NCBI GenBank assembly: GCA_965206745.1
Contig: OZ242220.1
Coordinates: 1,440,001-1,504,000 of the forward strand
Direction: 5' to 3'
From: Nitrosopumilus sp.
Lineage (GTDB): Archaea; Thermoproteota; Nitrososphaeria; Nitrososphaerales; Nitrosopumilaceae
Length of the DNA: 64,000 bases
The translations under genes and the position numbers were made by a program. Position 1 is the first letter of the stretch. Every line of letters starts with the position of its first letter. The notes under the pieces are model-generated. The model saw only the letters and a program-made list of their open reading frames with translations, was not told where the DNA came from and did no database searches. Of the stretch, positions 1-64,000 are shown piece by piece.

Positions 1-264
1 AGAGAACAAGCAATTGGAAATTCTCAGGGACAGGGATCTCAAAAATACAAATCAGACCAATCATGATGCCAAAGATTCCACATCTTGAGATAAATTTCAA
101 AGATACACACAGCGGTTTCTCCCTCTGCTTTTCATGGTGTTTCCTTACACACAGGTTCATCACCCAGAGACTTTTGTCCATATTTGCCCCCTCTTGGACG
201 GATTATAGTCAGTTTCTGCCATCAAGACTGTAAAATTTTAATTTGATCGTTGCATAGGATCATC

Positions 265-642
265 ATGGAGATCAGAGAAGACATCCCAATCGTACTCTTT
301 GATAACCAGTGTTACTTGTGCATGAAATTTGCAAAGACTGTCAGCTATTTTGCAAGAGGTAGAATTTCAATGATTGGCCATTATTCGGAGCCTGGTAGAA
401 AGATAAGAGACGAGATTCTCGATGATGATGCCCTGGACATGTTTTGGTTTATTACTAAAAAGAGAGCATGCGGCGGAAGGGCAGCACTGATTCCACTGTT
501 GAGATCAATTCTAACCCAGAAGACAGAAAAATCATCGGCGATTGGAATTGAGGACCAGTGTCAGCAGGGGTGCAAGACTGCAAAGGCCGTATTTGTCAGA
601 TCAGCCAGTCTGATTACCAACAGCAGGACAATAGATCTATAG
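265..642 (+). CDS. DCC1-like thiol-disulfide oxidoreductase family protein (DUF393)
   Basis: N-terminal VLFDNQCYLC matches the DxxCxxC motif of the DCC family; start moved from the ORF-track 250 to the ATG at 265. Confidence 0.7.
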   Translation: MEIREDIPIVLFDNQCYLCMKFAKTVSYFARGRISMIGHYSEPGRKIRDEILDDDALDMFWFITKKRACGGRAALIPLLRSILTQKTEKSSAIGIEDQCQQGCKTAKAVFVRSASLITNSRTIDL

Positions 643-669
643 TAAATCTAAATAACACTTGAAAGTTAG

Positions 670-2148
670 GTGCTCATAGTGAAAGTCAAGACTGCAAGTT
701 CTGCAAAAAACAAGACAAGCCTGCTCTGCGGGTTTGTAGTGGAAAATTCCAACAAGGTTTTGGGTCTGCCAAAATTTGACACTAAAACCCAGTCTGCAAT
801 AAACCAGTCCCTAAAAGACATGGAGGGCAAGCTAGGAAGACTCAGCATCATTCCAATTCCAGGAAAACCGATACAAAGAATCCTGCTTGCAGGCATAGGA
901 AAGAAAGAGAGTTTGACAAAAGATACAATCAGGTTTGTTTCAGGCAAGATCGCCCAGAAAGCAAAGGAGCTTAGATTAAAAGAGTTTTCAATAATATCAC
1001 CACCAAGTTTGGTCTACGAGCCAGTCTCTGCTGTTACCCAAATTATAGAGGGCTCCAAGATGGCCCTTTACAAATTTGACAGGTTCAAGTCAGAAAAGAC
1101 AGAGGCCTCACCTGATCTTACAATTATTACCTCAAAGTCAGATAAAATTTCAAAGGCAATCAAGACTGCGCAGATTATTGCAGACGGTGCAATATTTACA
1201 AAAAGTATCGCCAATCTGCCTCCAAACGAATGCACGCCTGCAACACTGGCAAGCTTTGCAAGAAGCATGTCCAAGAAAAACAAGATGACTTGCAGGATCA
1301 TCTCAGAGCCTGAGCTGCAAAAGAAGGGTTTTGGCGGGATCTCAGCAGTCGGACAGGGAAGCAGAAACCAGCCAAAACTAATTGTTTTGGAGCATAACAG
1401 GGGTCCACAAAGCCAGAAACCGATAGTACTAGTTGGAAAGGCTGTAACATTTGATACCGGCGGCATCTCATTGAAGCCGGGGGCTGCAATGGATGAAATG
1501 AAGTTTGACAAATGCGGCGGATGCACGGTACTGGGAATAATGAAGGCAGTTTCAGAGCTAAAGCTTCCAGTCAATGTAGTTGGGATTGTACCCTCAGTTG
1601 AAAACATGCCAGACGGTAAGTCATACAGGCCGGGGGACATCATAAAACTATACAACAAAAAGACAGCAGAGATTCTAAATACGGATGCCGAGGGAAGACT
1701 GATTCTGGCAGACGCACTGGCATATGGGGAGAAGCATTATTCTCCAAGGGCAGTCATTGATTTTGCAACCCTTACAGGCGCATGTATTGTTGCATTGGGT
1801 ACCAACGTGGCTGCAATCGTATCAAATGATCAGAGACTCTCAAAAAAGATTATCGATTCCTCAAAAACAACTACAGAGGAAGTTTGGGAGCTTCCGTTAA
1901 ATCAGGATTATATGGACATGATAAAGTCAGACGTGGCAGATATGAAAAATGTCGGGATTGGCAGAGCGGCTGGTACCATCACGGCTGCCGCATTCCTAAA
2001 GAATGCCATTGAGGATACACCGTGGGTCCACATTGACATTGCAGGGGTTGCATGGACGCAGGCATCTACAAAGGAAAAATCATACAATCCAAAAGGTGCA
2101 ACAGGTTTTGGCGTCAGGTTGATCTTGGATTACTTGCAAAGATTGTAA
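670..2148 (+). CDS. pepA: Leucyl aminopeptidase (M17)
   Basis: VGKAVTFDTGG, MKFDKCG, NTDAEGRL and HIDIAG motifs; 492 aa. Confidence 0.95.
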   Translation: MLIVKVKTASSAKNKTSLLCGFVVENSNKVLGLPKFDTKTQSAINQSLKDMEGKLGRLSIIPIPGKPIQRILLAGIGKKESLTKDTIRFVSGKIAQKAKELRLKEFSIISPPSLVYEPVSAVTQIIEGSKMALYKFDRFKSEKTEASPDLTIITSKSDKISKAIKTAQIIADGAIFTKSIANLPPNECTPATLASFARSMSKKNKMTCRIISEPELQKKGFGGISAVGQGSRNQPKLIVLEHNRGPQSQKPIVLVGKAVTFDTGGISLKPGAAMDEMKFDKCGGCTVLGIMKAVSELKLPVNVVGIVPSVENMPDGKSYRPGDIIKLYNKKTAEILNTDAEGRLILADALAYGEKHYSPRAVIDFATLTGACIVALGTNVAAIVSNDQRLSKKIIDSSKTTTEEVWELPLNQDYMDMIKSDVADMKNVGIGRAAGTITAAAFLKNAIEDTPWVHIDIAGVAWTQASTKEKSYNPKGATGFGVRLILDYLQRL

Positions 2149-2150
2149 AA

Positions 2151-2279
2151 TCAGTATCCCCTGCTGTTTCTATCAGGAGTTTCAACATTTGGGTTTCTCC
2201 AGCCATGCTTCTCCATCATGTGGTTTAACAGTCTAATGTCATTATCACACATTTCCCCACAGACACTGCAATTTGGCAT
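2151..2279 (-). CDS. Small C2H2 zinc-finger protein (42 aa)
   Basis: MPNCSVCGEMCDNDIRLLNHMMEKH fits CxxC-x12-HxxxxH; ATG at 2279 with an AT-rich TATA-like box upstream. Confidence 0.6.
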   Translation of the reverse strand: MPNCSVCGEMCDNDIRLLNHMMEKHGWRNPNVETPDRNSRGY

Positions 2280-2345
2280 TATTGAGTTCAAGTTGATGGG
2301 GTCAATATTAAAAGATTGGTTGCAAAGCCGCCTTGTTGCACAACT

Positions 2346-2450
2346 GGACATTTGATCCTTGTAATGGATGGGACTGGCATGATTTCAAGAAGGTACGGTT
2401 TGGACTATGCGTGGAGGCAGATAATCACCTGGATAAAGTCATACAAGTAA
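2346..2450 (+). pseudogene. Possible DDE transposase fragment (relic)
   Basis: Translates as GHLILVMDGTGMISRRYGLDY...; resembles the first-Asp D.TG motif of IS4/IS5-type transposases; related to the 13350-13490 region. Confidence 0.3.
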
Positions 2451-2458
2451 AATGGAAA

Positions 2459-2575
2459 ATGCCAGCACTGTTGCTTCCCAAGAGCTCTCGCATCTTAGTA
2501 GCACAACAGCGACGTCAGGTTTGACTTCCAAGTTCGGAATGGGATTGGGTCGCACCCTAACGCTATGGCCGGCTT
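2459..2575 (-). rRNA. rrf: 5S rRNA
   Basis: Reverse complement reads GCCGGCCATAGCGTTAGGGTGCGACCCAATCCCATTCCGAACTTGGAAGTCAAACC...GGGAAGCAACAGTGCTGGC, including the conserved CCCATTCCGAAC; about 117 nt with complementary ends; ends approximate. Confidence 0.92.
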
Positions 2576-2670
2576 GAAGTTTGATGCCAGATTCTCATCT
2601 ATTAACGTAACGCAGGATTTGAGGCCATGCTCAAAATAGGTATAAAGCAAAGAAGACATCGGATTATCAT

Positions 2671-4458
2671 ATGACTCATCGAGTAGCGGTATTGGATCAG
2701 GATCTCTGTCAGCCACAAAAATGCGGCCTGGAATGCATAAAATACTGCCCCGTCAACAAATCAGGCGCAGAGTGCATTACAATAGGCGAGGAGTCAAAGA
2801 AGGCCCAGATTGACGAGGACGTCTGTAACGGCTGTGGGATCTGCGTCAAGGTGTGCCCTTTTGATGCAATAACAATCGTCAACCTTGCAAGCGAGCTGGC
2901 AGCAGACAAGATTCATCAGTACGGCATAAACTCGTTTAGACTTTACAAGCTGCCCACGCCAAAAAAGGGGGAGGTGGTAGGACTATTGGGAAGAAACGGA
3001 ATGGGAAAGAGTACAGTAGTCAACATTTTGTCAGGAAATCTCAAACCGAATTTAGGCAGGTATGAGAATCCTCCAGAATGGGATGAAATTTTAAAACATT
3101 ACAGCGGGACTGAGCTCAAGCAGCACTTTGAAAAGATAGAGCAAGGGCAGATCCGCGCATCAATAAAACCTCAGCAGGTGCACCACATTGCACAGGCATT
3201 TGACGGCACGGGCAAGGAACTACTTGACAGATACGACGAACGGGGAGTATCAGGGGAGCTGATAAAAACGCTGGGGCTGGAGAACTCGATGGAGCAGAAT
3301 TTGAGGGAGCTGAGTGGCGGGGAACTGCAAAGGATTGCAGTTGCAGCAGCGGCATCCAAGGACACAGAGTTTTACTTTTTTGACGAGCCATCCTCATACA
3401 ACGACGTCTACCAGAGAACAGGGGTTGCAAGGGTGATACAAAATCTGGCAAAGATTGGAAAGAGCGTGATGGTGGTGGAGCACGACTTGACATTGCTGGA
3501 CTTTCTCAGCGACTATATCGAGGTACTGTATGGGGAACCTACGGCATACGGGATTGTCTCAGGTATTTTATCCACAAAGATCGGAATCAACGTTTTTCTT
3601 GACGGGTACCTGCCAAATGAGAACGTGAGGTTCAGGGACAAGAAATTCTCTTTTGATGTGTCATCATCATCTACTGACATCTTTCAGGAAGGAAGTGAGA
3701 TTCTCACATATCCAAAGATGGTGAAAAAGTATCCTTCATTTTCAGTAACAATTGAGCCTGGAAGGGTGAGAAAAGGCGAGGTACTGGGAATAATGGGTGC
3801 CAATGCACTTGGCAAGACGACTCTGATGAAGATGATTGCAGGGGTCGAAAAGCCTGATTCAGGCAGCATTGATAAAAAGATCAAGATAGCATACAAGCCG
3901 CAGTATCTCCAAAACGACCTTGACGTGGAGGTGATCTCAGCACTGGACCAGGCAAACGGGGGACAGGTTGAGGGAAGCATGGAAGAGGAGCAGATTCTCG
4001 ATCCACTAAAGATTAAAAAATTATACAACAAGTCCATCAAAAAACTTTCCGGGGGGGAACTGCAAAAGGTGGCAGTTGCCTCGTGTCTGTTGCAAAAAGT
4101 CGACCTGTATGCATTGGATGAACCTTCGGCATTTTTGGACGTGGAGGACAGAATCGCTGTGGCAAAATTTCTGCAAAAATTTGTGCGCTCCTTTGGAAAG
4201 TCTGCAATCATCATTGATCACGACTTGCAGCTCATGGACCTAGTTTCAGACTCGATGATAATATTTGAGGGGGAGTCAGGTTCTGCAGGCACTGCCACGC
4301 CGCCGATGCCAAAACCTGAGGCGATGAACAGGTTTCTAAAATCACTAGACATGTCATTTAGAAGGGATGAGAAAAGCCTGAGACCCCGCGTGAACAAGCT
4401 GGAGAGCAGGCTGGATAAGGATCAAAAGACGACTGGAAACTTTTACTACAAGCATTGA
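2671..4458 (+). CDS. rli: Ribosome recycling ATPase ABCE1/RLI
   Basis: N-terminal 2x[4Fe-4S] domain (CNGCGICVKVCP) plus two ABC domains (GRNGMGKST, LSGGELQ twice). Confidence 0.96.
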   Translation: MTHRVAVLDQDLCQPQKCGLECIKYCPVNKSGAECITIGEESKKAQIDEDVCNGCGICVKVCPFDAITIVNLASELAADKIHQYGINSFRLYKLPTPKKGEVVGLLGRNGMGKSTVVNILSGNLKPNLGRYENPPEWDEILKHYSGTELKQHFEKIEQGQIRASIKPQQVHHIAQAFDGTGKELLDRYDERGVSGELIKTLGLENSMEQNLRELSGGELQRIAVAAAASKDTEFYFFDEPSSYNDVYQRTGVARVIQNLAKIGKSVMVVEHDLTLLDFLSDYIEVLYGEPTAYGIVSGILSTKIGINVFLDGYLPNENVRFRDKKFSFDVSSSSTDIFQEGSEILTYPKMVKKYPSFSVTIEPGRVRKGEVLGIMGANALGKTTLMKMIAGVEKPDSGSIDKKIKIAYKPQYLQNDLDVEVISALDQANGGQVEGSMEEEQILDPLKIKKLYNKSIKKLSGGELQKVAVASCLLQKVDLYALDEPSAFLDVEDRIAVAKFLQKFVRSFGKSAIIIDHDLQLMDLVSDSMIIFEGESGSAGTATPPMPKPEAMNRFLKSLDMSFRRDEKSLRPRVNKLESRLDKDQKTTGNFYYKH

Positions 4459-5291
4459 CCCGGATGCTAAAAAAGGCGCTAGAGGACGTGCTCACAGAGG
4501 AGGAAGGTGATGAGCTGATTTCAGCATTTGATCAGATCGGTCAGATAATCATCGTAAGGATTCCAGACTCGCTTTTATCAAAGAAGAAGGTTATCGGCGA
4601 GGCGCTTTTAGACGGGGTAAAGATTGTCAGGAGCGTGTTTTACCAGTCCTCCTCAGTGGAGGGTGATTTTCGAACAAGGGATTTGGAGATTCTTGCAGGA
4701 GAGGACAATACGGAGACAGAGTACAAGGAGTTTGGATGCAGGTTTACAGTGGATGTCAAAAATGCGTTTTTCTCGCCCAGGCTCTCCACTGAAAGGGAGA
4801 GAATTGCCAGCCTGATTCAGGACGAGGAGACGGTGGCAAACATGTTTGCAGGCATCGGAATGTTCTCGATTATGGCTGCAAAGAGGAAGAAATGTACAGT
4901 ATACAGTCTGGACATCAATCCCGTTGCCTCAAGACTGTGCGAGACCAACATCGGGCTAAACAAGCTTGCAGGGGATGTGATCTCAATTAACGGCGATGCA
5001 TCAGAGATTATCAAGGAGCAGCTGATTGACAAATCAGACAGGACCCTGATGCTGTTACCTGAGAGATCAGACGAGTTTTTAGAATCAGCGACAAGTGCAA
5101 CCAAGGATCAGGGCATCATTCACTACTATTCACACATTCATGCAGACAAAAAGACAGACGCTGCAAGGCTTTCAGAGGAACACTATCTTGGCGTGACACA
5201 GGTAAAATCAGAGATTCTAAACTCAAAGATTGTCAGGGCAGTGGGTCCCAGATACTATCAGACAGTGGTGGATGTTAAAATTTCCAAGTGA
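4455..5291 (+). CDS. Trm5/Taw2(TYW2)-family tRNA-modifying SAM-dependent transferase
   Basis: FFSPRLSTER, MFAGIG, DINP, IIHYY motifs; overlaps the ABCE1 stop codon. Confidence 0.85.
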   Translation: MTRMLKKALEDVLTEEEGDELISAFDQIGQIIIVRIPDSLLSKKKVIGEALLDGVKIVRSVFYQSSSVEGDFRTRDLEILAGEDNTETEYKEFGCRFTVDVKNAFFSPRLSTERERIASLIQDEETVANMFAGIGMFSIMAAKRKKCTVYSLDINPVASRLCETNIGLNKLAGDVISINGDASEIIKEQLIDKSDRTLMLLPERSDEFLESATSATKDQGIIHYYSHIHADKKTDAARLSEEHYLGVTQVKSEILNSKIVRAVGPRYYQTVVDVKISK

Positions 5292-5292
5292 A

Positions 5293-5517
5293 CTAGTCCT
5301 CAGAGACGACAGAGGCAGGCGAGGGTTTCGTTGTTGCCATCACGTATCCAATCCATGCAATGACTCCGAGTATTCCCCCGGCAATCATCAGGACAGAGAG
5401 CTGCAATACGATGGGACTCCATTCAGACAGCATCAGCAGGTATGCATAGATGAAGAAACCGCCGATGCACAGTACAAAGATGGTGATGCCCGTTCCTTTT
5501 CGCCTGTCCATGGACAA
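5293..5517 (-). CDS. Small two-TM membrane protein
   Basis: Two hydrophobic segments ending WIGYVMATTKP; tight gene packing. Confidence 0.7.
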   Translation of the reverse strand: MSMDRRKGTGITIFVLCIGGFFIYAYLLMLSEWSPIVLQLSVLMIAGGILGVIAWIGYVMATTKPSPASVVSED

Positions 5518-5548
5518 GAATTTTTTGCGAGTTATTTATTGGTTTGAA

Positions 5549-6046
5549 CTAGTTTAGCTCGATTGCCATCAGGTATGCATCCTCACCGTCCCGGTAGTAG
5601 GAGTTTAGCTGCTGTCTGATTACGAATCCCATTTTCTCATATAGCCGGACGGCATCGTTGTTGCTGCATCGCACCTCCAAGTAGAACTCGTCGCACTGTC
5701 TGAGCTTTATGCCGTTGACTGATTCCTCAACGAGTACGGTCCCGATGCCCTTTCTTCTGTGCTCATCAACTACTGCAATTGACACCACGTGTCCTTTCTT
5801 GACAAAGCCCAGTTTCTTAAAATTTGAAAAGCCAAACTCTGTTTTGCACATGATGTATCCGACATGCTTTTGGCCAATCTCTGCAACGATGAATGCCTCA
5901 GGCAGGTCAGCAAGCAGGCTCTCATAAAAGTAGTCAGAATAGTGCTCAGGCAGGGTCTTGAGATTAATCTCCATAACGGAGATCAGATCGCTTGGCATTG
6001 CCCTTCTGATATTGCAGCCATTTAGTTCCCGAAGAATCACTTGCAT
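5549..6046 (-). CDS. rimI: N-alpha-acetyltransferase RimI/Ard1 (GNAT)
   Basis: LPEHY, GHVVSIAV, RRKGIG, LEVRCSN, YYRDGEDA motifs. Confidence 0.92.
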   Translation of the reverse strand: MQVILRELNGCNIRRAMPSDLISVMEINLKTLPEHYSDYFYESLLADLPEAFIVAEIGQKHVGYIMCKTEFGFSNFKKLGFVKKGHVVSIAVVDEHRRKGIGTVLVEESVNGIKLRQCDEFYLEVRCSNNDAVRLYEKMGFVIRQQLNSYYRDGEDAYLMAIELN

Positions 6047-6119
6047 GATTATACATGATACTATCGATATTTAATTTTAAACCAAAAGACCATTTAATGG
6101 AAAAATCAGCCTCAAAGTA

Positions 6120-7232
6120 ATGGAGGATCCCTCACAAGAAGACATCATCTCGCTGGTCAACTCTATATTTCAAGTCAGTGACTTTGCCAAGACCGAGTTT
6201 TCCCTGGAATTTAAGATTATAGATGCCGATTTTAAGGCAAAGTTTGAGGATCTGGCAAGGGAGCTAGAAGATATGAGGTATGTCTCCAAGCTGGAGAGGA
6301 ACCAAGACGGCCAGCTCTGCATCATAATTCAAAAATTCCCCCCAGCAAAGCAGAGAAGGTGGCTGAGCTCGCCATGGATACCGCGAATTCTGTTTGTAAT
6401 AGTCATAGGGTTTGTAATGTTTGATGGGCACCACAAGGCATCCGTTGGTAACACGATCGTGGAGCTGGGAGATCCGCTGGAAATATCAATACTGTACGTG
6501 TTTGCACTCATGGGAATCCTCGGAGTCCATGAGCTTGGCCACATGATTGCAGCTAAAAGACACAAACTAAAGACTACCTGGCCCTACTTTCTTCCGGGAA
6601 TTCCGGTATATGGGATTCCGACATTTGGGGCAATCATCAGATCAAGGGGCCTGACCATTAACAGGGAGATTCTATTTGATGTTGCCATTGCAGGCCCGAT
6701 TGCAGGGCTGATAATTGCAGTTATTGTCTCAGTTTATGGCGCATATACTGCACCAATCCTAGAGGAGACGATCGTGGGGGACATATTTGATGATCCAAGA
6801 CTGAGTGATTGGAGTCTGGGCGAACCAATCCTGCTTACTGCCAGCCTGGCATTGTTTGGAAAGGGGGATATGTACGGAAATACAGTATACATGACGCCCT
6901 TCATATTTGCGGCGTGGGTCGGCTATCTGATCACGTTTATCAACTTGCTTCCGGCATGGCAGTTAGACGGGGGCCATCTGGCAAGGACACTGATGGGCTC
7001 AAAGATTCACAGCTATGCGACATACGGGAGCTTGGGGGTTTTGGTTCTGTTGAACTTTTGGCCGATGGCAATGCTGATCTTTGTGCTAAGCAGGCGAAAC
7101 CCTGTCGCATCACCGTTAGATGATGTCTCACCGCTCTCAAGGAACAGAAAGTTTGCGTACATTGGGATCATTGCACTGGCAGTGCTGTGTGCGCCTCTGC
7201 CATCGGAATTTCTGCCAGGCATACTACCTTAA
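6120..7232 (+). CDS. Site-2 protease (peptidase M50)
   Basis: HELGH zinc motif, AIAGPIAG, NLLPAWQLDGG, multiple TMs. Confidence 0.92.
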   Translation: MEDPSQEDIISLVNSIFQVSDFAKTEFSLEFKIIDADFKAKFEDLARELEDMRYVSKLERNQDGQLCIIIQKFPPAKQRRWLSSPWIPRILFVIVIGFVMFDGHHKASVGNTIVELGDPLEISILYVFALMGILGVHELGHMIAAKRHKLKTTWPYFLPGIPVYGIPTFGAIIRSRGLTINREILFDVAIAGPIAGLIIAVIVSVYGAYTAPILEETIVGDIFDDPRLSDWSLGEPILLTASLALFGKGDMYGNTVYMTPFIFAAWVGYLITFINLLPAWQLDGGHLARTLMGSKIHSYATYGSLGVLVLLNFWPMAMLIFVLSRRNPVASPLDDVSPLSRNRKFAYIGIIALAVLCAPLPSEFLPGILP

Positions 7233-8306
7233 GAGCAGTCTTGCACCGTCAGTGACTACTGCCACCTTTTGGCGTGTACCCTGTGTCTTTAGGATGTAAT
7301 CCATGGAATACTTTATTCCCTGCATCGGGATCATGCCAAGCTTCTTGGCATAAAATTCAGGCAGTATTGAGACCAGGGCTATCTGAAAATTCTTTTGTAT
7401 CTCCGAGAGGAACAGCAGATTCTCCATCCCGTCAACGTATCTGCTAGGATTTCGCAGCTGCTCCAGAGTCAGTCTTCCCTCAATGTATTGTTGCAGTGCA
7501 TCATAGCCCAAGCCCCCTTTGCATTCGGCAACCAGGATGGCAAGGCCGTCTCTTTTGACTGCGTTAGAGCAGTTCCAGAGCGAGGAGAAAGAGTTTCCCA
7601 GATTGTCATTGCTTGAGTCTTTTCCGGTGCTTATCACCATCGTCTTGTGCTGGCCGACATCCTTGATGGAGTTGGATTCCAGGATTTTAGTTGATGCTAC
7701 AGTCTCAGAAGGATGCCCCATGGCAAAATCTATGATCCCTTCAGAGTTTGCAACCAGCTCTATTGCCTGAATCTCAAAATTATCTGCAAATTTCTTGGCC
7801 TCAGTCAGGCTTTGGGGATACTGTCCCGGCGTGGGAAGGTTCCCCTGCCTTTTTGCATATGCCGAAAGCATTGACTCCTGACCAAACCTTTTGATGAGGC
7901 GGGTGGAGACTGTCTCATATCCAAACAGACCATCAAACTCCGTCTCGCCTATGAAGACCAGGTTTGAGTTTGAAATTCCAACATCATCAAACTCGTTAAT
8001 TGAGCTGCCTTCTGGCAGTCCTGACTTTACCAAATTTAGGATCTTTTTGTCAGCCAGTATCTTAGGAAACGGCTTTGACTTTTGCTCACACAGGGTAAAC
8101 AATGAGGAGATTATCTTCAGGACGGATTTTGAATTGTGCATCACCACGAGTTCCATCGGCTTTGATAAATCAAGGGTGCCTAGTCTCTCATTTATCGCCG
8201 AGTCATCCAGGGTTTTGCCCTCAGAGTCAATCTTTTGCTCCAAGTTTTCTGCCTTTATGTCCAAAACAACGTCTGTTATTCCATAATTTAACCAAATTTC
8301 AGGCAT
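7224..8306 (-). CDS. LarA (lactate racemase, DUF2088)-like protein
   Basis: N-terminal 'IWLNYG' and C-terminal 'VKRDGLAILVAECKGGLG...VAVVTDG' resemble LarA-family ends; start taken at MPEIW. Confidence 0.6.
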   Translation of the reverse strand: MPEIWLNYGITDVVLDIKAENLEQKIDSEGKTLDDSAINERLGTLDLSKPMELVVMHNSKSVLKIISSLFTLCEQKSKPFPKILADKKILNLVKSGLPEGSSINEFDDVGISNSNLVFIGETEFDGLFGYETVSTRLIKRFGQESMLSAYAKRQGNLPTPGQYPQSLTEAKKFADNFEIQAIELVANSEGIIDFAMGHPSETVASTKILESNSIKDVGQHKTMVISTGKDSSNDNLGNSFSSLWNCSNAVKRDGLAILVAECKGGLGYDALQQYIEGRLTLEQLRNPSRYVDGMENLLFLSEIQKNFQIALVSILPEFYAKKLGMIPMQGIKYSMDYILKTQGTRQKVAVVTDGARLLLR

Positions 8307-8356
8307 GACTATTACACAACACAAAACAAAATAAATCAAGTGTAGTTAAATCTTGT

Positions 8357-8962
8357 GTGGAATTTGTAAAAGAGTTTGCAGTCTTTTTGCACCAAAAGGG
8401 CATCATAAAGTTCGGGAACTTTACGCTGTCCAGCGGAAAGCAGAGCTCGTACTATGTTGACCTGAGACTGGTCCCAAGCTATCCCCACGAGTTTAGAAGA
8501 ATGGTAAAGCACCTTGAAGGTGAGATCGTAAAAGACATCGGACTGGAGAATTTTGACTCAATCGTCTCAGTTCCCACAGGAGGCTTGGTAGTTGCATCTG
8601 CACTGGCAATTGAGACAGTCAAGCCGCTAATCTACGTGAGGAGCAGGCCAAAAAATTATGGGACATCAAAATCAGTCGAAGGGAAAATTCATGACGAGAT
8701 GAAAGTTGTGATGGTAGACGATGTTGCCACCACAGGCGGCTCCATGCTCAATGCGGTGAAATCCTTGAGGGATGCAAACATCTCAATTCAGGATGCATAC
8801 GTCATCGTGAATAGAATGGAGGGGGCAGATGAGGCACTATCCGAATTGGGAGTCAGGATGCATTCAGTTTTGAATATCCTACAAATTGCAGAGACTCTCT
8901 TTGAGCAGAAACTCATTGATGCCGGTACCCTAGGGAAGGTAAAGATGCAGATTAGCAAGTGA
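8357..8962 (+). CDS. pyrE: Orotate phosphoribosyltransferase
   Basis: FGNFTLSSGKQSSYYVD and the PRPP motif VVMVDDVATTGGS. Confidence 0.95.
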   Translation: MEFVKEFAVFLHQKGIIKFGNFTLSSGKQSSYYVDLRLVPSYPHEFRRMVKHLEGEIVKDIGLENFDSIVSVPTGGLVVASALAIETVKPLIYVRSRPKNYGTSKSVEGKIHDEMKVVMVDDVATTGGSMLNAVKSLRDANISIQDAYVIVNRMEGADEALSELGVRMHSVLNILQIAETLFEQKLIDAGTLGKVKMQISK

Positions 8963-9170
8963 GTTTTGGCAGCTCAGTCAAATGCCTTCCAATCATCAAT
9001 TCAGATATAACTCTGATTCTTCATTGCAGCCAGCTAATTTCCAATCTGCTCATTTTAAAACTAATGGGTATTTCCTGCCAGATAGTTTCATCTTGTACCA
9101 GAAATCGAGGCTTTATTGCCCATTCCAAATGGCGCAACTGCAATTTGATAAAAAAATAGATGAAGAAGAT

Positions 9171-9665
9171 CTAGGCAGAATCTAGATCATCTGTCGGCGT
9201 ATTTATCACCTTGAAGATTTTGACAACATAATCGCCTTCAAAGAAATGGGTGACACTGCCCTCATCTATGGATAGCACGCGGAACTTGTATTCAAAAGAG
9301 TCATCACCTTTCAAATCTACCTGTGCAACATGGATGGGATCCTCCTGAATCGACTTGAAGAACTGGATGATTACAGGATATCCCTGGGATGGATCATCGA
9401 TTTTGCCGTTGACAGTACCCCATGGCATCATGTTGTTCTCAGGGATGCTCATCAAGGTAACTGTTTTTTGAAGACTTGTCTCATCATCTAATTTCAGCAC
9501 GGTGGTTTCGTATTCTTCTGCAAACGCTGGCACGTCGAACAAAACAACAGACATGCTCAACATCATTGCAAAAAAACACACAGTTGCCAAGGTCTTCGTC
9601 TCTCCCTTCTTGCAGGTTCCCAGAATATCTGAGGCAGAAATCACATTCATGATGATAAACCACAT
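9171..9665 (-). CDS. Hypothetical secreted protein
   Basis: Hydrophobic stretch ending in PAFA (signal-peptide-like) followed by a beta-rich domain; true start uncertain, probably downstream of 9665. Confidence 0.65.
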   Translation of the reverse strand: MWFIIMNVISASDILGTCKKGETKTLATVCFFAMMLSMSVVLFDVPAFAEEYETTVLKLDDETSLQKTVTLMSIPENNMMPWGTVNGKIDDPSQGYPVIIQFFKSIQEDPIHVAQVDLKGDDSFEYKFRVLSIDEGSVTHFFEGDYVVKIFKVINTPTDDLDSA

Positions 9666-9947
9666 CCAAATATTCGATGGCCTCGTCTTGACTTGTTTCT
9701 AGGTGCAGTAAGATTGCCAGAGGGGGGGTTGTTCTGGCAAAAAGAGTCCAACGCATTAGAACCGTTTGTTTGTTCCATGTGATTCTGCTGCGAAGATGAA
9801 AATCCGCCCCTACAGAAAAATATATGTTCTGAAGGCCTCATCTGATCATCCCCTCAACATGATTTTGGCGATACGACTGTCCAATATGACAAACCATCAT
9901 GACACAAACCAGATGGTAGTCGGGGAGTATGCATTGTACAGGCATTC

Positions 9948-10115
9948 TTAATCTCTCTCCTCAAACAAAACCCAAGATAGGCCCATTAGATCATTAACAG
10001 AGATCTTGGAGGATTTTGTCTGTTGCAAGGGTTTTGACACTGCTTTTACAGGGTTGCTTGCAACCTGAGTTTCAGAAGGCGAGTGTTGCCAATTATGCAG
10101 GATTATCTGCTTCAT
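9948..10115 (-). CDS. Small 55-aa hypothetical protein (not in ORF track)
   Basis: ATG at 10115 to TAA at 9948: MKQIILHNWQ...SVNDLMGLSWVLFEERD; a TATA box lies about 20-28 nt upstream. Confidence 0.55.
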   Translation of the reverse strand: MKQIILHNWQHSPSETQVASNPVKAVSKPLQQTKSSKISVNDLMGLSWVLFEERD

Positions 10116-10133
10116 GCAGAAACTGAGCCTAGG

Positions 10134-10143
10134 TTATATATAA
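10134..10143. promoter_or_regulatory. Palindromic TATA box TTATATATAA between divergent genes
   Basis: Perfect palindrome roughly equidistant from the starts at 10115 (-) and 10165 (+). Confidence 0.5.
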
Positions 10144-10164
10144 GAAGAGATACCGTATAACGGC

Positions 10165-11019
10165 ATGCCTTTTGAAGATACAGCATATGGCAATTTGCAA
10201 AACTACAAACTGTATCTCCGCCCCAACATACATGCCCACTATGGATCACCAGGCCAAAAGAGATCGGCATTAAGCAAGCACCAGCAAAAGGTCCAAAATC
10301 TATTAAAAATAATGAGCAAGAACGAGTCAATGACGACGTGGGATTTGGCAAAGATATCCATGCCAAATGACACCTCGAAGCTGCGTGAACGCGAAAAGGA
10401 CTATAGAAGACTGCTGGTGGGCAGAAAGGACAAGGGAAAGCATTCAGATGGAATTTTGGATTTGGGGCTGGTAATAAAAGACGGCAAGAGTCTCAAGACA
10501 GGAATAGCCGACAAATACAGGCTGTCATTGTACGGTGTCTTGTACTGCATTGACGTGTTGAATCCCAGCGAGTTGGAGATTGACAGGATTGCAGAAAAAT
10601 ATTCCAAGGTACTGCCAAGGGTTTTTGGTAGATGGGAGTATCTCAAATCAAAGATAGGAGAAAAGGCATACGGAATCAAGTTGTTGGCAAACGGACTGCT
10701 TGCAGACAATCCCCAAATACGAGTGGGGTCGGGGATTCCATTTTATGAGCTGATGTCATATGTCCACATAAAATACCAAAGAAACTTTGAACATGTTTCA
10801 GAGGAGAAACTTGCAGAGCAGATGTCATACTGGTTTTATATCAACTTGCTATACCAGCCAGTCAAGAAGAGCCATACTGCTGGCACTGGAATCGATGGGT
10901 TGAACCACATATTTGAAAAAGATTCAGAGTTGAGGGGATGGTTTCAGAGTTTTTTTAAAGAGTCAAAAAAATACTATTACCAGAGATACAGCATCCTGAG
11001 GCAGTCAGGGGACAAATAG
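10165..11019 (+). CDS. Hypothetical protein, possible winged-helix DNA-binding protein
   Basis: 284-aa basic ORF; the segment 'MTTWDLAK...LDLGLVIKDG...KYRLSLYG' resembles a wHTH. Confidence 0.7.
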   Translation: MPFEDTAYGNLQNYKLYLRPNIHAHYGSPGQKRSALSKHQQKVQNLLKIMSKNESMTTWDLAKISMPNDTSKLREREKDYRRLLVGRKDKGKHSDGILDLGLVIKDGKSLKTGIADKYRLSLYGVLYCIDVLNPSELEIDRIAEKYSKVLPRVFGRWEYLKSKIGEKAYGIKLLANGLLADNPQIRVGSGIPFYELMSYVHIKYQRNFEHVSEEKLAEQMSYWFYINLLYQPVKKSHTAGTGIDGLNHIFEKDSELRGWFQSFFKESKKYYYQRYSILRQSGDK

Positions 11020-11021
11020 TC

Positions 11022-11393
11022 TCACGGATTCTTTGAGGCGATAATGTTGTTTAACTCGTCAAGATCAAAGGGCTTTGTGAGCAATCCGAACAGTCCCATG
11101 GATTCTGCCTTTTCGAACTCTTCATTATTGATGGCATAGGACGATGTGAATACTATCTTTGCATCAGGACTGTTGTTTTTTATCTTAAAGAATGCATCGT
11201 ATCCGTTCATTACGGGCATCTTTAGATCCATCAGGACGATATCAGGCATGGATTCATTGTATTTTTTGATGGCCTCCTCCCCGTTTTTGGCAGTAATGAC
11301 CTCGTAATCCTCATATTTTAGCATGTACTCTGTCGCCTCTAGAAACTGGGTATCATCGTCAACTAGCAGAATCTTGGGGTTTGACGACATCAT
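11022..11393 (-). CDS. Single-domain response regulator (CheY-like)
   Basis: ILLVDDD, LMDLKMP phospho-Asp, LTKPF. Confidence 0.93.
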   Translation of the reverse strand: MMSSNPKILLVDDDTQFLEATEYMLKYEDYEVITAKNGEEAIKKYNESMPDIVLMDLKMPVMNGYDAFFKIKNNSPDAKIVFTSSYAINNEEFEKAESMGLFGLLTKPFDLDELNNIIASKNP

Positions 11394-11431
11394 TATCTCC
11401 TAAATTTGGTAGCCATCATCTAGTATAATAC

Positions 11432-13078
11432 TCATTTAGGCAGCCTGATTGAAAAGACGACGGGGTCAGTAGCTGCACGTATGGTTCCCTTGTGCTGCTC
11501 TACGATGTTTTTACAGCTGGAAAGGCCGAGTCCCGTACCCTCAAGTTTGGTGGTAAACAGCGTATCAAAGACATGCCTCAAGTCTTTTGCAGGTATGTTG
11601 GGACCGGAATTTTCAAACTCGATTTTGGCCTCAGATGAGGTCTCAAGCAGGTCAACTGTGACGTATCCTTCATTTTTCCCAATAGACTGAATCGCGTTTA
11701 AGAGTATGTTCACAAATACTATCAGCATCTTGTCATGATCGAGCTTTATCACTATGTCATTTTTTGGCATGTTGATTTTGATGTTTGGCAGGACATCTAG
11801 CGTATCTACTGCCTCCTGGAGAATCTGGCTTATGGAGTGCGATTTTAGCACCATCGGCGTTGTTCTTACATAGTTTAGCACCTCCTCAATCTGATGGGAG
11901 ATGCGTCGGACAGAGAGGTTAATGCGGTCTATCTCCCTTGAGATTATCCCGTTTTTGTCCCTGTTCTCCTTCTGAATTATCACTCCCGCATTTTTGATTG
12001 TTCCCAGCGGATTGCGTATGTCATGGGCGATGTTGGAGGAGAGCTGCCCGATGACTGTGAGCTTCTCCTTTTTGAAACTCTGCGTGCGTCTTAGCAAGAA
12101 CACCAGCAGAACAACGATGGTGGACATTAGCAGAAAGATTGTCTGGATCTTTGTAAAGAAGATTATCTCGTCAATCTCTTGATTTATGGACTGTATAGGG
12201 GTGACTACTCCAAACATGAATTCATTCTTGCCATTAATATTAATCGGGATTGCAGAATTGATTCTCTGGCCAATGCCGTCATCCAAGGTGAAAATTACGG
12301 TGTCCAGATCACCTTGCAGGACATACGAGATGTGATCATTTAGCAGCTGGTTGCTTTTGATGTCTCTTTGTATCTCCTCCTCAAAGAAATTCTTTCCCAC
12401 GTTCTCCATGTTTGGGTGAATAAGCAGCACGCTGTTTTCGTCCATGACCATCAAGAATTGCGATTCGATATCATAGATGTTTCCATGCCGCTTGAAGAAT
12501 TCACTGGATGGGAATATTACAAGCAATAGTCCCTTAAAGGCGTCTGTCTGTCTGTCAGTTACTGGGAATGTTATTGCAATTTCTGGCTCATCAAAGAGGG
12601 ATGTGTTAATTGATATTATCTTTGACTCTGATTTTATCCCGTCCTCTTCAGAATCAAGCAGTTCAGGCAATCCTTTGACGGTGGCCCCGACAAAGGAGGT
12701 GCTCTGTTTGCTGGCCTGCGAGAGGACCTTAAAGTTCTCATCGAGGGCAAGAATTTGTGCAGTCGGCGAGATCAGATTCAGGCGGTCAAAGGTTTGCTCT
12801 ATTAGGAGGTTTGACTCCCGTGTACCAAGATCAGCCTGCAGTTCGTCAAATTCTGCAAGAAGGGTCAGCTCAAATACAATTAGTTCCAGTTCAGAGGCAA
12901 TGTTTTTGGATATTGACTTTGTAATGATCTCTTGAATTTGAATTTGGTTTTTAATGATCGTGTTTTTGATGCTCTCCTCCTCAATGCTGTAAATTACAAC
13001 TGTGGCAATCATCAGCAAGATGATTATTGCAAAAGTTATTGCATGCCATGCAAATTTTTTCTTGTTTTGGGATGACAA
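11432..13078 (-). CDS. Membrane sensor histidine kinase with Cache-like extracellular domain
   Basis: Two TMs; H-box AHDIRNPL, N-box NILLNAIQ, F-box LFTTK, G2 GTGLGL. Confidence 0.92.
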   Translation of the reverse strand: MSSQNKKKFAWHAITFAIIILLMIATVVIYSIEEESIKNTIIKNQIQIQEIITKSISKNIASELELIVFELTLLAEFDELQADLGTRESNLLIEQTFDRLNLISPTAQILALDENFKVLSQASKQSTSFVGATVKGLPELLDSEEDGIKSESKIISINTSLFDEPEIAITFPVTDRQTDAFKGLLLVIFPSSEFFKRHGNIYDIESQFLMVMDENSVLLIHPNMENVGKNFFEEEIQRDIKSNQLLNDHISYVLQGDLDTVIFTLDDGIGQRINSAIPININGKNEFMFGVVTPIQSINQEIDEIIFFTKIQTIFLLMSTIVVLLVFLLRRTQSFKKEKLTVIGQLSSNIAHDIRNPLGTIKNAGVIIQKENRDKNGIISREIDRINLSVRRISHQIEEVLNYVRTTPMVLKSHSISQILQEAVDTLDVLPNIKINMPKNDIVIKLDHDKMLIVFVNILLNAIQSIGKNEGYVTVDLLETSSEAKIEFENSGPNIPAKDLRHVFDTLFTTKLEGTGLGLSSCKNIVEQHKGTIRAATDPVVFSIRLPK

Positions 13079-13349
13079 TTAGAATCAGATCACTTTATCA
13101 GGTTGGGATTCATAAAGGATTCTACTTTTGAGCCTGGTTTGATGCGTTTTGGGGTGTTCCTCTGCCAACTCACTGGCATGGAAACAAGAAAAACAGCAGA
13201 GACGTCAAAAAAGAAAGGATGATCAAACCGAACCAGAGCACATAGGGGACTCGGGTCAAAAGTAGAGATCTCTTCTAGTTACTACGCCATATATTCAACC
13301 GTAGTTGAATCCCATAGGCTAACGGGTTAAAGCCAGGTGGTGCCATGGG

Positions 13350-13490
13350 CTCATCTGATTATGGCCATATTCACAACTGCCTTGTAGCATGTTCTATTCA
13401 TTCAGATGATTTGCATGTAGTCCAGACCGTACTTTCTGAGATATGCCTGTTAGTGCATGCAAGCATGAATGATCCTATCTTCTTTGATTC
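13350..13490 (-). pseudogene. Frameshifted transposase-like relic, homologous to 2346-2450
   Basis: Broken-frame translation GSFMLAC..TGIS/RKYGLDYMQII*; 18/20 nt match to 2388-2407. Confidence 0.3.
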
Positions 13491-13640
13491 AGATCTGTCA
13501 ATGTGAATCTATAAAGATGATCCAGACAGTAACTGGCAACCACCGCAGTTAATTTTCTGGGTATCGTTTTGCTACAAATAGGGAATATGCCTGCCAGAGT
13601 CATCAAGATATAACCCCGAATCGTGACTTGGACGTATCTA

Positions 13641-16613
13641 TCAGCAGACAGTGGTCATGTTGTATGCACGTATCAGATCCAGTGTATCGACATACATATC
13701 TGCAGACTCGTCAAGTGACTCTACGACTTCGCATACCTGTGCCTGGTTGTATTGTGATATTTGCAAGGAGAGTTCTTGGAGTGGTGTCAGCTGTATATCT
13801 GCCTCACCGCTGATATTTCTAGATGGAGGAGGATCCACACCGAGATAAAAGTTGTCAAAGGACACTTCCTGATGCCAGTTTGTAGACCAGTTATCATTTA
13901 ATTTCAGTCGTATCGTAATACTATCTTGTACTAATACGTGCCGAGGAATATGGACAATTGATGTCTTCCATCCCGAATCCACTGTACCGCCTACAGTCTC
14001 ACTTGCGTAATGCCTAACGCCATTTGCATCTATTATATTATACCCAGCATTAGTTATGGATGAATAATCAGTCAATGATTTTGCTCTGGAATCAAAGCTG
14101 AGGAATAGCTGATCATCTGGATCATGGTTCTCAAGGGAGATATCCATAGTAATTCCGGCAAGGGTTCCATACCCATCACCTCTGATCAGGGCAGATGGTG
14201 CAGGATTGCCGTCAGTTGTAGAGAGTTCAAGTGTGTAATTGTTGAAGAATATGGGGTTGTTAGGAAAGTATACTAGGTTGTCAAACTCCCAGGAATCAAG
14301 ATTTGTAAAGTCATCAGTTATGGTTTCAAATATAGGAACATCAACTGTTATTGAAAATGAGTCCTGTACAAAGTTGTTGTTTGCATCAATGGCAAGGCAT
14401 GTGACTAGCGTGATGCCGACAGGGAACAAAGCTCCTGAATCACTATCACACAATATGGTTACTGGAAAGATGTCTGTCACAGTAGGAGTTTCAAACTCTA
14501 CAGGAATATTATTTGCAGATATCACGGTGATATCCTCTTGAAAACTGGTAAAGACAGGCTTTGTCGTATCCTGAATCCTCACAGTCTGGGCATCATTAAT
14601 AGTATTATCTGAATCATCAGTAGCAGTCCATGTAATAATAGTCGAGCCTACTGGGAAGGAGTCAGGGGCATCATTTGTAACTGTAACATCAGAATCTGCA
14701 ATGTCACTGGCAGTAGCACTGCCGATATCCACGATGGTTAGTATATCTGTAGCCTCTGTAATTATGCTGTTGGGAACTGTAATGGTTGGATTTGTCGTAT
14801 CCCGAACTGTAACTGTCTGTACTGCAGTTACCTCATTGTCTGCATTATCCTTGGCAGTCCACTTGACTAGAGTCTCACCTAATGGGAAGAAGTCAGGTGC
14901 ATCATTTGTTGCAGTTAAGGTGTCAATATTGTCGGTAACTGTGGCAGTTCCTATATCCACTGGAGTCAGCACGCCTGTGGCCTCTACCGTAATGTCTGAT
15001 GGTAGAATAAGCATGGGTTCTGTCGTATCCTGTACCGTTACTCTCTGGGTATCGGTTGCATAATTGCCAATGTAATCAGTTGCAGTGTATGTTATAATGG
15101 TGATGCCGATTGGAAACGAGGTCGGGGCATCGCTGGTAATAGTTGGCATTGCATCTACTGTATCTGTTGCAGTTGCCACGCCAAGTTGAATCATGGATAT
15201 TAGACTGGTAGCCTCATGTATGATATCATCTGGTGGTGTAATTACAGGAGCAGTCGTATCCTGTATGGTGATAATTTGCGTATCATTTGCCATATCACCT
15301 TTGTCGTCCTGGGCAGTCCATGTTATGACAGTACTGCCAAGTGGAAACAAGTCCGGTGCATCATTTGTGATTGCAGCATCCCGATTAATAGAGGCAGTAC
15401 CCAGATCAACTAGGGTCAGCTCCCCTGTGGCCTCCAGAGTCAGGTCATCAGGGGCGATAATCTCCAAGGGTATGAATCGGTTTAGCGTTACATCAAATGA
15501 GGCACTTGCCGTGTTGCCTACCGAATCTCGGGATATGCAAGTTACAGTGGTGGTACCAAATGGATAAACCACCCTTCTTGGCGGATCACATATTACTGGA
15601 ACTGTGCCGTCCACATTATCAACTGCAGTAGGCAGGGTAAAGGTGACAATTGATGGGCGGGGGACATCCAATATTATGTCTTGAGGTACGTTTGAGATTA
15701 CAGGCTTTACATCATCCCGTATCTTTGCAATTAGCTGTATCGCATCAATCTGGATGATACTATTGTCATTCTCAAGTATTGGCATGAATCTAAAGAAAAA
15801 TTCATCTCCTGCAAATTCGTCAAAGTTTATTGTAACTGGAAACCATTGCTCATATACTGACTCACCCACAGTTACCATGTGATGGTCCTCCCAGTCATCA
15901 GCAGTTCGGGCCTGAACCATTACGACTTCGGTATTCAACGAGTCCGTATCTAAAATCTGATCTCCAAACCAGACCCAGAAGACAAGGTCTGCACCATCAT
16001 ATGTGGACAGTTTGATTTCATCTGCTACTTGTAACGAACAGGAGCCGTCACACTCTCCAATGCTGATAACACGGTTGTTGGTATCGGCAAGCAGTGTATC
16101 CACTGGACTCTCAATGCTCCACTGGCCATCAGGCGTCCATCCGTCGGTATTATCCCACTGTTGCTCAAAGAGTACAGTCTCTACAAATCCAGAGGGTGAT
16201 TCTGGTGGAGGTAGGACTATTGAGGGCTTGACTGTCAATGTCACTGGGACATCAATGGTTTCTGTGGCACTATCTTGTCCATCAGTGACGTGAACTGAGA
16301 ATGACATAGTGACAGTCTGCTCCATCACTGCAAAAGGTATTCTAAAAGAGGTTGTTGCCTTTTCTGCATTTTGCAGTCTTACTGCAGGAGCTTCGTCATA
16401 TATCTGAGACCATGAAAAGCCTATAGAATTATCATCAGCGTTTGCACTAGCAGTCAATGTTACTATGTCATCACTCTGGAAACTTTGGCTGACAGGTGCA
16501 ATTGAGACACTCAGGTCTGCATCTGAACTATCAGGTGTTGCCACCTGTGCCTCAGAGAGGCCGACTGGAACTAGCATGAGGGTAAATAATAAGAGAAAAG
16601 GGGTTTTATTCAT
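13641..16613 (-). CDS. Secreted HYR/Ig-like repeat surface protein (990 aa)
   Basis: Signal peptide, PKD-like domain, about 6 HYR-type repeats (DTT.P.I..P.D...EAT...P..FP.G.T.ITWTA.D), flanked by two Trp-rich beta-sandwich domains. Confidence 0.85.
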   Translation of the reverse strand: MNKTPFLLLFTLMLVPVGLSEAQVATPDSSDADLSVSIAPVSQSFQSDDIVTLTASANADDNSIGFSWSQIYDEAPAVRLQNAEKATTSFRIPFAVMEQTVTMSFSVHVTDGQDSATETIDVPVTLTVKPSIVLPPPESPSGFVETVLFEQQWDNTDGWTPDGQWSIESPVDTLLADTNNRVISIGECDGSCSLQVADEIKLSTYDGADLVFWVWFGDQILDTDSLNTEVVMVQARTADDWEDHHMVTVGESVYEQWFPVTINFDEFAGDEFFFRFMPILENDNSIIQIDAIQLIAKIRDDVKPVISNVPQDIILDVPRPSIVTFTLPTAVDNVDGTVPVICDPPRRVVYPFGTTTVTCISRDSVGNTASASFDVTLNRFIPLEIIAPDDLTLEATGELTLVDLGTASINRDAAITNDAPDLFPLGSTVITWTAQDDKGDMANDTQIITIQDTTAPVITPPDDIIHEATSLISMIQLGVATATDTVDAMPTITSDAPTSFPIGITIITYTATDYIGNYATDTQRVTVQDTTEPMLILPSDITVEATGVLTPVDIGTATVTDNIDTLTATNDAPDFFPLGETLVKWTAKDNADNEVTAVQTVTVRDTTNPTITVPNSIITEATDILTIVDIGSATASDIADSDVTVTNDAPDSFPVGSTIITWTATDDSDNTINDAQTVRIQDTTKPVFTSFQEDITVISANNIPVEFETPTVTDIFPVTILCDSDSGALFPVGITLVTCLAIDANNNFVQDSFSITVDVPIFETITDDFTNLDSWEFDNLVYFPNNPIFFNNYTLELSTTDGNPAPSALIRGDGYGTLAGITMDISLENHDPDDQLFLSFDSRAKSLTDYSSITNAGYNIIDANGVRHYASETVGGTVDSGWKTSIVHIPRHVLVQDSITIRLKLNDNWSTNWHQEVSFDNFYLGVDPPPSRNISGEADIQLTPLQELSLQISQYNQAQVCEVVESLDESADMYVDTLDLIRAYNMTTVC

Positions 16614-17480
16614 TGATCAACTTGGATGGTGTGGTATATACATAGTTCTAATCAGCTGCGATCTGCAAATTATTTGGATAAAATGTGAAATAATTACAAA
16701 ACATAGTGCAATTTATTGAATTTTTCAACCCACATTTGTTGCGCAGATGATGTAGTTAAAAGGTAGGTGATCTCATATTTTGAGTTTGGTTTGATGTGTT
16801 TTGGAGTCGACTTTGGACTCAAAAAAAATTAATGGTCCAAAGATCTGCCTTCACCATCAGAGACTTGTATGAATGATATCTTGGGTTATCATGGATAATC
16901 TCATAACGGATCATGTGAACTTGAAGAGGAATCAACGAGTATAACTATGTCAATATCAGATCTAGCAGTGAGTTTTGTTGATGATTATAAGCAAGTTAAT
17001 AATCATCTTTTTTAAAATAACAACATGAAAAAGATAGTCACAATTCTCATATGTTTGACCATACCAATCCAGATACCCATGATATCTGGAATAGTGCATT
17101 ATGGAGCTCCGTTCTGTTATTGGGGTGTTCCTCCGTGGGGGATATTGCAATAACAATGTATCTATGTTCTTGAGAAATAGATGCTTTTTTTAAATCACTT
17201 TTAGTTTTACGGGTAATCATAATAACACTGCCTGTAATGTTGGCAGTTTTCCTAATCCATCATGTAAAAAACCATAGAATCAGAGTTTGAGATCCTTTCC
17301 AGTTTTAGATGATTTGTCATACAAAATATGGACCTTCAAATCATACGAGTCATTTCACAACAAGATCACTGATCAGCGATGTGCCTGAAGAAAATTCCAG
17401 GTGTGGAATTTGAATCAAAGTTATCCGTATTTGGTACCCAACACAAGGACTCCATTACAAGATATCTTCAGATAACATCA

Positions 17481-17786
17481 TCAGATAAAGTTGAAGAGAA
17501 TAGTAGGATACTCGATCCCATGTACAATCATAAAATACAGTCTTAAAATTATGGGAAACAAGGCAAAGGGGATTGGAATTAGGATGAATTTGCGGTCTTT
17601 GCTAGAATAATAGAGATACCAAGATACGATCATTGCAACTATTCCAAAGATGACAGCAATCACAATCGTATAGAGACCCGTTTGTGGCGGATCTGAGAAA
17701 AACAGAGAGGCACTATACTGTGAATTTGATAGTATGAATCCAAAAATGGATATTCCCACAGGTATGAGAAGAGATGCGCGCATCAA
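17481..17786 (-). CDS. Hypothetical three-TM membrane protein
   Basis: Three hydrophobic segments with a basic loop (SKDRK). Confidence 0.55.
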   Translation of the reverse strand: MMRASLLIPVGISIFGFILSNSQYSASLFFSDPPQTGLYTIVIAVIFGIVAMIVSWYLYYSSKDRKFILIPIPFALFPIILRLYFMIVHGIEYPTILFNFI

Positions 17787-18021
17787 TACTTTGCAAATAA
17801 AAAAAAATTTAAGAATTTGCCAAACTGGGATTCAGGACGACACTTGTTATAATGATGGGATGCATCCCTCAAATCCAGTACAACAAATGAGGATTGCCAT
17901 GCCATTACTTGTGTAGCCATTCTTTAGCAGTGGTTTTGTCAGAATCCTGTCTTTTGAGTTCATATTTTGCAGTGATGTAATATCTGATTTGAGTAAGGGG
18001 CAGTTTTCAAATATGTAATAG

Positions 18022-18095
18022 TGGGCCCGAAGGGCTTTGATCCCTTGGCTCACCGGTTATGAGCCGGTTACTCTACCAGGCTGAGTTACGGGCCC
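18022..18095 (-). tRNA. tRNA with CAT anticodon, most likely tRNA-Ile2 (agmatidine-modified)
   Basis: Reverse complement GGGCCCGTAACTCAGCCTGGTAGAGTAACCGGCTCATAACCGGTGAGCCAAGGGATCAAAGCCCTTCGGGCCCA folds as a cloverleaf; the GGGCCC acceptor stem is Ile-type, not initiator or elongator Met. Confidence 0.88.
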
Positions 18096-18136
18096 TAAGC
18101 AAAGGGATTTTTTATCAGGTATAAAATGTTATGAGA

Positions 18137-18769
18137 CTAGCAGTATTCCTCGTAGCAGCTATCAAGCAACAGGTTTTGTGCCGAGATTGATTTGCCGGCA
18201 ACCTCAAAGAGTGTGCCAGAGTCAACTGATGAACTCTCCAAGATGCCCCTCCATGACGCTGCATGTCTAATGTCAGCTTTTGTGTGAAGCTCAAAGTATT
18301 CGGTGGATTCCCTGCCGGTCATCCCATAAAACTCTGCCAGGCCGTCAAGCTTGGTCTGGCTGATCTTGGGAATCTCTTTCTCAAAGGCATACATGGCACA
18401 CGCGCCGCCATCAAAGGTATCCATCAGCTGGCCCAAGTCAGAGACTGCCTTTTGGGTCTTGGCAGTTCCGGAATACAAAAGCAGTTCATCTTCTGATATT
18501 CCAAGCTGGGCTGCAAAGGCAATCCACGGCCTGATGTGATCAGACTCTTCCTGTCGGTTCTCTACTAGCTCGCCTGCAAGGGATTCAGGTGACTTTTCAA
18601 TAATCGGGGTCATAAAGGATGGGACTGCCTTGACAAGCTGAAAATACTCTTTGGAGTAACCTGTCAGGGATTCCCGCGTCAGTTTTCCGTCAGACCACAT
18701 CTGATAAAATGGGTGCTTTAGCAAACTTTTCTCCTCAATCATTTGATCAATTTTCTTAATTATGCTCAT
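18137..18769 (-). CDS. CADD/PqqC/TenA-like heme-oxygenase-like diiron protein
   Basis: LLKHPFYQMW, ENRQEESDH, YAFE, YFELHTKADIRH; start moved to MSIIKK at 18769. Confidence 0.85.
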   Translation of the reverse strand: MSIIKKIDQMIEEKSLLKHPFYQMWSDGKLTRESLTGYSKEYFQLVKAVPSFMTPIIEKSPESLAGELVENRQEESDHIRPWIAFAAQLGISEDELLLYSGTAKTQKAVSDLGQLMDTFDGGACAMYAFEKEIPKISQTKLDGLAEFYGMTGRESTEYFELHTKADIRHAASWRGILESSSVDSGTLFEVAGKSISAQNLLLDSCYEEYC

Positions 18770-18849
18770 GATACATCTCCAATTATGCCAATAAAAAAAT
18801 CTTTGTTGTTTACAAAAGATTTTATGGTCAGAATACAGAATTTTCGTGG

Positions 18850-18943
18850 GTTCCAGTGGTGTAGACCGGTCAAGCATTTTGCCCTTTCAAGGCAAAGATC
18901 CCGGGTTCAAAATCATCTGATGAAAGTCCCGGCTGGAGCACCA
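18850..18943 (+). tRNA. tRNA-Glu(TTC) with a 15-nt non-canonical intron (18912-18926) in the T-loop and encoded CCA
   Basis: Acceptor GTTCCAG/CTGGAGC; anticodon arm TTGCC-CTTTCAA-GGCAA; removing ATCATCTGATGAAAG restores CCGGG-TTCAAAT-CCCGG. Confidence 0.9.
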
Positions 18944-18970
18944 AGATTTATTTATGTATGAACAAGGTTT

Positions 18971-19837
18971 TTGATCAGGCTCATCTTGGACAGGAAAAAT
19001 ATCGAGATAAATCCTCTGCTTGAAACTTGTGGCAAGTACATCAAGCAAATCAACCAAGCTTTGGAGGATGAGCTTGGCATCTATTCAGAGTCAGAGTTCA
19101 TCGAGCCCCTCAAATACTCCCTAGAGGGGGGAAAGCGAATCAGGCCGATAATCCTCAACTTGGCAGCTGAGAGCGTAGGCAAGATTGATGAGAACATACT
19201 TGCAGCCTCATGCGCAGTAGAGTTTCTCCACATGGAGTCAATCATACATGACGATATCATTGATAATGAGACGATGAGAAGGCAGAAGGAGCCATTCCAC
19301 ATAAAGTACGGGTACAACACAAGCGTGTTAACAGGGGACTTTGTCCTCGGATTGATCCTTGCAATATCATCAAGGCTGGACAATGCCAGAATCACAAAGG
19401 ATCTGGCCACCACTGCCATGCTGATGAGTGAGGGGGAGATGATCGAGGGCAGGCTGGAGACAAGCGAGGATGTAACCTTTGATGACTATCTCAAGGTTAT
19501 AGAGTACAAGACGGCAGTTGCGTTTCAGGTTGCAGCAAGAATAGGGGCAATCATTGCAAACGGGACAGAGGAACAGGTGGAGGCCCTCACAGAGTATGGA
19601 AAGAATCTTGGAATCGCATATCAGATAAGGGACGATCTGCTTGACTGGAAGAACGAGGACAAGCTGTTCAACCTGCTAATCAAGAAGAGCTCCGATCCAA
19701 GGGACGTCTTTGACAAGATGGAGGAGATGCTAAAAGAATACTCGGAGAAGGCAAGGGCGGGACTGAGAAAGATTCCGGACTGCGATGCCAAGATGAACCT
19801 GGATAACTTGATCAAGTTTACTACGTTTAAGGCATAA
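18971..19837 (+). CDS. Polyprenyl (geranylgeranyl) diphosphate synthase
   Basis: GGKRIRP, IHDDIID...RR, YKT, YQIRDDLLD motifs. Confidence 0.93.
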   Translation: MIRLILDRKNIEINPLLETCGKYIKQINQALEDELGIYSESEFIEPLKYSLEGGKRIRPIILNLAAESVGKIDENILAASCAVEFLHMESIIHDDIIDNETMRRQKEPFHIKYGYNTSVLTGDFVLGLILAISSRLDNARITKDLATTAMLMSEGEMIEGRLETSEDVTFDDYLKVIEYKTAVAFQVAARIGAIIANGTEEQVEALTEYGKNLGIAYQIRDDLLDWKNEDKLFNLLIKKSSDPRDVFDKMEEMLKEYSEKARAGLRKIPDCDAKMNLDNLIKFTTFKA

Positions 19838-21311
19838 GGCCCAGACTAATCACAGGTGTTGCAAACTCTACAAACTTTATCAGCGGTTCTGGATACACGC
19901 CGAATCCCACCAGGAATATAGTTGAGAATATCATCACTGCAATAATTGATCTTGGTTCTGCAACCCTCTTTTCAGTCTCGCCCTCAAAGTACATCTTTCT
20001 TGTAATCCATCCATAGTATGCAAGGGATAGTGCGCTGTTGAGCACACCTGCAATTGCAAGCCACGGCGCCCACCACAATGTAGAGGTCGCATCCAAGGCG
20101 CTGCCAAATAGCATCAGCTTGCTCCAAAAGCCCGAAAGTGGCGGGACTCCTGCCAGTGCAAACAGCGCAATGACTAGGCCCAGTGCGGTGATTGGCATTC
20201 GCCTGCCAAGGCCCTTTAATTTGTCAATATGAGTGACTGCCAGGGTGGTTACAATGCCTGCTATTGCAATAAATGCCGCACCCTTCATCACTGCATGGTT
20301 CATTATCTGGTACATGGATCCCTGCAGTCCAAGCGAGCTGTGCGGTGCCATTGCAAGTCCAATCAGAATGTATCCGGCATGGGCGATACTCGAGTATGCC
20401 AGCATCCTTGAGATGCTCTTTTGCATGATTGCAGCAACGTTTCCAATGGTCATAGTCATCACTGCAAGTATTCCCAAGGCCAGTGTCCAGTCAAGGTTCA
20501 GGACCACCATGCCCAGTACGATAATCCTAATTGATGCGGCAAACCCTGCCTTCTTTGTGGCAGCAGCCAGCAGTGCAGTAATTGTCGGTGGTGCGCCCTC
20601 GTAGGTGTCAGGCAGCCACTGATGGAACGGTACAAGCCCCATCTTGAATCCAAATCCTGCAATAAACATCCCGACTGAAAGCAGTGCAAGCGGCAGCAGG
20701 GACGGATCAAGTGTCATGTAGCCCTGAATCACATCCCCGATGTTAGTAGAGCCGGTTAGTCCGTAGGCAATTGAGATTCCGTAAACTATGATTGCAGATG
20801 AGAGTGCGCCAAAGAGAAAGTACTTTAGAGCCGCCTCATTTGAGCTCGGGTTCTTTTTCATGTATCCTACCAGTATGTATGTCGGAATGCTCATCAGCTC
20901 CCATGCGACAAACAGCATTATCAGATCAGTCGAGTATGCAACCAGGACCATGCCGATGGTGGCAAGCAGAATCAGTGAATAGTATACAGCAGGAGAGTTG
21001 TGCTTTCGCATGTAATTGAATGACCCGACTGTCGTAAAGATAGCAACAATCAGCATTGCAATTGCAAAGAATCCTCCAAACGCGTCATCTACTAGCACGT
21101 CCTCAGAAAATAGTGCAGACGGTACTACATTCTCGCTGATAAACTGGTATCCCACATAGCCCATAGATACGATTAGTGCGGCAAATGCAATGACGGCATA
21201 AAACGAGTTTGAGCCCTGCTCCTTTCTCACAATACTGATTATCGGAAGAAGGATTCCGACGGTTCCCAGAATCGCGATTAGTACCAAGGGGGTTGAGGTA
21301 ATCTCTATCAT
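19827..21311 (-). CDS. nuoN: NADH-quinone oxidoreductase subunit N
   Basis: EAALKYF, FKMGLVPFHQWLPDTYEGAP, RMLAYSSIAHAGY. Confidence 0.95.
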   Translation of the reverse strand: MIEITSTPLVLIAILGTVGILLPIISIVRKEQGSNSFYAVIAFAALIVSMGYVGYQFISENVVPSALFSEDVLVDDAFGGFFAIAMLIVAIFTTVGSFNYMRKHNSPAVYYSLILLATIGMVLVAYSTDLIMLFVAWELMSIPTYILVGYMKKNPSSNEAALKYFLFGALSSAIIVYGISIAYGLTGSTNIGDVIQGYMTLDPSLLPLALLSVGMFIAGFGFKMGLVPFHQWLPDTYEGAPPTITALLAAATKKAGFAASIRIIVLGMVVLNLDWTLALGILAVMTMTIGNVAAIMQKSISRMLAYSSIAHAGYILIGLAMAPHSSLGLQGSMYQIMNHAVMKGAAFIAIAGIVTTLAVTHIDKLKGLGRRMPITALGLVIALFALAGVPPLSGFWSKLMLFGSALDATSTLWWAPWLAIAGVLNSALSLAYYGWITRKMYFEGETEKRVAEPRSIIAVMIFSTIFLVGFGVYPEPLIKFVEFATPVISLGLMP

Positions 21312-21324
21312 TTCATCATATCTC

Positions 21325-23403
21325 CTAAATCAGCAGTATCAGGACTACAAACAACAGTCCTGCTCCAAATACGAATAGGTATGACTGGGATACGCCTGTC
21401 TGGGTTCCTTGAACAACCTTGGCACTCCATCCCACTGCCTTTTGTACTCCAGCATTCATACCGTAATCGATAGCGGTCTTTTCAAAGTATCGGAACACGC
21501 CCCTTGCAAGCCACAGCGGGGCCACGACAAAGCACCAGTAGACCAGGGCGTTTAGATACCATCTGTTTAAGAAGAATTTGTGAATTGCGTAAAAGACGAT
21601 ATTAGAGTTCACAAACCTGACAGGATCAACCCATCGTCCGATGTAAAAGATAAAGCCCAGTCCGATGCCTGTGGCAAATGCGACCAGTGATGCGCCAAGG
21701 GCAACAGGGTTTAGTCCCTGCAAAAATTCAGGCAGAACCGATGCCTCATATGCTACATGTTCTGTGTGAATGCCAAAGTAATCCTCAAGGTAGTCAGTGA
21801 ATAGATGGTGCAGTCCCTCCTCAGTGGAGAGTCCCATAATACCAATGCCGATTGTAAGCACTGCAAGGATTCCGTATGGAACCCACATGGATACGGATGC
21901 CTCATGGATGTGGTGCCCTTCCTCCTCCATCTTTTGTATGTGCTTGCTCTTTTCTCCAAAGAAGACCATTCCAATCATTCTCGTTGTGTAAAATGCCGTA
22001 ATTACGGCAGTCAAAACGGCGATGATGAACAGTGGTAGCGCCCACTCGTTTCCGGACTCGTAGACTGCGGCAAAGATTGCATCCTTGCTCCAGAAACCAG
22101 TTGTGATAAATGGCGCGCCCATCAAGCCAAGACCTGCAGCCCACATAAACGCGTAGGTCTTTTTCATCTGTTTTCTCAGACCGCCCATGTCAGTCATGAA
22201 CCTAGAGCCGACAATGTGGAGTAGCGAGCCTGCTGCCATAAACAACGATGCCTTGAACATGGCATGTGAAATCAGGTGGAAGAATCCCGCAGTATAACCA
22301 TCAACGTACTGGTGAGACAGTCCTGCAACACCGAGTGCCATCATCATGTAGCCAATCTGCGAGCCAGTAGAGTATGCAAGGACCTTTTTGATCTCAGGAT
22401 TGACCATTCCCTGCGTCGCAAGGAGCAGTGCAGTGACTGCACCAACCCATGCTATAATCTCAAAGAACTGATCACCCATGATTCCGGCAGCACTCAGTGC
22501 AAAGACTATCGGGCCTATCCTTGCAACCAGGAACACGCCTGCCTTTACCATTGTCGCAGCATGAATCAGTGCAGATACGGCAGTGGGGCCAGTCATTGCC
22601 TCAAGCAGCCACTCATTTAGTGGGAACTGGGCTGACTTTCCTATGGCACCGCCAAACAGCAGGACAAATGCTGGAACCAGCAACCCCTGGGCAGCCATTG
22701 TAGTTGCCCAGTCAGTGGACTCTACCAGCTCCCGGAATCCAAACGTGCCGGCAAACAAGAATATCAAAAGCATGCCTGCAATCATCATCACATCACCGAC
22801 CTTGGTCATGATGAATGCCTTCATTCCGGCATGCGTTGGCGCATAATAGTCCAGCATCCCAAGAACGGTTCGTCCTTGAACACCGACATGATCCTTCTTT
22901 TTATCACGATACCAAAAGCTGATCAGGGCATACGATGCAAGTCCGACCCCCTCCCATCCAAAGAAGACCTGTAGCAGGTTGTCAGAGAGTACGATTAACT
23001 GCATCGAGCCGATAAAGAACAGCATCCAGAACCAGAACCTCGTAATGTCCTTGTCGCCTTTCATGTAGCCGGTGCTGTAAATCATGATCAGAAATGAGAT
23101 CCATGCAACGACATTTGCCATGATTATCGAGAGGGGATCTGCAAGTACGCCTGCCTTGATTCCTATTGCCTCTATCCACATTATCTGATCATGTATCTCG
23201 TGTCCCTCCAGTGCCATCGGCAGCATTGATGCTGCAGAGAGGGCACTCATTAACGCAAATCCTACTGCAACAAAGCCAGTTGCATTCTTTGATAGTTTTC
23301 CGACTCCGGGCAGAATCAATGCTGCAACAAACGGCAGAATCCAGACCAGCCAGGCGCTTGCCGCACCGACTTCAAATGGCAGTCCCAAGATTTCAGTGGC
23401 CAT
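21325..23403 (-). CDS. nuoL: NADH-quinone oxidoreductase subunit L
   Basis: GKSAQFPL.EWL..AMTGPTAVSALIHAATMVKAG. Confidence 0.95.
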   Translation of the reverse strand: MATEILGLPFEVGAASAWLVWILPFVAALILPGVGKLSKNATGFVAVGFALMSALSAASMLPMALEGHEIHDQIMWIEAIGIKAGVLADPLSIIMANVVAWISFLIMIYSTGYMKGDKDITRFWFWMLFFIGSMQLIVLSDNLLQVFFGWEGVGLASYALISFWYRDKKKDHVGVQGRTVLGMLDYYAPTHAGMKAFIMTKVGDVMMIAGMLLIFLFAGTFGFRELVESTDWATTMAAQGLLVPAFVLLFGGAIGKSAQFPLNEWLLEAMTGPTAVSALIHAATMVKAGVFLVARIGPIVFALSAAGIMGDQFFEIIAWVGAVTALLLATQGMVNPEIKKVLAYSTGSQIGYMMMALGVAGLSHQYVDGYTAGFFHLISHAMFKASLFMAAGSLLHIVGSRFMTDMGGLRKQMKKTYAFMWAAGLGLMGAPFITTGFWSKDAIFAAVYESGNEWALPLFIIAVLTAVITAFYTTRMIGMVFFGEKSKHIQKMEEEGHHIHEASVSMWVPYGILAVLTIGIGIMGLSTEEGLHHLFTDYLEDYFGIHTEHVAYEASVLPEFLQGLNPVALGASLVAFATGIGLGFIFYIGRWVDPVRFVNSNIVFYAIHKFFLNRWYLNALVYWCFVVAPLWLARGVFRYFEKTAIDYGMNAGVQKAVGWSAKVVQGTQTGVSQSYLFVFGAGLLFVVLILLI

Positions 23404-23406
23404 TAT

Positions 23407-24960
23407 CTAGACTCCCAGCACCCCGCCCATGTACGGAATAATCGTCTTTAGGAAGATATCCGGATAGATTCCAACTACAATTGAGAATCCTGCCAGGACC
23501 ATCATCGGTACTGTCATGTACCAGCTTCCCTCCTTTACATTTGCAAGATGCTCCGGAATCTTTCCAAAGAATATGCGCTTTAGCATCCAGAGCATGTACG
23601 ACATTGTCAGTACGGTTGCAACAAGACCCAGGCCAAAGGTTACTGCCCTCAAAGTCGAGCCCTCTTCAATGGCAGTCTCTAATGCGCCGTAAAACAGAAT
23701 CCACTCTCCCATAAAACCACTTGTTGGGGGGATTCCCATTATTGTTAATGCGCCAATTACCGCACATACTGCAGTGATTGGCATCTTTCCTGCCAGACCT
23801 CCCAGTTTTGAGATGCTCCGGGTTCCGACCTTGACAATGATGATTCCTGCCATCATAAAGAGAATGCCCTTTCCGATTCCGTGCGTCACGTACATCATCT
23901 CTGCGCCGGAAAGACCAAGTACGGAGATTGAACCGATTCCAAACAGGATATAGCCCATCTGGCTGATACTGGAGTACGCAAGCAGACGTTTCAGATCATC
24001 TTGCATCAGGGCCATGGCGCCGCCGTAAATCATGGTGACAAGGCCCCAGATGTGGAACCATATTGAGAGCTCTGCAAATGTCAGCGGCATAAATTCCACA
24101 ATCAGTCTGAACAGGCCATAAGCTCCAATGCCGATCATTGCAGGGGACAGCAGCGCACTGATTGGGGTGGGCGCTGAGCCGTGCACATACGGAAGCCAGA
24201 TATGGAACATGAACACTGCCAGCTTGACGCCGAGTCCTATTGTGATTGCAACAGCAGAATACATTGCAATGTCTGCGGGAATCGCAGATTCCTTAATGTC
24301 TGCAAAGTCAAAGCTGCCAATGGTCAGGCCGATCATCAGGAACCCCAGCAGCAAGACTACGGCACCTGCGTGGGTCCAGAACAAGAACATTAGTCCAATC
24401 TTTCTTCTCGGACCATCACCCCAGAGGGCAACCAAAAAGAATCCCGGAATCAGCATCACCTCAAAGAAGATGTAAAACTCGATCAGGTTTGTGGAGAGGA
24501 CTGTCCCAAGCATGCCCATTGCAAAGACAAGGTACAGTGCAAAGTAGAGGCCTGACTTTGCATTCACATAGCTTGAAAGGGATGATGACTCGACAACGGA
24601 GGTTTGTCCGCTGCCAGACGTGTTGAGGTTCCTCTCCTCTTGGAACTGCTCGTGGAACTTGTGAACCATGTATGGCTTGGAATAGATTGCCAGGATTGTA
24701 GAGAGTACATATATGATGATTGCAAACGGCGATGCCAGTCCGTCGAGCATAAAGCCAAACTCCCCGAACTGCTCTGTCCACGGATAGTGCTCCTCCACGG
24801 TTCCAGACAGTGCCGCATTGATCACAAGGATTGTAGTGTATAGTAAGATTGCAAAGGTGAACCACATTGCAGGTGTCGGGCCTGCCTTTCTTCCAATGAT
24901 GTATGCAACAGGAGATAAGAGTAAGGGCAGGAAGACGGCCTGTAGTAACGCATACTCCAT
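23407..24960 (-). CDS. nuoM: NADH-quinone oxidoreductase subunit M
   Basis: FYIFFEVMLIP, HIWLPYVHGSAPTP, LLAYSSISQMG. Confidence 0.95.
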   Translation of the reverse strand: MEYALLQAVFLPLLLSPVAYIIGRKAGPTPAMWFTFAILLYTTILVINAALSGTVEEHYPWTEQFGEFGFMLDGLASPFAIIIYVLSTILAIYSKPYMVHKFHEQFQEERNLNTSGSGQTSVVESSSLSSYVNAKSGLYFALYLVFAMGMLGTVLSTNLIEFYIFFEVMLIPGFFLVALWGDGPRRKIGLMFLFWTHAGAVVLLLGFLMIGLTIGSFDFADIKESAIPADIAMYSAVAITIGLGVKLAVFMFHIWLPYVHGSAPTPISALLSPAMIGIGAYGLFRLIVEFMPLTFAELSIWFHIWGLVTMIYGGAMALMQDDLKRLLAYSSISQMGYILFGIGSISVLGLSGAEMMYVTHGIGKGILFMMAGIIIVKVGTRSISKLGGLAGKMPITAVCAVIGALTIMGIPPTSGFMGEWILFYGALETAIEEGSTLRAVTFGLGLVATVLTMSYMLWMLKRIFFGKIPEHLANVKEGSWYMTVPMMVLAGFSIVVGIYPDIFLKTIIPYMGGVLGV

Positions 24961-25265
24961 TATCCCTTCAGGCTCCTAAAGTCTGCGATATCCACGTTCT
25001 GGTACATGCGGTAGGCCACAATTATTAGTGACAGTCCTACTGCAACCTCTGCTGCTGCAATTGCAATGGAGAACAGTGCCATGGTCTGTCCTCCTGCGTG
25101 TGGCAGAAACCTGCCAAAGGCAACAAGGTTGAGGTTTGCAGCGTTGATAATAATCTCAACTGCAAAGAGCATTCGGATAAAGTTGCGTTTGACTGCAAGG
25201 CCATAGATGCCTATGCCGAGCATGGCAACTGACACCAGGGTAAAATCAATTAGCTCGCTGGTCAT
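24960..25265 (-). CDS. nuoK: NADH-quinone oxidoreductase subunit K
   Basis: AVEIIINAANL, AAAEVAVGL; start taken at MTSEL. Confidence 0.93.
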   Translation of the reverse strand: MTSELIDFTLVSVAMLGIGIYGLAVKRNFIRMLFAVEIIINAANLNLVAFGRFLPHAGGQTMALFSIAIAAAEVAVGLSLIIVAYRMYQNVDIADFRSLKG

Positions 25266-25758
25266 TCTCCACATCCTCACGTTTGGCCAAAACTAGTGCA
25301 CCAGTCACAGAGCCTGCCAGGATCAGTCCCATCAGAATCAGTGCAGGCCAATAATATGTTACAAAGTCAGTTCCTATATCCCTAAAGTCAGCTGCAGGCT
25401 CATCAGTAGTCATCGTCTTGATTCCAGAATCCAGAAACACCGCACCTAGTGCAACCATGACAACAAGCATCAGGCCGATGCCTGCAAACTTTCGGCGCTT
25501 GTCCTCAATCTTGTTGAAGATAAGCTCCCTCTTTACCAGCATTACAGTAAAGAGAATCAGAACGGCAATAGAGCCGACATATACTGCCAGCTGGAACAAT
25601 GCGACAAACGGCGCATCAAGCAGAAAGAAGAATCCTGCAACGCCGCCCAAGGTTCCCATCAGTGCAATCGAACCGTAAATCAGTGATCGCAGCTCCAGTG
25701 CTGCAATTGCAGAACCGATTGTAATCACAGTTAGTGCAAGAAATGCCGCATCAGCCAT
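25246..25758 (-). CDS. nuoJ: NADH-quinone oxidoreductase subunit J
   Basis: QLAVYVGSIAVLILF motif; start taken at MADAA. Confidence 0.92.
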   Translation of the reverse strand: MADAAFLALTVITIGSAIAALELRSLIYGSIALMGTLGGVAGFFFLLDAPFVALFQLAVYVGSIAVLILFTVMLVKRELIFNKIEDKRRKFAGIGLMLVVMVALGAVFLDSGIKTMTTDEPAADFRDIGTDFVTYYWPALILMGLILAGSVTGALVLAKREDVENDQRAN

Positions 25759-26248
25759 GCGTTGCACCTCTGTCGGAAATCTGTATCTCGCTGTCCTGTG
25801 CAACGTATGGTTTTACCTGGAGCTGGGCAGGTGTGTAAATGAGACCCTCCTTTGAGAACGAGGAGAGCTCGTAATCGTTGGTCATGTAAAGCGCGTAAAA
25901 CGGGCATGCATCAACGCACAGGCCGCAAAAGACGCACTTTCCATAGTCAATCTGTGGCATGATTGATTTCTTGTTCTGCTTTTGCTCCTCTGGAACCTTT
26001 ACCATTGCGATGGCCTCTGCCACTCCCTCGCATGCAATTGAGCACAGCTGGCATCCGGTACAGTGATCGTGGAACAGCATGTGGCGCCCCTTGAGACCTG
26101 CAATGCCGACGCCAGTCGACGGATCAAACTGGTACCCGTCACCTACAAACTTTAGCTTCTCCTCAGGATAGCGGAGCGTGAACCGCTTTGTGGCAATGTG
26201 CTTGATGCCAGAGTTTAATGCGCGAATAATGCCAGTTGCGGTTCCCAT
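25751..26248 (-). CDS. nuoI: NADH-quinone oxidoreductase subunit I
   Basis: TLRYPEE, CTGCQLC..AC and CVFCGLCVDACP. Confidence 0.94.
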   Translation of the reverse strand: MGTATGIIRALNSGIKHIATKRFTLRYPEEKLKFVGDGYQFDPSTGVGIAGLKGRHMLFHDHCTGCQLCSIACEGVAEAIAMVKVPEEQKQNKKSIMPQIDYGKCVFCGLCVDACPFYALYMTNDYELSSFSKEGLIYTPAQLQVKPYVAQDSEIQISDRGATHG

Positions 26249-27546
26249 TATTGCAATCCTCCTGGTCCTAGCACTCCAGCGTAAAGCAGGCCAAGTGCAA
26301 TAAAGATGTTAACGAAGGCAAGCCCGATCAGCTTGGTCCATCCGAGACTCAGCAGCATGTCAATTCTGATCCTTGGGAAGACGCCCCTTGGCAGCAGGAT
26401 GAAGAATATGACGGCTACAGTCTTTAGAACAAACCAGAGCGTGCCGTTGAGCATCTCTTGTGTGAATAATGGAAGTCCAGGAATCTTTGCAGTGACGGGA
26501 CCGAGTTCTATGCCGTGCTGAAGAATTTCTGCGGGGAACGGGGGTACGACCATCGGACCGTGCCATCCGCCAAGAAAGATCACGACAAACAGGCCTGCAA
26601 ACGCATAGAGTTTCAGGTATGTTCCCAGCTGGACAAGGCCGTACATCATGCCAGACAGCTCAGTTAGCCATCCGGCTACGATCTCACTTTCTGCCTCTGG
26701 CAGATCAAATGGGATTCTCTCCAGCTCTGCAAGCATTGTGATAAAGAACACGATGGCGCCAACTGGTAGAAATACAATCCATGGAAAGCTCGACTGACTG
26801 GCTACAATCTCAGAGAGGTTGAGGGAGCCAGTAAGCATCACTGCCCCAAGCAGAGATAGAATTAACGGAATTTCAAATGAGACCATCTGGAACAAGGCCC
26901 TGATGCCGCCAATGAAGGGGAACTTGCTGTTTGCAGACCATGCAGAGAGGATTGTAATGATTGGAAAGAATCCAATCACCGCAAAGACGCCCAGCAGGCC
27001 CACATCCACGTCTGCGACCACCCAACCGGGGGCAACTGGAATGAATGCAACAAATGATGCGGCAGTTGCAACAAAGAGGACAGGCGCTGCCCAAAAGATC
27101 GGCTTGTCGGCTTTTGCCGGAATGATAATCTCCTTTGAGATCAGTTTCAAGCCATCGCCCATCAGCTGCAAGATGCCCTCAAACTTTCCACAGTAAAAGG
27201 GACCCACCCTTAGCTGCAGTTTTGCAAGCAGTTTTCTCTCCACAAAGATTGTACCTGCCGCAATTAGTGCTGCAAATCCAAATCCTGGAAATACCATCAC
27301 CCGAAAGATATCAGTAGTCATAAACGCATGAACCACAGGAAGAATTCGTGATGGGTCCGAAAGCCAGCTTAATGCAAGAAACGGTGTAAGCAGTTCGCCG
27401 TCAATTACTGGCATCTCAACTACAAACAGAATCATAAACATTGCAGGAATGCCAGTTAGAACGGCTATGAGCAGTATCCAGAATATATTATCAAACAGCG
27501 ACTTGATAAACTCACTTAGCTTGAAATTTGGTGCAATAACAGACAT
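26248..27546 (-). CDS. nuoH: NADH-quinone oxidoreductase subunit H
   Basis: ERK..A..Q.RVGP, DGLKLISKE, RIPFDLPEAESE. Confidence 0.95.
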   Translation of the reverse strand: MSVIAPNFKLSEFIKSLFDNIFWILLIAVLTGIPAMFMILFVVEMPVIDGELLTPFLALSWLSDPSRILPVVHAFMTTDIFRVMVFPGFGFAALIAAGTIFVERKLLAKLQLRVGPFYCGKFEGILQLMGDGLKLISKEIIIPAKADKPIFWAAPVLFVATAASFVAFIPVAPGWVVADVDVGLLGVFAVIGFFPIITILSAWSANSKFPFIGGIRALFQMVSFEIPLILSLLGAVMLTGSLNLSEIVASQSSFPWIVFLPVGAIVFFITMLAELERIPFDLPEAESEIVAGWLTELSGMMYGLVQLGTYLKLYAFAGLFVVIFLGGWHGPMVVPPFPAEILQHGIELGPVTAKIPGLPLFTQEMLNGTLWFVLKTVAVIFFILLPRGVFPRIRIDMLLSLGWTKLIGLAFVNIFIALGLLYAGVLGPGGLQ

Positions 27547-28683
27547 TTATCGGTCTGCCTCCACTGGCCAATAATTCAGACTCCAGTAAACTGACGGCAT
27601 GTTGCCTAGCTTCTCGCCCTTGAGAAGATTTGGCAGTGCAATGAGGTTTCTAAAGGAAGGCACGCTCAGCTTTACCCTGTAGGGCTCTGCCTTTCCGTCA
27701 GATACAATGTAGCAGCCAAGTGAGCCCCTGCCGGACTCTACGCGCTTGTACACAGAGTCAAGTCCCTTGCCCTTTGGATTTGGCTTTAGCTTGACGCGTA
27801 CAGAGCCGGACTTTGGCATCTTTTGCAGAGCCTGCCTGATAATGTTGCAGCTCTCCAGCATGTCAAGCCACGGGATCTTGGACCTTGCATAGGAATCCCC
27901 CTCCTTCATCACATTGGTATGGACGTCTAGTTCGTCATAGACATCGTACGGTTCCTTTACCCGGAGGTCATAGTCCACGCCACTTGCGCGGAGCACCGAG
28001 CCTGTCGTGCCGTATCGTATGGCTTCCTGTCTTGAGAGTACGCCAGTGTCCCGGGTTCTTGAGATTAGGATGGGGTTGTCATAGAATACTGCGGCATACT
28101 CTTTGATGCGTTTCTCAAAATAGTTTACCTGCCGCAAGCAGACCTCCTCAAAGTTTGGTGGAAGATCGTTTCGGACTCCGCCTGGAACAAAGTGCGCGTG
28201 CGTCACCCTGGCACCAGTCATCTTCTCCATCAGGTCAATTAGGAGCTCACGGTCTCCTGCAGGCCACATGAACATTGTAGAGTGACCCAAAAAGATCCCA
28301 TAAATTGCAAGCCAGTACATGATGTAGATACAGCGGTTCAGCTCTGATGCGATTACCCGGACATACTTTGCGCGTTCTGGAACCTCAATTCCAAGCAGCT
28401 CCTCTGCCCCCAGGACATAGGGGTAAAGCACGTTGCAAGAGTCATGAATTACTGGCCGTTCCAAGTGGGGAATGTTTAGAATGTAATTTCTGTACTCTGC
28501 CATCTTTTCCTCGCCGCGATGAACGTATCCAGGATCCGGATCACATCCGACGATATAGTCGCCGTCAATCTGCACGATGATTCTCATATGGCCCGAACCA
28601 GGATGCTGCGGCCCCACATTGAGAGTCATTATTCTCTCGTCAACTTTTTGGAGTGCCAATCCGGGCGGTAGTTCTGGTCTCAT
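27547..28683 (-). CDS. nuoD: NADH-quinone oxidoreductase subunit D
   Basis: NVGPQHP, GYVHRGEEK, GSVLRASGVDYDLR. Confidence 0.95.
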   Translation of the reverse strand: MRPELPPGLALQKVDERIMTLNVGPQHPGSGHMRIIVQIDGDYIVGCDPDPGYVHRGEEKMAEYRNYILNIPHLERPVIHDSCNVLYPYVLGAEELLGIEVPERAKYVRVIASELNRCIYIMYWLAIYGIFLGHSTMFMWPAGDRELLIDLMEKMTGARVTHAHFVPGGVRNDLPPNFEEVCLRQVNYFEKRIKEYAAVFYDNPILISRTRDTGVLSRQEAIRYGTTGSVLRASGVDYDLRVKEPYDVYDELDVHTNVMKEGDSYARSKIPWLDMLESCNIIRQALQKMPKSGSVRVKLKPNPKGKGLDSVYKRVESGRGSLGCYIVSDGKAEPYRVKLSVPSFRNLIALPNLLKGEKLGNMPSVYWSLNYWPVEADR

Positions 28684-28685
28684 CT

Positions 28686-29276
28686 CTATCTACCTTTTAT
28701 TGCAAAGTCCTTTCTAAGCGGCGGCAGGTCTGCCCAGTCCTCTGGCAAAAGCAGTCGTCTGTTATCAGGGTGTCCCTCAAAGTAAACTCCGAGCATCTCA
28801 AATATCTCCCTCTCGTGAAACTCTACACTGTAAAACACGTCCCTAAGAGTAGGAAGACGGGTCGCATCATTTCCGGGAATCGGGTTTGTCTCCCTCTGTG
28901 CCCGAGTGGCCAAGACCAGTATCTGCCTTGCCAGTGAGGAGTCAGTGTATGACCCTATATGGTAGACGACCTCAATCTCGTTGTCTGCAGGATAGTCCAC
29001 CCCAGATACTGACTCGACATGATCATAGTTTAATTCGTCACGGATAAACTGGGCAACATCGTGAACATCCTTGCTGCCAACGTTAATTCTAACTCTGTCC
29101 TCTTTTACAAATCCGACTTTGACCTTGTCTCCAAACTCTGCAACGATCTTGTCTGAGATGCCCTTCTCAAATGCCGGCAATTCAACTGGTGCCGGTTTTG
29201 GCTTTTCTGCAGGTTTTGGCGGTGCCACTTTGGGTTTGGCATCTGCTGGGGGATTTTCAGTTTCAGCACTCATCAT
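28686..29276 (-). CDS. nuoC: NADH-quinone oxidoreductase subunit C
   Basis: EREIFEMLG..FEGHP...RLLLPEDW...PLRKDF. Confidence 0.94.
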   Translation of the reverse strand: MMSAETENPPADAKPKVAPPKPAEKPKPAPVELPAFEKGISDKIVAEFGDKVKVGFVKEDRVRINVGSKDVHDVAQFIRDELNYDHVESVSGVDYPADNEIEVVYHIGSYTDSSLARQILVLATRAQRETNPIPGNDATRLPTLRDVFYSVEFHEREIFEMLGVYFEGHPDNRRLLLPEDWADLPPLRKDFAIKGR

Positions 29277-29797
29277 ACAAACTTCCTAGCCTTCATTCTC
29301 TTGATTTTTTCTTGCAACAGCATGCAGCCTTGTATGAGGGTTTCAGGTCTAGGCGGACAACCTGGAACGTACACATCAACTGGAATGACTCCGTCGATTC
29401 CCGGAAGTACATTGTAAGAGTCAAAATACAGGCCGCCGGTAATGGCACACGCCCCCATGGCAATCACATACTTTGGCTCCGGCATTTGATCATAAACCAA
29501 CCTTAGACGCGGTGCCATCTTTCTTGTGATGGTTCCCTGCACGACTACAAGATCACACTGTCTGAGTGATCCAAATGCCTCGATGATGCCAAATCTTTCA
29601 ACATCATATTTCGGACTAGATGCTGCGCCAAACTCCACACTGCAGCAAGCTGTTTCAATGTGGACAGGCCAGAGCGACCAAATTCTGCCCCAATTAATGG
29701 CATAGCCCAAGGGCTTGTCAATTGCCTTCTCCAAAATGTCCCCGAGCTTGCCGATGAAGACGTTTGCGTTTTCTGGCGTCATTAAATCTTTAAGCAA
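29273..29797 (-). CDS. nuoB: NADH-quinone oxidoreductase subunit B
   Basis: TACCSVE, MPEPKYVIAMGAC, YVPGCPPRPE. Confidence 0.95.
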   Translation of the reverse strand: MLKDLMTPENANVFIGKLGDILEKAIDKPLGYAINWGRIWSLWPVHIETACCSVEFGAASSPKYDVERFGIIEAFGSLRQCDLVVVQGTITRKMAPRLRLVYDQMPEPKYVIAMGACAITGGLYFDSYNVLPGIDGVIPVDVYVPGCPPRPETLIQGCMLLQEKIKRMKARKFV

Positions 29798-29837
29798 TAT
29801 TATCCCCTACCCTCATAAATCCGATTTATATAAAAAA

Positions 29838-30212
29838 CTACCATATCCTTCTTCTCCCTGACTGATACAAGGCAAATGCCATTGCCCCAAACATGATGGC
29901 CAAAAAGCCCATCATTGGCAGAGTCGCCATCTTTGGAATCTCCAAGAGGGCCGTCCCCCATGCATACAAGAAGATTGCCATCACGTCAAATACTACAAAC
30001 ATCAGGATGTACGGGTAATACTGCATCATAAAATGGGTTCTTCCCTCACCTGTTGGAACCTGTCCGCACTCCATTGGCAGAAACTTTACAGGATTGCTTC
30101 TTTTTCGCGGGGAGATCATCCTAGAGATAATCAAGGCTGGAGCCATGGCTACTACGGCAAAGCCAAACATCAATACAACGGTGCTGTAATTGCCCGCTAA
30201 TTCCCCGACCAA
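29838..30212 (-). CDS. nuoA: NADH-quinone oxidoreductase subunit A
   Basis: K..PMECG, QYY..ILMFVVFDV. Confidence 0.93.
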   Translation of the reverse strand: MVGELAGNYSTVVLMFGFAVVAMAPALIISRMISPRKRSNPVKFLPMECGQVPTGEGRTHFMMQYYPYILMFVVFDVMAIFLYAWGTALLEIPKMATLPMMGFLAIMFGAMAFALYQSGRRRIW

Positions 30213-30555
30213 TTTAGCTTTTCACCCTAATTTTTGTATATAATTCAATCGTTTTAGGCACATTTTCGATAGATAATAGTAGATATTTGTAAAATATCTA
30301 CCTTTTAATCAAAAACAGGGATCAGAAATTTTGGCAAGATAATACACACAAAGGCAGTCAATACGCAAAAAATATCCCAATCAGCAATTGGAATGATAAA
30401 ATTAATTTTGGTGACTCTCGACTTGCTTCTCCCAGCCGATCCAAATAGGCATCATCGGTTCAGCCAAGATCCTCTTGATTGCTCAAGAGACTTTACCCAC
30501 CTGATTATAATATCAAATATTCATATTTAAAAGTACACAGGACCATTTTAATCAG

Positions 30556-31239
30556 TCAAGACTGTTTTATCTCATCGACGTCATAGTCCAATCTCCTAAT
30601 CATGTTTACCGTAAGGTCCAGATTGTCAATTAGTGCCTTGTCTTTGTCTGGATGAAGGTTCTTTTTTATCTCCCCGATGCCAGACTCTACTAGTATGCTT
30701 GCCATGTCACGATAGTATTTCTTGTGAGAGTCCTTGTATCTTGCATCGGCAATGTCTTTTGCGTTACTAAAAGTTATGTGCCCTCCAATATCTTGCCGCA
30801 CTATGCCCTGCGGATGAAATACAAAGATGCTGTCAAGCAGTTGTTTTATCATCTCTGGGCCAAATATATCAGAGGCAATCTCCCTTTGAAGCGCCTTAAA
30901 ATACTGTAAAACATGCTCCTCTCCTGCAAGATCAAAGCTCAAGGCATACTCTACAATGTCGGGATTCAGGTCAGTATACTGTTCCCGGACGTATTTTTTC
31001 TCATCAGGACCGTGCGCTCTGTCAATCTTTTCTGTAGAGATATTGGAGATTCTGATCATCTCAGATAGCAGCGCAAATCCCTGGATGGAGTTTGTTATCT
31101 TTGATGTAATGTCATTTTTTGCCTTTGAGAGCCTCTTTGTTTCAGTCTTTGAGCGGTCTCCAACCTCCAACTGCTGGTTGTAGTGGCCCTTTAGAAAGTC
31201 CAGTATCTTCTTTTCAAACTGGGTGATCTGGTGTGCCAT
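30556..31239 (-). CDS. Hypothetical protein
   Basis: 227-aa ORF with a TATA box about 25 nt upstream; no recognised motif. Confidence 0.65.
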   Translation of the reverse strand: MAHQITQFEKKILDFLKGHYNQQLEVGDRSKTETKRLSKAKNDITSKITNSIQGFALLSEMIRISNISTEKIDRAHGPDEKKYVREQYTDLNPDIVEYALSFDLAGEEHVLQYFKALQREIASDIFGPEMIKQLLDSIFVFHPQGIVRQDIGGHITFSNAKDIADARYKDSHKKYYRDMASILVESGIGEIKKNLHPDKDKALIDNLDLTVNMIRRLDYDVDEIKQS

Positions 31240-31250
31240 TGTGGGAAAAC

Positions 31251-31275
31251 AGTAGATGTTTTATTAAAGTCTACT
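31251..31275. promoter_or_regulatory. Inverted repeat AGTAGA...TCTACT bracketing the TATA box of the 30556-31239 gene
   Basis: agtaga-tgttttattaaag-tctact read directly from the sequence. Confidence 0.35.
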
Positions 31276-31451
31276 TTTTTCTGGTTCCAGTATTTGCAGT
31301 CCAAGAGTTGCAAGAGAGTCCTGCGTATCTGGCCTGCAAAGGCTTCACAGGATGCATTATTTTGGTCTTGATTGTATCTCGGCAGTCTCTGAATCAATTT
31401 GCAAGATCATTTTCGAAAAGAACTTAATAGGACAGCCTCAAATGGCAAAAC

Positions 31452-31916
31452 ATGGAATTGAATGTAGGCGATGCAGCTCCCGGTTTTGAGCTTGCAGATA
31501 CAGAGTTGAAACTAAGGAATTTGAAAGAGTTTCAGGATGGGAAGATCGTCTTGTCATTTATAGTTGCAGCAAGCTCACCCGTATGCGAGGTGGAACTCTG
31601 CACATTCAGGGACTCTTGGAAGGAGATTTCAGAGACGGGTGCCAAAGTAATAGCAATTAGCAATGATGGCCCGTTTGCAAACAAGGCGTTTGCAGAAAAA
31701 CACAGCTTTAACTTTCCACTGTTATCAGACTATACAAGCAAGACAATCAGGGACTATGGCATTCTAATGCCGGACCTGCTTCACATCAAAGACTACAATG
31801 CGGCAAAGCGCTCCGTATTTGTGATTAATGAGGATGGAAAGATCGGCTACAAGTGGGTCTCAGAGGATCCGCTAAAAGAGCCAAACTATGACGAGATTAA
31901 AAATTTCCTAAAATAA
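31452..31916 (+). CDS. Peroxiredoxin (Bcp/AhpC-TSA family)
   Basis: GDAAPGF, SPVCEVELC, FPLLSD, RSVFVI. Confidence 0.88.
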   Translation: MELNVGDAAPGFELADTELKLRNLKEFQDGKIVLSFIVAASSPVCEVELCTFRDSWKEISETGAKVIAISNDGPFANKAFAEKHSFNFPLLSDYTSKTIRDYGILMPDLLHIKDYNAAKRSVFVINEDGKIGYKWVSEDPLKEPNYDEIKNFLK

Positions 31917-31919
31917 GAC

Positions 31920-32441
31920 TCACTCTATCTCTGCAATGACATCACCTTTAGCGACAGTCCCGCCCTCCTTGACTTTTACCGTCTTTACAACCCCGTCCTT
32001 GTGGGACTTTACAGAGACCTGCATCTTCATCGATTCCAGGGTACACACTACATCCCCCTGCTTTACTGCATCCCCCTCTGAGACAGATATTGATACGACC
32101 TTGCCAGGAATCTGGCTCTTCAATGCCAGCTGCGCACTGCCGCTGCTAGCGCCGCCGGAGTTTTTGTAGACAATTTTGTCAAAGTGGGTGTGACGGTTGA
32201 TAATAATTGGAACGTTGTCAATTACGATGCTCATCTCGTTTGTGGACTCGTCAAGGTATTTTGCCCTGTGATATTTCTGGTCCAGGATAAACTCGATTCC
32301 CTTGGAATCCATCGTTATGATTTTCAGTGAATGCTCGTCATCGTCAATCTTGATTGTATACTGGTTGTCCCCCAGATTCTCCACAATCCTTCCCTCAAAT
32401 GATCTTTCAATGTCTTGTATCTTGTAGTTCATCTTTATCAA
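31920..32441 (-). CDS. accB: Biotin carboxyl carrier subunit of acetyl/propionyl-CoA carboxylase
   Basis: ESMKM biotinylation motif. Confidence 0.92.
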   Translation of the reverse strand: MIKMNYKIQDIERSFEGRIVENLGDNQYTIKIDDDEHSLKIITMDSKGIEFILDQKYHRAKYLDESTNEMSIVIDNVPIIINRHTHFDKIVYKNSGGASSGSAQLALKSQIPGKVVSISVSEGDAVKQGDVVCTLESMKMQVSVKSHKDGVVKTVKVKEGGTVAKGDVIAEIE

Positions 32442-33925
32442 TCCAACTTGTACTTCCAGTTTGAGTTGCCAGCGGCACTGTCTTGCACCCTGCTCCTAAA
32501 GTATTCAGAGTGAATTATGGCAGCTGCCAGAGCAGCCGTGCTCTTTTCCTCTTTTTCGCTCTTTAGGTCCTCAGTCAGCCTGTCAATCATCCCATAGCGC
32601 TTCAAGAAATCAGTGGTGAGATCCCCGTTTTTGTATTCATCAGAGTTTAGAATCGTTTTGTACAGCGGAATCGAGGTCTCAACGCCCTGAATGTAAAAGT
32701 CATCTAGCGCCGAAAGCATCCTGGTTCTTGATTCCTCGAATGTCTGCCCCCAGGTGACTAGTTTGGCCATCAGCGAGTCATAAAACGGCGAGACGGTGCA
32801 TCCCGGATACAGGTAGGTATCGCACCTTACACCGGGCCCTGCAGGAATTCTCACATCAGGTACGGGCCCTGTGGAGGGGGCAAAGTCCAGAAAGGTGTCC
32901 TCTGCATTGATTCGGCACTCTATTGCATACCCGTTCATCTTGAGATCACTTTGCTTGAACGGTATTGCCTCCCCGTTTGCAATGTCTAGTTGCAGTTTTA
33001 CCAGATCCAGTCCCGAGACAAACTCTGTGATCGGGTGCTCCACTTGCAGCCTTGCATTAATCTCTATAAAGTAAAATTCGCCATCATCGGCCCTTAGAAA
33101 TTCAGCAGTTCCAAGATTGGTATACCCTACAGCATCAGCTGCCCTACAAACTGATTGGCCCACGCGCGCCCTTGTCTCCTCATCGACGATTGGTGAGGGG
33201 GTCTGTTCGATTAGCTTTTGGTTGCGCCTTTGAATGGAGCACTCCCTCTCAAAGATATGTACAGTGTTGCCGTGCGTGTCCCTTGCAAACTGGTACTCGA
33301 TGTGCCGTGTCTTTTCTAGGAACTTTTCCACAATGATTGCAGACTTGCCTACTGCGGCAATGGATTCGCCGGTGACTGACTCGTATCCGTCACGCAACTC
33401 CTGGTCATTGGTGACGATTCTAATTCCCCTGCCCCCGCCTCCGTAGACGGACTTTAGCATTACAGGGTATCCTATGTCATTTGCAATCTTTTCTGCATCA
33501 TCTGCATCCTTTACCAGGCCCGGACTACCTGGAACTGTCGGGACGTCTGCCCCAAGCATCGCTGCCTTGCACTTCATCTTGTCCCCACAGAGATTCATGG
33601 ATTCTGCAGTAGGACCAATAAAGGTGATCTTGTTCTTTTCACACAGGCTTGCAAAGTCGTCATTTTCAGATAGAAAGCCGTATCCGGGATGTACAGAGTC
33701 GGCACCGGATGCAAGCATCACCTCGAGGATCTTCTCTTGGTTAAGGTACGACTTTGCAGGCGAGGCCTCCCCGATATGGTATGCCTCAGTTGCCTGCTTG
33801 ACATGCATCGAGTTGTAATCCTCATCAGAGTATACAGCAACAGTCTTGATTCCAAGTGCCCTGCACGTTCGAATTACGCGCAGCGCGATCTCTCCCCGGT
33901 TTGCGATGAGTACTTTTTCAATCAT
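32438..33925 (-). CDS. accC: Biotin carboxylase subunit
   Basis: LIANRGEIA, HPGYGFLSEN, GGGGRG, RECSIQRRNQK, RLQVEHP. Confidence 0.96.
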   Translation of the reverse strand: MIEKVLIANRGEIALRVIRTCRALGIKTVAVYSDEDYNSMHVKQATEAYHIGEASPAKSYLNQEKILEVMLASGADSVHPGYGFLSENDDFASLCEKNKITFIGPTAESMNLCGDKMKCKAAMLGADVPTVPGSPGLVKDADDAEKIANDIGYPVMLKSVYGGGGRGIRIVTNDQELRDGYESVTGESIAAVGKSAIIVEKFLEKTRHIEYQFARDTHGNTVHIFERECSIQRRNQKLIEQTPSPIVDEETRARVGQSVCRAADAVGYTNLGTAEFLRADDGEFYFIEINARLQVEHPITEFVSGLDLVKLQLDIANGEAIPFKQSDLKMNGYAIECRINAEDTFLDFAPSTGPVPDVRIPAGPGVRCDTYLYPGCTVSPFYDSLMAKLVTWGQTFEESRTRMLSALDDFYIQGVETSIPLYKTILNSDEYKNGDLTTDFLKRYGMIDRLTEDLKSEKEEKSTAALAAAIIHSEYFRSRVQDSAAGNSNWKYKLD

Positions 33926-33931
33926 TTTTAA

Positions 33932-35479
33932 TCACAAGTTGATATTTCCATGCTTTCTTGGCAGTTGTTTTGAACGTTTGTTCTCAAGCATCTCAAGGGC
34001 CTTAATCAGCATAGGCCTCGTCTGGGCAGGATCAATTACGTTATCTACGGTTCCATGGGATGCTGCAACGTAGGGATTTTCAAATTTTTCTGCAAACTCG
34101 TCGATGAGCTGCTTTTTGAGCACTTCAGCATCATCGGACTTTTTGAGGTCCTTTCTGTACATTATCTTCACTGCTGCCTCCCCGCCCAAAACTGCGCATC
34201 TGGCAGTAGGCCACGCATAGTTGACATCAGTCCTGAGATTCTTGCTTCCCATTGCAATGTATGCCCCGCCGTATGCCTTGCCAATCACCAAGGTGATTCT
34301 CGGTACCGTAGCCTCACAGTATGCGTAAAGCAGCTTGCTGCCGTGTCTGATGATGCCGTTGTGCTCCTGGTTGGAGCCGGGCATGTATCCGGGCGTGTCC
34401 ACCAGGGTAATCAGTGAGATGTTAAATGCGTCACAGAATCGGATGAACCTGGCTGCCTTGTTTGATGAGTCAATGTCAAGTGCCCCTGCAAGGTGTATCG
34501 GCTGGTTTGCAACGATTCCCACCGCGCGGCCGTTCATCCTTCCAAAGCCGACTATAATGTTTTGGGCAAACAGCTCGTGGACCTCAAAGAACTCGTGATC
34601 ATCGACAATCGAGTTAATAATCTCCTTCATGTCGTATGGCTGCAGCGGGTTTTCCGGAATGATGTTAATCAGGTTATGATCCATTCTGTTTGGGTCATCG
34701 CCTGCTTTGACTTTGGGCGGTGCCTCTGAGTTGTTTTGAGGCAGAAACGAGATTAATCTTTTGATGTAATCCATGCACTGATACTCGTTCTGAGCTACAA
34801 AGTGCGCCACCCCGCTTTTTGTTCCATGCGTCATTGCCCCGCCGAGATCATCAAAGGAGATCTCCTCGCCCAACACAGTCTTGACCACGTCAGGTCCGGT
34901 AACAAACATGGTTCCCACCTTTTCGACCATGATTACAAAGTCAGTCATTGCAGGAGAGTAGACAGAGCCGCCTGCAGACGGGCCGACACTTGCAGTGATT
35001 TGCGGGACCACGCCGGAGGCAAGCTGGTTGTGATAGAATATGTCTGCAAACCCGTCAAGACTCATGATGCCCTCCTGGATTCGGGCCCCGCCGGAATCCA
35101 TTATTCCAATTATGGGGCATCCGGTTTGAACTGCGTGATCCATGAGTTTACAGATCTTTTTGGCGCCCATCTGGCTTAGTGTTCCGCCAAGTACGGTAAA
35201 ATCATAGGCAAAGACAAAGACCTGCCTTCCGTTTACGTTTCCGTATCCGCCCACGACGCCGTCTGTGAAGAACTTTTTCTTCTGCATGTCATACTCGTGG
35301 TAGTGATGTGTGGTTAATGGATCAATCTCAGTAAAGGTGCCCTCGTCAACTAGCAGGTCGATTCTCTCACGGGCAGTCAGCTTTCCCTTCTCATGCTGGG
35401 CTCTGATTCTATCCTGACCGCCCCCTTGTAATGCCTCGTTATTCTTTTTAGTATATCCTTCAATCTTTTCAGAATGCAC
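33932..35479 (-). CDS. pccB: Acetyl/propionyl-CoA carboxylase carboxyltransferase subunit
   Basis: KLTARERI, DSGGARIQEG, GKAYGGAY, RKHGNI. Confidence 0.95.
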   Translation of the reverse strand: MHSEKIEGYTKKNNEALQGGGQDRIRAQHEKGKLTARERIDLLVDEGTFTEIDPLTTHHYHEYDMQKKKFFTDGVVGGYGNVNGRQVFVFAYDFTVLGGTLSQMGAKKICKLMDHAVQTGCPIIGIMDSGGARIQEGIMSLDGFADIFYHNQLASGVVPQITASVGPSAGGSVYSPAMTDFVIMVEKVGTMFVTGPDVVKTVLGEEISFDDLGGAMTHGTKSGVAHFVAQNEYQCMDYIKRLISFLPQNNSEAPPKVKAGDDPNRMDHNLINIIPENPLQPYDMKEIINSIVDDHEFFEVHELFAQNIIVGFGRMNGRAVGIVANQPIHLAGALDIDSSNKAARFIRFCDAFNISLITLVDTPGYMPGSNQEHNGIIRHGSKLLYAYCEATVPRITLVIGKAYGGAYIAMGSKNLRTDVNYAWPTARCAVLGGEAAVKIMYRKDLKKSDDAEVLKKQLIDEFAEKFENPYVAASHGTVDNVIDPAQTRPMLIKALEMLENKRSKQLPRKHGNINL

Positions 35480-35580
35480 TGTATTCTAAGCCATGATGGT
35501 TTCCTATATTAATTTAGTTTGGGAATATCAACTGGCAGGATTTTCAGAAAGGATCAACTGGTACTGTCTTGGTTTTGATC

Positions 35581-35892
35581 CTAAGAGTTGAGGATTGGGA
35601 ACTTTTTGTTTGTGGATTTCCGGTAAGAGTCAAAGGCGTCCCTCTCCTCGCTGCACCTCTTGCAGATGCACAATTGTGAGACGTTTGGAATGTCGCATAT
35701 CTCCTGGAATTCGCACTGGGCGCAGCCAGCAGGTGCGCCGCATACGATACACTGCAGTTGATCAGTCTGGGCACATTTTTCATGTTTGACGCCTACGCCT
35801 TTGGCCCACAAGCCGACCTCGTTGACTGGGATCTTCCCGTTACATACGATGCAGATGCCGGGAAACTTCATGGGGATCTTCCTCCAGCTCAT
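35581..35892 (-). CDS. Cys-rich putative zinc-binding protein
   Basis: Start MSWRK overlaps the rfcL stop; several CxxC/HxxC motifs. Confidence 0.75.
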   Translation of the reverse strand: MSWRKIPMKFPGICIVCNGKIPVNEVGLWAKGVGVKHEKCAQTDQLQCIVCGAPAGCAQCEFQEICDIPNVSQLCICKRCSEERDAFDSYRKSTNKKFPILNS

Positions 35893-37046
35893 CGTATCAG
35901 CTCGATCTCCTTTTGGATTATATCGCCAAATGTCTCCTCCAACTCCAACTCGAGTGCCTTGTTCTTGATGCAGAGCAGGACAAATGGCAGGCACAGGGTC
36001 ACAAAGGAGCTGGAAGACAGGTGCAGTCTCTTTGCCATTACAGATGACAGTGATTTTATTTTTGCGCCATCCCAGCGAATTCTGTTAAGCAAAGGCCACG
36101 ACAGGTTGTACTGAGCATACCGGATCCTGTCATCTTTTTGGTACAATTTAATCAGAATATCATTCAGATATCGGAGCAGTCTCCAGTTCTGCGTCCTCAT
36201 TATTTTCCCAAAGAGCATGTCTGCATCAGATATCGTCTCCAGGTATTTTGCAAGGCTTGCACCGTCCAACTCGCTGGTGATGATGCTGGAATAAAACGCG
36301 TTGATCTTCTCCCTGGGATCAATCTGCATCGAGTAGAGGACGCTTCTAGCTTCATCAACAGAGTTTGCCTTGAAGAAGGCATTTACGCCCTCCTCGACAT
36401 TGACACTCTCAAAAGACTGGTCTGTCTGCGGGTTGAATCCCGTAACTAGGGACTGTGCAAGGTTTATCATCGAACGAATATCACCCTTTGACTTGTCAAT
36501 GACCTTGATTAGTGCGCCCGGACTTAGTTTTGCACCTTGTCTTTTCAGGATGTCCTCAAGATACACCCTTAGCAGTCTCGGGGGAATTCTTTTGAGCGTG
36601 ACTGTCTTGACTGCCTTTTTGACGCCCTTCATCTTGTCAGATGCATCAGAGTTTGCAGCAAGAAGAATCGGTACTGTGGGTTCCTTTAGAATCTCAACGA
36701 GTGCTGATGCGCCACCATAGTCGCCCCTGCCATGAATTCCATCGACCTCATCAACGAAGATCATCGGGGCTCCCATGACGCTCACATTTCCCAAAACGGG
36801 CATCAGAATCTCGTTGATTCGCGACTTGCTTCGGACGTCACTGGCATTTAGTCCGATCATGTCGTATCCGAACTGTTTTGCAAGAATGTATGCGATAGTG
36901 GTCTTTCCGATTCCGGGGGAGCCGACTAGGAGCAGCGGCTTTGTGCCTTTCTTCCACTTGACAAACCATTCGGTGATGGCTGCGCGCGCCTCCTCGTTTC
37001 CCACCATCTCAGAGGTTGCCTGAGGACGGTATTTTTCAGACCACAT
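35889..37046 (-). CDS. rfcL: Replication factor C large subunit
   Basis: MWSEKYRP, GSPGIGKTT, LNASD.R, DEVD. Confidence 0.92.
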   Translation of the reverse strand: MWSEKYRPQATSEMVGNEEARAAITEWFVKWKKGTKPLLLVGSPGIGKTTIAYILAKQFGYDMIGLNASDVRSKSRINEILMPVLGNVSVMGAPMIFVDEVDGIHGRGDYGGASALVEILKEPTVPILLAANSDASDKMKGVKKAVKTVTLKRIPPRLLRVYLEDILKRQGAKLSPGALIKVIDKSKGDIRSMINLAQSLVTGFNPQTDQSFESVNVEEGVNAFFKANSVDEARSVLYSMQIDPREKINAFYSSIITSELDGASLAKYLETISDADMLFGKIMRTQNWRLLRYLNDILIKLYQKDDRIRYAQYNLSWPLLNRIRWDGAKIKSLSSVMAKRLHLSSSSFVTLCLPFVLLCIKNKALELELEETFGDIIQKEIELIR

Positions 37047-37054
37047 CAATGCAG

Positions 37055-38173
37055 TTACTTCCTTGGAAGCTTGGAGTGGTACTCGGACCATCTGCCTGCC
37101 TTGTTGAGCTTGTTAAACCAGTATTGATTGTAATGCTCCACGCTGAGAAATAGAAACTCTAGGAATTCCTTGTGTGAAAAGTCATCAGGTAGCAGGTCAA
37201 GTGCAAGCCTTGCATCCTGCAGATACAGACTGCTCTTCTCAAGGGTCACTTCAAATCCCTTCTTCACATCATCTGCCAGCAGGGAATAGTAGAGTGGCCA
37301 GGAGGGAATTTTTACGAATCCGTTCTTGATGGAATCCTCAATCTCGTTTCCGCATCCGACGCCTTCAGCAGCTCGTGCCATGCCAAGGTAAAAGATCTCG
37401 CCTAAGGGCCTCTCTGCCAGGGCCATGTTTCTGCCGGCAGTTCCCATCACTGCGCGGTATTTTTTGTAAGATAGCGTCATCTCCTCCTCTGTAATCTCAG
37501 TCGGTTTTGATTTTAGTTTCTCATCAAGGTACTGTCCTACTCTGGCATCTGCAAATCCTGCCTCGAACTCTTTTAAAACCTGCGGTCCGCCCTTTGAGAT
37601 CTTTTCTCTGGCCAATCTCAGAATGTACGGGTTCATCAGTTTATAGTCATCAAGAAATTCCAAATCCTCGTCCTTGTCGACGATTCTGTCCATGGGTTCG
37701 CTGAGGTCTATTGCAAGCATGTGTCCCTCAACTACATCCTGCTTTAGCTTGGGATCGTTTCTGCCAGAGTATTGCGCTGCTGCATCAAACAATCCGTTAA
37801 ACACGGGAAATGTCATCTTTACAAAGTTTGAGTTCAGGATGCGGTTAACCCTATCCTGCATTACATCCGGGCTCTCCAACTTTGACTTTATGGGCCCAAT
37901 TTCAGAGGCACCTAGGATAATCTCAGTGGAGCCTATCTCGTTGCCAAAGGCCTGCTGGGTCGCATTTGGATCAGCATCGGATTTTATCTCATGGAGCAGT
38001 CCCTGGGCAAATCTTTGTGCAAAGTCTGGGAACTGTTCCTCAGTCTCCTCCTTGTACTTGTTGAATAGTTTGTAGCCCTTGGATTTGAAGAGGGCCTGCT
38101 TTATGATCTGCTTTCCGGGTTTTGTGCTCATCAAAGCCTCTCTGCTAGTTACAGACTGATCTTTGCCGCTCAC
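37055..38173 (-). CDS. Conserved hypothetical protein
   Basis: 372-aa ORF co-oriented with and abutting rfcL; no recognised motif. Confidence 0.8.
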   Translation of the reverse strand: MSGKDQSVTSREALMSTKPGKQIIKQALFKSKGYKLFNKYKEETEEQFPDFAQRFAQGLLHEIKSDADPNATQQAFGNEIGSTEIILGASEIGPIKSKLESPDVMQDRVNRILNSNFVKMTFPVFNGLFDAAAQYSGRNDPKLKQDVVEGHMLAIDLSEPMDRIVDKDEDLEFLDDYKLMNPYILRLAREKISKGGPQVLKEFEAGFADARVGQYLDEKLKSKPTEITEEEMTLSYKKYRAVMGTAGRNMALAERPLGEIFYLGMARAAEGVGCGNEIEDSIKNGFVKIPSWPLYYSLLADDVKKGFEVTLEKSSLYLQDARLALDLLPDDFSHKEFLEFLFLSVEHYNQYWFNKLNKAGRWSEYHSKLPRK

Positions 38174-38256
38174 AACCGTTGATCCTTCTTGTTGTTATTT
38201 ATGCTTTCAAGGCAAATGCTTTCTTCACTTAAATTACGAGTGATTAGTTTTGCAAC

Positions 38257-39054
38257 ATGCAAGTCATTGAAGTTCTCCGCGAGGCCTCAGCGAGGATTTA
38301 TGAGAACGTAAAGGATCTTGCAGGAACAGAGAATGCAGCAGGTGATTTCGGCATCGGTGCAGGGGGAGATGTCTCACGAAACATAGACATGATTGCAGAA
38401 AAGACTGTTTTGGATTATCTCAGAGAGATTAATTTTGAGTGCATAGTTTTAGGCGAGGAGTGCGGCAGAGTAGAGTTATCAGAAAAGCCAAGGGGGTTTG
38501 TCATAATGGATGCAATTGATGGCTCTGCAAACGCAGTAAGGGGGGTTCCTTTCTTCTGCAGTTCTCTGGCATTTGCAACACAGGAGAAGCTCAGCTCGAT
38601 TACAGACGGCGTCATCACCGACCTCTCAAACGGGGAGACGTACTGGGCATCAGAGAGTGGGGGCGCATTTTTCAATGATAAGCAGATCAGTGTGTGCAAG
38701 GAGGATCCAATCTACAAGATAGTCGGAATCAACACATCTGGCGCCTCCGTCGAGCTGATAAACAAGCTGCACCCGATATTTGAGAACTATAATCAGGTGA
38801 GGCATTTTGGGGCAAATGCCCTTGAGATGGCAATGTTTGCAAGGGGACTGATAGATGTCTTTATTGACTTTAGGGGCAAGATTAGAATCCAAGATATTGC
38901 TGCAGGCTACCTGATTGTAAAAGAGGCCGGCGGGTTGCTGCTAGATGCAGATTTGAATCCCCTTGATGCAGATCTGAGCTACGGTACAAGGGTCTCATTT
39001 ATTGCAGCTGCAAATCAGGGGATTCTCGATGAGATAATCTCGCAGATCAGCTAA
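38257..39054 (+). CDS. Fructose-1,6-bisphosphatase/inositol monophosphatase family protein
   Basis: LGEE, DAIDGSAN, R..G...LE, DIAAG. Confidence 0.9.
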   Translation: MQVIEVLREASARIYENVKDLAGTENAAGDFGIGAGGDVSRNIDMIAEKTVLDYLREINFECIVLGEECGRVELSEKPRGFVIMDAIDGSANAVRGVPFFCSSLAFATQEKLSSITDGVITDLSNGETYWASESGGAFFNDKQISVCKEDPIYKIVGINTSGASVELINKLHPIFENYNQVRHFGANALEMAMFARGLIDVFIDFRGKIRIQDIAAGYLIVKEAGGLLLDADLNPLDADLSYGTRVSFIAAANQGILDEIISQIS

Positions 39055-39094
39055 GAGAAATATATTTAACCAAAGTCAGGAAAAAGCTTCTTGT

Positions 39095-39937
39095 ATGGTA
39101 ACTGAGATGAAGGCAAAGGTCGTCTATAGGGAGTTGCTAAAGGAGGATCTGGTGATCATCAGACTGGTCCCAGAAAAAGGAATGCCAGATTACAAGACAG
39201 GACAATTTTTGACAATAGGTCTTCCGATTCCCGCAGAGAAGAAGATTGTCAGAAGGGCATACTCTATTGCATCGCATCCGGAGAACAGGGACTATTTTGA
39301 GTTTGTAATTAGGTGGGTGAGAAAGCCGCTTCCAGGCCGCGTGACTACAGAGTTGTTTTATCTAAGTGTCGGCGACGAGGTCTCCCTCGGTGATCCGACT
39401 GGAGCCGCATTGCAAATCAGTGACAAGTTGTCCAAAGGGCAAAAAGACAACAGGAGGGTGATCTGCGTAGGAGGCGGTACGGGATTGGCACCGTTTATTG
39501 CATTTGCAAAACACTTTCACGATACCAATGATAAGCGAGAGGTCATAGTTTTGCACGGTGCAAGCTATGTAGATGAGCTAAGCTACAAGCGACTGTTGAC
39601 GGATTTGGAATTAGAAAGCGAGAGCAGGGGAAGGGACAAGTGGAATTTCAGGTACAGGGCCGCAATCAGCAGACCAAAGGAATTCTTCAACAGAACCTGG
39701 AACGGCCACGTAGGCAGGGTCGAATCGTTCTTCAAGCCAGATAAGAAATCAGGACTCTCACCGGTGGAGGAGATGGTAGGCGAGGAACTGACCCCGGAAA
39801 ATACCATCGTCTACATTTGCGGATATCAGGGGACCATTGACGGGGTAATAGAATGCCTTGGTCCAAAGGGTTTTGTTACCGAGCATGAGAAAAAACCAGA
39901 CGGAAGCTTTGGGATAAAGTTTGAATCATACGGATAA
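39095..39937 (+). CDS. fpr: Ferredoxin-NADP+ reductase (bacterial Fpr type)
   Basis: RAYSIAS, GGTGLAPF, YICG, C-terminal FESY. Confidence 0.88.
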   Translation: MVTEMKAKVVYRELLKEDLVIIRLVPEKGMPDYKTGQFLTIGLPIPAEKKIVRRAYSIASHPENRDYFEFVIRWVRKPLPGRVTTELFYLSVGDEVSLGDPTGAALQISDKLSKGQKDNRRVICVGGGTGLAPFIAFAKHFHDTNDKREVIVLHGASYVDELSYKRLLTDLELESESRGRDKWNFRYRAAISRPKEFFNRTWNGHVGRVESFFKPDKKSGLSPVEEMVGEELTPENTIVYICGYQGTIDGVIECLGPKGFVTEHEKKPDGSFGIKFESYG

Positions 39938-40391
39938 ATAATTTAAAAATGCCAGAATCCTCATTTGGGCATATTCTGACTGGTTTGTCAGTTCCTTGAT
40001 TAAAAGTTCAGAGAGTGGTTTTTAAGATTGCCTCAAAAAAATTCCCCAGTACAGTTTGTGTCTCTCAGCAATGACTGTACAATCTTGGAAATTCAGATGT
40101 GGATCTTGCTATGATTCAGGATTACCCATTTGGACCAAAAGATATCTTAGATATTGCAGAGTGACAAGGACTCTTATTTGCATCGTACTGTCTGCAAAGC
40201 CAATCTGCATCTTGACAGTGTTGGATCATCACATGAGATCAGCCATGCATGATGTCACAGTGGCAATGCACATCAGGGTAAAGTATCGTTGATTCTCAAA
40301 ACCCGGGATGCGGTGGCTAGTCGGAGAATGGCACCATCAGAACTCTTGTTCGTACATGTGGATTTTTATATTGATTATTTTTCACCAAAAT

Positions 40392-40559
40392 ATGGCAAAA
40401 CTCAAGTGCAGTGATTACGGGTTTGAGTGTGATTTTATTGTCGAAGGCGAGAGGGATTCAGTCATTGACGACTTTAGAACCCACACTGAAGAGGTGCACG
40501 GAATAGACTATTCCAAGGAAGCAGTCATGCAGTTTCTCCTAAGAAAGCAGGGACTGTAA
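40392..40559 (+). CDS. DUF1059-family small metal-binding protein
   Basis: MAKLKCSDYGFECDF...H...VHG; start moved to 40392. Confidence 0.75.
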   Translation: MAKLKCSDYGFECDFIVEGERDSVIDDFRTHTEEVHGIDYSKEAVMQFLLRKQGL

Positions 40560-40573
40560 CGAAATTACACCTC

Positions 40574-41641
40574 TTATCTCTTCATTCTAGCAGCTAGGAC
40601 AGGGAGCTCCTTCTCTATTATCTTCTCTACTGCCGGAACAATGCCTGCTCTAGCTTTTACGCTCTCCTCATAAAGCTCTGCAACCTGGTCCCTGAAGAGC
40701 AGCTTGATTCCAGCAAGTGCAGTGATCCCCTCATCGACTGTTCTGGGATCAGAGAGATCCAAGACCAGCGTGCCCTTTTTCTTCTCCTCCATGACCAGTC
40801 TAATCCTATCAAAGGTGATCAAAAAGTAGTCAGACGTGGTTGCAACAAAGACAATGTCATACTTGTCAAACCCTGTCAAGACGTCATTAAAGTCCACAGG
40901 CGTCCCCCCAAGGATTGTCGTAAAGCCGGTAACGCGTTGCACGCTCTTGCTTGCCACATCAAACTCGATACCCTTCTTCTTGAGTGTTTTTGCAAGCATT
41001 GCGGCAGGCTCGCCTGTTCCAATCACCAAGACCTTCTTCTTGGAGTCAAGTCCTGCCTTCTCATCTACTAGCTTTACTGCCACATCACCTAGCGAGACGA
41101 CATCCTTTGCAATTCCAGTAGTGTCCCTTATTCGTGTGGCCAGCCTGATTACACTCTCAAATAATTTATTCAAGATACTTCCAGACACGCCGGTATCCTT
41201 TGCATTTGCCAGGGATTGCACGATCTCATCAAAGATCTCCTGCTTTCCTACCACTACAGAGTCCAGTCCCGATGCCAACCGCAGCAGATACATGTAAACG
41301 TCATCACCCTTGTAAACCTCAAGGGTCTGATCAAAGTGATCAATGTCAATCTGCTCCAGGGAAGACAGGGACACCCAGGTATCCTTGATTTGGTTCAGTA
41401 CGAGCATTTTGCCCTCTGCTCTTCTTGCGTCAGGGGTGTCCTCAGTCTCCACGTTACTTACCGTAAAGATCTCCACCCTGCTTGCAGTCTGAATAATGAT
41501 GCACTCCTCAACGCCGGGGATCTTTTTGAATTCCTCACATGCGGCACCGACATCCTTGAATGTAAATTTTGATAGCGTGTGCAGCGGGATGTTTTTAAAA
41601 GTCACTCGCGCATTCATCACGTCAAAAGATACCTGTCCCAA
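40574..41641 (-). CDS. Glutamyl-tRNA reductase (HemA)-like protein lacking the catalytic Cys
   Basis: ASGLDS.VVG..EI, NADPH-binding IGTGE and DLS.PR motifs, but TASR in place of TCNR; TTG start at 41641 preceded by SD-like GGAG. Confidence 0.8.
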   Translation of the reverse strand: MGQVSFDVMNARVTFKNIPLHTLSKFTFKDVGAACEEFKKIPGVEECIIIQTASRVEIFTVSNVETEDTPDARRAEGKMLVLNQIKDTWVSLSSLEQIDIDHFDQTLEVYKGDDVYMYLLRLASGLDSVVVGKQEIFDEIVQSLANAKDTGVSGSILNKLFESVIRLATRIRDTTGIAKDVVSLGDVAVKLVDEKAGLDSKKKVLVIGTGEPAAMLAKTLKKKGIEFDVASKSVQRVTGFTTILGGTPVDFNDVLTGFDKYDIVFVATTSDYFLITFDRIRLVMEEKKKGTLVLDLSDPRTVDEGITALAGIKLLFRDQVAELYEESVKARAGIVPAVEKIIEKELPVLAARMKR

Positions 41642-41654
41642 ACCACTCCACCTG

Positions 41655-42338
41655 CTATGCCTTAATCCTGTCCCGTCCGCCTTTGGCGGTTCTAAAAACA
41701 TTCATTCCAAGATAGAAATTCTCATGCAGTGACTCTAGGTAAGTAATCTGGTTCTCAGTATCTGTGATCTCCTTTTGTGTCGCATCAGGATCATCTTGTA
41801 GTTGTGCAAGTTTCCCTTTGAGTTCCTCCAGAAAGGAGTCGACGCCGCGCTCATAGTTTGAAACGCCGGCAAACTCAGGGCTGAGAACGTGCTGTGGGGT
41901 ATATGCAGGGGTTTGATCCTGCGGGATTTCAGCCATTCTTGTCAGCGACTCTTGCTCGTCAGCAGAGAGGATAGGTCGTGGAAAACGGTCTGCCTTGTCC
42001 AGCCAAAATTCTGGTTCGCCCATATCGCGTCTAAAGATCTCCTCGCCCTGTCTCTTAAAAGTATAATCTGATTTTTTTGCCGATTCTGCCTTTACCTCTG
42101 CAGCAATTGCCTTGTACTCTTCTTCTGCTGCCTCCTCTGCTTGCGCCTTGGCTTTGGCTGCATTGGCCAGTGCCTTTTTGACTGCATTTTCTGCAGCTTC
42201 TGCTGCCTTGGTGGCAGCCTCCGCTTTGGCTATTGCAGATTCTGCTGAATTGGCCTCAAGTTTTGCAGCTTGGTTAGTAGCATCTTCGGATGGAGCCTCA
42301 GCAGGCTCTGCCTCTGATTCCTTTTTCTCTTCGGACAA
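41655..42338 (-). CDS. Hypothetical protein with Ala/Glu/Lys-rich coiled-coil N-terminus
   Basis: 227-aa ORF immediately upstream of the HemA-like gene. Confidence 0.75.
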   Translation of the reverse strand: MSEEKKESEAEPAEAPSEDATNQAAKLEANSAESAIAKAEAATKAAEAAENAVKKALANAAKAKAQAEEAAEEEYKAIAAEVKAESAKKSDYTFKRQGEEIFRRDMGEPEFWLDKADRFPRPILSADEQESLTRMAEIPQDQTPAYTPQHVLSPEFAGVSNYERGVDSFLEELKGKLAQLQDDPDATQKEITDTENQITYLESLHENFYLGMNVFRTAKGGRDRIKA

Positions 42339-42660
42339 TGAAATTTACTGAAATTGCCTGAATTTTAATATTCTTGTGGCAGTGGTTACTTGAAGAATGT
42401 TTTCTGATGGCAGTTTTTTGGGCGTGTCTCTGATCGGCAGAAAGGATCATGGGTTCCTCAAAAGGGAACATTCTCCCTTTCATTGACAAGGCCTTCCAAT
42501 GGGTGGTTTAGGGTATCAGGGGGAATCTTTTGGTGCATCCGCAGTACGTACTTTTTGGGTCGGTGCGATTTGAGGTGGGCCTCTCTGGATTACAGTCAGA
42601 TGATACCATGCTAGAACGGATCCCAAAGATTACAGGGTTGGCCAGTCAGCAAGACAAGGA

Positions 42661-45600
42661 CTAGTTTAACAGGTCTAATATTCTCTGCGCCTTGCCCTGC
42701 TCAATGTCGAGCTCCTCTGCGAGTTTTTCTGACTTTGAGACGCTGGACTTTGGATTTGAATAGTCATAGCTGAATGTCTGGTCAGGTATGGATACCAGCT
42801 TGCTTGCGTCAAATATCATAGTTGCCCTGTCTTGCTCCTGCTGCATCAGATTCTCAAAGTTTGAGTGCATCCTAGTCATCACGTTGACTGCACCGTCTGT
42901 GAATCGCTCCATCTCAGGTGAGGTAACTGAGAACCAGCTGCCGTGATCATTTTGTGTCCAGAGGTATCCCGAATCATCCTCCCAGATGTTGTAGCGCCTG
43001 TCCTGCTGGGTCAGGGTGATGATCTTTGCCGGTCCCTGGTTTGTCTTTTTCTGCACGATATACTGTGTCTTTGATTCAAGCAGAGAGTCGCCTGCAAACT
43101 CTACGCCCTCGTTGATGTACGTTACGGTGCTGCGTCGCTTGGAATCTACTGCAGATATTGCAAGCACGTCTGATTTCAGTGGCGCGTTAATCTTGAAGGA
43201 TATCTCAAAGGAGTGGCATATCGTACTAGAGCCGGGATTGCATGCGCCGCTGGTGACTGTGGCAGTTGTCTTGTTCTCGTCTACTAGCGACTCTTTTTGC
43301 TCGTGAATAATCTCATCTATATCATAGCCGACTGGACTGGTATAGTTCCTGTTTAGCATCAGTATGATGTCAGTTTCTGCATCTGTTGCCGCACCAATCT
43401 CGGGCACTCCAAGGGATAGTACCACATACCTGAATCCGTCAGCTGCATATGCCTTCATGGTGACGTTGTTTGTATCGCCGATTATTGACGATGTCCTTCT
43501 AAAGTCAGTGTGCCAGTTGTCAGTGACATCTAGTGTGCGGCCATTGAATGTGAATCCGTCCCTGACTAGCTGCGATGGGAGCACCTCCCATGACTTGCCA
43601 AAGGTTGGCTTTTTCTGCCAGTCATTTGAGCCGCCGTTTGTGGTTCTACGCAGTGTCAGCTCACCGTCTTGCGCAGACAATTCCCCGGTACCATCCTCAA
43701 ATGACCAGGTAAACTCGAACAATCTTGAGCTCTGACCAGATTCTAGATAACTAGAGTTAAACTGTGCAGAGAATCCACCTGTCTGATTATTTAGGGAAGA
43801 TGCGATGGATTCGGGCAAGCTACCCATATCTTTAATCCTGTATATTGACGTGTCATCTGGTGGACTCTCAGTCGGGTTTATGACTGCCCTACTCAGGTCT
43901 GGAATGTGTTGGTTGGGTCTTATTATATGTGAATACTGCCTAAATTCAGGTACTATGTTTACCTCGTTTACGATAATTTCGATATTTAGCGTAGCATCCT
44001 GATTGAGTGGCTCTGTATCAGTGAGGGTGATTGTGAATCCGACTGTGGTGTTGCCGTGAGTATCATCAGGTGTCCATGTGAATATTCCACTGGTTCTACC
44101 TATCTCTGCATTAGTATCAGTTGGGAATATTATGGCCCAGTCACCATCAACATCATTTGGAGTCAGATCATCATCGCTCAGGGTAAATGTCAGCATATCG
44201 TGTTCATCAACTGTTAGGCCTGGATCAGGAATGCCTCCGATCATGGGATCATGCCCGACGTTTATGATAGGGCCAATTATTAAAAAGTGTATTTCCATAG
44301 TGACTGGAGTAGAAATTATACCATCAGTCACTTGGACTATCCTTGTTATCGATGTACCGTCATGGACGTCACGAGGTGTGAATGTAAATACGCCGGTATC
44401 TCTATCAATGCTTCCCTGATCATTATTGCCATCCTCTAGACTCCATACCAGAGGCTCATCACCATCAGGATGCATAGCGGTGAAGGGTATTATTAGGGGC
44501 ACATCCACAGCGAGCCCTACAGGGAAATCTACAGGGAGACCTACAAAGAGATCTGGTGTGTTTATTACCGGTGGCAGGTTGTCGTTGGTTACCTCTATGG
44601 AACTAGTCTGCATTATGTTAGCATTTGGACCGTTGCCGTCGTCATTGTATGTCCACCTGAACTCGAACCGTTCTGGTGAGAGTGCGTTAGTTGTCGCATT
44701 ATGGGATACGGTTCCTTCAAATGTTCCATCATCAGGGTTTATCCTTATTCCAAGTGGCAGTTCGCCAGATTCGTGGGTATATGTTATGTCAGATGACGGA
44801 TTCTCCACATCATCTGTAATTGTAATTGAGAGCGAGCCAGGTACTGGGTTTCCCTCGACTACTTGCACATTGTATAGTGTGCCAGATAGGGTTGGTTCCT
44901 GGTTTGAAGTGTCTGCATTTACAGTAATTGCGTGAGGTACGCTTGCTCGTTGATTATCAACGTCAGTCAGAGTGAATGTAAACTCGACTGTAGTATCGAC
45001 AAACTGTGAACCGGGAGTCCATGAGAATAGTATGTTTTGTCCGGTGGTTGCATTAAGTGTTGCGCCAGTAGTAGTGGTTGAATTATCTGATAGTCTCCAT
45101 ATTGGCAGAGGATCATTTCTGTCAAGATCATCGCCGGTCACGATAAATGATACGGGACTACCAACAATAATTTCTCTAGGAGCAGTACTTGAAATAGGAT
45201 CTACTGTAGGCGCTCGGTTATTGTTGTTTATTGTCAGTCTGGCATCATATTCTGCTCGTGCTGTTCCAGCATTATCCTCATAGCTCCAGACAAAGTTATA
45301 GATTACCTCGCCTTCTGCATGATTTACTGTATCAAATGGAAGCCTGCCGCCTGCAAATACACCTGACTGTTCATTTAGGGTCCCTGCAACAGGCAAGTCG
45401 CCAGATACGTACCTGAATTCACGTATAATGCCAGGTGGCATTCCGTCAGGATATGTAATTACACTAGACAGGGAAGGAATGATCTGATTCTCTGATCTAG
45501 TAAAGTTGTATGAACCGATTGTAGCAGGGGTTGGCGGTTCACTTGTTGCAGACACAGTAATTGTGTGCGGTTCAGTGCTAGACCCACCATGACCATCACT

Positions 45601-48600
45601 TAGCGTAAATGTAAATACAGTATCACCCATATGGTCTTCCGTAGGAGTCCATGTGAATTCTATGTTTCGTCCGGTGGTTGCATTAAGTGTTGCGCCAGTA
45701 GCGGTTGAAGAATCATCTGATAGGGACCATGTCAAAGGATCTCCATCAGGATCCGTACCGGTCAGAGGGAATGTAACTGAGCTGCCTGCATCAACTTGGG
45801 AAGGAGTATTAGGAATGCCTGCGATTACTGGATTCTGGTTTGAAGTGTCTGCATTTACAGTAATTGCGTGAGGTACGCTTGCTCGTTGATTATCAACGTC
45901 AGTCAGAGTGAATGTAAACTCGACTGTAGTATCGACAAACTGTGAACCGGGAGTCCATGAGAATAGTATGTTTTGTCCGGTGGTTGCATTAAGTGTTGCG
46001 CCAGTAGTAGTGGTTGAATTATCTGATAGTCTCCATATTGGCAGAGGATCATTTCTGTCAAGATCATCGCCGGTCACGATAAATGATACGGGACTACCAA
46101 CAATAATTTCTCTAGGAGCAGTACTTGAAATAGGATCTACTGTAGGCGCTCGGTTATTGTTGTTTATTGTCAGTCTGGCATCATATTCTGCTCGTGCTGT
46201 TCCAGCATTATCCTCATAGCTCCAGACAAAGTTATAGATTACCTCGCCTTCTGCATGATTTACTGTATCAAATGGAAGCCTGCCGCCTGCAAATACACCT
46301 GACTGTTCATTTAGGGTCCCTGCAACAGGCAAGTCGCCAGATACGTACCTGAATTCACGTATAATGCCAGGTGGCATTCCGTCAGGATATGTAATTACAC
46401 TAGACAGGGAAGGAATGATCTGATTCTCTGATCTAGTAAAGTTGTATGAACCGATTGTAGCAGGGGTTGGCGGTTCACTTGCTGCAGACACAATAATTGT
46501 GTGCGGTTCAGTGCTAGACCCACCATGACCATCACTTAGCGTAAATGTAAATTCGTTATCACCTATATGCGCTTCTGCAGGAGTCCATGAGAATTCTATG
46601 TTTGATCCGGTGGTTGCATTAAGTGTTGCACCCAGAGTGTTAGGCGATAGAACCCATGTCAAAGAATTCCTATCAGGATCCATACCGGTCACGACAAATG
46701 TGACTGGGTTGCCTACAACAGCTGTGGGATCGGCATCCGCTGGGATGGTTATTTCTGGGTCTCTGACAGGTATATCAAATGATATATCCCTAGTGACTGG
46801 AGTAGTAATTATACCATCAGTCAATTGGACTGTCCTCGTTACCATTTGACCTTCCTGGGAGCTAAGAGGTGTAAATTCATATTCGCCGGTAAGCCTATTA
46901 ATTACTGCGCCCTCATTATTGCCATCAAGTATACTCCATGCAAAGTTAGCAGCATCACCGGGATCAGGATCCATACCCTCAAAATCTATCGGTTCTATTG
47001 CTTCACCTACATTGGGCATATCATCGTAATCTAGTGGGTCATCTATTGTCGGGGATCGGTTGACGTCGGTTACAGTTATGGTACCAGACTGCACCCCTGC
47101 TGATCCAATGCCGTCTGCAAATATCCAATTAAAGTTAAAGGTTACAGAACCTTGTGCAGCGGTTACATCATCAAATGGAATGGTGCCATCAAATTCGCCG
47201 GTGTCAGAATCCAAAAGATTTATGATGCCCTGAGGCAGGTTGCCGCCTGTGACTTCATACCCGGAGATAGTTTGTGCCGGAGTCAGAACAGAATCTATAA
47301 CTTCACTATACAAAGAGGGAAGAGTGTCACCTTCTGCTACTATCTCATCATAGGTATTAAATGAAGGCAGTTCCTCGACTGTCAGGGTGTAGGTACCTGA
47401 ATCAGGACCTGCAGTAGTGCTTGTTGCAGTGTAGTCTATTGCAAAGTCCTGTGATGTCGAACCGTCATTTATGGCATCAAGGTCTAGATTTCCAGTTATG
47501 GTACATGCGGCATTAAGTGTGAGACTGCCAGGCAGTAGGGAGTCAGGGGCACAGGTTATTTCGCCATCACCTGTAACTCCAAGTGGGATGTCTACTGTCT
47601 CACCTTCTGTGCGAGTTGAGGTACCGTTCGGTGCAGTAATTGTTGAAACGTCATCTACCAGTATGGTGCCAGGCTGGGATCCAGATGTAGATTCACCAAC
47701 ACTGTATGTCCATTCAAATGGGAATGGTCGTGGTGAGTTTCCGGCAGTTGTAGCATCATGGGGTACGGTTCCTGCAAATGTTCCATCATCACGGTTTAGC
47801 GTTATGCCAGATGGCAGTGCTTCAGTAAGTACGATGTCATATGTTATGCCAGGTACCGACTCTACACCAACTATTACACTTGCAAGCGAGGTGGGTATTT
47901 GCTGTCCCTCATCGACATCAACAGTGTATGGGCCAGATGTGTCAGGCAGTTCACTTGCTGCTGCAGACACAATAATTGTGTGCGGTTCAGTGCTAGATCC
48001 ACCACGACCATCACTTAGCGTAAATGTAAATTCGTTAGGACCTATATGCGCTTCTGCAGGAGTCCATGTGAATTCTATGCTTGATCCGGTGGTTGCATTA
48101 AGTACTGCACCGGTGGCAGTTGAAGAATCATCTGATAGGGACCATGTCAAAGTATTGCCATCAGGATCCTCACCGGTCACTACAAATGTGACTGGGTCGC
48201 CTACAACAGCTGTGGTATCGGCATCCGGTGGGATGGTTATGATTGGGTCTCTGACAGGTATAGTAAATTCTATTATCCTAGTGGCTGGAGTAGTAATTAT
48301 ACCATCAGTCACTTGGACTGTCCTATCTGCAAATCCACCTTCATGGAAATGAGGAGGCGTATATGTAAAGAATCCGGTTCTCGCATCAATTTCTGCACCC
48401 TGATCATTGCCGCGTTCTAGACTCCATACCAGTTCCTCATCACCATCAAGATGCGTAGCGGTGAACTGTATTTCTACGAGGTCACCTACATTGGGTGTAG
48501 GATCGAAAGTGTCTGGGGTATTTATTGTCGGTGCCAGGTTGACGTTGATTACCTCTATGGAACTAGTCTGAGTTATGTTAGCATTTGGACCGTTGCCGTC

Positions 48601-51600
48601 GTCATTGTATGTCCACCTGAACTCGAACCGTTCTGGTGAGAGTGCGTTAGTTGTCGCATTATGGGATACGGTTCCTTCAAATGTTCCATCATCAGGGTTT
48701 AGCCTTATTCCAAGTGGCAGTTCGCCAGATTCGTGGGTATATCTTATTATGGGGAATAGCGTATCGTCGGGATCATTAATTGCACCTGAGAGGGAACGTA
48801 GTACTGAGTCTCCCTCGCGGACTTGCTCACTGTACGGTGTGTCAGATAGGGACGGTGGTGCGTTTGTCTCTGCCACATCAAATGCGATGGTATAGGTGGC
48901 TACCTTCTCTCCGGGATCAGTCAGGGTGATTATAAAGTGGACTGTGCTGCTGCCGTGGGATTCACCTGGTGTCCACGTGAATATGCCATCTTGATCAATC
49001 ACTGCATTGTTGGTTGCATTTGCCTGTACAGTCCACTCCGGCTCATCATCACCTGTATCAGTGTCAGGATCCATGCCCTCAAAGTCAACTGATACCAATT
49101 CTCCCTCATCAGGTGTATCATCAACAGCACCTGAAGGACCGTCTATCACAGGTGCTCTGTTATAGTTGGTTACAGTGATTGTGCCAGCCCGGACAGGTTC
49201 TGGTGTATTGACGCCGTCATCATATGTCCATTGGATGGTGTAGACTCTGGTAGGGTCTGCATAGGTTGCAGTGTCAAATGGGAATGATGCATCAAATGCG
49301 CCAGTTGTCTCATCAAAGGAGCCGCTGACGACAGCAGGTAGTGGAGGGTCGCTTGATTCTAACGTGTATACGATGGTGCCAGATGACGATTCCACAGGGT
49401 CACTTACCGCACTTGAGAGTGGCGGAATTCTGCCGCCTTCAGATACTCCGGCATTATATTCAGATAGGTCTGGTATCTCGTCTATTGTTGGTGTGAGTTC
49501 CGTCTCAGATACGGTAAATTCAATCTCTTCAGTGGCTCTTGCGCCTATAGGATCAGTGAGGGTGATGTTAAATGAGACAGTGTCTCCATCGCCATACTGA
49601 CCGCCTGGAATCCACAAAAAGTCACCGGTGGCAGGATTGATAATTGCGCCGTCATTGTTTGGAGATATGCCCCATATTGGTGCAGCCTCGCCTGTAGTGT
49701 CATCAGTATCAGGATCCATACCCTCAAAGTCATATGATACTGCTTGGAATTGGGCAGGTGTATTGTTGATACCGTTCGGAGGTGTGATTACAGGCTCTCG
49801 GTTGTCGTTGTTTACTGTCAGTATGGCAAACATTTGAGGCGGTGATGGGTTGGTGTCATCTGTATACGTCCATGTAATGTTATAGTTTACAAAGCCTGGA
49901 TCAGAGTCTGCAGTGTCAAATGGGAACGTGTCTGAAAAGTCACCGGTTGCACTATCAATGGTGATACCAGGCAGTGGAGGGTCACTTGATACAAATGTAT
50001 AACTGATGGTACCGTCTGGAGAATCTTCGGCAGGGTCGCTGACTACGATGGAGAGTGACGGTACATCCTGTCCTTCAAGGATTGACTGTGAGTATTGGAC
50101 AATTCGGGGCGGATCACTTTCTGGCGTGTTTGGAGTGTCAGTTATGACAAATGGGACAGTCCTTGTGACCTGCTCATCTGCAGCATCAGTTAAGGTGAAT
50201 ATAACATCTACTGTGCCGGCGTGGGACTCGCCTGGAATCCACAGGAATGTGCCGTTTTCTGGATGAATCGTTGCATCGACAGTAGCATCAGCAGAGGATA
50301 CGCTCCACCTTGGCAGAGGATCGTTTGTGTCCTCATCAGAGCCGCTGGCAATAAATGATATTATTTCAAACTCAGAGTATGTCCTGGGGCCCGGAATCAG
50401 GTCAATTGTAGGTGCTCGGTTCTCGTTCTCTACAGTCAGGATGCCGTGCTGTACAGGAGAGGTTACAGAGTTGTATGTAAGGGTCCACTCAAACTCGTAG
50501 GTTGCAGGATCCTCCAAGGCAGATACCGTATCGTATGGAATGACATTTCTAAATGCGCCGGTGTTAGTATTCAGGAGATCTTTGAGGGATTCAGGCAGGG
50601 TGCCTTCTCCGATGTCGTAGACTAGTGTGGCGCCTGGTGGAATTGTATCGGGGTCAACTGCATCAGACAGTGAAGGAATCACGCTATTCTCTGCTACTCT
50701 TTCTGTGTAGGAGGTAAATGTCGGTTCGACACTTTGAGGCGGCTCGGTTCTCTCCTGCACGTCAACTGTGATGATTCGGTCATCCTTGTCCCCTGCAGGA
50801 TCAGTGAGGGTGAGCTTGAATGAGGCCGTGGTACTGGCATGAGTGTCATCAGGGGTCCACGTGAATAGACCGCTTGTCCTGCCAATCTCTGCACCGTCAT
50901 CATTTGGAGATATGCTCCATGTTGGGGCAGCCTCGCCTGTAGCAGAATCAGTATCGGGATCATCGCCTGTCATGGTAAATTGCAGGGTATCTCCAGGACT
51001 AGGTGAGACAAACGAGGGTGTTGCACCTATCACGGGCTCTCGGTTGTCGTTGTTTACTCGCAACGAGCCGAATTGTTCCTCTGGTACTGCACCACTGCCG
51101 TCTGTATACATCCATGTTATCTCATATCGTATAAAGCCAGGATCAGAGTCTGTGGTGTTAAATGGGAATGATCCGTCAAAGTCACCGGTGTTCTCATCAA
51201 AGTCGACGTCATCAGGCAGGTCCGGGCTGATGTCTAACAATTCATAACGGATGGCACCGTCTGGCGGAACCTCTACGGGATCTCGGACCAGTTCTGAGAG
51301 ACTGGGAATTGGACTGCCTTCCAATACTCCCCTCACGTAACGGAATATGGCAGGTTCCTCATTTACGTCTGGCGTGTCATCAACATTAGTTATGGTAAAG
51401 TCAAGCGGTACATCGTCTTTGTCACCTACAGGATCAGTGAGGGTGACGTTAAATGAGACTGTGTCTCCCTCGTCATACTGGTCACCCACAATCCACGTGA
51501 ATGCCCCACTGGTGGAATTGATGTATGCACCGTCATCATTTGGAGATATGCTCCATGTTGGGGGATCATCACCTGTATCAGTATCTTCATCCATACCCTC

Positions 51601-54600
51601 AAAGTCAAATGATACTGTTTGGAGTTCTGTAGGGTTTTCGTTGAAGCCGGTTCGAGTTGTAATTACAGGTGCCCGGTTGTCGTTGTTTACTGTCAGTATG
51701 GCAAACTGTTCATCTGATGTACCAGTGCCGTCTGTATACGTCCATGTAATGTTATAGGTTACAAAGCCCGGATCAGAGTTTACAGTGTCAAATGGGAACG
51801 TGGCTGAAAAGTCACCGGTTGCCCCAATGGCGACAGGCAGTGGAGGGTCACTTGATACAAATGTATAACTGATGGCACCGACTGTCCCATCCTCGGCAGG
51901 GTCGCTGACTGCGATGGAGAGTGACGGGACATCCTGTCCTTCAAGTACAGTCTGTGAGTATGAGACAATTCGGGGCGGATCGTCACCTGACGTGTTTGGA
52001 GTGTCAATTATGTTAAATATGACAGTCTCTGTGTCCAGCTCACCTGCAGCATCAGTCAAGTTAAATGTAAACAGGATTGTGCTGCCGCCGCGAGACTCAT
52101 CTGGAATCCACAGGAATGCCCCATTCTCCAGATGAATCTCTGCATCAGTGGAGACGGTGGCATTGTCCGATACACTCCACCTTGGCAGAGGATCGTTTGT
52201 GTCCTCATCAAAGCCTCGCACGGTAAATGATATTATTTCAAACTCAGAGTATGTCCTGGGGCCCGGAATCGGATCAACTGTTGGCAGTCTGTTGTTGTTC
52301 TCTACAGTTATGGTACTGTACTGCATCGGCGATGTTCCGGTGCCGTCCTCAAATGTCCACTCAATCTCGTAGGTTACAGAACCCTCCAGGGCAGATACCG
52401 TATCAAATGGGAACGTGGCTGAAAAGTCACCGGTTGCCGTATCAAAGGATCCTCTGATGTCATCAGGCAGGTTGTGTGATGTGATATTATATGTGGATAC
52501 AAGGTCTGCCTCTGCTTCCTCAGGGTTGGTGACTGCATCAGATAGTGAAGGGATTGGCGCATCCTCCTGTATCCTTTCTGTATAGGAGGCAAATGTCGGC
52601 ACATTGTTTGGATCTACTGTAAACGTGTGGATTGCAGTGGCAGGGATACCTTCCTCATCAGTTATGCTGAATGTGAATTCGACTCCAGTACCGCCATGCA
52701 CATCACGTGGAGTCCACGAGAATACACCACTCTGAGAAATTGTTGCATCTGTATTGGCATCAGAGTCATTAGAGGATACGCTCCATGTTGGCGGGTCGTC
52801 ATTGGTGTCATCATCCCCGCCTAGCAGGGCAACTGGTACATTTTGACCGACAAAAATCAGTTCAGGTGTACCATCTGGAACCTGGATGGTTGGGAGCTGG
52901 TTGAGGTTCGTTACGTTTAGTGTACCAGGCTGATTCGGTGATGTTGTTCCAGAGCCGTCAGTGAAGGTCCACGCAAACGTAAAGAATTGGAATTCTTGCT
53001 CAAATGATACGGTATCAAATGGAATGACAGGACTAAACGCGCCAGTGTTTTCATTCAGAGTAACTGCAACCATACTCAGATTGCCAATTCCATCTACGAT
53101 GGCATATCTGGGAGGGGTCTCTGAGGATTCATCAAGGTTGTTGACGAAATCAGAGAGGGGAGGAACGGCATCACCTTCTGGCACTGTCTCGGCATACATA
53201 TCAAATGGGGATGTCACAGCATTGACTGTCAGGGTGTAGGTACCTGAAGCAGTATCTACAGTGTTTGTTGCATCGTATTCTATTGTAAATTGCCGCGATA
53301 ATTCTCCGTCAGGTACGACATTATCACTTATAGTACCAGTTATGGCACAGTTCATCTCATCAAATATGAGATCGTCAGGCAGGTTCCTGGGGTCGGTGAT
53401 GGTACAGGTTACGCCGCCTGGACCCGTAGCTCCAAGTGGGATGTCTACTGTCTCACCTTCTGTGCGAGTTGAGGTACCGTTCGGTGCAGTAATTGTTGAA
53501 ACGTCATCTACCAGTATGGTGCCAGGCTGGGATCCAGATGTAGATTCACCAACACTGTATGTCCATTCAAATGGGAATGGTCGTGGTGAGTTTCCGGCAG
53601 TTGTGGCATCATGGGGTACGGTTCCTGCAAATGTTCCATCATCACGGTTTAGCGTTATGCCAGATGGCAGTGCTTCAGTAAGTACGATGTCATATGTTAT
53701 GCCAGGTACCGACTCTACACCAACTATTACACTTGCAAGCGAGGTGGGTATTTGCTGTCCCTCATCGACATCAACAGTGTATGGGCCAGATGTGTCAGGC
53801 AGTTCACTTGCTGCTGCAGACACAATAATTGTGTGCGGTTCAGTGCTAGATCCACCACGACCATCACTTAGCGTAAATGTAAATTCGTTAGGACCTATAT
53901 GCGCTTCTGCAGGAGTCCATGTGAATTCTATGCTTGATCCGGTGGTTGCATTAAGTACTGCACCGGTGGCAGTTGAAGAATCATCTGATAGGGACCATGT
54001 CAAAGTATTGCCATCAGGATCCTCACCGGTCACTACAAATGTGACTGGGTCGCCTACAACAGCTGTGGTATCGGCATCCGGTGGGATGGTTATGATTGGG
54101 TCTCTGACAGGTATAGTAAATTCTATTATCCTAGTGGCTGGAGTAGTAATTATACCATCAGTCACTTGGACTGTCCTATCTGCAAATCCACCTTCATGGA
54201 AATGAGGAGGCGTATATGTAAAGAATCCGGTTCTCGCATCAATTTCTGCACCCTGATCATTGCCGCGTTCTAGACTCCATACCAGTTCCTCATCACCATC
54301 AAGATGCGTAGCGGTGAACTGTATTTCTACGAGGTCACCTACATTGGGTGTAGGATCGAAAGTGTCTGGGGTATTTATTGTCGGTGCCAGGTTGACGTTG
54401 ATTACCTCTATGGAACTAGTCTGAGTTATGTTAGCATTTGGACCGTTGCCGTCGTCATTGTATGTCCACCTGAACTCGAACCGTTCTGGTGAGAGTGCGT
54501 TAGTTGTCGCATTATGGGATACGGTTCCTTCAAATGTTCCATCATCAGGGTTTAGCCTTATTCCAAGTGGCAGTTCGCCAGATTCGTGGGTATATCTTAT

Positions 54601-57600
54601 TATGGGGAATAGCGTATCGTCGGGATCATTAATTGCACCTGAGAGGGAACGTAGTACTGAGTCTCCCTCGCGGACTTGCTCACTGTACGGTGTGTCAGAT
54701 AGGGACGGTGGTGCGTTTGTCTCTGCCACATCAAATGCGATGGTATAGGTGGCTACCTTCTCTCCGGGATCAGTCAGGGTGATTATAAAGTGGACTGTGC
54801 TGCTGCCGTGGGATTCACCTGGTGTCCACGTGAATATGCCATCTTGATCAATCACTGCATTGTTGGTTGCATTTGCCTGTACAGTCCACTCCGGCTCATC
54901 ATCACCTGTATCAGTGTCAGGATCCATGCCCTCAAAGTCAACTGATACCAATTCTCCCTCATCAGGTGTATCATCAACAGCACCTGAAGGACCGTCTATC
55001 ACAGGTGCTCTGTTATAGTTGGTTACAGTGATTGTGCCAGCCCGGACAGGTTCTGGTGTATTGACGCCGTCATCATATGTCCATTGGATGGTGTAGACTC
55101 TGGTAGGGTCTGCATAGGTTGCAGTGTCAAATGGGAATGATGCATCAAATGCGCCAGTTGTCTCATCAAAGGAGCCGCTGACGACAGCAGGTAGTGGAGG
55201 GTCGCTTGATTCTAACGTGTATACGGGGGTGCCAGTTGTCGAATCCTCTACAGGGTCACTTACCGCACTTGAGAGTGGCGGAATTCTGCCGCCTTCAGAT
55301 ACTCCGGCATTATATTCAGATAGGTCTGGTATCTCGTCTATTGTTGGTGTGAGTTCCGTCTCAGATACGGTAAATTCAATCTCTTCAGTGGCTCTTGCGC
55401 CTATAGGATCAGTGAGGGTGATGTTAAATGAGACAGTGTCTCCATCGCCATACTGACCGCCTGGAATCCACAAAAAGTCACCGGTGGCAGGATTGATAAT
55501 TGCGCCGTCATTGTTTGGAGATATGCCCCATATTGGTGCAGCCTCGCCTGTAGTGTCATCAGTATCAGGATCCATACCCTCAAAGTCATATGATACTGCT
55601 TGGAATTGGGCAGGTGTATTGTTGATACCGTTCGGAGGTGTGATTACAGGCTCTCGGTTGTCGTTGTTTACTGTCAGTATGGCAAACATTTGAGGCGGTG
55701 ATGGGTTGGTGTCATCTGTATACGTCCATGTAATGTTATAGTTTACAAAGCCTGGATCAGAGTCTGCAGTGTCAAATGGGAACGTGTCTGAAAAGTCACC
55801 GGTTGCACTATCAATGGTGATACCAGGCAGTGGAGGGTCACTTGATACAAATGTATAACTGATGGTACCGTCTGGAGAATCTTCGGCAGGGTCGCTGACT
55901 ACGATGGAGAGTGACGGTACATCCTGTCCTTCAAGGATTGACTGTGAGTATTGGACAATTCGGGGCGGATCACTTTCTGGCGTGTTTGGAGTGTCAGTTA
56001 TGACAAATGGGACAGTCCTTGTGACCTGCTCATCTGCAGCATCAGTTAAGGTGAATATAACATCTACTGTGCCGGCGTGGGACTCGCCTGGAATCCACAG
56101 GAATGTGCCGTTTTCTGGATGAATCGTTGCATCGACAGTAGCATCAGCAGAGGATACGCTCCACCTTGGCAGAGGATCGTTTGTGTCCTCATCAGAGCCG
56201 CTGGCAATAAATGATATTATTTCAAACTCAGAGTATGTCCTGGGGCCCGGAATCAGGTCAATTGTAGGTGCTCGGTTCTCGTTCTCTACAGTCAGGATGC
56301 CGTGCTGTACAGGAGAGGTTACAGAGTTGTATGTAAGGGTCCACTCAAACTCGTAGGTTGCAGGATCCTCTAGGGCAGATACCGTATCGTATGGAATGAC
56401 ATTTCTAAATGCGCCGGTGTTAGTATTCAGGAGATCTTTGAGGGATTCAGGCAGGGTGCCTTCTCCGATGTCGTAGACTAGTGTGGCGCCTGGTGGAATT
56501 GTATCGGGGTCAACTGCATCAGACAGTGAAGGAATCACGCTATTCTCTGCTACTCTTTCTGTGTAGGAGGTAAATGTCGGTACTACACTTTCAGGCACAG
56601 TTGGAACGTCAGTTACATGTATGGTACTAGTCTGTATTAGAGATTCAGTTGGACCGTCACTGTATCTCCACATGAACGTGAAAGGTTCTGGCGAGTCTTC
56701 GGCAGTTGTCGCATCATGGGATACGGTTCCTACAAATGATCCATCAGGGTTTAGATCTATTCCAAGTGGCAGTTCGCCAGATTCGTGGGTATATGTTATG
56801 GGAGATGTCGGATCGCCTGGATCATCAACTGCATCTGAGAGCGGAAAGTCAATTGTTTGTCCCTCGTTGACGCTAGCAGCGTATCCATTGGTAACTGTAC
56901 CGGGTAATCCGATTATCTCTGCCACATCAAATGTGATGATACGAGTGACTACTTTCTTTCCGGGATCAGTCAGGACGAATGTGAATTCGACTGTGCTACC
57001 ACCGTGAGTATGATCAGTAGGCCACGTGAATGCGCCATTTATCCTATCAATGACTGCATTGTTGGTTGCATTTGCCTGTACGGTCCACTCTGGAGGATCA
57101 TCGCCTGCAACAGTGGCAGTACGGGTATCAGGATCAGAGCCAAACAGGGTAAAGAATACTGTTTGACCCTCCGAAGGGTTTCTGTCAATACCAGAAGTGC
57201 CGTCTATCACAGGTGCTCTGTTATAGTTGGTTACAGTGATTGTGCCAGCCCGGACAGGTTCTGGTGTATTGACGCCGTCATCATATGTCCATTGGATGGT
57301 GTAGACTCTGGTAGGGTCTGCATAGGTTGCAGTGTCAAATGGGAATGATGCATCAAATGCGCCAGTTGTCTCATCAAAGGAGCCGCTGACGACAGCAGGT
57401 AGTGGAGGGTCGCTTGATTCTAACGTGTATACGATGGTGCCAGATGACGATTCCACAGGGTCACTTACCGCACTTGAGAGTGGCGGAATTCTGCCGCCTT
57501 CAGATACTCCGGCATTATATTCAGATAGGTCTGGTATCTCGTCTATTGTTGGTGTGAGTTCCGTCTCAGATACGGTAAATTCAATCTCTTCAGTGGCTCT

Positions 57601-60600
57601 TGCGCCTATAGGATCAGTGAGGGTGATGTTAAATGAGACAGTGTCTCCATCGCCATACTGACCGCCTGGAATCCACAAAAAGTCACCGGTGGCAGGATTG
57701 ATAATTGCGCCGTCATTGTTTGGAGATATGCCCCATATTGGTGCAGCCTCGCCTGTAGTGTCATCAGTATCAGGATCCATACCCTCAAAGTCATATGATA
57801 CTGCTTGGAATTGGGCAGGTGTATTGTTGATACCGTTCGGAGGTGTGATTACAGGCTCTCGGTTGTCGTTGTTTACTGTCAGTATGGCAAACATTTGAGG
57901 CGGTGATGGGTTGGTGTCATCTGTATACGTCCATGTAATGTTATAGTTTACAAAGCCTGGATCAGAGTCTGCAGTGTCAAATGGGAACGTGTCTGAAAAG
58001 TCACCGGTTGCACTATCAATGGTGATACCAGGCAGTGGAGGGTCACTTGATACAAATGTATAACTGATGGTACCGTCTGGAGAATCTTCGGCAGGGTCGC
58101 TGACTACGATGGAGAGTGACGGTACATCCTGTCCTTCAAGGATTGACTGTGAGTATTGGACAATTCGGGGCGGATCACTTTCTGGCGTGTTTGGAGTGTC
58201 AGTTATGACAAATGGGACAGTCCTTGTGACCTGCTCATCTGCAGCATCAGTTAAGGTGAATATAACATCTACTGTGCCGGCGTGGGACTCGCCTGGAATC
58301 CACAGGAATGTGCCGTTTTCTGGATGAATCGTTGCATCGACAGTAGCATCAGCAGAGGATACGCTCCACCTTGGCAGAGGATCGTTTGTGTCCTCATCAG
58401 AGCCGCTGGCAATAAATGATATTATTTCAAACTCAGAGTATGTCCTGGGGCCCGGAATCAGGTCAATTGTAGGTGCTCGGTTCTCGTTCTCTACAGTCAG
58501 GATGCCGTGCTGTACAGGAGAGGTTACAGAGTTGTATGTAAGGGTCCACTCAAACTCGTAGGTTGCAGGATCCTCCAAGGCAGATACCGTATCGTATGGA
58601 ATGACATTTCTAAATGCGCCGGTGTTAGTATTCAGGAGATCTTTGAGGGATTCAGGCAGGGTGCCTTCTCCGATGTCGTAGACTAGTGTGGCGCCTGGTG
58701 GAATTGTATCGGGGTCAACTGCATCAGACAGTGAAGGAATCACGCTATTCTCTGCTACTCTTTCTGTGTAGGAGGTAAATGTCGGTTCGACACTTTGAGG
58801 CGGCTCGGTTCTCTCCTGCACGTCAACTGTGATGATTCGGTCATCCTTGTCCCCTGCAGGATCAGTGAGGGTGAGCTTGAATGAGGCCGTGGTACTGGCA
58901 TGAGTGTCATCAGGGGTCCACGTGAATAGACCGCTTGTCCTGCCAATCTCTGCACCGTCATCATTTGGAGATATGCTCCATGTTGGGGCAGCCTCGCCTG
59001 TAGCAGAATCAGTATCGGGATCATCGCCTGTCATGGTAAATTGCAGGGTATCTCCAGGACTAGGTGAGACAAACGAGGGTGTTGCACCTATCACGGGCTC
59101 TCGGTTGTCGTTGTTTACTCGCAACGAGCCGAATTGTTCCTCTGGTACTGCACCACTGCCGTCTGTATACATCCATGTTATCTCATATCGTATAAAGCCA
59201 GGATCAGAGTCTGTGGTGTTAAATGGGAATGATCCGTCAAAGTCACCGGTGTTCTCATCAAAGTCGACGTCATCAGGCAGGTCCGGGCTGATGTCTAACA
59301 ATTCATAACGGATGGCACCGTCTGGCGGAACCTCTACGGGATCTCGGACCAGTTCTGAGAGACTGGGAATTGGACTGCCTTCCAATACTCCCCTCACGTA
59401 ACGGAATATGGCAGGTTCCTCATTTACGTCTGGCGTGTCATCAACATTAGTTATGGTAAAGTCAAGCGGTACATCGTCTTTGTCACCTACAGGATCAGTG
59501 AGGGTGACGTTAAATGAGACTGTGTCTCCCTCGTCATACTGGTCACCCACAATCCACGTGAATGCCCCACTGGTGGAATTGATGTATGCACCGTCATCAT
59601 TTGGAGATATGCTCCATGTTGGGGGATCATCACCTGTATCAGTATCTTCATCCATACCCTCAAAGTCAAATGATACTGTTTGGAGTTCTGTAGGGTTTTC
59701 GTTGAAGCCGGTTCGAGTTGTAATTACAGGTGCCCGGTTGTCGTTGTTTACTGTCAGTATGGCAAACTGTTCATCTGATGTACCAGTGCCGTCTGTATAC
59801 GTCCATGTAATGTTATAGGTTACAAAGCCCGGATCAGAGTTTACAGTGTCAAATGGGAACGTGGCTGAAAAGTCACCGGTTGCCCCAATGGCGACAGGCA
59901 GTGGAGGGTCACTTGATACAAATGTATAACTGATGGCACCGACTGTCCCATCCTCGGCAGGGTCGCTGACTGCGATGGAGAGTGACGGGACATCCTGTCC
60001 TTCAAGTACAGTCTGTGAGTATGAGACAATTCGGGGCGGATCGTCACCTGACGTGTTTGGAGTGTCAATTATGTTAAATATGACAGTCTCTGTGTCCAGC
60101 TCACCTGCAGCATCAGTCAAGTTAAATGTAAACAGGATTGTGCTGCCGCCGCGAGACTCATCTGGAATCCACAGGAATGCCCCATTCTCCAGATGAATCT
60201 CTGCATCAGTGGAGACGGTGGCATTGTCCGATACACTCCACCTTGGCAGAGGATCGTTTGTGTCCTCATCAAAGCCTCGCACGGTAAATGATATTATTTC
60301 AAACTCAGAGTATGTCCTGGGGCCCGGAATCGGATCAACTGTTGGCAGTCTGTTGTTGTTCTCTACAGTTATGGTACTGTACTGCATCGGCGATGTTCCG
60401 GTGCCGTCCTCAAATGTCCACTCAATCTCGTAGGTTACAGAACCCTCCAGGGCAGATACCGTATCAAATGGGAACGTGGCTGAAAAGTCACCGGTTGCCG
60501 TATCAAAGGATCCTCTGATGTCATCAGGCAGGTTGTGTGATGTGATATTATATGTGGATACAAGGTCTGCCTCTGCTTCCTCAGGGTTGGTGACTGCATC

Positions 60601-63600
60601 AGATAGTGAAGGGATTGGCGCATCCTCCTGTATCCTTTCTGTATAGGAGGCAAATGTCGGCACATTGTTTGGATCTACTGTAAACGTGTGGATTGCAGTG
60701 GCAGGGATACCTTCCTCATCAGTTATGCTGAATGTGAATTCGACTCCAGTACCGCCATGCACATCACGTGGAGTCCACGAGAATACACCACTCTGAGAAA
60801 TTGTTGCATCTGTATTGGCATCAGAGTCATTAGAGGATACGCTCCATGTTGGCGGGTCGTCATTGGTGTCATCATCCCCGCCTAGCAGGGCAACTGGTAC
60901 ATTTTGACCGACAAAAATCAGTTCAGGTGTACCATCTGGAACCTGGATGGTTGGGAGCTGGTTGAGGTTCGTTACGTTTAGTGTACCAGGCTGATTCGGT
61001 GATGTTGTTCCAGAGCCGTCAGTGAAGGTCCACGCAAACGTAAAGAATTGGAATTCTTGCTCAAATGATACGGTATCAAATGGAATGACAGGACTAAACG
61101 CGCCAGTGTTTTCATTCAGAGTAACTGCAACCATACTCAGATTGCCAATTCCATCTACGATGGCATATCTGGGAGGGGTCTCTGAGGATTCATCAAGGTT
61201 GTTGACGAAATCAGAGAGGGGAGGAACGGCATCACCTTCTGGCACTGTCTCGGCATACATATCAAATGGGGATGTCACAGCATTGACTGTCAGGGTGTAG
61301 GTACCTGAAGCAGTATCTACAGTGTTTGTTGCATCGTATTCTATTGTAAATTGCCGCGATAATTCTCCGTCAGGTACGACATTATCACTTATAGTACCAG
61401 TTATGGCACAGTTCATCTCATCAAATATGAGATCGTCAGGCAGGTTCCTGGGGTCGGTGATGGTACAGGTTACGCCGCCTGGGGTTATGATTGTGCCGTC
61501 TGGGGTTGTGATTGTGCCGTCTGGGGTTATGATTGTGCCGCCTGGGGTTATGATTGTGCCGTCTGGGGTTATGATTGTGCCGTCTGGGATTGTGATTGTG
61601 CCGAATTGGGTTGTGATTGTGCCGAATTGGGTTGTGATTGTGCCGTCTGGGGTGACGGATACGCCGCCTAGGGTTATGATTGTGCCCTCTGTGGTTATGA
61701 TTGTGCCGCCTGGGGTTATTCTTATGCCGTCTGGGGTTATGATTGTGCCGTCTGGGATTGTGATTGTGCCGGCTAGGGTTATTCTTGTGCCGTCTGGGGT
61801 TGTGATTGTGCCGTCTGGGGTTATGATTGTGCCGTCTGGGGTTCTGATTGTGCTGCCTGGGGTTGTGATTGTGCCGCCTGGGGTTATGATTGTGCCGCCT
61901 GGGGTTGTGATTGTGCCGTCTGGGGTTGTGATTGTGCCGTCTGGGGTTGTGATTGTGCCGTCTGGGGTTGTGATTGTGCCGTCTGGGCCCGTAGCTCCAA
62001 GTGGGATGTCTACTGTCTCACCTTCTCTGTGAGTTGAGGAGCCGTCAGGTGCAACAACTATTTGAACGTCAGTTACCGTTATGGTACCGGTCTGGGAAAT
62101 AGATTCGACATCATCAGTGTATCTCCACATGAACTCGAAAGGTTCTGGCGAGTCTCCGGCAGTTGTGGCATCATGTGATACGGTTCCTTCAAATGTTCCA
62201 TCAGGGTTCAGCGTTATTCCGTCTGGCAGTGGTTGGCCAAGTACGCGGGCATATGTTATCTCAGATGGCGGATCGTCGGGATCATCAACTACATCTGCAA
62301 GGGAGGTGGGTATTGAGTCTCCCTCGTTGACATCAACGGTATATGGAGTGGCAGGTATGGGCGCCTGCGTGTTTGTCTCTGCGACCTCAAATAGGACGGT
62401 CCTAGTGTCCAGGTCTCCGGGAGGATCAGTGTAGGTGATTGTGAATGCGACTGTACTGCCGCCGTGGGATTCATCGGGTGTCCACGTGAATATTCCGTTG
62501 ACTGGGTTGATTGTCGCATCGGTGGTGGCATTGGCCTGTACTGCCCATACGGGATCTGCATCGGTGACGTCGTCATCCGTACCGTTAAAGTTAATCCTCA
62601 TTGCTTGGTGCTCTAAAGGTGTCGTGTCAATGACATCCAAATAGTCATCAGATATCATTGGACGCTGGTTGTAGTTGGTTACTGTGATTGTACCATCCTG
62701 AGTTAGAGATTCGCCTCTAGTACTGCCATCCTCATATGTCCATTGGATGTCATAGGTTCGGGTAGGCTCCCGATGGCTTGCAGTGGTAAATGGGAACGGA
62801 TCATCAAATGCGCCAGTTGTCTGGTCAAAGGAGCCTCTGACGTCATCAGGCAGGTTGCTTGATACGATTCTATATACAATGTCATCATCCGTAGAAGTCT
62901 CTGCAGGGTCACTTATTGCACTTGAGAGGGACGGAATCCTTTGGCCTTCTGGTATTCCGACATTGTAATCAAACGTATCATATTCGTCGTTTGTTGGTGT
63001 GAGTGCCGTCTCAGATACGACAAAGTCAATCTTTTCAGTGTCCCTTGCGCCTGCAGGATCAGTGAGGGTGACGTTAAATGAGACAGCTCCAATGTGCTCC
63101 TGGCCTGGAATCCACAGGAATTCACCGGTGGCAGGATCAATAATTGCGCCGTCATCATTTGGAGATATGCCCCATATTGGTGCAGCCTCGCCTGTAGTGT
63201 CATCAGTATCTTCATCCATACCCTCAAAGGTAAATTCTACTGCTTGGAATTGGGCAGGTGTATCGGCGATACCGTTCGGAGTTGTGATTACAGGTGCTCG
63301 GTTGAAGTTGTTTACTGTAATTGTGTCAGTCTGCTCATATGGTGATTCATCACTGCCGTCTGTATACGTCCATGTAATGTCATATTGTACAAAGCCAGGA
63401 TCAGAGCCTGTGGTGTTGAATGGGAACGTGGCTGAAAAGTCACCGGTTGCTGGAACAAAGGATTCTGCAATGTCTTCAGGCAGGGTGGTGCCGCTTGGTA
63501 CCAATGCATAACTGATGGCACCAACTACCGAATCCTCGGCAGGATCACTGACTGTGATGGAGAGTGACGGGACATCCTGTCCTTCAAGGATTGACTGTGA

Positions 63601-63999
63601 GTATGCGACAATTTGTGGCCGATCGTCTCCTGGCGTGGGTTCAGTATCAGTTATGGTAAATATGATAGGCTCTGTGGTGGCCGGTGCACCTGCAGCATCA
63701 GTTAAGGTGAATGTGAAATCTACCTCGGTGCCGCCGTACCCAGCACTGGGAATCCACAGGAATGTGCCATTTTCTGGATGAATCGTCGCATCCGCATTGG
63801 CAGTAGCATCACTAGATGATACGCTCCACCTTGGCAGAGGATCGTTTGTGTCCTCATCAGAGCCGCTTGCGACAAATGATATTATTTCAAACTCAGAGTA
63901 TGTCCTGGGACCCGGAATCAGATCAATTGTAGGTGCCCGGTTGTCGTTGTCTACAGTTAACGTACTGTACTGTATATCAGATACTCCGGTGCCGTCCTG
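42661..63999 (-). CDS. Giant acidic cadherin/Ig-like repeat surface protein, at least 7112 aa, 5' end outside the window
   Basis: I read the frame upstream of the ORF-track start (63504) to 63999 and found no stop (QDGTGVSDIQYSTLTV...); recurring roughly 100-aa domains with N.NR.P, D.D..D and G.F.W.P motifs. Confidence 0.92.
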   Translation of the reverse strand, partial: QDGTGVSDIQYSTLTVDNDNRAPTIDLIPGPRTYSEFEIISFVASGSDEDTNDPLPRWSVSSSDATANADATIHPENGTFLWIPSAGYGGTEVDFTFTLTDAAGAPATTEPIIFTITDTEPTPGDDRPQIVAYSQSILEGQDVPSLSITVSDPAEDSVVGAISYALVPSGTTLPEDIAESFVPATGDFSATFPFNTTGSDPGFVQYDITWTYTDGSDESPYEQTDTITVNNFNRAPVITTPNGIADTPAQFQAVEFTFEGMDEDTDDTTGEAAPIWGISPNDDGAIIDPATGEFLWIPGQEHIGAVSFNVTLTDPAGARDTEKIDFVVSETALTPTNDEYDTFDYNVGIPEGQRIPSLSSAISDPAETSTDDDIVYRIVSSNLPDDVRGSFDQTTGAFDDPFPFTTASHREPTRTYDIQWTYEDGSTRGESLTQDGTITVTNYNQRPMISDDYLDVIDTTPLEHQAMRINFNGTDDDVTDADPVWAVQANATTDATINPVNGIFTWTPDESHGGSTVAFTITYTDPPGDLDTRTVLFEVAETNTQAPIPATPYTVDVNEGDSIPTSLADVVDDPDDPPSEITYARVLGQPLPDGITLNPDGTFEGTVSHDATTAGDSPEPFEFMWRYTDDVESISQTGTITVTDVQIVVAPDGSSTHREGETVDIPLGATGPDGTITTPDGTITTPDGTITTPDGTITTPGGTIITPGGTITTPGSTIRTPDGTIITPDGTITTPDGTRITLAGTITIPDGTIITPDGIRITPGGTIITTEGTIITLGGVSVTPDGTITTQFGTITTQFGTITIPDGTIITPDGTIITPGGTIITPDGTITTPDGTIITPGGVTCTITDPRNLPDDLIFDEMNCAITGTISDNVVPDGELSRQFTIEYDATNTVDTASGTYTLTVNAVTSPFDMYAETVPEGDAVPPLSDFVNNLDESSETPPRYAIVDGIGNLSMVAVTLNENTGAFSPVIPFDTVSFEQEFQFFTFAWTFTDGSGTTSPNQPGTLNVTNLNQLPTIQVPDGTPELIFVGQNVPVALLGGDDDTNDDPPTWSVSSNDSDANTDATISQSGVFSWTPRDVHGGTGVEFTFSITDEEGIPATAIHTFTVDPNNVPTFASYTERIQEDAPIPSLSDAVTNPEEAEADLVSTYNITSHNLPDDIRGSFDTATGDFSATFPFDTVSALEGSVTYEIEWTFEDGTGTSPMQYSTITVENNNRLPTVDPIPGPRTYSEFEIISFTVRGFDEDTNDPLPRWSVSDNATVSTDAEIHLENGAFLWIPDESRGGSTILFTFNLTDAAGELDTETVIFNIIDTPNTSGDDPPRIVSYSQTVLEGQDVPSLSIAVSDPAEDGTVGAISYTFVSSDPPLPVAIGATGDFSATFPFDTVNSDPGFVTYNITWTYTDGTGTSDEQFAILTVNNDNRAPVITTRTGFNENPTELQTVSFDFEGMDEDTDTGDDPPTWSISPNDDGAYINSTSGAFTWIVGDQYDEGDTVSFNVTLTDPVGDKDDVPLDFTITNVDDTPDVNEEPAIFRYVRGVLEGSPIPSLSELVRDPVEVPPDGAIRYELLDISPDLPDDVDFDENTGDFDGSFPFNTTDSDPGFIRYEITWMYTDGSGAVPEEQFGSLRVNNDNREPVIGATPSFVSPSPGDTLQFTMTGDDPDTDSATGEAAPTWSISPNDDGAEIGRTSGLFTWTPDDTHASTTASFKLTLTDPAGDKDDRIITVDVQERTEPPQSVEPTFTSYTERVAENSVIPSLSDAVDPDTIPPGATLVYDIGEGTLPESLKDLLNTNTGAFRNVIPYDTVSALEDPATYEFEWTLTYNSVTSPVQHGILTVENENRAPTIDLIPGPRTYSEFEIISFIASGSDEDTNDPLPRWSVSSADATVDATIHPENGTFLWIPGESHAGTVDVIFTLTDAADEQVTRTVPFVITDTPNTPESDPPRIVQYSQSILEGQDVPSLSIVVSDPAEDSPDGTISYTFVSSDPPLPGITIDSATGDFSDTFPFDTADSDPGFVNYNITWTYTDDTNPSPPQMFAILTVNNDNREPVITPPNGINNTPAQFQAVSYDFEGMDPDTDDTTGEAAPIWGISPNNDGAIINPATGDFLWIPGGQYGDGDTVSFNITLTDPIGARATEEIEFTVSETELTPTIDEIPDLSEYNAGVSEGGRIPPLSSAVSDPVESSSGTIVYTLESSDPPLPAVVSGSFDETTGAFDASFPFDTATYADPTRVYTIQWTYDDGVNTPEPVRAGTITVTNYNRAPVIDGTSGIDRNPSEGQTVFFTLFGSDPDTRTATVAGDDPPEWTVQANATNNAVIDRINGAFTWPTDHTHGGSTVEFTFVLTDPGKKVVTRIITFDVAEIIGLPGTVTNGYAASVNEGQTIDFPLSDAVDDPGDPTSPITYTHESGELPLGIDLNPDGSFVGTVSHDATTAEDSPEPFTFMWRYSDGPTESLIQTSTIHVTDVPTVPESVVPTFTSYTERVAENSVIPSLSDAVDPDTIPPGATLVYDIGEGTLPESLKDLLNTNTGAFRNVIPYDTVSALEDPATYEFEWTLTYNSVTSPVQHGILTVENENRAPTIDLIPGPRTYSEFEIISFIASGSDEDTNDPLPRWSVSSADATVDATIHPENGTFLWIPGESHAGTVDVIFTLTDAADEQVTRTVPFVITDTPNTPESDPPRIVQYSQSILEGQDVPSLSIVVSDPAEDSPDGTISYTFVSSDPPLPGITIDSATGDFSDTFPFDTADSDPGFVNYNITWTYTDDTNPSPPQMFAILTVNNDNREPVITPPNGINNTPAQFQAVSYDFEGMDPDTDDTTGEAAPIWGISPNNDGAIINPATGDFLWIPGGQYGDGDTVSFNITLTDPIGARATEEIEFTVSETELTPTIDEIPDLSEYNAGVSEGGRIPPLSSAVSDPVEDSTTGTPVYTLESSDPPLPAVVSGSFDETTGAFDASFPFDTATYADPTRVYTIQWTYDDGVNTPEPVRAGTITVTNYNRAPVIDGPSGAVDDTPDEGELVSVDFEGMDPDTDTGDDEPEWTVQANATNNAVIDQDGIFTWTPGESHGSSTVHFIITLTDPGEKVATYTIAFDVAETNAPPSLSDTPYSEQVREGDSVLRSLSGAINDPDDTLFPIIRYTHESGELPLGIRLNPDDGTFEGTVSHNATTNALSPERFEFRWTYNDDGNGPNANITQTSSIEVINVNLAPTINTPDTFDPTPNVGDLVEIQFTATHLDGDEELVWSLERGNDQGAEIDARTGFFTYTPPHFHEGGFADRTVQVTDGIITTPATRIIEFTIPVRDPIITIPPDADTTAVVGDPVTFVVTGEDPDGNTLTWSLSDDSSTATGAVLNATTGSSIEFTWTPAEAHIGPNEFTFTLSDGRGGSSTEPHTIIVSAAASELPDTSGPYTVDVDEGQQIPTSLASVIVGVESVPGITYDIVLTEALPSGITLNRDDGTFAGTVPHDATTAGNSPRPFPFEWTYSVGESTSGSQPGTILVDDVSTITAPNGTSTRTEGETVDIPLGATGPGGVTCTITDPRNLPDDLIFDEMNCAITGTISDNVVPDGELSRQFTIEYDATNTVDTASGTYTLTVNAVTSPFDMYAETVPEGDAVPPLSDFVNNLDESSETPPRYAIVDGIGNLSMVAVTLNENTGAFSPVIPFDTVSFEQEFQFFTFAWTFTDGSGTTSPNQPGTLNVTNLNQLPTIQVPDGTPELIFVGQNVPVALLGGDDDTNDDPPTWSVSSNDSDANTDATISQSGVFSWTPRDVHGGTGVEFTFSITDEEGIPATAIHTFTVDPNNVPTFASYTERIQEDAPIPSLSDAVTNPEEAEADLVSTYNITSHNLPDDIRGSFDTATGDFSATFPFDTVSALEGSVTYEIEWTFEDGTGTSPMQYSTITVENNNRLPTVDPIPGPRTYSEFEIISFTVRGFDEDTNDPLPRWSVSDNATVSTDAEIHLENGAFLWIPDESRGGSTILFTFNLTDAAGELDTETVIFNIIDTPNTSGDDPPRIVSYSQTVLEGQDVPSLSIAVSDPAEDGTVGAISYTFVSSDPPLPVAIGATGDFSATFPFDTVNSDPGFVTYNITWTYTDGTGTSDEQFAILTVNNDNRAPVITTRTGFNENPTELQTVSFDFEGMDEDTDTGDDPPTWSISPNDDGAYINSTSGAFTWIVGDQYDEGDTVSFNVTLTDPVGDKDDVPLDFTITNVDDTPDVNEEPAIFRYVRGVLEGSPIPSLSELVRDPVEVPPDGAIRYELLDISPDLPDDVDFDENTGDFDGSFPFNTTDSDPGFIRYEITWMYTDGSGAVPEEQFGSLRVNNDNREPVIGATPSFVSPSPGDTLQFTMTGDDPDTDSATGEAAPTWSISPNDDGAEIGRTSGLFTWTPDDTHASTTASFKLTLTDPAGDKDDRIITVDVQERTEPPQSVEPTFTSYTERVAENSVIPSLSDAVDPDTIPPGATLVYDIGEGTLPESLKDLLNTNTGAFRNVIPYDTVSALEDPATYEFEWTLTYNSVTSPVQHGILTVENENRAPTIDLIPGPRTYSEFEIISFIASGSDEDTNDPLPRWSVSSADATVDATIHPENGTFLWIPGESHAGTVDVIFTLTDAADEQVTRTVPFVITDTPNTPESDPPRIVQYSQSILEGQDVPSLSIVVSDPAEDSPDGTISYTFVSSDPPLPGITIDSATGDFSDTFPFDTADSDPGFVNYNITWTYTDDTNPSPPQMFAILTVNNDNREPVITPPNGINNTPAQFQAVSYDFEGMDPDTDDTTGEAAPIWGISPNNDGAIINPATGDFLWIPGGQYGDGDTVSFNITLTDPIGARATEEIEFTVSETELTPTIDEIPDLSEYNAGVSEGGRIPPLSSAVSDPVESSSGTIVYTLESSDPPLPAVVSGSFDETTGAFDASFPFDTATYADPTRVYTIQWTYDDGVNTPEPVRAGTITVTNYNRAPVIDGPSGAVDDTPDEGELVSVDFEGMDPDTDTGDDEPEWTVQANATNNAVIDQDGIFTWTPGESHGSSTVHFIITLTDPGEKVATYTIAFDVAETNAPPSLSDTPYSEQVREGDSVLRSLSGAINDPDDTLFPIIRYTHESGELPLGIRLNPDDGTFEGTVSHNATTNALSPERFEFRWTYNDDGNGPNANITQTSSIEVINVNLAPTINTPDTFDPTPNVGDLVEIQFTATHLDGDEELVWSLERGNDQGAEIDARTGFFTYTPPHFHEGGFADRTVQVTDGIITTPATRIIEFTIPVRDPIITIPPDADTTAVVGDPVTFVVTGEDPDGNTLTWSLSDDSSTATGAVLNATTGSSIEFTWTPAEAHIGPNEFTFTLSDGRGGSSTEPHTIIVSAAASELPDTSGPYTVDVDEGQQIPTSLASVIVGVESVPGITYDIVLTEALPSGITLNRDDGTFAGTVPHDATTAGNSPRPFPFEWTYSVGESTSGSQPGTILVDDVSTITAPNGTSTRTEGETVDIPLGVTGDGEITCAPDSLLPGSLTLNAACTITGNLDLDAINDGSTSQDFAIDYTATSTTAGPDSGTYTLTVEELPSFNTYDEIVAEGDTLPSLYSEVIDSVLTPAQTISGYEVTGGNLPQGIINLLDSDTGEFDGTIPFDDVTAAQGSVTFNFNWIFADGIGSAGVQSGTITVTDVNRSPTIDDPLDYDDMPNVGEAIEPIDFEGMDPDPGDAANFAWSILDGNNEGAVINRLTGEYEFTPLSSQEGQMVTRTVQLTDGIITTPVTRDISFDIPVRDPEITIPADADPTAVVGNPVTFVVTGMDPDRNSLTWVLSPNTLGATLNATTGSNIEFSWTPAEAHIGDNEFTFTLSDGHGGSSTEPHTIIVSAASEPPTPATIGSYNFTRSENQIIPSLSSVITYPDGMPPGIIREFRYVSGDLPVAGTLNEQSGVFAGGRLPFDTVNHAEGEVIYNFVWSYEDNAGTARAEYDARLTINNNNRAPTVDPISSTAPREIIVGSPVSFIVTGDDLDRNDPLPIWRLSDNSTTTTGATLNATTGQNILFSWTPGSQFVDTTVEFTFTLTDVDNQRASVPHAITVNADTSNQNPVIAGIPNTPSQVDAGSSVTFPLTGTDPDGDPLTWSLSDDSSTATGATLNATTGRNIEFTWTPTEDHMGDTVFTFTLSDGHGGSSTEPHTITVSATSEPPTPATIGSYNFTRSENQIIPSLSSVITYPDGMPPGIIREFRYVSGDLPVAGTLNEQSGVFAGGRLPFDTVNHAEGEVIYNFVWSYEDNAGTARAEYDARLTINNNNRAPTVDPISSTAPREIIVGSPVSFIVTGDDLDRNDPLPIWRLSDNSTTTTGATLNATTGQNILFSWTPGSQFVDTTVEFTFTLTDVDNQRASVPHAITVNADTSNQEPTLSGTLYNVQVVEGNPVPGSLSITITDDVENPSSDITYTHESGELPLGIRINPDDGTFEGTVSHNATTNALSPERFEFRWTYNDDGNGPNANIMQTSSIEVTNDNLPPVINTPDLFVGLPVDFPVGLAVDVPLIIPFTAMHPDGDEPLVWSLEDGNNDQGSIDRDTGVFTFTPRDVHDGTSITRIVQVTDGIISTPVTMEIHFLIIGPIINVGHDPMIGGIPDPGLTVDEHDMLTFTLSDDDLTPNDVDGDWAIIFPTDTNAEIGRTSGIFTWTPDDTHGNTTVGFTITLTDTEPLNQDATLNIEIIVNEVNIVPEFRQYSHIIRPNQHIPDLSRAVINPTESPPDDTSIYRIKDMGSLPESIASSLNNQTGGFSAQFNSSYLESGQSSRLFEFTWSFEDGTGELSAQDGELTLRRTTNGGSNDWQKKPTFGKSWEVLPSQLVRDGFTFNGRTLDVTDNWHTDFRRTSSIIGDTNNVTMKAYAADGFRYVVLSLGVPEIGAATDAETDIILMLNRNYTSPVGYDIDEIIHEQKESLVDENKTTATVTSGACNPGSSTICHSFEISFKINAPLKSDVLAISAVDSKRRSTVTYINEGVEFAGDSLLESKTQYIVQKKTNQGPAKIITLTQQDRRYNIWEDDSGYLWTQNDHGSWFSVTSPEMERFTDGAVNVMTRMHSNFENLMQQEQDRATMIFDASKLVSIPDQTFSYDYSNPKSSVSKSEKLAEELDIEQGKAQRILDLLN
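44899..46629. repeat. Direct repeat with 936-bp period (about 44899-45693 and 45835-46629) in the giant gene
   Basis: Matching sequence at a constant 936 offset; shadow ORFs at 44972 and 45908 are identical. Confidence 0.92.
47577..56581. repeat. About 3.15-kb near-identical direct repeat (47577-50725 and 53430-56581; offset 5853/5856)
   Basis: Matching sequence at both ends; identical shadow ORFs 48451/54304 and 50006/55862; one 3-nt indel patch. Confidence 0.92.
49139..61482. repeat. About 4.28-kb near-identical direct repeat (49139-53421 and 57200-61482; offset 8061)
   Basis: Identical shadow ORFs at offset 8061 (49271/57332, 50843/58904, 52961/61022); ends checked by eye. Confidence 0.93.
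61481..61986. repeat. 21-bp coding minisatellite, about 24 units (GGGGTTRTGATTGTGCCGTCT), encoding (TPDGTI[T/I])n
   Basis: Tandem units directly visible, with scattered substitutions (TQFG, TPGG, TLAG variants). Confidence 0.95.
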
Positions 64000-64000
64000 G

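Follow-up and report, generated by a model that had tools for sequence, protein, structure and literature searches.

The window considered here is the whole stretch of 64,000 nucleotides that was analysed (C1:1440001-1504000 of the genome). Its minus strand carries one very long open frame whose 5' end is open, and the first-pass annotation had described it as a giant frame running off the window. The window shows no more than 38% of the gene, at its 3' end, and the rest is located beyond it. In the assembled genome the frame continues to 18,731 codons from stop to stop, and the first codon at which it can start is a TTG, at C1:1538847 (window-equivalent 98847). The gene thus defined has 56,187 nt, encodes 18,728 aa (2.0 MDa) and takes up 3.0% of the 1.86-Mb genome. 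A TATA-like sequence, TTATATATAA, lies 19 nt upstream of the TTG. Scanning of the neighbours on both sides gave GlutR, a T2SSE-type ATPase and unknown ORFs, namely a single one, a set of four and one of 1,919 aa; as a candidate S-layer relative, the 1,919-aa ORF had no relative among PDB sequences. The features located in the window are as follows.

42661..63999, minus strand: 3' part of the giant gene, 21.3 kb, 7,112 codons and the stop codon.
42664..43644, minus strand: C-terminal domain (CTD), aa 18402-18728.
43645..47379, minus strand: C-proximal module array, aa 17157-18401, single-copy except for one internal two-copy duplication (unitigs with 1 or 2 exact assembly copies).
47377..61482, minus strand: super-repeat, about 2.4 copies, 96.8-99.9% identical to copies outside the window (self-megablast, unitig depth).
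53209..53502, minus strand: C-type module (He_PIG and one Cys pair), scoring 32.7 bits against He_PIG (cut-off 24).
47368-47649 and within 61270-62067, minus strand: further C-type modules.
60043..60675, minus strand: A-B tandem chosen for the structure model (A 60358-60660, B 60061-60345).
61474..61987, minus strand: in-frame tandem of 21 nt in 24.5 copies, encoding a PDGTITT-like heptad, a loop insert of one C-type module.
61483..63999, minus strand: older, diverged repeat region, 75-81% identical in DNA to the super-repeat.

The N-terminus and signal peptide, which were to be sought beyond the window, were found at the TTG start: the N-terminus is hydrophobic and appears as a Sec-type signal peptide with V-F-A followed by Q. 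Residues 1-24 are the only part of the protein in which 19-residue windows exceed a Kyte-Doolittle value of 1.9. The early description of an Asp-, Thr- and Pro-rich, Lys-poor protein agrees with the full-length composition (T 13.2%, D 10.6%, P 8.7%, K 0.46%). Asp and Glu together number 3,162, compared with 627 for Lys and Arg, and Lys makes up 0.37% of the body versus 5.5% of the CTD. One of the 17 Cys residues is in the signal peptide and the others form pairs within the same domain, a pattern that would be an extracellular signature. N-x-T sequons, which had been called frequent, are indeed above expectation when counted alone (153 versus 116.5 +/- 9.7), the repeated copies making these counts non-independent; for N-x-S/T sequons as a whole the statement does not hold, as 177 were found where 300 shuffles gave 186.5 +/- 11.4, with no enrichment.

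The body of the protein consists of approximately 176 modules of about 100 aa each. Counted with in-protein profiles, these are 85 modules of type A, 84 of type B, 6 two-cysteine modules of type C (He_PIG) and 1 other; 30 A and 31 B modules lie within the window. The two main types largely alternate, as had been noticed in the window: 74 A-to-B and 75 B-to-A transitions were found, versus 10 A-A and 9 B-B.

Pfam and NCBIfam searches were run on five pieces of the protein. He_PIG (PF05345, gathering cut-off 24 bits) was matched by all five pieces at 49-199 bits, Big_9 (PF17963, 23.6 bits) by four at 49-179 bits, and Cadherin_5 (PF17892, 26.5 bits) by three at 39-71 bits. The NCBIfam tandem-95 repeat NF012211, with a cut-off of 90 bits, reached 102.6, 131.1 and 142.4 bits in three pieces and 44 and 66 in the rest. 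Single B and C modules score 24.8-37.1 bits against He_PIG. On these matches, type B is classed with the tandem-95, Big_9, He_PIG and Cadherin_5 repeats. Type A had been left without a name; it is now classed as a divergent form of He_PIG, which 10 of its 44 distinct copies match at E <= 0.01; the other 34 match no Pfam model at this threshold. Negative results were obtained for classical Cadherin PF00028 (five pieces, single modules and distinct A modules), for HemolysinCabind (RTX) in Pfam searches of the five pieces, and for the NCBIfam WING-49 model (five pieces at E <= 1e-3; N-terminal 500 aa and CTD at E <= 1). The A profile searched against PDB sequences returned Cadherin-1 only, at a non-significant E of 0.73. 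No ligand-binding head, such as a lectin or vWA domain, was recognised anywhere in the protein.

The AlphaFold model of an A-B tandem consists of two beta-sandwiches (pLDDT 92.7, pTM 0.81). Its best Foldseek matches are the cadherin-like modules of SraP (4m00), with E 8e-9 and TMq 0.58, cadherin and protocadherin EC pairs and the RTX-adhesin extender 6xi1 (TMq 0.52); the cadherin-type and SraP matches range in E from 8e-9 to 5e-7. Together with the family matches above cut-off, the predicted folds agree with the original idea of a giant secreted protein of Ig- or cadherin-like modules. A and B thus share a predicted common fold with marginal sequence similarity only: hhalign gives a probability of 45% (E 2e-4) between their profiles, a clean B-only profile matches 1 of 46 distinct A modules, and an A-only profile matches 0 of 40 B modules. 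A B-seeded profile that covered all A modules, as if both were one family, was rejected as profile drift.

The junctions between modules are of two kinds. A near-invariant Glu in the motif Y-x3-x-x-E is present in 82 of 85 A modules, and the linker V/I-x-N-x-N-[RQL]-x-P follows 72 of the 85 A modules, but only 2 of the 84 B modules. In 75 of 84 B modules the motif G-x-D-x-D is found. The links from B to A are Pro/Thr/acidic spacers of 10-15 residues without the junction motif. The classical cadherin linker has the consensus D-x-N-D-N; the A-to-B linker is Asn-rich and one residue shorter. At each A-to-B junction the motifs form a set resembling that of cadherins. These motifs suggest that calcium may be bound at the A-to-B junctions, where the acidic and Asn residues would take it from seawater and stiffen each pair. 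Because the B-to-A spacers lack the junction motif, the rod would be made up of stiff A-B units in series.

A large part of the gene, about 36 kb, consists of six copies of a super-repeat of 5.85 kb (about 1,951 aa, 19 modules) that are 96-99.9% identical, and self-megablast shows a stretch of 10,742 nt duplicated with 11 mismatches. The gene has grown to its present size by recent tandem duplication of this 19-module block. The dN/dS ratio between young copies is near 1 (0.8-1.2), which implies that the newest copies are without constraint at the protein level as yet; between older repeats it is 0.52-0.65. DNA indels between copies were considered as a signal of selection and rejected, being compensating pairs in diverged patches that are uninformative on frame.

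The last 327 aa of the protein, the CTD, are its most informative part. The model (pLDDT 86.5) contains a large beta-sandwich, a small beta domain and two helices, and the family alignment shows two invariant Cys and the conserved motifs P-T-F-G and D-I-T-D-N-x-H-T. The giant protein has no hydrophobic C-terminal segment, and an archaeosortase-type tail (PGF-CTERM or PEF-CTERM, a motif with a hydrophobic helix) was not found in it. Six copies of the CTD, 74-79% identical, are present in the genome, each ending a frame of 1,257-18,731 codons whose N-terminus is signal-like. Every one of the genome's four largest frames terminates in the CTD, and frames of at least 1,500 codons make up 7.9% of the genome. 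No partner gene is common to all six loci; likeness across loci was found only between large ORFs beside two of them.

In a library of 1.84 billion proteins, 626 clusters matched the CTD at E <= 1e-3. It is C-terminal in 140 of the best 150 of these 626 matches, and a hydrophobic 19-mer lies within the last 60 residues in only 1 of these 150 relatives. Among sampled genomes the CTD occurs in 46 of 126 Nitrosopumilaceae and in none of 74 taken from other families in the class. The record titles of 51 CTD loci all name ammonia-oxidiser lineages of the Nitrososphaerota, mostly Nitrosopumilus or Nitrosopumilaceae, which agrees with the family to which the first-pass annotation had assigned the DNA. 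Passengers in the 38 relatives scanned included Peptidase_S8 (3), periplasmic solute-binding domains (2), BNR propellers (3), LVIVD (2), a NosD-like beta-helix (1), NHL/SGL (1) and many Ig or fn3 arrays. A generic retention or sorting module would be expected to carry such a mixture.

Searches for known relatives of the CTD returned little. Pfam gave sub-threshold DUF2436 and DUF7537 and no curated family, and NCBIfam gave no match at E <= 1. Foldseek against PDB gave 0 matches at E <= 1e-3 and generic two-Ig matches only, and a wide VIA-align search yielded generic V-type Ig folds in a flat ranking (Z 7.3-8.2). The CTD profile matched 0 PDB sequences, and the best score in the ESM Atlas, 0.78, is below the useful range. 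No chain of the Nitrosopumilus S-layer protein (NmSLP) was matched among PDB sequences, whichever part of NmSLP those entries cover, by the profiles of the CTD and of A or by an ABAB stretch; a CTD paralogue of 1,631 aa, taken as a candidate S-layer relative, also had no relative among PDB sequences. By its sequence relatives, the CTD is an uncurated family restricted to Nitrosopumilaceae in the genomes sampled. Judged by its context, it is most likely a cell-envelope retention module.

No orthologue of the giant gene was found in 80 other species of the genus; in 8 of them there are matches, which are confined to the B half of the A-B profile. A search of proteins of 3.9-12.4 k aa found only distant repeat proteins (25-28% identical) and one CTD-only match. 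Archaeal proteins above 10,000 aa are reported to exist but to be few (preprint 10.1101/2023.11.21.568195), and the supplements of that preprint may list them. No description of such giant genes was found in the literature, which may be explained by their fragmentation in short-read bins.

The gene, its modules and their predicted folds, the history of the repeats, and where the CTD occurs and to what it is fused were established directly. They are probably best explained by one real 56.2-kb gene for a very acidic, exported, cadherin-like fibre that is held at the envelope by its CTD, serves as a tether or adhesin, and has grown by tandem duplication. We infer the expression of the protein, its export, its calcium binding, its anchoring through the CTD and its adhesion, and adhesion would follow from the architecture. 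A cadherin-type module is about 4.5 nm long; read as an extracellular fibre, the extended protein would therefore be roughly 0.8 micrometre long. The CTD would hold it at the cell envelope non-covalently, as is suggested by the same domain ending many unrelated secreted proteins of Nitrosopumilaceae. The free end would extend outwards and serve as a tether or adhesin, with a host matrix, particles or other cells as its partners.

The size of the gene could be an artefact of assembly. About 36 kb of nearly identical repeats is hard to assemble, and in all four public runs the Logan contigs are broken up into lengths of a few hundred bases, and joints between copies are numerous. The number or order of super-repeats could then be wrong and the true gene much shorter or broken. 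The genome was, however, assembled as 2 contigs without N and is 99.6% complete, and depth in one public run (X1), which may be the source sample, tracks the assembled copy number in seven of eight exact unitigs: 429-485 at 1 copy, 826 at 2 and 2110-2198 at 5. The eighth, at depth 2033, has 3 exact copies, 1 partial copy and 1 copy at 98%, and is explained by these near-copies. Unitig depth cannot prove the order of copies; with only one young super-repeat copy kept, an open frame of about 27 kb (9,000 codons) would remain, and an artefact of this kind appears very unlikely. The single-copy 3' part is also present in a run from a second study (X3), where it differs at 4-7 positions per 380-406 bases. 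Bins of the gene that lack cover in runs X2, X3 and X7 were considered and set aside as meaningless. The small second contig, considered as a possible relative of the gene, is self-repetitive and unrelated. A real gene might still be a decaying or silent relic inflated by neutral duplication. The near-neutral dN/dS of the young copies, the lack of an orthologue among the 80 species of the genus and the runs listed for the 3' 5 kb, none recorded as RNA and three taken for RNA by guess only, would fit such a relic. It is nevertheless hardly credible for 18,731 codons without a stop, with constraint in the older repeats, an intact signal peptide, intact Cys pairs and an intact CTD that is 74-79% identical to those of five intact paralogues.

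Other explanations accept a functional gene and differ in what the fibre does. The protein may be released as a loose matrix or coat, with the CTD as a shared functional head, an aid in folding or export, or a unit of self-assembly. No membrane anchor is present at either end, the signal peptide has a normal cleavage motif, and the CTD has no known anchor fold; moreover, halomucin of Haloquadratum walsbyi, a secreted protein of 9,159 aa and the largest archaeal protein known at its publication, is described as seen around cells (PMC4378361). Release is still unlikely, as fusions of the CTD to solute-binding proteins and S8 peptidases make sense only if the passenger is kept at the cell, and six paralogues of very different length have this tail in common. 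The fibre could instead be no adhesin but a polyanionic brush that concentrates cations such as ammonium or calcium around the cell, or shields the cell from viruses and grazers. The high negative charge and Lys depletion of the body favour this, and the S-layer of N. maritimus is described as built of Ig-like domains and highly negative, with ammonium binding dependent on its integrity (PMC11153153). A brush would extend the cation-enriching role of that S-layer. An acidic, Lys-poor composition is, however, also usual in calcium-binding repeat adhesins, and one fibre contributes little to the surface that an entire S-layer offers; a brush seems rather improbable. The CTD-held tether or adhesin is the reading preferred here.

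Several known systems resemble this fibre in part. MpAFP (MpIBP) of Marinomonas primoryensis, as summarised in PMC4083281, has 1.5 MDa and about 120 tandem, calcium-dependent Ig-like repeats of 104 residues. Like MpAFP and the Aeromonas RTX adhesin (6xi1), giant adhesins of type I secretion (T1SS), the protein is of megadalton size, with beta-sandwich extenders of about 100 residues, many of them near-identical, and acidic, calcium-type junction motifs. Unlike them, it has an N-terminal Sec-type signal rather than a C-terminal T1SS signal, shows no RTX match, alternates two module types, has no recognised head, ends in a family-specific CTD of 327 aa, and belongs to an archaeon without an outer membrane. 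In structure the A-B pair is matched best by cadherin EC tandems and SraP (4m00), and the cadherin calcium sites have counterparts in the Glu near the start of A, the Asn-rich linker leading to Pro, and the G-x-D-x-D and L-T-D of B. The differences from cadherins are the absence of a PF00028 match, the shorter linker with Asn in place of Asp, and a motif at every second junction only. Within the tandem-95 (NF012211), Big_9, He_PIG and Cadherin_5 families, B, C and a quarter of the distinct A modules fit, while most A modules do not.

Among archaeal proteins, halomucin is also a giant secreted protein with a signal sequence; compared by description, it is mucin-like, whereas the present protein is twice as long and is an array of Ig modules. 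Among bacteria, Apilactobacillus kunkeei is reported to have five genes, Giant1-5, of 3,000-8,000 aa that account for 6% of its 1.5-Mb genome (PMC12863079). It likewise devotes several percent of a small genome to giant extracellular proteins; the host is bacterial and the domain content differs, again by description.

For the CTD, the nearest analogues are the non-covalent or sorting modules at the C-terminus that define families of surface proteins, such as SLH domains, the CTD of type IX secretion, and archaeal PGF-CTERM and PEF-CTERM. The present CTD is similarly terminal, found on many unrelated passengers in one genome, and restricted to a lineage. It is much larger (327 aa), lacks a hydrophobic tail, and has no NCBIfam, Pfam or informative fold match.

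The usual picture of ammonia-oxidising archaea is one of streamlined cells with small genomes. That one gene occupies 3% of a 1.86-Mb genome, for a fibre that would be about as long as the cell, suggests a way of life that depends on attachment or reach. The CTD is the more useful lead, since it marks a whole class of exported proteins of Nitrosopumilaceae and is a testable candidate for how cells with only an S-layer keep secreted proteins at their surface. More tentatively, and as a possibility rather than the likely case, the CTD could be the docking module of a surface display specific to Nitrosopumilaceae, fastening peptidases, solute-binding proteins, propellers and fibres as long as 25,000 residues to the S-layer or some other envelope component, with the giant gene as a tether adjustable in units of 5.85 kb. 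If so, the CTD would take the place of bacterial SLH domains, sortase signals or the type IX tail, and the reach of the tether would be set by gain and loss of super-repeat units.

The minus-strand frame at 42661-63999 of the window contains 7,112 codons without a stop, and its 5' end lies outside the window. The first-pass annotation was thus correct that one long frame leaves the window, and extending the contig supplied both the N-terminus and the signal peptide it had proposed to look for. In the host genome (1,861,144 bp in two contigs, completeness score 99.6%), where the window occupies G000:C1:1440001-1504000, the frame runs for 18,731 codons from stop to stop. The first start codon, a TTG at C1:1538847, is three codons into the frame, and the end of a TATA-like TTATATATAA lies 19 nt upstream of it. 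The gene is therefore 56,187 nt long, or 3.0% of the genome, and has a G+C content of 47.8%, against 41.2% for the genome overall. Its product is a protein of 18,728 aa and 2.01 MDa. Strongly hydrophobic windows are confined to residues 1-24, a predicted signal peptide ending in V-F-A ahead of Q. Of the 17 Cys, one is in the signal peptide and the others form same-domain pairs, a pattern that would be expected for an extracellular protein. The annotation had also described sequons as frequent, a claim that did not hold: 177 N-x-S/T sites were counted, compared with 186.5 +/- 11.4 after shuffling, which is no enrichment. Lys accounts for only 0.37% of residues in the module body, against a normal 5.5% in the tail domain (the C-terminal 327 aa, window 42664-43644, minus strand). 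Its near-absence from the module array might stem from protease evasion, nitrogen economy or charge.

The surroundings of the giant gene, and two further frames of the same genome, are as follows.

L003 6122-19179 (a stretch at G000:C1:1540121-1553178 of the host genome), plus strand: four ORFs without Pfam match (163, 237, 836 and 617 aa), just upstream
L003 6122-19179, after these four: T2SSE-type secretion/pilus ATPase (503 aa) and a 1,919-aa ORF
Window 40574-41701 and 41655-42338, minus strand: unknown 227-aa ORF and glutamyl-tRNA reductase gene, downstream
G000:C1:1010070-1015244 and 1031099-1036273: one open frame of 1,725 codons at each site

The two downstream calls overlap by 47 nt. 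The 1,919-aa ORF has no Pfam or PDB relative; beyond it are two more frames (1,304 and 1,394 aa) as well as a 5,232-codon tail-domain paralogue, and roughly 100 kb around the upstream side is dense in very large genes. The 1,725-codon frames resemble, by size alone, the S-layer protein of N. maritimus (1,734 aa) and its paralogue. The second contig of the genome (2,066 bp) is internally repetitive, with direct and inverted self-matches at 76-91%, and has no match to the first.

In-protein profiles placed 85 A and 84 B modules along the whole giant protein and left seven gaps. Six of these are type C modules (about 98 aa, with a single Cys pair) and the seventh is a 99-aa stretch that occurs once, giving about 176 modules. 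The first such profile made A and B overlap fully; this was rejected as profile drift, because the two profiles show only marginal similarity (hhalign 45%, E 2e-4) and a B-only profile matches 1 of 46 A modules. Types B and C score above the Pfam cut-offs for He_PIG, Big_9 and Cadherin_5, and also match the NCBIfam tandem-95 repeat. Among 44 distinct A copies, He_PIG is recognised in 10 at E <= 0.01 (lowest E 3.7e-7), and 34 have no Pfam match at that threshold; judged by these profiles, type A is a divergent He_PIG form. One C-type module (61270-62067) carries in a loop an in-frame 21-nt unit repeated 24.5 times (61474-61987, PDGTITT-like heptad), which the other five lack. In the public run X2, long loose ends occur nearby at 61554 and 61585, and may reflect a different 21-nt repeat number in another population.

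A model of the A-B tandem, built from 31 aligned non-redundant copies within the gene, predicts two beta-sandwiches (pLDDT 92.7, pTM 0.81). Its best structural matches comprise the SraP cadherin-like modules (4m00, E 8e-9, TMq 0.58), numerous EC pairs of cadherins and protocadherins, and the RTX-adhesin extender 6xi1 (TMq 0.52). The model agrees with the beta-sandwich fold foreseen from the window, and the alternation of two module types is borne out by 74 steps from A to B and 75 from B to A, compared with 10 A-A and 9 B-B. A near-invariant Glu occurs early in A modules, the linker V/I-x-N-x-N-[RQL]-x-P follows 72 of 85 A modules, G-x-D-x-D is present in 75 of 84 B modules, and a late L-T-D is conserved in B. 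Compared with the consensus of cadherin calcium sites, these A-to-B junction residues follow the same layout, and calcium binding is predicted. Each B module is joined to the next A by a Pro/Thr/acidic spacer 10-15 residues long, and the linker motif follows only 2 of 84 B modules.

Among 81 genomes of the genus, full-length A-B profile matches were confined to the giant gene; eight other genomes match over the B half only. The protein database contained four proteins of 1,508-1,846 aa with the full A-B-A-B pattern at 35-46% identity, including P0166, a 1,520-aa paralogue in the host genome without the tail domain. P0164-P0167 carry A-B arrays, and therefore the A module also occurs outside the giant gene. 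These four make up an A-B array family of roughly 1,500-1,850 aa; P0166 and P0164 have a Lys-rich N-terminal region ahead of the arrays and no tail domain. No orthologue of the giant protein was found at 3.9-12.4 k aa. Tail-domain-matching frames in other genomes reach 6,655, 7,683, 8,617 and 9,068 codons, and a still larger one exceeds the gene studied here.

L076 958-19998 and L077 1-17913 (two stretches at about G115:C1:1045958-1122913): 25,697-codon frame in the same-family genome G115 (1.64 Mb, one contig)

This frame has a signal-like N-terminus, a partial tail-domain match and, in two scanned 5,000-residue pieces, Big_5 Ig arrays. A-B modules are absent from it and from the four other giant frames just listed. 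Giant size is thus not unique to this gene within the family. Two reports note cadherin/Ig domains in sponge-associated and free-living Thaumarchaeota (PMC7848895; PMC6697440), and a giant-gene preprint (10.1101/2023.11.21.568195) states that few archaeal proteins exceed 10,000 aa. Neither these giant genes nor the tail domain turned up in the literature searches.

The tail domain matches no Pfam or NCBIfam family. It also terminates five other host-genome frames (1,257, 1,631, 2,978, 3,984 and 5,232 codons; 74-79% identity across copies), each with a signal-like N-terminus and Ig-type passengers, and is terminal in the four largest frames of the genome; no neighbour gene common to the six loci was found. 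A search of 1.84 billion proteins returned 626 clusters at E <= 1e-3, of which 181 reach E <= 1e-30; the named records are Nitrosopumilus MAG proteins. Of the best 150 matches, 140 place the domain at most 30 residues from the expected C-terminus, and a hydrophobic tail occurs in only 1. All 51 confirmed loci from species genomes belong to ammonia-oxidising Nitrososphaerota MAGs. Most of these are labelled Nitrosopumilus or Nitrosopumilaceae, and a few have Nitrosotenuis, Nitrososphaeraceae or phylum-level labels; some of the genomes hold more than 10 copies. In a survey of 200 further genomes of the class, the domain was present in 46 of 126 from the same family and in 0 of 74 from other families. 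Passengers in 38 relatives include Ig/fn3 arrays, BNR propellers, LVIVD repeats, subtilases, periplasmic solute-binding domains, a NosD-like beta-helix and an NHL/SGL propeller; in P0062, P0065, P0051, P0056 and P0159, proteins of other ammonia-oxidising archaea, the domain is fused to periplasmic solute-binding domains or S8 subtilases. The predicted structure (pLDDT 86.5) combines two beta parts, a large sandwich and a small domain, with two helices; two invariant Cys are eight residues apart, and structure searches with the model gave no informative relative. Since the domain is common to unrelated exported proteins, including solute-binding proteins, which have to remain with the cell, it is most plausibly a module for retention or sorting.

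Self-comparison of the giant gene revealed a super-repeat unit of 5.85 kb (about 1,951 aa, 19 modules) in two blocks.

Gene nt 9826-31451: block 1, about 3.7 copies
Gene nt 37366-51471: block 2, about 2.4 copies

Copies are 96.8-99.9% identical, and one stretch of 10,742 nt is present twice with 11 mismatches. Older copies (75-81% identity) lie between the blocks and ahead of them. Because such near-identical repeats invite misassembly, public runs, present throughout as short Logan unitigs, were compared with the window. The run X1 gave the following depths.

Exact unitigs, 1 assembled copy: 429-485
Exact unitigs, 2 assembled copies: 826
Exact unitigs, 5 assembled copies: 2110-2198
Unitig with 3 exact copies, 1 partial and 1 at 98%: 2033

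Depth per assembled copy is 413-485 in 7 of 8 unitigs, although X1 may be the source sample and unitig depth is silent on copy order. The single-copy 3' part is also present in X3, a run of another study, with a few differences per unitig. An assembly that inflated the size of the gene is thus very unlikely. Also bearing on the gene is dN/dS, at 0.8-1.2 for young and 0.52-0.65 for old copies, and that it is a silent relic is extremely unlikely. The giant gene is real, and its product is a very long, acidic, presumably exported chain of cadherin-like modules.

Hydrophobicity windows over the whole protein show no hydrophobic segment at the C-terminus, and release as a matrix protein, which is unlikely, has to be weighed against retention by the tail domain. 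The excess of Asp and Glu (3,162) over Lys and Arg (627) would suit a polyanionic brush, ion-gathering or protective; this reading is quite unlikely. Most likely, the protein would form a surface fibre about 0.8 micrometre long and stiffened by calcium, which the tail domain would fix to the envelope. Recent block duplication has lengthened the protein, and such a fibre may serve the cell as a tether or adhesin.
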